NCBI GenBank assembly: GCA_002269645.1
Contig: NIVC01004536.1
Span: 34,579-77,442, forward strand
Direction of reading: 5' to 3'
DNA length: 42,864 bases
Origin: Macrostomum lignano
Taxonomy: Eukaryota
Shown here: positions 1 through 42,864 of the stretch, in pieces
Numbering within the stretch: position 1 is the stretch's first letter
Layout of the letters: each line of letters begins with the position of its first letter
Notes under the pieces: model-generated
The model's database searches: none
Told to the model about the DNA's origin: nothing
Seen by the model: only the letters and a program-made list of their open reading frames with translations
Position numbers and translations under genes: made by a program

Positions 1-702
1 TGGCGGATTTTATAGCCTGGCCATACAGCTAGTCTACTTAAATGGCAATTTTTTAACTGTTCATTGTCCATTACACTGCTGTGCCTCTTTCACCTGTCCA
101 TCAAAGTTATCTGGTGGATTGCATTTTGTATTTGACGAGACGTATTATTCTACTGACAGCTGCTGACGTGAATCCGTCAATTTCCATTCAAGTTGGCAAG
201 GAGACCATTAAAAAGAATGTGGACTATAGTGCAAAACTGTGCGTCATTTTTCTCATGTGTTGATTGCACTTCAAGGCGCATCTTGTCTTCTGAGCTCGGA
301 CACCCTCGCGCAACGCCTTCGCGACATCGGTCCCACAATATACCAGCGCTGACGGCAATTCTGCCCGTTCCGTTGACGGGAATTTACAAGTTACAAGCTA
401 CAAGCTACAAGTTTAATAGCTACAAGCTACGAGCTACAAGTTTAATAGCTACAAGCTACGAGCTACAAGCAGTGTTGTGAAACACTTTTTCTTGTAGCTC
501 GTAGCTACAAGCCAAGAATCGTACAAGTTTGACAAGCTTGTAACTATTCACTTCATCGTCTATGGTAAAAGAACTACCTCTTTGGGGTGGTAGAGAAAAC
601 GACTCGAAGCTAATTAAAAACAAAACTCATTTCATCCACGCTTCTTCCATCCATCTTTCATCCATCTAGCTTCTTACATTCGTCTATTCGCTTTCGCTTA
701 CG

Positions 703-843
703 ATGCCTCTCTCTGCAAGTGAGAAGACGCTTCTGTTAGAGAAGATACGCGACGTCAAGGGAACTTTATTTGGCGCGTTCACCTCGGTGCTAACCGAGGC
801 TCTCGGTCGTCGCTCTCATCGTCTGACGTTTCGAACAGCATAA
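703..843 (+). pseudogene. Myb/SANT-like (Harbinger-associated type) fragment
   Basis: The 46-aa ORF MPLSASEKTLLLEKIRDVKGTLFGAFTSVLT... resembles the first helices of Myb_DNA-bind_5/MSANTD proteins and then breaks off. No transposase was recognised. Confidence 0.3.
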
Positions 844-1577
844 ATCGAAGTAGCCCGAGCACAATTAAGCACAATAATAATCTATAGTGAAAAATATGCA
901 GTGCGGTTAGAGGTTGCTGAGTGAGGTTAGAAGAAAGCGTTCTTTGAAAACTGTGTGCTTTTAGTTTACAAGTGCGAGTAAAAGAAGGCGACTATTCAAC
1001 TTGTCAGCAATTACCAGTGATTGGGGTTGTAGACATAGACGCTTTATGAAACAAAACGCTTGTAGCACGTACACACGCTCACCTAGGGTGTACAGCGGAC
1101 TCTTGACTTTCTGCTCCGCTCCTGTAGTCGACTTTTTTTGACGAAGAAAGGGTTTTAAGGAAAAATTAATTGGCATTCCAGATTCTCTTTTCGAAATCTC
1201 CTTGGCTTTGGAAAGAAAAGAAAAAGCAGCAGCTGCTCCCCATCATCATGTGCATAATTAGCAATTCTTTTATGCGGGTCCGTTGGACACTCATGAATTC
1301 TCGGCATTATAAAAAGGTTCTTTAAGTGAGTGGATTCTTCTGCAAAGCTTGTCGTGGGCCCATTTCATGCATTGCTACAGGTACGTCTCTTGCATAGCAA
1401 TTGAGCGAGAAAGAATTCTCTGCAACACTTTCTGCTTTCAGTCTGTCGCAGGCAGCAGACAGTAGTACAACTGAAATTTATGACTGCAGACTCGCATATT
1501 ATTATCTACAGACTTTGATTGATATGAACGCTATGATTGCCACAGCAAATACGCACAGTACGATTTGAGAAGCTCTG

Positions 1578-1592
1578 GTTGCCAGGAGCAAC
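1578..1592. promoter_or_regulatory. RFX X-box candidate upstream of CFAP92
   Basis: GTTGCC-AGG-AGCAAC matches GTNRCC-N(0-3)-RGYAAC and lies ~545 nt before the ATG of a ciliary gene. Confidence 0.5.
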
Positions 1593-1599
1593 CTGGGCG

Positions 1600-1634
<35 letters not shown>

Positions 1635-2136
1635 GTTTTCTCTTCTTTCCCTCTCGCCAGGCTGGTAGAGCTGATAGAGCACAGAGCAGAGCGCAGCTCC
1701 TTTGCAGAAAATGCGCAACCAACTGACAAGTGCGAATCCGAGGAGCAGGGGCGCAGGAGAGTTGTGGGGGTGTAGAGGCTGGGGTTGCTATCTAGCAGAA
1801 AGCGGACTTGCGTATGCACAGAAAAATGAACAGGCCTCAGCAACTAGCCACCCAATGAGGTCTCTGCAGCTCTCCATCTTACCAGCCCTTTCTAACTGAA
1901 TAGCATTTGCCATACTCTTGACTTGCCCCTTGACAACAGAGAGAGAGAGAGAAAGAGAGAGAGGCAAGACGTTAGACGCGCAAACCTTTGCTTGTGTCGG
2001 AAGAGTTGTCAATTGGAAGCAAATAAAGCTGCAAGCACAGGTTTATTAACATTAGCTAGATGGCGCTGCGTAGTTAAAGCAGTTGGCCCTGCTTTGAAGC
2101 AATATTTGGCAATCCCAGGGGTTACCGACGCTGAAC

Positions 2137-7261
<5,125 letters not shown>

Positions 7262-8566
7262 CGAGCCCCTGGCCTGTTTGAGGCCGAATACTGTGTTATC
7301 ATTTTGACTTGGACAGAAACTTTTCGCCTGTATCCACGCCTTGTAGCTATATAGAGACTGCCTGACCCTTCTGTTACTGTTTCGCGTGCATGCCCAGTTT
7401 AGATGAGATGAAACTGCTCTGTTTATTTAAATATAATATTTTATTATTGACTATTTTTGACGTTCCATAAAACGTGACATTCTAGACGCACTACTGTTCC
7501 CAAACTGAAAGTCAAGTAGAGAGTAAAGTGTTTTGCAAGAAAAGTTTACAAACAAATTGTTAAATTGTTTAATGGATTGTAAAATGCTTTATCGATTTCC
7601 TGCTCTCAATGGCACAGAGCTTTCGCGAAGCATTCGATACTCCTAATTTATTTATGGTGGAAAAATAACACAGGATCGAGAAGCTTCCCAGAGAAAACTG
7701 TGTTTATTTATTCAGCAAGCTGTTATATTCATTATTCATCCCGGATTGCTAGCTGTTTGAATAGAAAATCCTGGGCCTTAGCAACCAAAAAGGAGCCTAT
7801 TGTAGAGAGAGAGACTGCTCAAGTCAGTCACACCTTATAGGAAGCTGGAGGATGCGGCGTCGCTGGGCTCGCCTCCTCCCCCCTCGGCAGCAGCTCAATA
7901 TTGAGCCAGCCCCGTGAGAAGTGTATTGCTTCTGATGTTTGCTTCTTTTTTGGAGAAAAGACCGGGAAGAGGAGGGAGGGAGTCGAAAGGGACTGAGGGG
8001 GGGGGTGGCCCGCATTCAATAGGATGATAGCGCCTATGGTTCGGGTTGGCGAGGAAAAAGAGACGAGGGTTTAGGAGCAGCTGCAGAGCTGTCGCTGATG
8101 GGAACGGGGGGGAGGAGACGAAGAGGATGAGAGGAGGAGCAGAGAAGATCCCCAGAGCAGACGCGCGCAGACTCTGAGAGCAGGGCAGTTCTCTGCGGCA
8201 CAGCTGGCAGGAGGCGACAAACGGATGGAAGACGGCGAAGCCCCTCTGACTGCTTCCAGCAGACGGAGGCAAAAGCAGCAGCGTCACCAGTCAGTGAGGT
8301 AGGAAACAGCCAAATTGGGTCAGACTACAAAATTTGCTCCTTTTACAATTATTGGAAGCTATGAGCGTTCTTTCGAATGCTTAAGCCGTCTTGTACAGAC
8401 TATAAGACATTCTCTGAAACAAGTGATTTTTGTTGCTAGGTGAAATGTAAATCACGACAAATTTTAAACCGAACTTAAGTAGCTCGACTGATGAGATAGT
8501 TGCTGGGGGAAATGTGGTCCAAAGAGCCTGCAGTAGCGAGCGTATCAGCGTTGGTCTAATAGCCGG

Positions 8567-10014
8567 ATGTCGAATCGCTTCAGGTGTTCCACAGGACGAG
8601 CTCCATCCAACGGGAGTCGGCACGGGAAAATGCAACCTCTAACAGAGATGCCGGAGGTCGCCGACACAGGCGGTGGCAGCGGCGGCGGCGGCAGTAGCCG
8701 AGCCTTGTACACAGCCAACCGGGTGGAGCTCAAGGCCAGCCGACTTCTGCCTCGGCCGGCTCCGCTGCCGCAGTCGCGTTGGTCGAACAGTCAGGCCAGC
8801 GGCGGCAGCAGCAGCATTGGAGGAGGCGTCGCCAGCTTCTACGCTCGACTCCGTCTGGCTGGCGGACCACGACGCAGCGCAGCGGCCGCCTTCGAAGCTG
8901 CTACAACGGAACCCGACGGTGGTGAAGAGGTGCACGAACATGTCTTCACTTCTTTTAGAGCAGGGGAAAAGTCGGGATGTATAAAGGCGATGTGTACGTA
9001 AGAGTCAAAATGGAGCCTGAAGCATTGGGTCTCAATTTCTCTACACCAATCCCTTCATTTGGAGCCAAGTAGCTCCCGTTATGCCGAAAACTCGACCACT
9101 TTAGCATTTGGGGGTCTCTGTGGGGAGAAATGGGGTAAATGGGGATTCCATGTGAACTTAAGGCTCTTAAGACTACGGGAATGCGGCAAGGTCGGTGCCG
9201 TCGATTGTCGGGAGACAAACCTTCAAATGGAGCGGATGAGAGCGGCCGGATCGCGATGACTCGTAGCGGACACATGATGAAATCCCCATTTATCCCATTT
9301 CACCCCGTAGAGATCCCCAAATGCTAAAGTGGTCGGGTTTTCGGCATAACGGGAGCTATTTGGCTCCAAATAAAGGGATTGGCCTAGAGAAATCGGGACC
9401 CAATGCTTCAGGCTCCATTTTGACTTAAGTACACATCCCCTTTCGACTTAATGTCAGACTCTGATGTTGCATTTATCAGCTGGAGATCGGCTTTTAGATT
9501 GGGGGCTATCAACTATAAAATCCTGCGCTTCAGACTATTGCTTTTTGTGGGTTTTTTAAGCATTACGAGCGTAGGTTCCACTTGTAGCACTTGTGTGGTT
9601 CGTTTTTTGGTCCAGTAGATTTAGTAAGATCCTGCTGGAATTTCGCAGCCTGCATTCTTCTGCTGATAATGTTGATACCAGTCACTTGGATGGTCTACTG
9701 TAGAAACAGACCAATACGTCGTAACTCCAGATGAATTAATCGATCCATTTTTTCTCAAGGTTCGATCATCGACTCTCTATCTGAGACCCGGCGCTCCGCA
9801 GTCTCTGCTGACGGTTGTCGCTCCAGGCGATGAAGCATCGGCGATGCAGCATCGTCGAAGCGTCGCGGACTCTGCGACCGCCTGGCGTTCAACGGCATCG
9901 TCCTTCGTGCACCGGCAGAAGCTGATGAAGTGCGACACGGCTGTGAGTCGGGCTCTGTCTAGCGGCAACTCCAGCCAGTCCACTGTGCAGCGAGTTCTGT
10001 GGGCGAGCAAGTGA
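8567..10014 (+). CDS. Possible two-exon low-complexity ORF (8567-8929 plus 9760-10014), unidentified
   Basis: Two GC-rich open frames are joinable at phase 0 (gag|gtgcac ... ctcaag|gtt), and the foldback element would lie in the intron. No domain was recognised. Confidence 0.2.
8983..9443. mobile_element. Foldback/MITE-like element with ~160-bp imperfect terminal inverted repeats
   Basis: 8983-~9148 is the reverse complement of ~9281-9443 (for example GTCAAAATGGAGCCTGAAGCATTGGGTC versus GACCCAATGCTTCAGGCTCCATTTTGAC). No clear TSD was found. Confidence 0.8.
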
Positions 10015-10718
10015 TCTTGGGCGCCACTGTGCGATGCTGCCATGAAGTCTAGGAGAGTGGAAGGTCAACTTGAGATTTTGAGCGTTATGGTATTGATAAA
10101 TTCTCCATGTTGACACCGCAGAAGTTCCTAGTCTGGTTCCCATGCGTTCTAGTCGACCAGATTCACCTCGGAAATTGGAACAATTTTTCAAACCAAACGG
10201 CTCTGTGCATGCTTTCAAATGATTTCCTCTTGTACTAAGCTTTTTCTCACTTAATCGAACACTGCAACAAATAATATTCGGTTCAATAAATCATTCAAAC
10301 TGAATTAAAATGAGATTTTTTGATAAACACATGACGTCATATTGCAATGACGTAATCTATTTGGGATCTTGCTAGTGCAGACAGAACGTTTGAAGACAGA
10401 AAATTTGATCGCAAAAATCATTAGTCATCGAGTCTACAAAATACTAAGCAAAAAAGCATAAAGGCGAATTATTTTTCTGAAGTCGCTTAGGTAAAATCAT
10501 TGACGATGTTATGCTTCAGTTATGCAGGGAAATTCTTACGAAGTTTCTTAGGTGATTCTTTAGATCTGCTTGCATTTAAAATTACATAATGTTGAGACCA
10601 AAATTAGTAAAATATGAATCATTTTAATCGAGCGGCGTCAATCTACTCTCATTGAACAGTAGTGAGTAGCGGCAATCAAACTGCAATTTGCAGAAGTAAA
10701 TCCACAAAGTTTACAGCA

Positions 10719-13700
10719 CTACATTGGTTCGCTAGTCGTCGACTTGCCGCGCTTGTTCCCCGCGCTATCGTCGCGACGCTCGCCACTGGCTCTGAAATCA
10801 TCGCCAGTGTGAACAGCGGCCGAGCACAGCTGGTGCATCCGCAGGGCGACGTGAACCCACAGTTCGAGCAGCTCGCACACAGTCAGCAGAGAGATGCCGC
10901 ACCACAGGCCCAGGATGCCTGACAAATGGGGCGTTCGGTTGAAAATTGATCAAATCGACCAAGTCGATATGGGCATGTGGTGCCCGAGATGGCCAGATCG
11001 ATCCTCGCTCCAGTTCGATTCTGCGGTGTTGCCCTCATTAATGTGGGGTTTGCGGGCACCGAATTTGGACCTACACACACACAGAATTAGTGTGCGTGCC
11101 TGTCTGGTATGTTTGTGCGCATGCGTTCTCTGGGTTTGCGAACGGACCTTGCTAGCTGTGAAACGGACCAACTTTAGATTTAATTTAGATTTAGATTTAG
11201 GAGCTTCAATGAACCCCTGGACTAGCAGTGACGTCAGCGGATGGCCTTGGTAACTGTCGAGATTATCACTTGTGCGCAGGGGCGTCGCCATGATTTTATG
11301 GTGGGGGGACAAAGCCAAGAATTCAACATGTACATGTACATGACTAAATTCGTGCATTTCCATTATTTCAAGAATCGTGTTGTCAGCCATAATTTTGGCG
11401 CCGCAGGTACTCATTTTGGCGTTGCAGGCACTCATTTTAATGCCATAGGCACCATTTTGGCGCCGCAGGCACATTTTAGCGCCGTAGGCGCTATATTTTG
11501 GCGCCCTGAAGAAAAATTATTGATTACCACGAGTCAAAAGGTGGGGTGGGGGGGGGAAAGTATTGGCATGTCCCCCCATAGCTTTTACTGGGGGGACATG
11601 CCCTCCCTGTCTCCGTCCGGTGGTGACGCGCCTGCTTGTGCGCATGGTTTTATAAGCAGTCATTTTCTTTCAGTACAGTGTCCGTCATAGGTAAACTGTG
11701 CTTGCTCCCAATTCACAAACCTCCCATATCGGCCAGCAAGTTCTTGACCGGGTAGGCCTCCTCTTCGATTTTCTCTTCGCCTAGGGGCTCGGACGCGGAC
11801 ACCGACACCATGGCCAGGCGGTCCTGCAGGACGCTCATCTCGTAGTCGAATCTGGTCAGATTAGCTGTCAGCTTGGCTGTTCCGCGAAAGTTTCGAGTCA
11901 GGGCCAGAGCGCTTAGGTAGGCGGAGTACAGGCTCACTGGGCCGCGGAATCGGCTGACGGAGTTGGGGTAGCCGAACCTGCTGGCCAGGCCGCTCAGGAA
12001 TTTTAACAGAGTGTCGCGACGAATGTTCGGCCACGTGTTGGCCACTTGGCTGACTTTGAACTCGAGGGTCTCGCAAGGCAGCTTGCAGCGGCTTCGGGCC
12101 TCGCTACGGTAGCTTTTCAGCAGATTTAGCTGGCGAATATAGCACTGGTCAGTGGCGTACAAGTTCTCGATGTCAGTAGTGTTAAAGCAAATCGGGTATT
12201 TGGCGTACAGCTGCTCGGGGATGGGCAGAAATGTTGGCAGGCAGCTGCAGTTTTCGGCGAATCTATGTAGCACAAACTCGTTGAAGCAGTCCTGCAGAGT
12301 GCTTGCTTTGAATTTCATCTTCCTTCGCATTGGTCCCCTGCAGTTTTTTGTTCTTGTTAAAACATCTTTATCATGTAATTGCACAAGCGATTCAAACAGA
12401 TTTACCTGAATTTGCTGTAGCTCTGAAATAGGTCCCTTATAATATCTGTCTTGATAGTCCAATTCGAGGCCTCAATTGGTCCGGTAAACAGCGAGTCCAT
12501 CCGGTCGCTGATGGAGTTCGGGTACGTATTGATTTAAAAAAGTGCCTGATGTAAAATCAGGCATGGTTGATAATTGACAATGCAGGAGGGATGCGTTAGT
12601 GCATTAGTGTATCCAATATTTGTAAGTGGGGCGCACCAGTGTCCAGAATCTAGACCCACTTGGACTGGGTACTCACAGTACTTTGTCGCTCAGGCTGGCA
12701 GGTGTCCAGGAGTCAAGCATATACGTTACTGGCATAACTTCACGAAGGCACTCTCTGACTGGTGGCTTTGAGTACCTGACAGTTCTATCGTATCGCAGTT
12801 TCAGCTTGGTGTGCTGCGCAGGCATGACCTCCAGAGCGTTCGCTGCCCAAGGGAATGTGCCTTCCGGGACCGCGATCACCTAACAGTGTAAGGGAGCGGA
12901 TGGTATATATTAATCAAATTCAGGGAGATGTGAACAACCAGGGCGCAATCCAAGTAGTCCAAGCATTCGCAAAGGGTGTACAACAGCCCTGACTTGTCAA
13001 GCGTATCGATTTCGTGTTGTCTTTAGGGTTGGCGTAAGCAATGGTCGTGTTTTTCATTCTACTTATCAAGAAGCGAAAGCCACCTTTATCGCAGAACTTT
13101 CGCTGCCACCACCGCCTAGCACAACATTGGCCAACTTGTTGGCCTGGCGGTAAACTCCGCCAAACGAATCAGTAGCATCGCTGAACAGTTGCACTTGAAA
13201 GATAACATCGGCCACTTCACTTGAGCTGAGGCCACGTAGCAGTGGCTCCTTCAACAGTCGCTGGCAGACGCCCAGTTCTGGCTGCAGTACCGACTGGAAA
13301 TTCGATGGACCGCACGACTGGCCGTTAAACTCGCACTTGATCAGGCCGTCGGCCAGGTCGACACCGAACTGTCGGGCCAGCGGTGCGCTACCAACTCGAG
13401 CGCGCACCGATCCCGTCACGGCTGGACTGGCCTTGTCTGGGAGCCGGTCGGTTGGGTTTTATAGGATCGATGAATTCACCCAAATGAAGCCAAAGTCAAG
13501 TTGCTAATTGAAGGACCAATGTGCTATTTCTATTGCATCAATGAATAAATGCAGCTCACTCACAGCACGGCTTCACCGTACAAGCTTCAAATAGGATGGT
13601 ATTTTCGGCTTCGTTTAAATAGAAGCAGCCCGGTTCTGTAGATTTGGCCACTGTTTCGCGACTGAAATAGTCGAGTTTGGATTTCACATTGGGGACAAAG

Positions 13701-16700
13701 TAATATCAGATATATTGAATAAATGGCGAGATTTGGCTTTATATAAAGGACTGGGAGGCGTGGTTCGGTTCCTATCAAAAGGACTGGGAGGTGTGGTTCG
13801 GTTCCTATCAAAAGGACTGGGAGGTGTGGTTCGGTTCCTATCAAAAGGACTGGGAGGTGTGGTTCGGCTCCTATCGAAAGGACTGGGAGGTGTGGTTCGG
13901 CTCCTATCGAAAGGACTGGGAGGTGTTGTTCGGCTCTTATCGAAAGGACTGGGGGTGTGGTTCGGCTCCTATCGAAAGGACTGCATGGGAGGTGTGGTTC
14001 GACTCCTATCGAAAGGACTGCATGGGAGGTGTGGTTCGACTCCTATCGAAAGGACTGCATGGGAGGTGTGGTTCGACTCCTATCGAAAGGACTGGGAAGT
14101 GTGGTTCGGCTCCTATCGAAAGGACTGGGGGTGTGGTTTGGCTCCTATCGAAAGGACTGGGAGGTGTGGTTCGGCTCCTATCGAAAGGACTGGGAGGTGT
14201 GGTTCGGTTCCTATCAAAGGACTGGGAGGTGTTGGTTCGGCTCTTATCAAAAGGACTGGGAGGTGTGGTTCGGCTCCTATCGAAAGGACTGGGGGTGTGG
14301 TTCGGCTCCTATCGAAAGGACTGCATGGGAGGTGTGGTTCGACTCCTATCGAAAGGACTGCATGGGAGGTGTGGTTCGACTCCTATCGAAAGGACTGGGA
14401 AGTGTGGTTCGGCTCCTATCGAAAGGACTGGGGGTGTGGTTTGGCTCCTATCGAAAGGACTGGGGGTGTGGTTTGGCTCCTATCGAAAGGACTGGGAAGT
14501 GTGGTTTGGCTCCTATCGAAAGGACTGGGGGTGTGGTCCAGCTCCTATCGAAAGGACTGGGGGTGTGGTTTGGCTCCTATCGAAAGGACTGGGGGTGTGG
14601 TCCAGCTCCTATCGAAAGGACTGCATGGGGAGGTGTGGTTCGGCTCCTATCGAAAGGACTGGGAGGTGTGGTTCGGCTCCTATTAGCTAATTAGCTAACT
14701 GAAAGGTAAAGCATCACGAACACGTAAGCATTTGAGCCATTGTTGCCTGGCGCCAACTGATACAAGGTGTCCGCCATGGCGTGAACACCCCTGCAGTAAT
14801 TGGACTCATTGCTGAGTTCGTAGTCCGGAGTTTGCAGAATCAGTTGCACTATTGATTTGTCTGAAATTTTGCAAGTGAGCACGCAGAGTAGCTCGTACTC
14901 GAAATACATCCCACCGACGTTTGGCCGACGTATACCGTTAATGGAAATGTACTACAAATAAAAACCATCGTTTACCCGTGACATCGAGTGAATCTTTGTT
15001 TGCTGAAACAGAATTTTTGTTTGCTGATTCAACATCAGAAATTTTGACTTGAATAAACTTGAATTCACTGACTCAAAATTGTTTACACTGAACTTGAGGT
15101 TGCAGACCCAGTTAAATAATGCTTTGAAGTGGTACTTCTGCTATTTGTGAAGAAGAAATTAGCCTACTCCTCAAACGGATTCGATCGCTCCCAATGAACT
15201 TTCAAAGTAGGTTAAATTCATACAGGATGTTCCGCTTTACATTTTTAATTCTAAGAATCTTGAGAGCAGTCTTTGGGAGCTGCTGGAAGTAACTTTAGTG
15301 ACAAACATATCCCAAACCTTAATCAAAATTAGAAACGTAGTGTAACCTGAATTTTTGGCAGTCAAATTGTGGTAGCCAGAGTAATATTTCTATTTCTTGC
15401 ATTGCAATCCATATTTCGATTCTGAAAGGGAAATTGCAGATCAGAATGCAACCAACTGGAAAACATCGAGTCCCAGTCGTGGTGAATCTCCGGTAGTCGC
15501 ATCGAGCCGTTCTCCACCCGCCGTTTTGTATCCGCCCAGATCAGGCAGGCTCGACCGGAGGCCGTGACATTCAGGCAACCGCTGTAGCGGGCCGCTTCCA
15601 GAACCTCTGTGTCGTCGCTAGCGCCGCTCGCTGTACAGTCGTACTCTGGAGGCGCAGCTGGGAAATTTCACCGCCATAATTGGTATTAGTGACGTTTTTA
15701 ACCATAGAAAAATTATTGAATTCTAGAGTATCTATGGTCAATATTTATAAGGTTAAAAAACCTGAAGAGCACCAAAAAAACACCAAAAGAACAGACAAAG
15801 ATTGTACCTAATCTACAGATATCGGAACCCCCACATACATGTAAGCGGGGGTATGGGGGGGGCGCAGTCCCCCTATATTTACCATAGACAGTAAAATTTT
15901 GAGTAGAGACAGTGAGAAGTGACAGTGAGAAACAGACAGACAAACAAATAGAATCAGTGAGGGTTGCAACTTCAACTTAAACTTGGAGGAAGACTTGGCG
16001 TATGACCTGCGCACTGCACGCAGGAGGACCCGTGGCGTCCGTTGAGCCTACATTGAATCTCCTTTCTGAGAGGATCAGTGTTTCCGCAAAGAAGAGGATG
16101 CGCATGGCGGTCAACGGTGAGACTAACACTGTGAAAATCCCGTTTGAGGACCTTCGGGTTAACTTATGCGCTAATGGAGAGACTGTCATCATTACTTGGG
16201 AATGATTTTTTGCTGGCTTGTTGCTATGACCCAACTGCTATGACTATGACTATTCCGATTGTCTTTATTCCTATTCCTACTTACTCCCAGTTTTCATTCG
16301 AGATGTTAAACTATGTTTTACGACTTAAAATGCACGGTTTTTTGTTTGATTCAACGCTCCCAATTTGTTGCAATTTGTTGCAACCTGTTTGGTTCATACA
16401 GAGGGAATAGGGTTCATATAATTGGCCTCGTTTTCAGCTTTGATATATCATATAATTGGCTCCTTTTTGAGTCACGATATATGAGACCAGACCGTAGACA
16501 ATAAAAAATTGAATAATGTGTTTTTGGAGGTTAACTGTAGATTAATAGTCTATCGAGCGATTAGTAGTACAACGAACTAGCACTAGTGGACCTTGATATT
16601 GTACTTTCTGTTTAAATCGAGGCAAGACAAGGCTACTCACGACAGAACGGAATATTGCAAGGCGATACGGAGAGGCCACGTGCTGGGTCCTCATAGAAGC

Positions 16701-19700
16701 AGATCGGTCCCTCCAGGAAGCGAGTCATCTTGCTTCCGTACGGCACGAAGATTTTCGTGTCCTCCCAGGCTGGGTTCAAATTAGAATTACAAGTTAGTTT
16801 TAGAAAGGAATTTTATTAAGCCGTATGAAAAGTCTGATTTAAGTGCTTCAACTGATAATCAGAACAACGGAATCAGTTATTCAAAACAAGAATCACCTTA
16901 TCCTGTTTTTTGCTATAATGGAGCATTGCGGGGAATTCCCATGGTCGGGTATACTCACCAAAGATTGGCTACAAAGGTTACCCAACGCCTGTTAGTATTT
17001 GTCGGTAAAACGCAGGGACTAAGCTCTTAGAGACAAGGGGGTAAACAGTGCATAAAAACGCAAACAATCATAATTTGGCACGCAACGGGCCAGGGCAGAA
17101 GAAATGGGGAGATGGATGCAGCTGGTGAGGGTTGCGCAGACGGCTGGGGGGTTGGCGTAGATGGCTGGTGGGCAGACGGCTGAGGGGTTGGTGCAGACGG
17201 CTGGGGGGTTGGCGTAGATGGCTGGGGGGCAGACAGCTGAGGGGTTGGTGTAGACGGCTGGGGGTTGGCGTAGATGGCTGGGGGGCAGATGGTTGGGGGT
17301 TGGTGCAGACGGCTGGGGGGTTGGCGTAGATGGCTGGGGGGCAGACGGCTGAGGGGTTGGTGCAGACGGCTGGGGGGTTGGCGTAGATGGCTGGGGGGCA
17401 GACGGCTGAGGGGTTGGTGCAGACGGCTGGGGGTTGGCGTAGATGGCTGGGGGGCAGACAGCTGAGGGGTTGGTGCAGACGGCTGGGGGGTTGGCGTAGA
17501 TGGCTGGGGGGGCAGATGGTTGGGGGTTGGTGCAGACGGCTGGGGGGTTGGCGTAGATGGCTGGGGGGCAGACGGCTGAGGGGTTGGTGCAGACGGCTGG
17601 GGGTTGGCGTAGATGGCTGGGGGCAGACGGCTGAGGGGTTGGTGCAGACGGCTGGGGGTTGGCGTAGATGGCTGGGGGGCAGACAGCTGGGGGTTGGTGC
17701 AGACGGCTGGGGGTTGGCGTAGATGGCTGGGGGGCAGATGGTTGGGGTTGGTGCAGACGGCTGGGGGGTTGGCGTAGATGGCTGGGGGGCAGATGGTTGG
17801 GGTTGGTGCAGACGGCTGGGGCAGACGGCTGGGGGTAGGTGCAGACGGCTGGGGGGTTGGTGCAGACGGTTGGGGGGGCTGGGGGGTCGATGCAGACGGC
17901 TGGGGGTAGGTGCAGACGGCGGGGGGTTGGTGCAGATGACTGGAGGGTTGGTGCTGACGACTGGGAAGTTGGTGCGGACGACTGGAGGTGGGTCGATGCA
18001 GACGCATTGGCAGATAGGGGGTAAGAGTGTCACCTAATCGATAGTTAAAGATTCCTTGTTCATCGGTGCAGCTGAACCCAAGTAAAACAGTTGAAAATAC
18101 TCAAACTCTCAAAGCTGACTGAAGTGGCAAAAACTTACCAAAGGTTATTAGAGTCAAACTAAAATTGATCAAAATATCGATCGAGAATAAATACTTGAAA
18201 TAGATTTGTTCATACCAACGTTTCTAACTTTGTAGACGCTGACTGAGGCCTCTCCCCCGCACCATTGGTTGAAGTCTCCCGGACAGGGCGAATCGCAGAA
18301 GTCGTCATCGATTCCTTCAGACACGGGCTCGCTACCGCAATAGCAGGATGACCTTCTGAGTGCCATGTGGGTGAAGTTTCGGTTGTAACAGCACTCCAAG
18401 CACACGTCGACTGTCAGCAGCGTGATGGTCAGGGCGAAACAGCTGTAGGTGAAGTGCTTTCTACTCTCACTCTCTCTGAAGCAGCCGGACTCCAATTTCA
18501 GTGGCACTTAATGGGATCAAGTATGAAAATAATAAGCAAAAATCTGTATTTACAAATTTGTAAAAAAATTAAAACGCGGTCATCACGATACCCCTTAGAA
18601 TACAGCTTCGAAACTCTCCTATAGATTTTACAAAATTTGAGAGCGATCATAATAATTATTTATTACACCTGCTCCAATTGGGCCAGATGTGCAACCGACA
18701 GCTCAGCCGCAGCTATTGCGCGGCGCATCTGAAGGCTGCGTACGGCTGTTCAGTCCAAGGACTGGGTGGTCGCCACACACACCCTCAATTACCCCAGCTA
18801 ATGCTGGCACTCATTTTACAGCTGGGTGAACTGAAGCAATGCAGAGTTAAGTGTCTTGCTCAAGGACACAAATTGCTCCAGTGGGAGCAGGAATCGAACC
18901 CCCGACCGATCTTCAAGTCGTGAGTCCGACGCTCTAACCTCTAGGCTACAACCCCCCTAGTGAGAGCGAACTAGTCCTGTTCCATTGAGTGTACCTCGTC
19001 ACGTATAGATTCAGTGCAATTAGCATTGCTACACCATCTCATTTTGTACTATTTTACCCAATAATGGCTAGTCAAGAATGGACTCTAGCAAACTAAACTG
19101 TGAGTTTTTAATATCGTACCTGTGGCGTACGGATTGATATCTTTCATTGTCAGTCCTTTTGCTTGGCGACACCGCGCGTCGCCATCAGAGTAGTTTAGCG
19201 CCAGGATCCTATCAGCCAAGGAGTTCAAGCCCTTGGATTTTAGGCTGTTCGCAGCCTGGTTCCAGGCCAGACACGGGGTCTCGAACGCGTACGGCTGTGC
19301 GGGCGCACTGCTCGATTGCGGCCTCACTTGAACGCTGTCGGTGTACAGAGGCACCGCGCTTCTGTCTCCACTGTACTCGCCTCCGCCGATGGTGAAACGG
19401 CAAGTGGAAAACTGATCTGGAAATGGTATGAGCATCGATGCTAAAGGTTACCAAACCTTAGCACTCTAAAGTGTAGGGTTCTAGAGCCACTTTTCCGACT
19501 TCCGTTCCTCCCTGAGACTTTGACTCCCCCCGGTCTGTGCTACTCGTACAGAATATACTCATAAAGCTCCATTCGAAGCGAAATTCTTTCAATCATTTAA
19601 AATACTTTTCCGAGGATGGATGAACATAATTAAGGAATCTGAGTCGAATTCTCAAGGCTTAGATTTGCAATCCATAACATTTTTTAATCCATTAAAATGT

Positions 19701-20542
19701 TATTTCCGTTGTAAATTTATGACTTTCACAGGTTTGGACCAAAAATTTGTTCGCTCGAAGAGTTGTGCAAATCGATATTATAGTTGGCTTGGCCTAGAGT
19801 CAAAATACTTATTCAGTTATTGCACGATCAACGCATTTCACTCTACCGAAGGCTTTCCGCTGAAACCAGGCGATGATAGACTGTTCGGCAGTGTTGGCCG
19901 CATCGTCCAGGGCCAGAGTTGGCGAGCTCAGCGACACTTCGTCTTCTCCCCTGGTGATGTCGAATTTGCTCAAATGAATCTGGCAAGTCAGATTGCACTC
20001 TTTTTTTAGTCCACGCAGCCTCGGTCTGTCCCAAGTAGCGCTAAACCTGCTGCTGAGCTTGCTCATTGACAGGATGTTCGCCGGGCAAATGTACACGTCC
20101 GGGAACTGGTAGGGCAACGATGTGGTCAGACTCGTTAGCAGTGGCGTGCTCGAGTATCTGGGTGTAGATCGTTCGAGAGTAAGTATTTTGCGGTACGAAT
20201 GTAGTAAATAAATTTAAAATTAAGTCTAAATCCGCACCTATCAATCAGAGTGTAAAGGTGATAGCAGAAGCCGCCATATGCTCCCAGGAGGAAGACAATC
20301 CAGATAGTTCGACCAGCGGCTCTACTCTGAGACTCCAGCCTGCTTAAACCGTGGGCCGATGTGTAGCTGCAGAAATTCCAGAAGGAAGCCGACAGGCTGG
20401 CGGCGCCTCCCCTCGCAGCTGAACTCCCCTCAGCAGGAGTTTGGGCGGCATCATCTGTAGAAAATGATTGAACCTCGTCGACCGAAACCTGCCAAGTTGA
20501 ATCCCAACAGTTTGATTGGCAGTGCAATTGAAAGTTGAGCAT
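10719..20542 (-). CDS. DEG/ENaC (amiloride-sensitive Na+ channel family) subunit, paralog A, with kringle-WSC-kringle extracellular insert; 12 exons, ~1035 aa
   Basis: Exons 5' to 3': 20542-20238, 20157-19847, 19416-19120, 18506-18216, 16769-16641, 15657-15457, 14860-~14758 (donor uncertain), 13661-13564, 13436-13084, 12879-12677, 12337-11721, 10918-10719. Shows the pre-TM1 HG motif (TSAHGLSR), TM1 (TIWIVFLLGAYGGFCYHLYTLI), FPDVYIC, CEFNGQSC, a Cys-rich thumb (CFNEF...NCSCLP...CKLPC), WPN, and TM2 LLADMGGILGLWCGISLLTVCE with a G-I-S filter. The start ATG and the exon 7 donor are uncertain. Confidence 0.87.
11277..11634. mobile_element. hAT-type MITE in the last intron of paralog A
   Basis: 14-bp imperfect TIRs (CAGGGGCGTCGCCA / CAGGCGCGTCACCA, 12/14), a perfect 8-bp TSD CTTGTGCG at 11269-11276 and 11635-11642, and internal ~21-bp CATTTTGGCGCCGCAGGCAC repeats. 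Confidence 0.88.
13564..15657 (-). other. Paralog A exons 6-8: kringle-2
   Basis: YDC...RYSGCLNVTASGRACLIW (15657-15457), SNYCRG (from 14860) and EPGCFYLNEAENTILFEACTVKPC (13661-13564) supply all six kringle cysteines. Confidence 0.82.
13740..14683 (+). repeat. ~33-bp minisatellite (GAAAGGACTGGGAGGTGTGGTTCGGCTCCTATC) in paralog A intron 7
   Basis: About 28 units with 32- and 36-nt variants that recur as higher-order blocks; there are no unique spacers. Confidence 0.97.
16641..16769 (-). other. Paralog A exon 5: kringle-1 C-terminal half (Cys4-6)
   Basis: Hand translation WEDTKIFVPYGSKMTRFLEGPICFYEDPARGLSVSPCNIPFC matches kringle PWCY...C-x-IP-x-C. It has a ccag acceptor and gtgagt donor; 129 nt, phase 1-1. 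Confidence 0.8.
17125..17960 (+). repeat. G-rich composite minisatellite (~57-bp unit built from CAGACGGCTGGGG-type subunits) in paralog A intron 4
   Basis: GGTTGGCGTAGATGGCTGGGGGGCAGACGGCTGAGGGGTTGGTGCAGACGGCTGGGG repeated, decaying toward 17960. Confidence 0.95.
18216..18506 (-). other. Paralog A exon 4: WSC domain
   Basis: SGCF...LTVDVCLECC...MALRRSSCYCG...FCDSPCPGDFNQWCGGEASVSVY has canonical WSC cysteine spacing. The exon is 291 nt, phase 1-1. Confidence 0.9.
18690..18956 (-). mobile_element. tRNA-derived CORE-SINE (MIR-like core)
   Basis: The minus strand has an A-box-like TAGCCTAGAGG and B-box GGTTCGATTCC, then GTGTCCTTGAGCAAGACACTTAACTCTGCATTGCTTCAGTTCACCCAGCTGTAAAATGAG, which resembles the MIR/CORE domain. 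Confidence 0.75.
19120..19416 (-). other. Paralog A exon 3: kringle-1 N-terminal half (Cys1-3)
   Basis: CRFTIGGGEYSGDRS...PCLAWN...DARCR matches the kringle pattern C-x-G-x-Y-x-G...C-x-x-W...NYCR. The exon is 297 nt, phase 1-1. Confidence 0.7.
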
Positions 20543-20605
20543 TGCCTTTACTGAACTACGAGCGTATCTGTGTATTTTTATTCTATCAAAGGCAAGAGGC
20601 TGTGA

Positions 20606-20944
20606 GCACCCTGGCGCACTTTAAGCGACATTGTCACACAACCGGCGAGAGGCATTGCTGCCCATTCCACCGACTCCCCTAAGCCGGCACACAAGCGCGC
20701 GGATACATAGGCAATCATAAGCACAGGCACACCTCACACAGGAGTGTACATCGGCCATAACTTTATTTATCGATAAACATGTACATTTTACTGTGCCTTG
20801 GAGTTTGGCCCTCAAGGCCGTTAATTGCACGAGCAGAGCCAAGCCGAGATTTCAATTCAGCCTCAAATTAATGTGACTGCACTTGGAATCGAGCCTGGGC
20901 CGCTGGGACATCAGAGCCTGCGCCAGACCACTGGGACAGCCCCC
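20606..20944 (-). mobile_element. tRNA-headed SINE, family 2, copy 1
   Basis: Head GGGGCTGTCCCAGTGGTCTGG...CCCAGGCTCGATTCCAAGTGCAGTCAC (A/B-box-like). The body is shared with the copies at 29826-30158 and 26352-26646. Confidence 0.75.
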
Positions 20945-21389
20945 TGAACCATCTGTGTACGCTCGTATAGCAGCCCTTCCTCTTTTAATTTAGGGACTGT
21001 TACTGGTGGAGTAGCATCTTGATGACTGCCTGAATAGCGGCCTAAATTGCTACTAAGATTTCAAAAGGAACTCATTTTCTTTTAAGAAACCCAGTCCACA
21101 GAAAGCAGTTAGTGCACTGGTGGAAGCTCTGTTTGCTTGGTCAATATTTAGTCAGGGTGTAAAAAAATATCCTACCTTTTGTCTAGTAGAATGTTAGGTC
21201 CATTATTCAAGGGTGTATTAGCAGTGATAATGGCCTCTACAAGCTGCTTGACAAAGCCACTAAACTTCTTTGTACACATTCTGTCTCGAGAGTTTCTTTG
21301 CCAGCTGAACAGTCTGGGGAAATTATATTACGCAAATATCTAATCTACTTATACAGTGGGAACGATAAGCCGTTTTTTCTCCCATTCGT

Positions 21390-21470
21390 TCCCAGGAGGA
21401 AGACAATCCAAATAGTTTGACCAGCTACTCTACTCTGGGAGTCCAGCCTGCCTAAACCGTGGGCCGATGT
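21390..21470 (-). pseudogene. Remnant copy of the DEG/ENaC first exon (HG motif plus start of TM1)
   Basis: Translates TSAHGLGRLDSQSRVAGQTIWIVFLLG. By manual alignment it has 7 mismatches in 81 nt versus paralog A exon 1 (20282-20362). It is truncated on both sides and has no downstream exons. Confidence 0.85.
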
Positions 21471-21915
21471 TAACCTCCAGTCCGAAGAGCTGCCCGACTG
21501 CCAGAGGGCTCGGCTGTGGCAGGCGGTGGTCGAAATCGTCCTGCTATACAACGCCGAGACGTGGACGCTGACGGCTACGCTGGAGCGGCAGCTGGACTCG
21601 GCGCACTCAGGGCTGCTCTCCGTGCGGCCTTTCAAGCTGTTGAGAGCGTCGGGACCGAGGCCCTGTACGATCGTGGCAAGCTGCAGCGCCCGTCCATCAT
21701 CCTGCGCCGGCGGTGACTTCAACCGGCAGGCTACGTGATCCGGGCCGAGGGCTACTGCCGCCAACCTGTTCAGGACGTTCTGCTGCTCACCTTGCTAGGG
21801 CCGTTCAGGCGGGGTCAGGCCCGAACCCGTTGATACGTGGACTGCCTCCTATGCGACGCCGGGCGCCCGACTTCGTCTGCTCTCAGGCTCTGCGGCGCGC
21901 CATCTGACATGCCCT
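21471..21915 (+). mobile_element. 5'-truncated, decayed RTE-clade non-LTR retrotransposon 3' end
   Basis: RLWQAVVEIVLLYNAETWTLT, then ILRRR*LQPAGYVIR...GPFRRGQARTR*YVDCLLCDAG with a frameshift and in-frame stops. This is typical of the RTE sequence C-terminal to the RT domain. Confidence 0.75.
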
Positions 21916-22839
21916 GCTCTAACTGTGACCTTACATGCAGGGCTGCGTACTTTGTTGTTGTTTTTTTGTTTTCTCCCGTATTGATGATACCAAAGACGAA
22001 TTACCGCGGCAATTTTTTTAGCTGACTGCCAAATGAAGCAACTTTGGCATAAAGATTTTCACAATCAGTTATTGACAGTAAAATACAAAAGGCTCTGAAT
22101 CATATAGAAGCTTTCAGTAGCCAAAAAAAACCATGGAGTAGCCAAGCTATTCAATATAAAACATAAGTGAAATGCATTTTGCATACCTTCTCATGAAAAG
22201 CCATGTGCGCTGTTGAGCAGAGCCCTGCTGCTTTTGCCCCTGTTCAGACCACAACTGCGAACGCGCTCGATGGCTGGTTATAAAAGTCAGGTTTAATCGA
22301 GACAATTACCGTTGGAGGCAGAGAGAGGAACAGACTACGGGTATAGACATGGTTAAGTTGTCATGGAAACCAAAGCCAAGTAGACGAGCTAGTGAAAGAA
22401 GAGATTGAGATTAATTTCAGCAGCAAGTTCCGCTCTTGTTCTGTGAGCCACAACCAATCCGATTTACAGGTCTCTTCAAACCAATCAGACGGGATAGTCT
22501 GCCAAAAGTGAATTATACATGGTTGCATGTGCGCTTGCGAGAAGTGAAAACTTAAAAGCCCTATCTGCGAACGGCTTATTAAATGTTAGGGTACAATAAC
22601 TCGAACAAGGACCACTAGGAACACTTCGTTATAGTCTAGTAGTCCTTGAACTTGAATAAACAACTAGACCCTAGAGAATAGATTTCTCTAGGATAGATAA
22701 TTTTAAGATAGGATGAGATTGGCATTAAAGCTAAAATGAATAGCGAAATAATGCGAAAACTATCAGCATGAACGAGTAGAGAAATCAGTCAGAACACAAA
22801 AATCGGCTTTTGAACAGGAATTTATGAGACACTGGAGAC

Positions 22840-23080
22840 AAAGAGTAGAGAAAGGGAGAGGAGAGAAGAGGAGAAGGGAGATGAAAAGGGAGAGGAAAAG
22901 GGAGAGGAGAGAAGAGAAGAGAGGAGAGAGGAGAGAGAGGAAAAAGGAGAAGAGAGAAGAAAGCTGAGAACAGACACAAACCTTGAACGGGCCGGATTGC
23001 TATTGTAAAGTTTCAAAGCACCCGAGGGCCGGATAGAGAGTCTTTGCATGTGGCCCCGGACTGGAGTTTGCCGACCTCTG
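22840..23080 (-). mobile_element. Second copy of the hAT/Charlie-like element (left end plus purine/pyrimidine tract)
   Basis: The minus strand reads CAGAGGTCGGCAAACTCCAGTCCGGGGCCACATGC...CTCTATCCGGCCCTCGGG...GCAATCCGGCCCGTTCAAGGTT followed by a CT tract, as at 28590-28930. Confidence 0.6.
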
Positions 23081-23479
23081 ATATTGAGACAAATGAAAAT
23101 TCTAGCAAAATTCATCAAATAAATGACAAAAGCTCGAATGCAACTGTCATGAGGCTTCATATTGGTACAGAAAAATCACCTTGAGTATTCTGATTTTAGT
23201 TTAAATCGCATCACATAGAAAAATATGTTTATTCACTTAGCTTTTCCTATTTCTCTATAGGCTTCAGGTTATTTTTGAGCGGCTCCTTTAGGAATCAATT
23301 GCAGGTGCCGATCTCCGGGTGCAGAATCGCCACAAAGTCTCCGGCGAAGCTGAATCTGATCAAATCGATGTCGAGGCTGAGACTGAGCTGACTGAAAGTG
23401 TTTGGCAACAAGCGATTATGCTTGTGCTGATGTTGTAAATATTTTTGCCAGATAAACACTGTTGTACTTTGATACTCTT

Positions 23480-23596
23480 AAGATCAGTCCCATGCTTGTT
23501 TAATATCCCGACACTACTCTTGAAATGAAAACGCTCACCGCACATGTTGCATTTCTCAGTCTCGGCTTCGGTCATGTAGAACCATACTCGTACCAT
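23480..23596 (-). pseudogene. BED zinc-finger-like fragment (probable hAT transposase relic)
   Basis: VWFYMTEAETEKCNMCGERFHFKSSVGILNKH fits the BED pattern VW...CxxC...LxxH. The second His and the catalytic domain are absent. Confidence 0.45.
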
Positions 23597-24766
23597 TCGT
23601 TGTTAGTAAGTGTCAGAAAATGCAGGATAAAGTTGTCTAGATTTTTTAGAACAGATGCCTCATATCTTTCTACTTTCAGTAGTCTGTGTAAAATTTATTT
23701 CAGCACAAATTGAACGTCAGTTTCGGTGACTGTCAGCTGTTCGTGCTATTGCTGAATGCAGGCTAAAAACAAGCAGGACTGGTAAAACTCACTAATAACT
23801 AGCATCATTTCGGTTGTAGAAAAGCAGAGTGTGTGCTTCTTCAACCTCAATCATTAACCAGTCCCAGCTTACCGCGTATTGCACCTGGCTTGCATCGCTT
23901 TCGTACGTGCAGTCCTACTTTCCTGCAAGCAGCTCGAGGCGGCTACAATTTTGCCAAATTGTCACCACCACCAGCTATTATCACCATAAATAGACAGGTA
24001 ATGTATCAACTGTTTCCAGCATGGCTGAGACTGATCGGCGAATGGCTACCTGCAGGTTCAGCAGTAAGTCAGGATAGGATCCGGGGGAGTGCATGTCATC
24101 CTGCACGAACACCTTGATTTGCGGAAGCTGACAAACTTAGACTCAGTCATAAATGCGTTTTTAAAAAACACACTCAAGAGTCACTTCTCTAACCTCGATT
24201 CTATTTTATCTAGAACTTGGATTTTCAATGATTTGCTTTTGTAATATTTGATGACTAATATTTGATAACATCAAGAAATAACAATGGACAGTTTCTGCAG
24301 TGGAGTTAAAAAGCTGAAAGATAATTAGACAGCTCTCTCAGCAACCTAAAGATAAAAATAGAAAACGGACGCTAGCATGAGTAAAGAGACACCCCCCCGA
24401 GCCCTCTCCATCAGTTCAGCATGCCAGCCCGACCCGGAGACCGGTCAGAACTGGATTTTGAATTGGAGGACAGGCCCTCGGAATGCACAACCGATCAACA
24501 ACGGCCGCAGACCGCACTGGCAACGGGACGAGATTGAGCCGGCCGGGAGAACACACGACTCTGGCAAACAAGCAAAATTACAGTTCCTCGATCTTATCTC
24601 TCCTGTGTACATTGGTTTTTAAGCAATATTTATTGTTGTCAGGCGTGTTCACTGTTGCTCCGTGAGGGCTTGATTGCATGAAAAACCCCAGAGCAGTTTT
24701 GGTGCACGCGAACCCAGGTGTGAACTTTGGATGCATTGCTGCTCCGTTGCTCATTAAGGAATTAAG

Positions 24767-25325
24767 GAATAGAATAGAATATAATAGAATAGAATAGAAT
24801 AGAATAGAATAGAATAGAATAGAATAGAATAGAATAGAATAGAATAGAATAGAATAGAATAGAATAGAATAGAATAGAATAGAATAGAATAGAATAGAAT
24901 AGAATAGAATAGAATAGAATAGAATAGAATAGAATAGAATAGAATAGAATAGAATAGAATAGAATAGAATAGAATAGAATAGAATAGAATAGAATAGAAT
25001 AGAATAGAATAGAATAGAATAGAATAGAATAGAATAGAATAGAATAGAATAGAATAGAATAGAATAGAATAGAATAGAATAGAATAGAATAGAATAGAAT
25101 AGAATAGAATAGAATAGAATAGAATAGAATAGAATAGAATAGAATAGAATAGAATAGAATAGAATAGAATAGAATAGAATAGAATAGAATAGAATAGAAT
25201 AGAATAGAATAGAATAGAATAGAATAGAATAGAATAGAATAGAATAGAATAGAATAGAATAGAATAGAATAGAATAGAATAGAATAGAATAGAATAGATT
25301 AGAATAGAATAGAATAGAATAGAAT
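24767..25325 (+). repeat. (AATAG)n pentanucleotide microsatellite
   Basis: About 110 near-perfect units. Confidence 0.99.
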
Positions 25326-25969
25326 ATCCCTCCCTCTATGCCTACGCTTTAATTCGTTGACACATCGCAGGCCATATACGCTTAGATTAATTTACAGGCT
25401 ATCGACCCTCAATTTTTACCGGTGTTTCTGGTGGGAGCAATTAAGGGAGATCCGGTCTGACAGTTATATTTTTAATAGTTTTTTAAAATCGTCTGATATT
25501 ACAGTAGATTGAAAAATTCTAAAAAATGGGAATTAACTAAAACAGGGTATATAAATTCTGTGGAAGGAGTTCCTACATTGTTTAAATGATCAAAGTTTTT
25601 TTATACACTATCTTTAGCGAACTATAACGATATAGTTTATAGAACGATAAAAGACACTTTCAAACCGATTTTTAACAATAATTTAACAATTAACAATAAA
25701 TAGTTGAAAAATAGTAATCACAGCAAAAATATTGACAAACAAAGGCAATATCAATATCATTTAAATAAACAAAAGCTTTGAAAAGCTTATAAAAATGTTC
25801 GTGTGCATTAAAAATATTAGAGAACAAAATATCTGAGGTTGCAATAATTTGACTTCGTATACCTTTCGTAGTTTAGAATGATTCAATATTTTCTCAAGGC
25901 TGTCTGTTATTAAAAACACAACAACCATTTTTGTTATTCTCTATGTTTTAATATTTGTCTTACTACAAC

Positions 25970-28900
25970 TCAAAAGCGGCTGCTTTCAACTCCACCGTCT
26001 TCATCAGCAACTTCACCGCCATTGTTGGCATCGTCTTTCATCGATGGCGGCGCTGTTGGCAGCTCCGGTACGGCGTACGCAGCCCCGGGGCCGTCGTGTC
26101 CGCTGGCGCCCCTGTCAGAGCTGCCGCGCCGCTGTTTGTCCCCAGCGCAGAACTGCTTCAGCGTTAGAATTACGTAGACTGACAGCTCGATCAGCTCGCA
26201 CACGGTCAGAATGGAGACGCCGCACCAGAGGCCCAGGATGCCTGTGTTCGAGCCGTTGAATGCAGGTGCTAGGATATACTTTTATCGCTGTTTTCTCAGC
26301 TAATAATCTAATAATAATCTCAGGAGGGCTGTTAGCACCCATGGGCGAAAGCATAGCCTAGTGGTCTAGTGGTTTTGGCTGGATTCCAAGTGCAGTCAAA
26401 TTAATTTCTGCTCGTGCAATGAACGGCCTTGATGGCCAACCCCCCAAGGCGCAGTGAAGTGTAGGTGCCTAAAGATATGAATAACGTTAGCGCCGCTGTA
26501 CACTCCTGTGTGAGTGTGTGCCTGTGCGTATGACTGCGTACGTATCCGCGCGCTTGTGTGCCTGCTCGGGGGAGTCGGCGGAATGGGCAGCAATGCCTCT
26601 CACCAGGGTTGTGACAATGTCGCTTAAGTGCTCCAGGGTGCACACAGGCCCTGTCTCTAACCAAGATTGGCACCCAGGGGCACCGCCTTTGGTGACACCG
26701 TCCCATGACCAGGGGTGAGGTAAGGTACAATAATTCTGCCCATCCCGCTGACGCCGACAGGCACTTGCCCTGACTTTCACATCATCAGGCATGTACTCTC
26801 TTTGTGCCCTTGGGGGTTGGCCACGATCGGTGTGAATCGCACAACGACCTCTCCGGCCAATTTTTTTTTGTACTTCCTTTAGGCGAATTGATCAGATTTA
26901 TGAAACTACGTAATTAGAAACATATATACAGAAGAGTTACTGAAACTCTTGTATCCAGGCAATATCTGCGAAATTACGTACTATAACTGTGTTGCGAAAC
27001 TGTGGAAAGTAAATTTAAGCGCTCACCGCCCATGTCCGCCAGCAAGTTCTTAATTGGATAGGCCTCTTCCTCCAGGATGTCTTCGCCAAACATTTGAGCC
27101 GACGAGACCGACACCATGGCCAGCTGGTCCTGCAGCGTGAGCAGCTGGTAGTCGAAGTTCATGAGTTCAGTTATGTTTTCGCTCAAACTCCGGTACCGAA
27201 GATAGGTCGAATAGATGACACCCGGACCTCTTAGAGACTTTACTCGATTCGGATAGCCGTAGGTTTTGGCCAGATTTCTTAAGAAACCCTCCGACACCTG
27301 CCTCCGAACGTTCGGCCAGGGAAAAGAGTTCTGGCTGACCGTGTACTTTCTTGTCTCGCAAGGCGGCATGCAATGGTCCCGAGCTTCAACTCGGTAAGTC
27401 TTCACCCTCTTCTTCTGTTGGATGAAGCATTGGTCAGTTTTGTACAAATTTTCTATGTCTGTTGAGTTGAAGCAGATGGGATATTTGGCAAATAGCTGCT
27501 CAGGAATGGGTAGGAAAGTCGGCAGACAGCGGCAGTTTTCGGCGAATCTGCGCAGCACGTACTCATTGAGGCAGTCCTCCTGGGTGCTTGTCTGGAACGT
27601 CACTTTCTGCTTTGTTGAGCTCCTAAAAATAATATTGTTGCCAAGTTGCTCCATGCGAGTTTACACTGTTGGGGTGATACAGCAGAAGTACACGCAGACA
27701 ACGACACTTACTTCATGCCGTTATAGCTAATAACCAGTTGCTTCATCAAGTCAATCTTAGCAGTCCAATTTTCTGCATTTTCAACAGCCCAAAAGGTGGT
27801 TTCCATCAAGGCCCTAAAAAGTTTTGCTACAAGTTAAAAAATTACATCGGAATCAATCTCTTGAAACAGCTCGAAATGCTTACGTCACATTTGATGGCAG
27901 GCCAGCAGGCTTCCAATAGTCTAGAACGTACGTGACAGGCGGTGCGGCCTTGCTGCACTCCAGCGATGGCTTTGATAGTCGGGTTGTCCTGTCGAGACGC
28001 ACCTTGAATTCCGACTTTTGAGACTTGACAACTCCAAAGGCTTGCGATATCCATGGAAACGTGCCGTTTGGTACGATGACCACCTGCATTTATTGCGTTT
28101 GTTCTCGGCTTAGTTTGGCTAACAATAATATTCGCTTAATTTGATATTATAACTGTGATTAGGTCATTACGTCAAAAGCACGGTTGCCTGCTCTGCTTGA
28201 ATCGCCCAGCTCGTTCAAGATCGCCTTCGACGCGTCTTGCGCCTGCTCTGGACCGATGCCGTCGGAATCGGTGGCGTCGGTGAACAGCTGAACAGCCAGG
28301 CTGGCTTCTTTCAGTTCTGGCAGGCTCAAACCTGTAATAAATGGCTCTTTCATGAACTTATAACAGACACCGCTCTCTGGGTGTAAGACCTCCTGAAAAT
28401 GGTTGGCTGTGCACTGCCAGCCGTAGAAGTCGCAGTCAATCAAGCTGACGTCGAGGCTGGGACCAAACTGGCGAGCCAGTTCGGCTGTTCCAATGTTGTT
28501 TCTGACGATGCCAGGGACGCTGGGACTGGTCTCCACTGAAGTGAGTGAGTAGAAATTAATGTCTCGGTGCATTCTCCGGCCCGCGGGTGACATGCAACCC
28601 CGCAGAGCCTCTCTATCCGGCCCTCGGGTCCTTTGAAACTTCAAAATAGCAATCCGGCCCGCTCAAGGTTGATGTCTCTTCTCTTCTCTCCCTCTCTCTC
28701 TTTTCCCTCCTCTCTCACCTTCTCTCCCCCTCTCCTCTCTCCTCTCTCCTCTCTCCTCTCTCTACTCTCTTCTCTCTAACCTCTCCCCTCCCTCCCCTCC
28801 CCTCTCTCCACTCTCATGTCTCTACCCTCTCCTCTCTCCACTCTCCTCTTCTATTATCTTCTATCCTTTCTCTAATCTCTCTTCTCTCTTCTCTCATCTC

Positions 28901-31900
28901 TCATCTTCCATCCCATCTTCTTTCCACTCTCATTGAGGCAAAACAGTTTGCTGACCCCTGGTGTAGTATTTCCAAATTTTGACTGAATTTACCTTTTGAA
29001 CTAAAGTTGAACAAACATATTTGTTAGTGCAGATGTAATCAAAGTAAGGTTTTTAGACACAGTTGGCGACCTCACCGCAGGATTCGATAGCGCAAGTCTC
29101 AAAGTGAATTTCACTGTCTTCCTCGTTAACATAGAAACATCCGGGAACCAACGACGAGATTAGTGTGCTTCGGCTGGGTTGATGGGGAGTTTTTGAATTT
29201 GTAGCTCGTACAGGAATCCAAGCTGGATAATAATTATCACAGGTATTTCATTGAAAAAAATTAGCTGGGGAGCTTACCTGGAGCCAACCCGGTTCGTGCC
29301 AGTCTCATCGTAGTAAGTGGCATCGTACAGGACGTGGGCCGCTCTGCAGTAGTTCGTGCGATTGCTTATCGCGTAGTCAGTCGTCAAGATGATCATCTGA
29401 TCGATTGAGTAGTCTGGGCAAAATATGACAATTTTAGTTGTATTGATGATTGATAAATTTTTATATTGGTTTTTTGACAACGGCACTGAAAAACTCACAT
29501 CGGAATGGAAAATTCCAAGAAATCAAATCTGAGTTTGCCAGGCTAAGCGTCCGCTTGGCTATGGCAGTCTTCACGTCGTCCCACACCATGCACTCCCGAC
29601 CGGAGTTGGTATAATTCAGGTTGCCTGTGTACTTTGCTGACTGCTTCTCCGCGACGTCGCCGGAGCTGCGCACCACGCAGTCGTAGGTTCCCGAGGCGGC
29701 TGCGGATGAAGCAATGAGAAAGTTAAATTTGCAGATAGGCGAAAGCATATGAGCGAAACTTGTTTTTAGTCTGAAGGACCTTAGCAACTGGGATGATTTT
29801 TTTTATTAGAGGCCGGGGGGTTGTGTGCACCCTGGCGCACTTTAAGCGACATCAACACACAACCGGCGAGAGGCATTACTGCCCATTCCGCCGACTCCCC
29901 TGAGCAGGCACACAAGCGCGCGGATACGTACGCAGGCCCACACTCACACAGGAGTGTACAGCGGCCCTAACTTTATTTATCGTTAGGCATGTACACTTCA
30001 CTGTGCCTTGGGGGGTTGGCCCTCGAGGCCGTTAATTGCACGAGCAGAGCCAAGCTGAGATTCCAATTTAGTCCCAGATTATTGTGACTGCACTTGGAAT
30101 CGAGCCTGGGCCGCTGGCACACGAGAGCAGCTGCGCCAGACCACTGGACTACGGCCCCTCATTAGAGCAAGCTCAGATAACGCAATGCCGCATACAGCAG
30201 AACGGGATGTTGCAGTAGGACAGCGCCAGTCCATTGTGCGTATCATTGTAGAAACAGTACGGCCCAATCAGATAGTCGGCCAGGAAGCCTCCGTAGGACG
30301 CGAATACAGGCAAGTCGGCTGAAAAAAGAAAGTCAATTATGATTAAAGTAGAGGGCCAGGGAAACTTTGTTTCTTAGATAATATAAGCAAAAATTATACG
30401 ACAGTAGTAGATACGTAATACAGCTTCATTGATTTGGGAACTTTATTTATGGAATAGAATTTAGGAAGAATGGAATTAGCAGGCACTGTAGAGTTGGTAG
30501 AGGTCCCTCCTGTGCCTTCCTTCCTGTGCCTTCCCTCCTGTGCCTTCCCTCCTGTGCCTTCCCTCCTGTGCCTTCCCTCCTGTGCCTTCCCTCCTGTGCC
30601 TTCCCTCCTGTGCCTGTGCCTTCCCTCCTGTGCCTTCCCTCCTGTGCCTTCCCTCCTGTGCCTTCTCTCATGTGCCTTACCTCCTGTGCATGTGCCTTCT
30701 CTCAGTGCCTTACCTCCTGTGCCTTCCCTCCTGTGCCTTCCGTTCTTGCCCTTAACTTAGGCACCGTGCCGAAATGAAGGGCTCGAGAAAGAGTCTACAG
30801 AGGCGAGAGATTATGCAACCGCGCCGCTTTTAATATGCAAGACAAGGCTCCCTCACCCGTGGGCCGGATCTGCTTCACGCTCATGTACAAGCCGTCTCCT
30901 CCGCAGGTTTCATCCGCATCCGCGGCCTGTCCGGGACACGAGTACTTGCAGTTACTCGAGTCTGCCGTGTTACCAGGCACAATTCTGTTACTGCAGAAGC
31001 AATCATAGTACTGCAACCCGTAGTACTTGAAGTTGTTTTTGAAGCAGCATTCGGTGCACTTTTCGACGTTCATAGTGGGAATCTGGCCGCCGAAGCAGCT
31101 CACAAAAAGTCTGTCCGATGCGCTGTCCTGATAGCAGATTGGATCCTTGTCTAGGTTGATCAGGTAGGCTGAAATTCATTCGATCAGATATAAGCGTGTT
31201 ATAGCAGTGAATAGAAGTAACCAACTCCAGTAAGAAACGCTATTATGATACGAAACAAGCGCATTTCATTTTTGCGCTGGTCTTCAACAGTGTACGAAAC
31301 ACCGGATGGCCAAGAGTTCACAACAACTGCATTGAAATGTAAACCTACGCCTTCGGCGACATCATCCCACAACCAGCACTTTGGCAGTCTCTCATACGAG
31401 CTACACACGCTCACACAGGGTGTACAGCGGGCTTCTGACTTTTCAACCGTCAGGCAGGTACGCTCTCTGTGCCTTGGGGGTTGGCCCTGACGGCTGTGAA
31501 TCGCATGAAAACCCGCCGGCCAATTTTCGTGCACAAGTACCAAATAAATTTGTTTGCGCACGGGAATCGAACCAGGGGTCGTGGCGCGAGAGTTAGACAC
31601 AATTTTCGCTGAGTAACTCCGCTCTATTGCGCTGCTTTTAATAGCATATTTTACCAATTCTGGCTCTGGTTAGTACAAGAAAATAACATTTCATAACCTG
31701 AAACTTTCGTATCTGGGAAATGAATTTCATAAAGAAAAAACCGTCAATACTTTGAGTGAGCGAGCGTTCCTGGCATGAGCAGACAGCCCCAGAAACTCAC
31801 TGGTGAAATTGTCGAATTCCTCCAGCGGCAGGCCAGGTGGAGTCCGGCACCTGGCGTCATTATTTGAGAAATTATAGGACAGAATCTTGTCCGACATGTT

Positions 31901-34214
31901 CTTGAGGCCGGCCTCTGCAAGCAGACGGGCGGCCTCGTTCCATGGCATGCAGGGCAGCTCCGTGACGTAGTTCGGCTGCGTCAGATTGCTTGGTGGCAGT
32001 GTCAGCCTCAGGCTGTTGCCGAACACGGGCACCGAGCTCTTGTCTCCGGTGTATTCGGTTCCGTCCAGGGTAAAGCGACACTCGCTGGTGTTTCCCGCTG
32101 AAAGACAAAACGTGGGAAATTATGGTGTAGTAGCTTTTCTCCTGCACTTCTTTCCTTCTTTGTAGTGTACCGGCATTCTTGCATTGTAATGAATAGAATG
32201 AAGTGCATGGGATGATTCCTGAATTAATTAGGAGAAAGCACTTTTAAAATTCGAAGCATTCTAATTGCTTCAAATGAATGCACCGTCATGCATCTAGCTT
32301 AAATATTGATTTTACAGCAACAGCAACAAGAGACGCAACCCAGAGAAGCAAAGTCAAGCGGCCAGGGTGCGTCAGACGGCGTCGCAAAGCAGGCAGTCTC
32401 CGCGTATCGACGGGTTCGGGCCTGGCCCCGCCTAAATGGGCCCTGGAAGGGGAGCAATAGAATGTAGAGGCTGGGGGCAGCAGCAGGATCACGTGACCCG
32501 CCAGTCATCGCCCGCGCAGGATGTTGGGACGGGCGTCGAGAAATACCTTGAGTTACGGCACTTACAGACCCATCCGCACCCTCTGCAAACTAAAGAACTC
32601 GTTTTCACTATCAAGATTCAACTAGTGCCTTGTTAGTTGGCTACGTATTTTGCTAGGAGGGCTTTGAACACTGCCTCCCATTCCACTGACCTAGAGCATG
32701 CCCACGCACACGGATACGTAAACGATTTTCACATCACCAGGCAATGAACAAAAAGTCGCAGGTCAAGACTCAATTTCTGTGCATTTTGTGTCTCAAATAA
32801 TTGCGAACCCTTACTGAGTGTGCTACTGGTCTTAAACAATGCATCTTATTAACACTTTAGTCTTAACCAGGGGATTCGTTACCGGGGGGGGGGACATTAC
32901 AATATCTTGTCCCCCCGTCCCACCTTGTGAACCGTTATCTGAAATCAGTAAGTTTGCGTTCAAAGCGCCAAAATTAGTGCTAAAAACGCCATGTAATTCC
33001 CCCCACCTGTGCCTCGAGTATTTATAACTCAAACATTAACTTGTCCCTCAGAATGAGTTTCCTCACCGATGCCTTTGTTGTTGAGCTTGGGCATCAGAGC
33101 AGCTTCCACAGAATACACCATTCTAGCGAATGCGTACATTGGCGTGCTCAGGTAGACGTCGGATTCCTTGAAGTAGCTCAGCCTGGCCTGGCAGGTGGTG
33201 TTGCAGTCTTTCTTCAGTCCGCGCAACTTCGGCATGTCATCCTTGAGCTTGAATGGTTCGTAGGCCTTACTCATCGCGATCGGATTCTTCGGGCAGATGT
33301 ACACATCCGGGAACTCGTACGGCAGCGAGGTGGCCAGGCTTGTGAGCAACGGCGTGCTGGTGAATCTGTGAGTAGATTGGAATTCAGCCGAATGAAATCG
33401 GACGCACGGGCTACTTGATATTTGTTTAACTGAACAAACGGTTAAAGCAATCTTGATATTATCTACATCGTCAACGGATTTGTTTAACTGATCAAACGGA
33501 TAAGTGGATGACTCATCGTCAATGCTTCTTAGTTGATATTTGTTTAATGAAGTTGTTTATGTTGAATAATGTACTAATGACGTTTGTATATCGTATAAAT
33601 TTCTTTCAATCCAAAGCTAAAACTGAGGGCTATGGGCACCCTGACGCATCGCTCTCAGCGAAATTGTCCCACAGCCAGCGGCAATTCTGCCTTTTCTGCT
33701 GACTCCTGAGCACATGCAAGCCCGCCAATACTGTACGTAGGAATGAACTCATACACGATCTCTTCAGGGTGTACAGCAGCCTTAATCTTCTAATCGTCAG
33801 GCATTAGAAGATTATCTGTACACTCTCTGTGCCTTGGGGGAATTGCACGACAACCCGCTCGCCTCCCCGCTGAGTCTTCAGACCGCCCTGCAGCTATATA
33901 AGTCAGGTAAGACAAGTCAACTCTGGGCTGGCCCTCAAGGCTGTGAACCCTTCGGCCAATTTTCATTGCCCCAAATGAATTCACCTGTCAATCAAGGTGA
34001 ACAGGTGGTAAGCGAAGCCGCCATAAGTGCCGAGCAGAAAGGCGATCCAGATTGTGCGGCCAAAGGCCGTCGACTGGGCGGCGAAGCGTCCCAGGCCGTG
34101 GGCGGTGGTGTACTGGGCGAATTCGCGGAACGAATTGGCGATGCCGAAGCCGCCAGCCTCTGCTTCTGCTGTACCGCTTGCGTCTGCGGCGCTCTGCTTC
34201 TCAGTGTCTGCCAT
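25970..34214 (-). CDS. DEG/ENaC channel subunit, paralog B, with kringle-WSC-kringle extracellular insert; 12 exons, 1042 aa
   Basis: Exons 5' to 3': 34214-33985, 33365-33067, 32097-31801, 31168-30857, 30318-30196, 29699-29499, 29413-29278, 29173-29076, 28535-28171, 28083-27884, 27622-27027, 26241-25970. All junctions are GT-AG and phase-compatible, giving 3129 nt. Shows TTAHGLGR, TM1, FPDVYICPKN, CDFYGWQC, thumb cysteines, WPN, and LLADMGGILGLWCGVSILTVCE with a G-V-S filter. Confidence 0.92.
26352..26646 (+). mobile_element. tRNA-headed SINE, family 2, copy 2
   Basis: TAGCCTAGTGGTCTAGTGG (A-box-like) followed by GATTCCAAGTGCAGTCA. The body is the reverse complement of copies 1 and 3. Confidence 0.7.
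28565..28960 (+). mobile_element. hAT/Charlie (MER58-like) non-autonomous element with an internal CT-rich tract
   Basis: Right TIR GTTTGCTGACCCCTG (28946-28960) and CCGGCCC subterminal motifs. It is homologous to the copy at 22840-23080, which starts with CAGAGGTCGGCAAAC. Confidence 0.6.
29076..29699 (-). other. Paralog B exons 6-8: kringle-2
   Basis: YDC...KYTGNLNYTNSGRECMVW, TNYCRA and VPGCFYVNEEDSEIHFETCAIESC supply six cysteines in kringle order. Confidence 0.85.
29826..30158 (-). mobile_element. tRNA-headed SINE, family 2, copy 3
   Basis: Colinear with 20606-20944 over ~330 nt; head GGGGCCGTAGTCCAGTGGTCTGG...GGCTCGATTCC. Confidence 0.78.
30196..30318 (-). other. Paralog B exon 5: kringle-1 C-terminal half
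   Basis: Hand translation DLPVFASYGGFLADYLIGPYCFYNDTHNGLALSYCNIPFC, with a strong (t)7cag acceptor and gtatgc donor; 123 nt, phase 1-1. Confidence 0.82.
30505..30740 (+). repeat. 14-bp minisatellite (CTCCTGTGCCTTCC) in paralog B intron 4
   Basis: About 16 units. Confidence 0.95.
30857..31168 (-). other. Paralog B exon 4: WSC domain
   Basis: PICYQDSASDRLF...MNVEKCTECCFKNNFKYYGLQYYDCFCSN...NCKYSCPG...TCGGDG. The exon is 312 nt, phase 1-1. Confidence 0.9.
31395..31620 (-). mobile_element. Related SINE copy (partial)
   Basis: B-box GGTTCGATTCCC on the minus strand and the shared body motif GGTGTACAGCGG...CTGTGCCTTGGGGGTTGGCCCT. Shorter relics of this body also occur at ~1065-1105, ~26760-26860 and ~33740-33965. 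Confidence 0.6.
31801..32097 (-). other. Paralog B exon 3: kringle-1 N-terminal half
   Basis: ECRFTLDGTEYTGDKS...PCMPWN...DARCR. The exon is 297 nt, phase 1-1, the same length as in paralog A. Confidence 0.72.
32362..32460 (-). mobile_element. Short 3' fragment of the same RTE family (intron of paralog B)
   Basis: The reverse strand encodes LLPFQGPFRRGQARTRRY and is near-identical to ~21790-21860. Confidence 0.7.
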
Positions 34215-34246
34215 GCCTGCTGATTGAGGGGAAATGCCTGTCTTAG

Positions 34247-35294
<1,048 letters not shown>

Positions 35295-36293
35295 CATTTG
35301 TGATTCTAATTAGTGCTCGAGAGCACACTATACTGTTTATTTGAGCAGAATGGATCAAATTCATTAGGTATTGACAGGTGTGTCACTTCTGTTACCTCTG
35401 ATGTGTCTGTTGGGTTTCAGTTTGATGAATGACAGCTGAAAATGATTCCCCAGCTATGCAACTCGTTAGAAACTGTGAGTCGCAATTAAAACTTTTCAGC
35501 AATTAATATCCACTTATTCCGAAAAAATGGAAAACCTCGTGGTTGAATTTTTGGATGAGGCCAGAATAGGATGAGGGCACCTGTTATGCTGTTTGTAGGG
35601 GTTTAGTATTCTTACAAATTTATGAAGACATTGTAAGGTTCATAAAGGAGCACCAGTACAGTGGTGCTTAGAGAGACGATGCCAGATGAGAAGTTCTAAA
35701 GTGCCTAGAGAATGGGCCTAAAGTACACAGAAGATGTGTCGTGAGGTGTGCAGAAGATTTGAGGTGTCGTGACATAAGTATGTAGGAAGGAATGAAGTTA
35801 GCAAAGGTATTCTAGCAAGTGTTGAAACAAGCTCACCTATTGCAGCAGGGGAGCCACTTTGCCAAAAATTCCGGTGGGCAAAAGATCCATCATCTCTTCC
35901 TCGCAGCTTCCTTTTATCAACGTGTGGGACAGCGAGTGCTTGGATAGGGCGATTCAATTAACAATTGCAGCTGGAATAATCCGCTTGGCTCCACCCCAGA
36001 GACTGGAACTCTGTTTAGGCAGTGGGGGGAGGGCATACCTGCAGCAGGTTGTTTTGACAATTGATGAGCTCCAGTCTAAACCCCGCTCAGGGAACACAGG
36101 AGATATGGAAGTGACAACTCAACCCACCCCCCACAAAATGGGACCCAGTCGAACCAACCCGGGACAATTTGTTTAAAAGATTACTTGGCTTGCTTAATTT
36201 CCAAAAACTGCAGTACCGATAAATAGTCTCGTTTTGAAGCTGAAGAAATTCTTCATTGGAATATGAGCAGAAGTTCAGTGTGTATGTGCTAGA

Positions 36294-36685
36294 CCCTTGG
36301 TGCTGGCGCCCCTTGGTGCTGGCGCCCCTTGGTGCTGGCGCCCCTTGGTGCTGGCGCCCCTTGGTGCTGGCGCCCCTTGGTGCTGGCGCCCCTTGGTGCT
36401 GGCGCCCCTTGGTGCTGGCGCCCCTTGGTGCTGGCGCCCCTTGGTGCTGGCGCCCCTTGGTGCTGGCGCCCCTTGGTGCTGGCGCCCCTTGATGCTGGCG
36501 CCCCTTGGTGCTGGCGCCCCTTGGTGCTGGCGCCCCTTGGTGCTGGCGCCCCTTGATGCTGGCGCCCCTTGGTGCTGGCGCCCCTTGGTGCTGGCGCCCC
36601 TTGGTGCTGGCGCCCCTTGGTGCTGGCGCCCCTTGGTGCTGGCGCCCCTTGGCGCTGGCCCCCCTTGGCGCTGGCCCTTCTTGGT
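36294..36685 (+). repeat. 16-bp minisatellite (CCCCTTGGTGCTGGCG)
   Basis: About 24 near-identical units. Confidence 0.97.
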
Positions 36686-37189
36686 GCTCCTCCTGCCTTT
36701 CTTGACTTCTGCGCACGTTAACTCTTAACTCTACACGTTAAGACAAGACACTAGACGCTAGGTTGCTAGCGAATAATGTTTTAGTATTCCTTTCTGAAAC
36801 GCTCCGCACTCCTCACAAGTAGACGTCAGCGAATATTGCGCTCCATTTGTCCGACAGACCAGTTATCTCTCTCTCTCTTTTGCATTTTTTATCCAATCCT
36901 CTTCAGTCTAGAAATTCAAATTTAAAACGCAATAAAATTCTTGATGCATTATATTTCAGTTAGCTCTCGAGTCTTGCAGAAAGTATACTGTACGCTGCAA
37001 CAAACGGCGACATAGTGAACAAAATACAATTACAGCTTCCAGCATGAGTACTGACAGTACTGAACAGGGTGATGCGTTACAAAGTTTGTTATAATTAAAT
37101 ACACAAATTACTTCAAGTAAACAACTCCAAGTTTCAAATTGTGATGCAAACGGTCTTCTGAATCATTAATAATATAGGTCACTAAAGTC

Positions 37190-37446
37190 ATCAACCATCG
37201 TGTCATTTTGGGTCATCAACCATCGGGTCATTTTGGGTGATCAACCATCGGGTCATTTTGGGTGATCAACCATCGGGTCATTTTGGGTGATCAACCATCG
37301 GGTCATTTTGGGTGATCAACCATCGTGTCATTTTGAGTTATCAGCCATCGGGTCATTTTGGGTGATCAACCATCGGGTCATTTTGGGTGATCAACCATCG
37401 TGTCATTTTGAGTTATCAGCCATCAGGTCATTTGGGGCCATCAACT
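37190..37446 (+). repeat. 25-bp tandem repeat (GATCAACCATCGGGTCATTTTGGGT)
   Basis: About 10 units. Confidence 0.95.
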
Positions 37447-37799
37447 GTTGGGCCTCTTGTACAAGCGTTACACATCAACATTGATTTGATTTGACAAAAA
37501 AATATATCAAAAGTGCACTGAATACAAAAATATAACATTTACTTAATAACCTAAACACTGAATTGGTCTACTTTTTTTCCAAAAAGTACTTTAAGATGCA
37601 CTGAAATTACAGACAGACATGCGACAGTTTTTCAATTATCCTAACGAGACTACTTGCAACATAGTAGTGAGTAATAGCAAATATTGATGAATACTAAATA
37701 AAGTACGCAACAAGAACTGTCTAGGCGCATGGATAACAACCTACTTACCTATCTACGTGCCTAGGTAAGCCTATCAGCCGGGATTGCTGAAAACTGTTT

Positions 37800-38290
37800 T
37801 AAAGGACTTGGAGGATAAAAGGACTGTGCTAAAAATAGAACGGTTTTTGGGCTAGGCTAAAGTTAAAACGGAGTCGCATGTGAACTTATTGGCTGATACC
37901 GATTGGCTGGAGGGACTGGGCTTAAAATAGAACTGTTTATTGGGCTAGTCTAAAGTTATAACTGGGTCGCATGTGAACTTATTGACTGATACCGATTGGC
38001 TGGAGGGACTGGGCTAAAAATAGAACTGTTTATTGGCTAGGCTAAAGTTAGAACTGGGTCGCATGTGAACTTATTGGCTGATACCGATTGGCTGGAGGGA
38101 CTGGGCTTAAAATAGAACTGTTTATTGGGCTAGGCTAAAGTTATAACTGGGTCGCGTGTGAACTTATTGGCTTATACCGATTGGCTGGAGGGACTGGGAT
38201 AAAAATAAAACTATTTATTGGGCTAGGCTAGGCTAAAGTCAGAACTGGGTCGCATGTGAACTTATTGGCTGAAGGGTCTGGACTAAAAGT
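37800..38290 (+). repeat. ~93-bp tandem repeat containing ATTGG (CCAAT) motifs
   Basis: GCATGTGAACTTATTGGCTGATACCGATTGGCTGGAGGGACTGGG recurs at ~37876, 37969, 38061, 38154 and 38252. Confidence 0.9.
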
Positions 38291-38561
38291 AGAACGGTTA
38301 ATTAAGTGGACTAGGTTCAGAATAGAAGAGATCCATACTTTATTATGAATACATAAATATACATATAAATAGCGCTGTTTGGTTATTTAGTGTGTGTGTA
38401 CTAACCAGATACAGAACAGAACAGAGTACTAGTAAATCGCAAAGCCTAGTTTTGTTCATCTATAAAAGTACATTTACACGTGCATGTACACTTGAGAACT
38501 ACGAATCATTTTGAAGGTGAGAATATAATGATCAGGATGACTCAGAAAGATTACTGGACCA

Positions 38562-38834
38562 TCAATTTCGGGAGGGGGGCAATTTTTGGACGGGACTCGG
38601 GAGTCTAGATTGCACTGGCCGAGGGCGCGGTCCGGTCGGGCCGCAGCAGGTAGGCGTGATGCGGGTGACCGCTCCTCGCAGAGTCAACGGCCCAACAAAC
38701 GTGCCGATGCTGTTGGGCACCTTCACGTCTTCGATTGAGCCGCCGCGCCCGGAGTCGTCCACGCTGGCTTCCTCGGACAGTCGGCGCTCATGGTGCTGCG
38801 CACCGTCTGTCTGGCCGGTGAGAATCAGGCCGGG
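38562..38834 (-). CDS. Probable terminal coding exon of an unidentified gene lying to the right
   Basis: A ttttag acceptor is followed by a 91-codon GC-rich frame ending in TGA (PGLILTGQTDGAQHHERRLSEEASVDDSGRGGSIEDVKVP...). No family was recognised and no upstream exon was found. Confidence 0.35.
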   Translation of the reverse strand, partial: PGLILTGQTDGAQHHERRLSEEASVDDSGRGGSIEDVKVPNSIGTFVGPLTLRGAVTRITPTCCGPTGPRPRPVQSRLPSPVQKLPPSRN

Positions 38835-40484
38835 CTAAAATTAGAGCAGAGTGATGTGGCTGGTTTTTTGCTAACAAACACAAGCTAAAAATAGAACAAT
38901 TACGAGCTATAATGTAAACAAAGGGCGGAGTGATCGGGTGACTGTCCTGATTTCTGATTGGCTGATAGAAATCAGCTAAAATAGGAATGACTTTTAGAGA
39001 TCACTTGGAGTGAGGTGGGTGTTTTTCTAGCTACACAAAATGCCGCTAGCCTAAAATAGTCTGGAGGGAGAGGTGGGCGCTTTTCAGCGATTGCCAATTA
39101 ATTGGCTGAGAGAAATAAGAATGAACTAAAAATAGACTGAATGATAGTGTGGCGGATAGAAAGTGTCCGGAGTGGGTGGGTGGTCGTTCTCTGTTGCGGA
39201 TTGGCTGAGAAAACGAAGCTAAAAATTCAATGACTTTTATGGCAGAAATACATATGAAGAGCTCGGGTAACTGACGCATCCAGGGGGTCAAGGGGTCAGC
39301 TTATCCCTCGGAAAAAAATCCGCGATCCACCACTGGTAAAAGTGGGTAAAGTTGCTTGTGCGCTGCAAGTTAAAATCTAAACTGGGTGACTGTTGCATTT
39401 TCTTATTTCAATTCTTTATCATCCATCGGACTGAGGCTAAAACATGCCAAGAATCTTCGCTCAACGCATTTCGTTATTGGAAAGAGAAAAGAGAAAGAAA
39501 GCAAGCGAATTTCTCCGATCAAAGCAGACCGATACAGGCTTGTTGTTAGTTACGCAGCGACAAAAAAAACAGAAAGCAGATTTCAGGGAAAGATATACCG
39601 TACGAGAAGACAAAAAAGGAACGGAAACAGAAAAAAGTCGCTGGTGATAATAATAGTAATGACCTAAAGAAGCTTGCACTGAAACGAAGTGGCCATTAGC
39701 AGTTTTGACATTGTGTTTCCGCGCGTTGCGACGCGTGTTCCGTTCGGTTAAAAGCGAAAAGCAGCAGAAAAGCCGCAAGGCACAAAAAAACTGAAAACTT
39801 TCTTTATCACCGGCTACAGATCTGGGTGGGATGAAAAGAGGCGGAAGCTTATTGGGATAATGGCAATGGGAAGAGGATTGGCAAAGAGTTATGCAACAGT
39901 TTGTCTGGCGCTAATAAGCTGCCAAGCACACTCGCCAGCAGTCCAGTGGAAGCATGATAGCCATGGGATCCGGAGAGATGAGGGACTGAGAAACTGTGCC
40001 AGTCTAGGCTTTCCTAGTATAGTTGGCAAGGGAAATACTAATGTCATTTGGGAATTTTCGATGCAGGCGCGCTTTGGTTCGAGTCTGACTGGCTTGCAGC
40101 AGAAATTCCCATTGAGTTATCCGACAGATAATATGAATAGAAGGCACCAGAGCCGCTCGATTCCTGCTAATTACAATAATATCCTGTTGGTGACTTGGTT
40201 GGCTCGCCCCAGAACTGCGACCTGACAAGTTTAATAATAACTGCTGCACAGGATTAGCCAAGTGGCTCAGCTTTTCATTTCCCGTGCGGGGCAACTGGAG
40301 GCCACAGCTGGCCAAGGTGTGCGCTGATCAGCTTTGATTAAAAGTGTGAATTGCTCACTTGTTTCTGCGATTGTCGGTGGGGGGGGGCACAGCCAAAATC
40401 TGGTTTCCATTGTCTGCTGGGATCGTCTTTGACCTCGGCTGGGATTGCCTTGTTTCAGTGTCCTCGACAGCAAACTTGACACTG

Positions 40485-40766
<282 letters not shown>

Positions 40767-41334
40767 TGGCAATCTCAAAAGTTCCTAAAACAGTTTCGAA
40801 TCTCCACCAAGTTTCAAGCTTCAACTACAAATTTTCACAATTTCCCGAGAGCGACTGCTCTCATAGTGCGACTTCCCCTCTCCGCCTCTCGCTCGCGTGT
40901 TTGCAGTGGGACAACAACTCTCGCTAATATCCAGGGAAGTTATTCGACTGAATAGAGACAGCCCTACCGTATAGGCATGAGAATGAGAAGCATGAGTGAT
41001 GAAGAAGTTTTCCTATGAGGAGAGGAGAGAGAAAGAGAGAAGTCGCGGGAGACAAACAAGAGCAGGGGGTCAGGTGGGTGGCGGGCGGTTGAATCAGCTG
41101 AGAGCGGGCACAGGTGAAGTTTGAAATTGGAGAATGATAGATTAGATACTGGGCTGGGTATTTATAAGTTAAGCCTTTCAATTCTGTGATACTCGGCTTC
41201 ATCGTGCCACGAGGTGCAGCGCCACTGTCTTGCGATGCCCAAGGACGCGAGTAACAGAAGTCTCGCCTATCCTTTCTAACTGAGACGGGGGTTGTAGGGC
41301 CAGATACAGGACCTAGCACAGGACTGCGGGTCAG

Positions 41335-41776
41335 AGGGAGAGAGGAGAGGGAAGAGAGAAGAGAGGAAGGAGAAGAGAGGGGAGACGAGAAGAGAGGAGA
41401 GACGAGAAGAGAGAGAGGAGAGACGAGAAGAGAGGAGAGACGAGAAGAGAGGAGAGACGAGAAGAGAGGGGAGACGAGAAGAGAGAGTAGACGAGAAGAG
41501 AGGAGAGACGAGAAGAGAGGGAGACGAGAAGAGAGGGAGACGAGAAGAGAGGAGAGAAGAGAAGAGAGGGGAGACGAGAAGAGAGGAGAGACGAGAGAGA
41601 GAGGAGAGACGAGAAGAGAGGAGAGACGAGAAGAGAGGGGAGACGAGAAGAGAGAGGAGAGACGAGAAGAGAGGAGAGACGAGAAGAGAGGAGAGACGAG
41701 AAGAGAGGAGAGGAGAGACGAGAAGAGAGGAGAGACGAGAAGAGAGGAGAGACGAGAAAGAGAGGAGAGAGAGAAG

Positions 41777-41808
<32 letters not shown>

Positions 41809-41880
41809 AGAGAGGAGAGACGAGAAGAGAGGAGAGACGAGAAGAGAGGAGATTCAAAATAAGAGAGCTGAGAGGAGACA
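41335..41880 (+). repeat. Purine-rich ~17-bp repeat (GAGAAGAGAGGAGAGAC)n
   Basis: Direct reading. It ends in GAACCTTGGGCGGGCCGGATTGC, similar to the hAT-like element junction at 22978-23002. Confidence 0.93.
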
Positions 41881-42725
41881 CGAACCTTGGGCGGGCCGGA
41901 TTGCAGACGCAACTTAACGGCAACTTAAGGACATGCATGTCAAAAACTTCACTCAGCCGACACCTGGCTAAAAAAGGTGATTTTAGGAAGAATTCTCCCC
42001 TCCCCACAGGCTCTAGTTTCTATCTAGATCTCCTTGCCTCTGAGAATTGTGTCGCTCCTTCCCTATTTTCACTCCTCCCTTAGCAGGACGCAATTACCCG
42101 AAGTAACAGCAGCTTTAGACAGAGGCTAAACTCGCTAGAGGAGGGAGTTAGGAAAGGAAAAAAGGAACAGTAGCGGGAGCTCGCAGGTCATAAAATTGTG
42201 TTTTATGATCGGAACGGAGGGGCCACAAGCGGTACCGAGTGGAGACGGGAAGCCACGGAAGCAAATGCCAATAACTGGAGCCTCCGTTCCAATGCGAAAA
42301 ATTTCAGATGCCCCCCCCCCCCTATTACTCAGATAACTCGAGACAACAAAAGTATCTAAGATTCTTTATGGCAATCTTGGAACAAAGAAGCAAGGAGCAG
42401 GCCGATGGAAACCAAAGTAGCTCGTAGTGAGCAGCACAGTAAGAACTGCAGGAATCCGCCCCACCATCAGCAGGTGCTGAAAGTCAGCGCTGCTGCTCAG
42501 ATGGATTGTGGCGTTGAGACCCGGGGCAGCTGATGCGGAGCAGCGCCGTGCTGGCAGCCGGGGTCTGTTCCGCCAATTTCAGAGCTGAGCAGTTGCTGGC
42601 TGGCTGAGCACACAGTCATTAGCTGTCAGTCTGCTGCTGTTTGCATCGCTGCGAATCTCCCTGCTTCACGCCCGGAAGGGGCGGGAGTCTGACTGCGTTC
42701 CATCTGCATGAGGCTTGCGCTGCAG

Positions 42726-42727
42726 CC

Positions 42728-42759
<32 letters not shown>

Positions 42760-42825
42760 AGAGTGTCTGCTTCTGTCTGTCTGCTGTGCTGTCTGTCTGT
42801 CTGTCTGTCTGCCTGTCTGTCTGCC

Positions 42826-42864
<39 letters not shown>
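42726..42864 (+). repeat. (TCTG)n microsatellite running off the window edge
   Basis: Direct reading. Confidence 0.97.

What the first reader, a model, noticed from the sequence alone, without database searches (positions are those of the whole stretch)
13564..32097. DEG/ENaC channels with a built-in kringle-WSC-kringle module in the finger domain
Seen: in both paralogs, six exons (A 19416-13564; B 32097-29076, 389 aa) sit between the post-TM1 FPDVYIC/first finger-helix exon and the exon that resumes the canonical fold (ARQFG...C-x-F-x-G-x-x-C). They encode two kringles and a WSC domain. Removing them leaves a normal ~650-aa channel with intact HG motif, TM1/TM2 and GxS filter. Established: the finger is the variable gating region of the family (ENaC GRIP/protease site, FaNaC peptide pocket, degenerin extra Cys-rich segments). 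Kringles bind proteins or lysine; WSC domains bind glycans and occur in Wsc1 stress sensors and polycystin-1; kringle plus WSC is the Kremen ectodomain pairing. Inference: this is a receptor-channel chimera gated by a protein or glycan ligand, or tethered to extracellular matrix for mechanosensing. I know of no characterised DEG/ENaC with this architecture, but I could not search.
Basis: partly seen in the sequence, partly recalled or inferred. Interest (0 to 1): 0.93.

Follow-up and report, generated by a model that had tools for sequence, protein, structure and literature searches.

The report
Flatworm sodium channels with kringle/WSC insert
Two neighbouring flatworm (Macrostomum lignano) genes encode DEG/ENaC sodium-channel subunits whose outer "finger" region carries a 389-residue receptor-like insert, a WSC domain nested inside one kringle-like domain followed by a second; this architecture is found only in this species' gene family and has never been described or tested.

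Summary
Both minus-strand genes splice cleanly: 13 exons each, all GT-AG, in frame. Model B is identical to GenBank PAA47210.1 of Macrostomum lignano. That annotation was built from RNA-seq, so the insert exons are in mRNA.

- **Domains.** WSC passes Pfam's cut-off in both genes. The kringles are very divergent and fall below Pfam's cut-off, but profile-profile comparison supports them (97%, E 1e-11; controls at most 4%).
- **Correction.** The layout is not kringle-WSC-kringle in series. The WSC exon sits inside kringle 1, between Cys3 and Cys4, and kringle 2 follows.
- **Origin.** Every module exon unit is phase 1-1 symmetric, which is the signature of exon shuffling.
- **Distribution.** A profile search of 1.84 billion proteins found the module only in about nine M. 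lignano DEG/ENaC paralog lineages. It is as conserved there as the channel core.
- **Position.** The insert aligns to the finger, just before the helix that precedes C-x-F-x-G-x-x-C.

Function is inferred. It is most likely a macromolecule-binding head that biases gating. The lysine-binding residues are absent, there are no furin sites, and structure prediction was inconclusive. I found no publication on this architecture.

The parts
35837..35876 (-). Gene B: 3' end of a 5'-UTR exon (true start further upstream, not determined). Donor G|GTGAGC, spliced to 34219.
   Evidence: It encodes the HRNFWQSGSPAAI extension that precedes the Met in PAA47210.1.
33985..34219 (-). Gene B exon 1 (ATG at 34214): N-terminus, HG motif, TM1.
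33067..33365 (-). Gene B exon 2: post-TM1 strand (FPDVYIC) and first finger helices. Ends in phase 1.
31801..32097 (-). Gene B exon 3 (phase 1-1): kringle-1 N-half, carrying Cys1, Cys2-x-x-W and Cys3 (ARCR).
   Evidence: hhalign aligns it to kringle columns 1-61, prob 90%, E 1.5e-6. Splice sites.
30857..31168 (-). Gene B exon 4 (phase 1-1): WSC domain with 10 Cys, nested in kringle 1.
   Evidence: Pfam PF01822 41.5 bits against a cut-off of 27.8. The module profile finds multi-WSC proteins.
30196..30318 (-). Gene B exon 5 (phase 1-1): kringle-1 C-half (GPYCFY...YCNIPFC, Cys4-6).
   Evidence: hhalign aligns it to kringle columns 58-86, prob 95.7%, E 1.1e-8.
29499..29699 (-). Gene B exon 6 (phase 1-1): kringle-2 N part (YDC...YTG...C-x-x-W).
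   Evidence: Pfam Kringle 17.7-21.7 bits. hhalign for kringle 2: 96.8%, E 2.6e-10.
29278..29413 (-). Gene B exon 7 (phase 1-2): kringle-2 middle (NYCR, Cys3) plus a lineage-specific loop.
29076..29173 (-). Gene B exon 8 (phase 2-1): kringle-2 C part (PGCFY...ETC...SC).
28171..28535 (-). Gene B exon 9: the channel fold resumes (finger helix, ARQFG, CDFYGWQC, beta-ball).
   Evidence: Aligns to Aplysia FaNaC residues 170-246.
27884..28083 (-). Gene B exon 10: palm/beta-ball.
27712..27813 (-).
   Evidence: Present in PAA47210.1.
27027..27622 (-). Gene B exon 12: Cys-rich thumb, palm, pre-TM2.
25970..26241 (-). Gene B exon 13: TM2 with GVS filter, C-terminus, stop codon.
20238..20542 (-). Gene A exon 1: HG motif and TM1. 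The start codon at 20542 is provisional.
   Evidence: The near-identical copy on another contig has TAG at codon 6.
19847..20157 (-). Gene A exon 2: FPDVYIC and first finger helices.
19120..19416 (-). Gene A exon 3 (phase 1-1): kringle-1 N-half.
18216..18506 (-). Gene A exon 4 (phase 1-1): WSC domain.
   Evidence: Pfam PF01822 36.3 bits.
16641..16769 (-). Gene A exon 5 (phase 1-1): kringle-1 C-half.
15457..15657 (-). Gene A exon 6 (phase 1-1): kringle-2 N part. An alternative acceptor at 15645 is possible.
   Evidence: Pfam Kringle 21.9 bits on the isolated kringle 2. Splice sites.
14722..14860 (-). Gene A exon 7 (phase 1-2): kringle-2 middle.
13564..13661 (-). Gene A exon 8 (phase 2-1): kringle-2 C part.
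13084..13436 (-). Gene A exon 9: the channel fold resumes (ARQFG, CEFNGQSC).
12677..12879 (-). Gene A exon 10.
12406..12507 (-). Gene A exon 11: small exon homologous to B exon 11.
11721..12337 (-). Gene A exon 12: thumb/palm.
10719..10918 (-). Gene A exon 13: TM2 with GIS filter, stop codon.

Best explanation
**What it is (shown).** Two tandem paralogs of a Macrostomum lignano-specific DEG/ENaC subfamily. In this subfamily a 385-389 residue, disulfide-rich module has become an integral part of the extracellular finger. The module is a kringle-derived domain with a WSC domain nested in its Cys3-Cys4 loop, followed by a second kringle-derived domain. It was assembled by shuffling of phase-1 exons.

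**How it most likely works (inferred).** The subunits form FaNaC/ASIC-like trimeric Na+ channels. The module forms a rigid head on top of each finger and binds an extracellular macromolecule, most likely a glycan or glycoprotein. The binding would be through the WSC and the conserved kringle-1 surface, not through a lysine pocket. Occupancy of the head would move the finger helices on either side of it against the thumb and beta-ball. That would open the pore or bias its gating, in the way peptide binding in the FaNaC finger or the GRIP domain in the ENaC finger controls those channels.

The paralog series would then be a set of receptor-channels with different specificities.
For: **Architecture**
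- Clean GT-AG models for both genes.
- B is identical to PAA47210.1, whose annotation is derived from RNA-seq transcripts (PMC5730564).
- Pfam finds ASC split around the insert, and WSC above its cut-off.
- Kringle 1 with only the WSC exon removed matches a profile of 43 canonical kringles over Cys1-Cys6 at prob 97.4%, E 1.2e-11. Kringle 2 matches at 96.8%.
- The two halves of kringle 1 match complementary halves of the kringle profile.
- Reversed, column-shuffled and WSC control profiles give at most 4.3%.
- The module profile retrieves genuine multi-kringle proteins (E about 1e-13) and multi-WSC proteins.

**Integral and under constraint**
- The same module sits at the same site in about nine paralog lineages that are only 28-44% identical.
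- Mean pairwise identity is 0.28-0.40 in the module against 0.33-0.40 in the channel core exons 9-12.
- The Cys framework is conserved; B has 22 Cys in the module.

**Position**
- The insertion point aligns to about residues 175-180 of Aplysia FaNaC, in the finger.

**Pore**
- HG motif, the LGLWxG(I/V)S filter and the thumb Cys pattern are intact. FaNaC is the closest solved structure at E 2.7e-25.

**Receptor-like nature**
- The best hits in the PDB are prothrombin kringles and Kremen1 by sequence.
- By fold they are Kremen1 and the yeast Wsc1 sensor domain, TM-score about 0.55 normalised to the Wsc1 chain.
Against: - No functional or expression-pattern data exist, so the binding and gating steps are pure inference.
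- The kringles are below Pfam's gathering score.
- The AlphaFold models are of low to moderate confidence: pLDDT 61.8 for the module and 71.1 for kringle 2.
- Foldseek found no kringle for kringle 2 and nothing with E below 0.001 for the whole module.
- The canonical lysine-binding Asp residues are missing.
- The module is not more variable than the core, so there is no sign of the diversifying pattern expected of a fast-evolving receptor family.
- Paralog A is not in the GenBank annotation and its start codon is uncertain.
Confidence: 0.45

Rival explanations
1. Mechanosensory tether. The module anchors each finger to extracellular matrix, mucus or cuticle-like glycans, so that shear or stretch pulls on the finger and opens the channel. 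This would be a built-in version of the MEC-4/MEC-1/MEC-9 arrangement.
For: - The WSC domain is the sensor head of the yeast Wsc1 cell-wall mechanosensor, and Wsc1 (7pz2) is among the top fold matches, with TM-score 0.53-0.56 normalised to the Wsc1 chain.
- The module sits at the most exposed tip of the extracellular domain.
- The module is as conserved as the core rather than diversified, which fits a common matrix partner.
- From general knowledge, DEG/ENaCs include established mechanosensors.
Against: - No matrix partner is known.
- No expression in mechanosensory cells has been shown.
- About nine divergent paralogs is more than a single tether function would need.
- No experiment distinguishes this reading from gating by a soluble ligand.
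Confidence: 0.2
2. Intrinsic regulatory or structural cap. The module binds no external ligand. It acts as an autoinhibitory or stabilising lid, an assembly or clustering device, or a quality-control or trafficking domain, comparable to the ENaC GRIP domain or to the extra Cys-rich domains of degenerins.
For: - It sits in the same general place as the ENaC GRIP domain and the degenerin insertions (plus general knowledge).
- The most conserved stretch (WNxAARxL...RCRxPxGLPLxEF) is the kringle-1/WSC junction, which looks structural.
- The lysine pocket is lost.
- From the literature, Wsc1's WSC domain mediates clustering.
Against: - There are no furin-type R-x-[KR]-R sites anywhere in A or B, so a GRIP-like proteolytic release is not indicated.
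- Maintaining 22 Cys and about 390 residues in about nine paralogs is expensive for a passive cap.
- Kringle+WSC is a ligand-binding pair in Kremen.
Confidence: 0.25
3. Annotation or assembly artefact. The six exons belong to a separate Kremen-like gene nested in an intron of the channel gene, or they are joined to it only in mis-assembled transcripts.
For: - Short-read transcript assemblies can fuse genes.
- Several UniProt entries from an older annotation are fragments named after single domains.
Against: - The module has no start codon, signal peptide, stop codon or TM segment of its own.
- Its outer introns are both phase 1 and match the flanking channel exons in both genes.
- The same junctions recur in independently located paralogs only 28-44% identical.
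- An exhaustive search found the module in no protein that is not a channel.
Confidence: 0.02
4. Decaying or non-functional lineage-specific insertion. The genes, or at least paralog A, are pseudogenes or produce non-conducting proteins.
For: - A is absent from the GenBank gene set.
- The copy of A on contig NIVC01000342 has a stop at codon 6 of my model.
- The ratio of synonymous to non-synonymous differences between the recent copies is only about 1:1: 8 synonymous to 7 non-synonymous (one of them the codon-6 stop) for A, and 7:7 for B.
Against: - Thirteen exons and more than 1070 codons stay open in both genes at 43% identity to each other.
- All pore and fold motifs are intact.
- The GenBank set deliberately dropped transcripts that overlap repeats, and A's introns hold long tandem repeats.
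- The counts are too small to be informative.
Confidence: 0.06

Closest known systems
FMRFamide-gated Na+ channels (FaNaC; PDB 7yvb, 8on7) and ASIC/BASIC within the DEG/ENaC superfamily
   Same: They share the overall fold signature: the HG motif, the FP-x-V-x-IC strand, the C-x-F-x-x-x-x-C motif, the Cys-rich thumb and the LGLW-x-G-I/V-S-x-LT-x-x-EL TM2. FaNaC is the best solved-structure match, at E 2.7e-25 with the core profile. From the literature, the FaNaC ligand pocket lies in finger insertions.
   Different: No known FaNaC or ASIC has an autonomous extra domain in the finger; here 389 residues with three domains are inserted. Sequence identity to FaNaC is low, and word-based searches find no relatives outside M. 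lignano.
Kremen1/2 ectodomain (kringle-WSC-CUB; PDB 5fws/5fwt/5fww)
   Same: It is the only well-known protein that pairs a kringle with a WSC domain. It is the top fold match (E 0.013, prob 0.87) and among the top sequence matches, for both the kringle C-terminus and the WSC.
   Different: In Kremen the domains lie in series and a CUB domain and a single TM helix follow. Here the WSC is inserted inside the kringle, a second kringle follows, there is no CUB, and the host protein is an ion channel. The match statistics are weak.
ENaC GRIP domain (gating relief of inhibition by proteolysis) in the finger of the alpha and gamma subunits
   Same: It is a lineage-specific insertion in the finger that controls gating, in a comparable position between finger helices.
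   Different: There is no sequence or fold relationship. No furin-type sites are present in A or B. GRIP is a beta-rich insertion of about 80-100 residues, not a set of shuffled extracellular modules.
C. elegans degenerins (MEC-4/MEC-10) with extra Cys-rich extracellular regions, and their matrix partners MEC-1/MEC-5/MEC-9
   Same: They are DEG/ENaC channels with additional Cys-rich extracellular segments and a proposed link to extracellular matrix for mechanosensing (general knowledge).
   Different: The matrix-interacting modules (EGF/Kunitz) are on separate proteins, not fused into the channel. The degenerin Cys-rich segments are not kringle or WSC domains.
Yeast Wsc1 cell-wall stress sensor (WSC domain, PDB 7pz2) and the polycystin-1 WSC domain
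   Same: The WSC fold is shared: Pfam above cut-off, and Foldseek TM-score 0.53-0.56 normalised to the Wsc1 chain. In both cases the WSC sits at the tip of a membrane sensor.
   Different: Wsc1 is a single-pass sensor on a glycosylated stalk. The channel WSC here has two extra Cys (10 rather than 8) and is embedded in a kringle.

Membership tests
DEG/ENaC (Pfam ASC, PF00858) | Significant match to the family profile across the extracellular domain and both TM regions | tested here: met
   PF00858 at E 7.7e-52 (B) and 1.7e-44 (A), in two stretches split by the insert. The core profile against the PDB gives FaNaC at E 2.7e-25, then ASIC5, ENaC and ASIC1.
DEG/ENaC (Pfam ASC, PF00858) | N-terminal HG motif, post-TM1 FP-x-V-x-x-C strand, and G-x-S selectivity filter in TM2 | tested here: met
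   B has TAHGL at 37, FPDVYIC at 95 and GVSILT at 994. A has SAHGL at 62, FPDVYIC at 120 and GISLLT at 1023.
DEG/ENaC (Pfam ASC, PF00858) | Trimeric, amiloride-sensitive Na+-selective current | not testable with these tools
   This needs heterologous expression and electrophysiology.
WSC domain (PF01822) | Profile match above Pfam's gathering score, with the conserved Cys framework | tested here: met
   41.5 bits (B) and 36.3 bits (A) against a cut-off of 27.8, covering profile positions 3-82 of 82. There are 10 Cys in exon 4. The domain is also above or near the cut-off in paralogs P0006, P0007, P0135, P0004 and P0009.
WSC domain (PF01822) | WSC fold | tested here: inconclusive
   The AlphaFold module model has pLDDT 61.8. 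Foldseek places Wsc1 (7pz2) and Kremen at the top (prob 0.87-0.90, TM-score 0.53-0.56 normalised to the Wsc1 chain), but E is 0.01-0.3.
Kringle (PF00051) | Profile match above Pfam's gathering score (34.3 bits) | tested here: not met
   Native sequences score 17.7-21.9 bits, and only over the N part of kringle 2. After manual removal of lineage-specific loops, kringle 1 scores 31.4 bits (E 2.3e-7) and kringle 2 scores 29.9 bits (E 7e-7) over profile positions 4-79. Both remain below the cut-off.
Kringle (PF00051) | Homology to kringles by profile-profile comparison, with six Cys in the canonical order and the Y-x-G, C-x-x-W, (N)YCR and PxC(F/Y) motifs | tested here: met
   hhalign against 43 canonical kringles gives 97.4% (E 1.2e-11, columns 1-86) for kringle 1 without the WSC exon, and 96.8% (E 2.6e-10) for kringle 2. 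Controls give at most 4.3%. In the reverse direction, the module profile hits multi-kringle proteins at E about 1e-13.
Kringle (PF00051) | Kringle fold, with the 1-6, 2-4, 3-5 disulfides | tested here: inconclusive
   The AlphaFold model of kringle 2 alone has pLDDT 71.1. Foldseek found no kringle among its matches.
Kringle (PF00051) | Lysine-binding site (anionic Asp55/Asp57 after Cys3, aromatic pocket); this defines the lysine-binding subclass only | tested here: not met
   After Cys3 the sequences read RCRTPPG (kringle 1) and YCRAAHV (kringle 2) in place of CRNPDGD. The Cys3-Cys4 loop is interrupted by the WSC in kringle 1 and by a 30-40 residue insert in kringle 2.
Kremen family | Serial kringle-WSC-CUB ectodomain on a single-pass membrane protein | tested here: not met
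   There is no CUB match. The WSC is nested in the kringle rather than following it. The host is a two-TM channel.
ENaC GRIP-type finger insertion | Inhibitory tract flanked by furin/prostasin cleavage sites | tested here: not met
   There is no R-x-[KR]-R motif anywhere in A or B, and no sequence similarity to the ENaC finger.

The most novel reading that the evidence does not exclude
This would be the first ion-channel family in which a receptor-type ectodomain was grafted by exon shuffling directly into the gating finger, producing DEG/ENaC channels gated by a macromolecule (glycan, glycoprotein or matrix). The ectodomain is a WSC nested inside a kringle plus a second kringle, a domain-in-domain arrangement not otherwise described.

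The steps of assembly may still be visible among the paralogs. A divergent M. lignano lineage (A0A1I8G9S9 and A0A1I8GS09) appears to carry the two kringles without the WSC.
Probability: 0.3. Interest if true: 0.85.

Novelty: new variant of a known kind. Interest (0 to 1): 0.62.

Why it matters
How extracellular events are coupled to the DEG/ENaC gate is a long-standing question. So is whether any of these channels is opened by a physical tether. The finger is known to be the variable control region: protons and toxins act there in ASIC, peptides in FaNaC, proteases in ENaC.

Here nature has fused recognisable, separately foldable binding modules into that exact site. That gives a system in which the stimulus-receiving part can be expressed alone, put on glycan or protein arrays, deleted exon by exon (every unit is in frame) or swapped between paralogs. 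It can also be tested in an animal where RNAi and transgenesis already work.

The locus is also a clean example of phase-1 exon shuffling building a nested domain in a multi-pass membrane protein.

If the module proves to be only a structural cap, the finding shrinks to a lineage-specific curiosity.

Tried and rejected
1. **Remote searches with my spliced proteins.** I used identical substrings of PAA85180.1/PAA47210.1 and of paralogs instead.
2. **Adding gene A as per-exon fragments to the module alignment.** MAFFT misaligned the second half of the WSC, so I dropped it.
3. **Word-indexed homology searches.** They returned only M. lignano proteins. I could therefore not obtain close channel relatives without the module, and could not test whether they carry a phase-1 intron at the insertion site.
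4. **AlphaFold of the whole module and of kringle 2 followed by Foldseek.**
   - Confidence was low to moderate.
   - Kremen and Wsc1 came top for the module, but no match was significant.
   - No kringle was recovered for kringle 2.
   - Coordinates are not returned, so disulfide geometry and the nested topology could not be checked structurally.
5. **Hits P0028 and P0081, which seemed to span the kringle/WSC junction.** They are translated tandem repeats and are spurious.
6. **Counting synonymous and non-synonymous differences between the recent duplicate contigs.** There are only 14-15 differing codons per gene, which is too few to be informative.
7. **Literature searches.** Gene identifiers found nothing and architecture terms found nothing.
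8. **Locus look-up for the WSC-less paralog P0076.** It is not on record, so a skipped exon or a prediction error cannot be excluded.
10. **The 'CUB domain-containing' name of A0A1I8GR34.** Nothing in its sequence looks like a CUB domain, and its 84%-identical relatives P0076 and P0136 show none.
Full report
**Source and gene models**

The window is the end of contig NIVC01004536.1 of the Macrostomum lignano assembly GCA_002269645.1; it matches the fetched locus at 100% over 26.9 kb.

I took the six-frame open segments on the minus strand and aligned them exon by exon between the two paralogs. I then enumerated GT/AG sites. This gave two 13-exon genes in which every junction is GT-AG and the reading frame is continuous.

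- Gene B runs from 34214 to 25970 and encodes 1076 aa.
- Gene A runs from 20542 to 10719 and encodes 1081 aa.
- The two proteins are 43% identical.

From its Met, model B is residue-for-residue identical to GenBank PAA47210.1 (BOX15_Mlig026586g1). A 99% identical duplicate, PAA85180.1, lies on another contig.

The GenBank gene set of this assembly was derived from a genome-guided RNA-seq transcriptome (StringTie/TACO plus a de novo assembly, with ORFs called by TransDecoder). It was not predicted ab initio (PMC5730564). PAA47210.1 also carries a translated 5'-UTR exon, which I located at 35876-35837, spliced to 34219. The insert exons are therefore present in assembled mRNA.

**Check of the observation**

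The flanking landmarks are all present: FPDVYIC, ARQFG, C-x-F-x-G-x-x-C, the HG motif and GxS.

Pfam finds ASC (PF00858) split in two around the insert, at E 7.7e-52 for B and 1.7e-44 for A. It finds WSC (PF01822) above its curated cut-off in both genes.

One small exon outside the insert had been missed (B 27813-27712, A 12507-12406). It appears in PAA47210.1.

**Are they kringles, and how are they arranged?**

Pfam's Kringle model gives only sub-threshold matches.
- Native sequences score 17.7-21.9 bits, over the N part of kringle 2.
- After I removed lineage-specific loops by hand, the scores rose to 31.4 and 29.9 bits over the whole profile.
- The cut-off is 34.3 bits.

Hand-trimming is partly circular, so I ran a test that involves only one objective edit. 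For six paralogs I joined the exon-3 and exon-5 equivalents, removing nothing but the WSC exon. I compared that alignment with a profile of 43 canonical kringles. Those kringles were cut out of the multi-kringle proteins that the module profile had itself retrieved.

hhalign results:

| Query | Probability | E-value | Kringle columns matched |
|---|---|---|---|
| Kringle 1 without the WSC exon | 97.4% | 1.2e-11 | 1-86 (Cys1 to Cys6) |
| Exon 3 alone | 90% | 1.5e-6 | 1-61 |
| Exon 5 alone | 95.7% | 1.1e-8 | 58-86 |
| Kringle 2 | 96.8% | 2.6e-10 | 10-86 |

Reversed and column-shuffled kringle profiles, and a WSC profile, gave at most 4.3% and E of at least 0.01.

So the linear order is kringle-1 N-half, WSC, kringle-1 C-half, kringle 2. 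The WSC domain is nested in the Cys3-Cys4 loop of kringle 1. Kringle 2 carries a 30-40 residue insertion in the same loop.

In B the module has 22 Cys: 6 in kringle 1, 10 in the WSC and 6 in kringle 2.

The acidic residues of the plasminogen-type lysine-binding site are not there. The sequence after Cys3 reads RCRTPPG and YCRAAHV where a canonical kringle has CRNPDGD. These are best called kringle-derived domains. A lysine-binding function should not be assumed.

**Structure prediction was not decisive**

- The 390-residue module, with an 8-sequence alignment, gave pLDDT 61.8 and pTM 0.56.
- Its best PDB fold matches were Kremen1 (E 0.013, prob 0.87) and the yeast Wsc1 sensor domain (TM-score 0.53-0.56 normalised to the Wsc1 chain). 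Nothing had E below 0.001.
- Kringle 2 alone gave pLDDT 71.1. No kringle appeared among its Foldseek matches.
- By sequence, the module's best PDB matches are prothrombin kringles and Kremen1, the latter for both the kringle C-terminus and the WSC (E 0.002-0.02).

The most confidently predicted stretch, which is also the most conserved, is the centre of kringle 1 and its junction with the WSC (WNxAARxL...RCRxPxGLPLxEF). It is predicted to be helical, which is unlike canonical kringles.

**Origin**

Intron phases were computed from the models.
- The intron before exon 3 and the intron after exon 8 are both phase 1.
- Exons 3, 4 (WSC), 5 and 6 are each phase 1-1.
- Exons 7 and 8 are 1-2 and 2-1, so together they are also 1-1.

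This is the classical signature of extracellular modules moved by exon shuffling. It also explains how a WSC exon could be dropped into a phase-1 intron inside a kringle without breaking the frame.

A more divergent M. lignano lineage (UniProt A0A1I8G9S9 and A0A1I8GS09) matches both the channel core (E 6e-33) and the kringles but shows no WSC. If that is not a prediction artefact, the kringles arrived first and the WSC second. Its genomic locus could not be retrieved.

**Distribution and constraint**

I searched a profile of the module with HMMER against one representative per 50% cluster of about 15 billion proteins (1.84 billion sequences). Full-length matches were only M. lignano DEG/ENaC proteins and fragments of them. 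The next hits were unrelated multi-WSC and multi-kringle proteins, each matching only its own part of the profile.

With P0135 and the unannotated gene A, that makes about nine paralog lineages.

No protein that is not a channel carries the module. No channel outside this species carries it in these databases. Transcriptomes of other Macrostomum species do not appear to be in the databases, so the age of the insertion within the genus is unknown.

Among five full-length paralogs the module is as conserved as the channel core exons 9-12.

| Region | Mean pairwise identity |
|---|---|
| Kringle-1 N-half | 0.40 |
| WSC | 0.31 |
| Kringle-1 C-half | 0.39 |
| Kringle 2 | 0.28 |
| Channel core (exons 9-12) | 0.33-0.40 |

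This argues that the module is an integral part of the protein under purifying selection.

**Position in the channel**

A profile of the module-deleted cores matches Aplysia FaNaC (7yvb) at E 2.7e-25, and then FaNaC1, ASIC5, ENaC and ASIC1. The segment that straddles the insertion point aligns to FaNaC residues 170-246. This puts the module at about residues 175-180. That is directly before the helix that leads into the C-x-F-x-x-x-x-C strand, in the finger. The TM2 sequence LGLWxG(I/V)S is FaNaC-like.

**Mechanism**

Shown: the architecture, its presence in mRNA, its conservation, its position and the intact pore motifs.

Inferred: everything about function. I commit to the following reading. 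The module is a rigid head that binds an extracellular macromolecule, probably a glycan or glycoprotein, through the WSC and kringle-1 surface. Occupancy of the head shifts the flanking finger helices and so gates or modulates a Na+ channel. I put this at about 0.45.

The rivals are:
- a matrix tether for mechanosensing (about 0.2);
- an intrinsic regulatory or structural cap (about 0.25); GRIP-like proteolytic control is disfavoured because no furin-type site exists;
- decay or pseudogene status (about 0.06);
- an annotation artefact (about 0.02).

**Gene A**

A is intact in this window, but it is not in the GenBank gene set. That set excluded transcripts overlapping repeats, and A's introns contain long tandem arrays. 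The near-identical copy of A on NIVC01000342 has a stop at codon 6 of my model, so A's start codon is provisional. Its expression remains to be shown.

**Comparison with what is known, and novelty**

These proteins are members of DEG/ENaC by every sequence criterion tested. They are not Kremen family members: there is no CUB and the topology differs. They do not carry a GRIP domain.

I found no paper that mentions kringle or WSC domains in a DEG/ENaC channel, and none that mentions these gene identifiers. The one study that expressed M. lignano DEG/ENaCs in oocytes used three genes from another branch whose N-termini are unrelated (PMC9234716).

The sequences themselves are public as 'hypothetical protein' or 'WSC domain-containing protein'. 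I therefore rate this a new variant of a known kind. The finding is real, undescribed and experimentally tractable. So far it is confined to one flatworm and comes with no functional data.

Noticed in passing
window 21382-21470 (minus strand), about 1 kb upstream of gene A exon 1: An 89-bp fragment, 89% identical to the part of A exon 1 that encodes the HG motif and the start of TM1. It lies in an open frame that breaks off inside TM1, and is probably a remnant of a partial duplication.
   Followed up: partly
window 2137-7261 (+ strand): A GC-rich (about 0.6) neighbouring gene on the opposite strand, with long ORFs of 566, 172, 141 and 477 aa. The first ORF has a clear DUF4550 domain (PF15084, E 7e-26). 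The exons are separated by a (TAGT)85 array and a 17-bp x22 array.
   Followed up: partly
window 34247-35294: About 1 kb of (TGTC)n microsatellite (263 copies) fills the 5'-UTR intron of gene B, immediately upstream of its ATG. Similar 4-bp arrays lie at 40531-40765 (CAGG) and 42727-42864 (CTGT).
   Followed up: no
window 13745-14683 and 17118-17947: Long tandem arrays inside introns of gene A: 33 bp x28 in intron 7 and 57 bp x15 in intron 4. Both give spurious long ORFs. They may explain why A was filtered out of the GenBank gene set, which excluded transcripts overlapping repeats.
   Followed up: partly
window about 20598-20934 and 29819-30147; similar ORF fragments at about 26401-26730 and 33630-33750: A dispersed repeat of about 340 bp (86% identity between copies) occurs upstream of A, in B intron 5 and apparently at two more places. 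It is probably a short non-autonomous mobile element.
   Followed up: no
window 24767-25326: A (GAATA)112 microsatellite in the A-B intergenic region, which accounts for the AT-rich dip (GC 0.33).
   Followed up: no
L002 (NIVC01000342.1) 26108-27527 against window 20542-19120: The duplicate contig carries a second A-B gene pair that is 97-100% identical in the exons. Its A copy has TAG in place of TTG at codon 6 of my A model. Its B copy (PAA85180.1) is annotated as ending after exon 11, although exons 12-13 are present downstream.
   Followed up: partly
Paralogs elsewhere in the genome: P0002 (A0A1I8IQF7) against P0003/P0131; P0009: Some database isoforms or predictions lack individual module units in frame. 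P0002 joins exon 6 directly to exon 9 and so has no kringle-2 C part. P0009 lacks the kringle-1 C-half. Because every unit is phase 1-1, these could be real alternatively spliced forms or prediction errors.
   Followed up: no
P0076/P0136 (A0A1I8G9S9, A0A1I8GS09), not in the window: A more divergent M. lignano DEG/ENaC lineage has the two kringle-like domains in the finger but no detectable WSC. It may be an intermediate in the assembly of the module.
   Followed up: partly

What the first reader, a model, noticed from the sequence alone, without database searches (positions are those of the whole stretch)
30196..32097. WSC domain nested inside a split kringle (domain-in-domain insertion)
Seen in both paralogs (A 19416-16641): exon 3 has only kringle Cys1-3 (C..G.EY.G..S / C..W / ARCR). 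The missing Cys4-6 (GPYCFY...YCNIPFC in B, GPICFY...PCNIPFC in A) appear only in exon 5, after the WSC exon. The WSC therefore sits in the NYCR-to-PWCY loop. Without the WSC exon that loop in B is ~33 aa, close to the ~31 aa of the same loop in the intact kringle-2. Inference: the kringle was duplicated first and a WSC exon then inserted into copy 1. Kremen has the two domains in series, not nested. Automated annotation would probably miss this split kringle, and exon 5 is absent from the ORF track.
Basis: partly seen in the sequence, partly recalled or inferred. Interest (0 to 1): 0.85.

Follow-up and report, generated by a model that had tools for sequence, protein, structure and literature searches.

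The report
WSC domain nested in divergent kringle
In a family of flatworm (Macrostomum lignano) sodium-channel genes, a WSC domain encoded by one exon sits in the middle of a very divergent kringle-like domain, a rare domain-within-a-domain layout that standard annotation does not see and whose fold is not yet confirmed.

Summary
On the minus strand, exon 3 (32097-31801) carries Cys1-3. Exon 4 (31168-30857) is a genuine WSC domain (Pfam 48 bits). Exon 5 (30318-30196) carries Cys4-6. All junctions are GT-AG, phase 1. Paralog A (19416-16641) and two unlinked paralogs have the same layout. RNA-seq-derived GenBank proteins (PAA47210.1, PAA85180.1) contain exons 3-4-5 in that order.

The split-kringle reading is supported only at remote-homology level. 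Profile-profile comparison of ex3+5 against canonical kringles gives Prob 95%, P=3e-8, with 0 of 300 shuffles reaching the score. The N-half maps to kringle columns 17-56 and the C-half to 57-78. All six Cys are invariant in six paralogs.

The Pfam kringle HMM gives 0-15 bits against a cutoff of 34.3. AlphaFold2 was low-confidence and Foldseek recovered only the WSC. The supposedly intact kringle-2 is also below the Pfam cutoff.

The host is a DEG/ENaC channel, and the family was found only in M. lignano. This is a new variant of known kinds, of moderate interest. The order of evolutionary events is unresolved.

The parts
31801..32097 (-). Gene B exon 3 (297 nt, phase 1-1): N-half of kringle-like domain K1, with Cys1, G-x-EY-x-G, Cys2 (PCMPW) and Cys3 (ARCRTP), plus a 15-aa linker
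   Evidence: Translation and splice sites. Present verbatim in P0031/P0002. hhalign places it on kringle columns 17-56.
30857..31168 (-). Gene B exon 4 (312 nt, phase 1-1): complete WSC domain with 10 Cys, which is the canonical 8 plus 2 family-invariant extras
   Evidence: Pfam WSC 48.1 bits, E=1.4e-12. Foldseek hits Kremen1 and yeast Wsc1, TMt 0.70. No kringle similarity, P=0.35.
30196..30318 (-). Gene B exon 5 (123 nt, phase 1-1): a 20-aa linker plus the C-half of K1, with Cys4 (GPYCFY), Cys5 and Cys6 (YCNIPFC)
   Evidence: hhalign places it on kringle columns 57-78, P=3.4e-6. Weak Pfam Kringle hit on HMM positions 59-79. Spliced to exon 6 in P0001, P0002 and P0031.
29499..29699 (-). Gene B exon 6 (phase 1-1): kringle-2 N part, with Cys1, KYTG and NSGRECMVW
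   Evidence: Pfam Kringle 22.1 bits on HMM positions 4-32. Weak PDB hits to HGF, prothrombin and angiostatin kringles.
29278..29413 (-). Gene B exon 7 (phase 1-2): kringle-2 middle part, with NYCR (Cys3)
   Evidence: Present in P0031.
29076..29173 (-). Gene B exon 8 (phase 2-1): kringle-2 C part, with PGCFY...CAIESC (Cys4-6)
   Evidence: P0032, which is exactly exons 6-8, is named 'Kringle domain-containing protein' by UniProt.
19120..19416 (-). Paralog A exon 3 (297 nt, phase 1-1): K1 N-half
   Evidence: tblastn 40% identity to B. Splice sites.
18216..18506 (-). Paralog A exon 4 (291 nt, phase 1-1): WSC, 10 Cys
16641..16769 (-). Paralog A exon 5 (129 nt, phase 1-1): K1 C-half (GPICFY...PCNIPFC)
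25973..34214 (-). Host gene B: a DEG/ENaC channel subunit (product is PAA47210.1 / P0031, 1091 aa). The K1[WSC]-K2 module lies after TM1 and strand beta1 (FPDVYICP) and before the rest of the ASC extracellular domain and TM2.
   Evidence: Pfam ASC 175 bits. PDB hits to FaNaC1, ASIC and ENaC. Exon map of P0031 on the window.
10722..20458 (-). Host gene A: a tandem DEG/ENaC paralog with the same module. Its kringle-2 splice junctions are unresolved and no annotated protein was found for it.

Best explanation
Exons 3 and 5 encode the two halves of one highly divergent kringle-like domain (K1). Exon 4 encodes a complete WSC domain inserted into the Cys3-Cys4 surface loop of K1, the loop between CRNP and PWC in canonical kringles.

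Shown:
- The exon order, the phase-1 symmetric exons and their presence in mRNA-derived protein models.
- A bona fide WSC domain.
- Six invariant Cys, three in each half.
- Invariant 15-aa and 20-aa linkers on either side of the insert.
- Complementary mapping of the two halves onto a kringle profile.
- The same architecture in at least six paralogs, four of them checked at genomic level.

Inferred:
- The WSC folds as an autonomous unit whose first and last strands are neighbours.
- The chain then returns so that Cys4-6 pair with Cys1-3 (C1-C6, C2-C4, C3-C5). This would close the kringle around the base of the WSC and fix the two domains rigidly against each other, as in the tightly packed KR-WSC pair of Kremen1.
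- The arrangement most likely arose by shuffling a symmetric 1-1 WSC exon into an intron of one copy of a duplicated kringle.
- K1[WSC] and kringle-2 sit in the variable finger region of a DEG/ENaC channel ectodomain. They probably form a ligand-, glycan- or matrix-binding regulatory head for the channel.
For: - Exon and phase structure. The same three-exon phase-1 layout occurs in unlinked paralogs P0008 (L001) and C (L002).
- mRNA-level support: P0002 and P0031 contain exons 3-4-5-6 with the predicted junction residues. These GenBank models derive from StringTie/TACO RNA-seq assembly (PMC5730564).
- WSC: Pfam 48 bits. Foldseek hits Kremen1 and Wsc1 with prob 1.0 and TMt 0.70.
- Kringle similarity: hhalign of ex3+5 against 17 canonical kringles gives Prob 93.5-95.1 and P=2e-7 to 3e-8. 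The global alignment covers columns 1-78 with P=1.6e-8. In the shuffle null, 0 of 300 reach the real score, z about 13.
- Halves: they align separately to columns 17-56 and 57-78, while the Cys-rich WSC insert does not align.
- K1 resembles kringle-2 from Cys2 to Cys6 (Prob 88; tblastn). Kringle-2 is labelled Kringle by UniProt and weakly hits kringles in Pfam and the PDB.
- Six Cys and the linker lengths are invariant in six paralogs.
- Kremen1 paper: the disulfide pattern and the WSC beta1-beta5 adjacency.
- Inserted domains are typically 50-200 aa with close termini (PMC13114784). This insert is 94-118 aa.
Against: - The Pfam kringle HMM does not recognise ex3+5. Scores are 12.4 bits for B and 0-14.8 bits for the other paralogs, against a cutoff of 34.3, and only the C-terminal tail aligns.
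- phmmer and hmmsearch against PDB sequences are not significant. Plasminogen appears at E=0.44, tied with a spurious hit.
- An exhaustive HMMER search with the exon-3 profile found no kringle proteins, only family members and FG-GAP false positives.
- The AF2 models are low-confidence (pLDDT 39.4 and 56.5). They predict two helices in the Cys2-Cys3 segment, which canonical kringles lack. Foldseek returns no kringle structure.
- Every loop is expanded relative to canonical kringles. The domain is about 139 aa without the insert, against about 80.
- The cysteine parity argument is not decisive. The insert has two extra invariant Cys that could in principle pair with the halves instead of with each other.
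One member was validated at 104.6 bits.
Confidence: 0.7

Rival explanations
1. The two flanks are kringle-derived remnants that no longer form one domain. Exon 3 folds on its own, partly helical, and exon 5 is a short hairpin. Their odd cysteines are satisfied by the two extra cysteines of the WSC exon, or stay free or form intermolecular bonds. On this reading the architecture is three decayed pieces in series rather than a functional nested kringle.
For: - AF2 places fairly confident helices (pLDDT 73-80) at residues 52-73 of the N-half, and Foldseek finds no kringle.
- Pfam and HMMER fail to recognise the concatenate.
- The insert has 10 Cys rather than the canonical 8.
Against: - All six flank cysteines, the GP-x-CF and CN[IV]P-x-C motifs and both linker lengths are invariant in six paralogs at 29-42% identity. 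That level of conservation is hard to explain for decayed remnants.
- The halves map to exactly complementary parts of the kringle profile.
- The two extra WSC cysteines are close to each other in sequence (SC-x12-13-C-x2-CC) and are most simply a fifth internal disulfide.
- Kringle-2 has the same helix-prone Cys2-Cys3 segment and is still flagged as a kringle.
Confidence: 0.15
2. The present-day topology is the same but the history differs. Either the WSC was already inside the kringle before the tandem duplication and kringle-2 later lost it, leaving a 29-34-aa scar loop with an intron. Or the ancestor was KR-WSC-KR, and reciprocal partial deletions left the N-half of one kringle and the C-half of another.
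For: - The kringle-2 Cys3-Cys4 loop is also abnormally long, 29-34 aa against about 11 in canonical kringles, and contains an intron.
- The kringle-2 loop intron is phase 2 and offset by 7-9 residues from the K1 junctions. So 'insertion into a shared pre-existing intron' is not directly supported.
Against: - Simple loss of a 1-1 exon would leave a phase-1 intron, not a phase-2 one.
- A single insertion of a symmetric 1-1 exon is the more parsimonious route.
- Both K1 halves resemble the matching halves of kringle-2, as expected if a whole kringle was duplicated.
Confidence: 0.3
3. The WSC exon, or exon 5, is a cassette exon. All three exons are symmetric 1-1, so skipping exon 4 would produce an uninterrupted kringle-like domain. 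The nested form would then be one of several isoforms.
For: - All three exons are multiples of 3 and phase 1-1.
- One database model (P0013) lacks the C-half altogether.
Against: - Every RNA-seq-derived model recovered (P0002, P0031, P0004, P0008) includes the WSC and the C-half.
- P0013 comes from the older, error-prone assembly and also lacks the Cys1 region.
- No skipped isoform was seen.
Confidence: 0.1
4. The kringle resemblance of exons 3 and 5 is a chance or convergent cysteine-motif similarity. The flanks would then belong to a novel lineage-specific cysteine-rich domain that happens to host a WSC.
For: - No sequence-to-profile method reaches significance.
- There is no fold confirmation.
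- The family is restricted to one species in the databases searched.
Against: - The profile-profile score is about 13 SD above composition-matched shuffles.
- Five collinear kringle motifs appear in the right order: Y-x-G, C-x2-W, CR-x-P, P-x-CF and C-x-[IV]P-x-C.
- The adjacent paralogous kringle-2 independently hits kringles in Pfam, the PDB and UniProt.
- The WSC insert from the same proteins acts as a negative control and gives no hit.
Confidence: 0.12

Closest known systems
Kremen1/2 ectodomain (Kringle-WSC-CUB; PDB 5FWS-5FWV)
   Same: - Kremen has the same two domain types, kringle and WSC, side by side in an extracellular region.
- In Kremen1 they pack tightly and jointly form a ligand (Dkk) binding surface.
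- Kremen1 is the top Foldseek hit for the module.
   Different: - Kremen has the domains in series (KR, then WSC, then CUB) on a type-I receptor.
- Here the WSC interrupts the kringle (A1-B-A2 topology), there is no CUB, a second kringle-like domain follows, and the host is a DEG/ENaC ion channel.
- Sequence identity is low, about 19-27% over the WSC.
Laminin L4 domain inserted into an LE (laminin EGF-like) module
   Same: A globular domain is inserted between two cysteines (Cys3 and Cys4) of a small, disulfide-held extracellular module, and the host module still closes around it (PMC5338690). This is the best precedent for a domain nested in a cystine-knotted module.
   Different: - The host (LE, 8 Cys) and the insert (CBM35-like beta-sandwich) are different.
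- Laminin is ancient and pan-metazoan, whereas this arrangement was found only in M. lignano.
Canonical kringles (plasminogen, HGF, prothrombin, tPA; Pfam PF00051)
   Same: - Six cysteines in the same order.
- Collinear motifs: Y-x-G, C-x2-W, CR-x-P, P-x-C[FY] and C-x-[IV]P-x-C.
- Profile-profile Prob 95%.
   Different: - The domain is not contiguous.
- It is about 139 aa without the insert, against about 80. All loops are expanded, and the Cys3-Cys4 loop is 35 aa against about 11.
- NYCRNPD is degenerate (ARCRTP), so the lysine-binding acidic loop is not conserved (from my own knowledge of kringle lysine-binding sites).
- It scores below Pfam's threshold.
WSC domains (yeast Wsc1 sensor, Kremen, polycystin-1; Pfam PF01822)
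   Same: Exon 4 scores above the Pfam threshold and has the canonical 8 Cys. The predicted fold matches Wsc1 (TMt 0.70) and the Kremen1 WSC.
   Different: - It has two additional family-invariant cysteines.
- It is used as an inserted domain rather than a terminal or serial module.
- In paralog C it has decayed below Pfam detection.
DEG/ENaC channels with elaborated finger regions (for example the ENaC GRIP domain and the nematode degenerin extracellular regulatory domain; comparison from my own knowledge)
   Same: The host is a genuine ASC-family subunit. The extra module lies after beta1 in the variable finger region, where other family members also carry lineage-specific regulatory insertions.
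   Different: The insertion here is built from mobile extracellular modules (kringle-like, WSC, kringle-like), about 390 aa in total. I found no description of this for any DEG/ENaC channel in the literature searched.

Membership tests
Kringle (Pfam PF00051) | Scores above the Pfam gathering threshold (34.3 bits) | tested here: not met
   ex3+5 of B scores 12.4 bits (E=0.2) and P0007 scores 14.8 bits. The four other paralogs give no hit. Only HMM positions 58-79 align. The whole protein scores 17.7 bits, from kringle-2 only.
Kringle (Pfam PF00051) | Six conserved cysteines in kringle order, with the flanking signature residues (Y-x-G, C-x2-W, C-R-x-P, P-x-C-[FY], C-x-[IV]-P-x-C) | tested here: met
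   C6, Y15, G17, C49, W52, C83, R84, G/P before C4, F after C4, C5, P and C6 are invariant in six paralogs. They align onto the kringle consensus in local and global hhalign.
Kringle (Pfam PF00051) | Profile-level homology to canonical kringles | tested here: met
   hhalign gives Prob 93.5-95.1% and P=2e-7 to 3e-8. In the shuffle null, 0 of 300 reach the real score. HMMER profile-versus-sequence against the PDB is not significant.
Kringle (Pfam PF00051) | Disulfide connectivity C1-C6, C2-C4, C3-C5 | not testable with these tools
   No model coordinates are exposed. Testing this needs mass-spectrometric disulfide mapping or a structure. The pattern is taken from Kremen1.
Kringle (Pfam PF00051) | Kringle three-dimensional fold | tested here: inconclusive
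   AF2 gave pLDDT 39.4 and then 56.5, with the N-terminal 45 residues below 40. Foldseek against the PDB returns no kringle structure.
Kringle (Pfam PF00051) | Contiguous domain of about 80 residues | tested here: not met
   The domain is split by a 94-118-aa insert. It is about 139 aa even without the insert, because every loop is expanded.
WSC (Pfam PF01822) | Scores above the Pfam gathering threshold (27.8 bits) over the full-length model | tested here: met
   48.1 bits, E=1.4e-12, HMM positions 4-82 of 82.
WSC (Pfam PF01822) | PAN-like WSC fold | tested here: met
   Foldseek hits Kremen1 5FWV (101 columns, rmsd 3.0) and yeast Wsc1 7PZ2 (TMt 0.70, prob 1.0). The model confidence in this region is only moderate, pLDDT 54-77.
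Kremen family | Serial Kringle-WSC-CUB ectodomain on a single-pass receptor | tested here: not met
   The order is nested, there is no CUB hit, and the host is a two-TM DEG/ENaC subunit.
DEG/ENaC (Pfam ASC, PF00858), host protein | ASC domain with TM1, a cysteine-rich ectodomain and the TM2 G-x-S motif region | tested here: met
   ASC scores 175 bits. PDB hits to FaNaC1, ASIC5, ASIC1 and ENaC cover TM1/beta1 and palm/TM2.
Nested (A1-B-A2) domain insertion | The host halves flank the insert and map to consecutive parts of a single host-domain profile | tested here: met
   The N-half maps to kringle columns 17-56, the C-half to columns 57-78, and the insert to nothing.
Nested (A1-B-A2) domain insertion | The insert is compact (50-200 aa) with N and C termini close in space | tested here: inconclusive
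   The size criterion is met at 94-118 aa (criteria from PMC13114784). Termini proximity is only inferred, from the beta1-beta5 neighbouring strands of the Kremen1 WSC. It was not measured.

The most novel reading that the evidence does not exclude
The K1[WSC]-K2 module is a functional sensor head built into the finger of a DEG/ENaC channel. The doubly tethered, rigid kringle-WSC unit would bind an extracellular glycan, matrix or protein ligand, as the KR-WSC surface of Kremen binds Dkk and as yeast Wsc1 senses the cell wall. It would transmit that binding, or mechanical pull, directly to the gate. That would make this a self-contained tethered or ligand-gated sodium channel class created by exon shuffling in macrostomid flatworms.
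Probability: 0.15. Interest if true: 0.75.

Novelty: new variant of a known kind. Interest (0 to 1): 0.5.

Why it matters
- Domain-in-domain insertions are common among enzymes but rare for small cystine-held extracellular modules. Laminin LE/L4 is the textbook case. A kringle acting as host for a WSC would be a second clean example.
- Here the genomic mechanism is still visible. The insert is a single symmetric phase 1-1 exon, conserved in at least four paralogous loci.
- The case shows a blind spot in domain annotation. A split and divergent host domain is invisible to Pfam and InterPro, so these proteins are filed simply as 'WSC domain-containing'.
- It reveals a lineage-specific DEG/ENaC subfamily of at least 7 members whose ectodomain carries adhesion- or ligand-binding modules. 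This gives a testable handle on how new gating inputs are grafted onto this channel family.

Tried and rejected
1. Pfam kringle HMM on ex3+5 for six paralogs gave at most 14.8 bits. It is not usable as positive evidence and is reported as a failed membership criterion.
2. phmmer of ex3+5 and hmmsearch of the six-paralog profile against all PDB sequences were not significant.
3. An exhaustive HMMER search of 1.84 billion representatives with the exon-3 profile gave 17 multi-stretch 'hits'. They looked like multi-kringle proteins but are bacterial FG-GAP repeat proteins whose scores are inflated by repeats. I rejected them as false positives. Only M. lignano family members are real hits.
4. AF2 on the nested module with 6 rows, partly fragments, gave pLDDT 39 and was unusable. 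With 6 full paralog rows it gave pLDDT 56.5, which is enough to confirm the WSC only.
6. A direct disulfide-distance check was not possible because no coordinates are available.
7. A loose regex 'kringle signature' test was badly designed. It demands the long loop, so 0 of 17 canonical kringles match it. I discarded it.
8. The cysteine-parity argument (3 + 3 odd cysteines must pair across the insert) is weakened, because the insert carries two extra invariant Cys.
9. Equating the K1 insertion point with the kringle-2 loop intron is not supported. The phases differ (2 against 1) and the positions are offset by 7-9 residues.
10. Word-indexed homolog searches returned only M. lignano proteins, so there is no outgroup to polarise the history.
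11. ARAGORN found no tRNA-like genes for the SINE-like intron repeats.
Full report
**What is there**

The window is eukaryotic, repeat-rich DNA. Protein hits of 98-100% identity place it in the flatworm Macrostomum lignano.

The finding lies on the minus strand in a gene I call B. Three open segments have canonical AG acceptors and GT donors, and every junction is phase 1:
- Exon 3 is 32097-31801 (297 nt).
- Exon 4 is 31168-30857 (312 nt).
- Exon 5 is 30318-30196 (123 nt).

Exon 3 encodes ...ECRFTLDGTEYTG...PCMPW...ARCRTP..., which holds three Cys. Exon 4 encodes a WSC domain (Pfam PF01822, 48.1 bits, E=1.4e-12, full-length match). Exon 5 encodes ...GPYCFY...YCNIPFC, which also holds three Cys.

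Paralog A, 12 kb away on the same strand, has the same three exons at 19416-19120, 18506-18216 and 16769-16641. Its phases are identical and its protein identity to B is 32-49%.

**Are the exons really spliced in this order?**

GenBank protein PAA47210.1 (P0031, 1091 aa) is identical to my hand-built model of gene B. PAA85180.1 (P0002) is 98% identical. Both contain exons 3, 4, 5 and 6 joined with exactly the junction residues I predicted...DNFT-T-YLINL......QIRPT-A-DLPVF... and ...NIPFC-S-ASGTYDC....

The BOX15 GenBank annotation of this genome derives from a genome-guided RNA-seq transcriptome assembly made with StringTie/TACO plus de novo transcripts (PMC5730564). This is therefore transcript-level evidence, although I did not see reads myself.

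The precomputed Pfam annotation of these proteins lists only WSC and ASC. UniProt names family members 'WSC domain-containing protein'. So automated annotation does miss any kringle in exons 3 and 5.

**Conservation**

An exhaustive HMMER search with an exon-3 profile, together with the word-indexed searches, recovered more family members, all from M. lignano: P0004 (paralog C), P0005, P0006, P0007, P0008, P0009 and P0013.

In six full modules that are 29-42% identical, several features are constant:
- The N-half has exactly 3 Cys, the C-half has exactly 3 Cys, and the insert has 10-11.
- The six flank Cys are invariant, as are R after C1, G-x-EY-x-G, W after C2, R after C3, GP-x-CF, and P-x-C at the end.
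- The linker from Cys3 to the insert is always 15 aa, and the linker from the insert to Cys4 is always 20 aa.

The genomic loci of two unlinked paralogs (L001 for P0008, L002 for C) show the same three exons, with phase-1 introns at the same two positions. The arrangement is therefore ancestral to the family. It is under selection and is not an assembly or annotation artefact.

**Is it a kringle?**

The evidence divides by the sensitivity of the method.

Sequence-to-profile methods fail:
- The Pfam kringle HMM gives 12.4 bits (E=0.2) for B's ex3+5. It gives 14.8 bits for one other paralog and nothing for four. Only the last 20 HMM positions align, and the cutoff is 34.3.
- phmmer and a six-paralog HMM against all PDB sequences are not significant. 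Plasminogen kringle 2 appears at E=0.44.
- The exon-3 profile pulled no kringle protein out of 1.84 billion representatives. The apparent multi-stretch hits are bacterial FG-GAP repeat proteins.

Profile-profile comparison succeeds:
Plasminogen K1 from that set scores 104.6 bits in Pfam.
- The ex3+5 profile gives Prob 93.5% with 3 paralogs and 95.1% with 6, with P=2.3e-7 to 3.1e-8.
- 300 column shuffles give a mean of 11.4 +/- 2.4 and a maximum of 18.6, against the real score of 42.4.
- The N-half alone aligns to kringle columns 17-56 (P=3.6e-5). The C-half alone aligns to columns 57-78 (P=3.4e-6).
- The cysteine-rich WSC insert from the same proteins gives nothing (P=0.35).
- A global alignment covers columns 1-78 (P=1.6e-8), and G-x-EY-x-G falls on the kringle's G-x-x-YRG.
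- The single large gap lies exactly between CR-x-P and GP-x-C, which is the Cys3-Cys4 loop.

K1 also resembles the downstream kringle-2 (exons 6-8) from Cys2 to Cys6 (Prob 88%; tblastn). Kringle-2 is independently recognised in three ways:
- UniProt names the exact 144-aa kringle-2 fragment 'Kringle domain-containing protein'.
- Pfam gives it 22.1 bits (E=1.9e-4).
- Its weak PDB hits are nearly all HGF, prothrombin and angiostatin kringles.

Kringle-2 is not 'intact' in the canonical sense, however. It is below the Pfam cutoff in every paralog, and its Cys3-Cys4 loop is 29-34 aa.

**Structure**

The predictor accepts only verbatim database or window sequences. The WSC-deleted construct could therefore not be folded.

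The nested module gave pLDDT 39.4 with a fragmentary alignment. With six full paralog rows it gave pLDDT 56.5 and pTM 0.47.

Foldseek against the PDB found Kremen1 (5FWT, 5FWV, 5FWU, 5FWS) and yeast Wsc1 (7PZ2, TMt 0.70), both through the WSC. It found no stand-alone kringle.

The model does predict a beta-hairpin over GPYCFY...LSYC, as in the kringle C-terminus. It also places two moderately confident helices between Cys2 and Cys3, which canonical kringles lack. No coordinates are exposed, so disulfide geometry is untested.

The fold test is therefore positive for the WSC and inconclusive for the kringle.

**Best explanation**

With confidence of about 0.7, exons 3 and 5 are the two halves of one divergent kringle-like domain, and the WSC is inserted in its Cys3-Cys4 loop.

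The mechanism is inferred rather than shown:
- In the Kremen1 structure the WSC sheet order is beta1-beta5-beta3-beta4-beta2, so its first and last strands are neighbours. That suits an inserted domain.
- Inserted domains are typically 50-200 aa with close termini (PMC13114784), and this insert is 94-118 aa.
- The fixed 15-aa and 20-aa linkers would lead out of and back into the kringle core. There, C1-C6, C2-C4 and C3-C5 would close the domain.

A caveat applies to the cysteine-parity argument. The insert has two extra invariant cysteines beyond the canonical eight. They are most simply a fifth internal disulfide, but alternative pairings with the flanks are not excluded.

**History**

The WSC exon is a symmetric 1-1 exon, the classic signature of exon shuffling, and both K1 halves resemble the corresponding halves of kringle-2. 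'Duplicate the kringle, then insert a WSC exon into one copy' is therefore the most parsimonious history.

It is not demonstrated, for three reasons:
- Kringle-2 is split differently, into exons with phases 1-1, 1-2 and 2-1.
- Its loop intron is phase 2. It lies 22 aa after Cys3 and 11 aa before Cys4, whereas the K1 junctions are phase 1 and lie 15 aa after Cys3 and 20 aa before Cys4.
- No outgroup sequence was found to polarise the events.

**Context**

Genes A and B are tandem DEG/ENaC (amiloride-sensitive channel) genes. Pfam ASC scores 175 bits, and TM1/beta1 and palm/TM2 align to FaNaC1, ASIC and ENaC structures.

The K1[WSC]-K2 block is about 390 aa. It lies after the first post-TM1 strand (FPDVYICP) and before the conserved ...C-x-F-x-G-x-x-C... 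region. That places it in the variable finger part of the ectodomain, an assignment I made from my own knowledge of ASIC topology. This is a three-level nesting: a WSC in a kringle in a channel ectodomain.

In the literature I searched, kringle and WSC are described together only for Kremen. I found no mention of a kringle hosting an insertion, or of DEG/ENaC channels carrying kringle or WSC modules.

The closest structural precedent is the laminin L4 domain, which is inserted between Cys3 and Cys4 of an LE module (PMC5338690).

**Verdict**

The topology is well supported at the level of remote homology and conservation, but fold and disulfides are untested and the order of events is open.
- Novelty: a new variant of known kinds. 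It is a new nested architecture of two known modules, in a lineage-specific channel family.
- Interest is moderate at 0.5. It is a neat case for researchers in domain evolution and annotation, and a possible entry point to a new type of DEG/ENaC regulation. It does not resolve a long-standing question.

Noticed in passing
window 10722-20458 (-) and 25973-34214 (-): Two tandem DEG/ENaC (ASC-family) channel genes carry a roughly 390-aa kringle-like/WSC/kringle-like block in the ectodomain finger region. At least 7 members below 50% identity exist, all from M. lignano. I found no description of such a channel architecture in the literature searched.
   Followed up: partly
window 15365-15470 (paralog A, end of exon 6): Paralog A has no in-frame GT donor at the position B uses, and a stop follows. 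Its exon 7 donor is also unclear. No annotated protein for A was found in any database searched. A may be decaying in its kringle-2 region or may be spliced differently.
   Followed up: partly
window 21351-21476 (-): There is an extra partial copy of the channel's first coding exon (TM1 region, 52% identical to B exon 1), about 1 kb upstream of paralog A's exon 1. It could be a duplicated pseudo-exon or an alternative first exon.
   Followed up: no
window 17118-17947 (intron 4 of paralog A): A G-rich 57/169-bp tandem array (GC 66%, GC skew 0.58) is open in all three minus-strand frames for about 1 kb and gives proline-rich pseudo-ORFs. It is probably an intronic minisatellite, but a mucin-like exon is not excluded.
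   Followed up: partly
window 30504-30741 (intron 4 of gene B); 24767-25326; 34224-35340; 40500-40800; 42620-42864: Several arrays are present: a 14-bp minisatellite (TCCCTCCTGTGCCT x16) between the WSC exon and exon 5, a (GAATA)112 array between the two genes, and long CTGT-type microsatellites that give spurious Cys-rich or TDRQ ORFs.
   Followed up: partly
window ~29800-30160 and ~31300-31600 (introns 5 and 3 of gene B); also ~20580-20850 and ~26400-26780: A shared dispersed repeat with a tRNA-like look occurs in several introns, containing '...CACACAGGAGTGTACAGCGG...GCCTTGGGGGGTTGGCCCT...'. ARAGORN calls no tRNA in it. It is probably a SINE-like element.
   Followed up: partly
P0013 (UniProt A0A1I8HMR1): This family member's model lacks the Cys1 region and the whole K1 C-half, so the WSC runs straight into kringle-2. 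It is either a mis-built model from the older assembly or a real variant that skips the exon-5 equivalent.
   Followed up: no
L002 ~5230-5310 (paralog C locus): In paralog C the intron between the WSC exon and the K1 C-half exon is only about 80 nt. The WSC itself has decayed below Pfam detection (11 Cys, no CGG motif), while the kringle-like flanks stay fully conserved.
   Followed up: partly
window 2098-3834 (+) and 5687-7258 (+): Two GC-rich (60-70%) long plus-strand ORFs lie upstream. The first is a DUF4550 protein (Pfam 90.8 bits). The second has no Pfam hit and contains poly-T/poly-threonine-coding repeats.
   Followed up: partly
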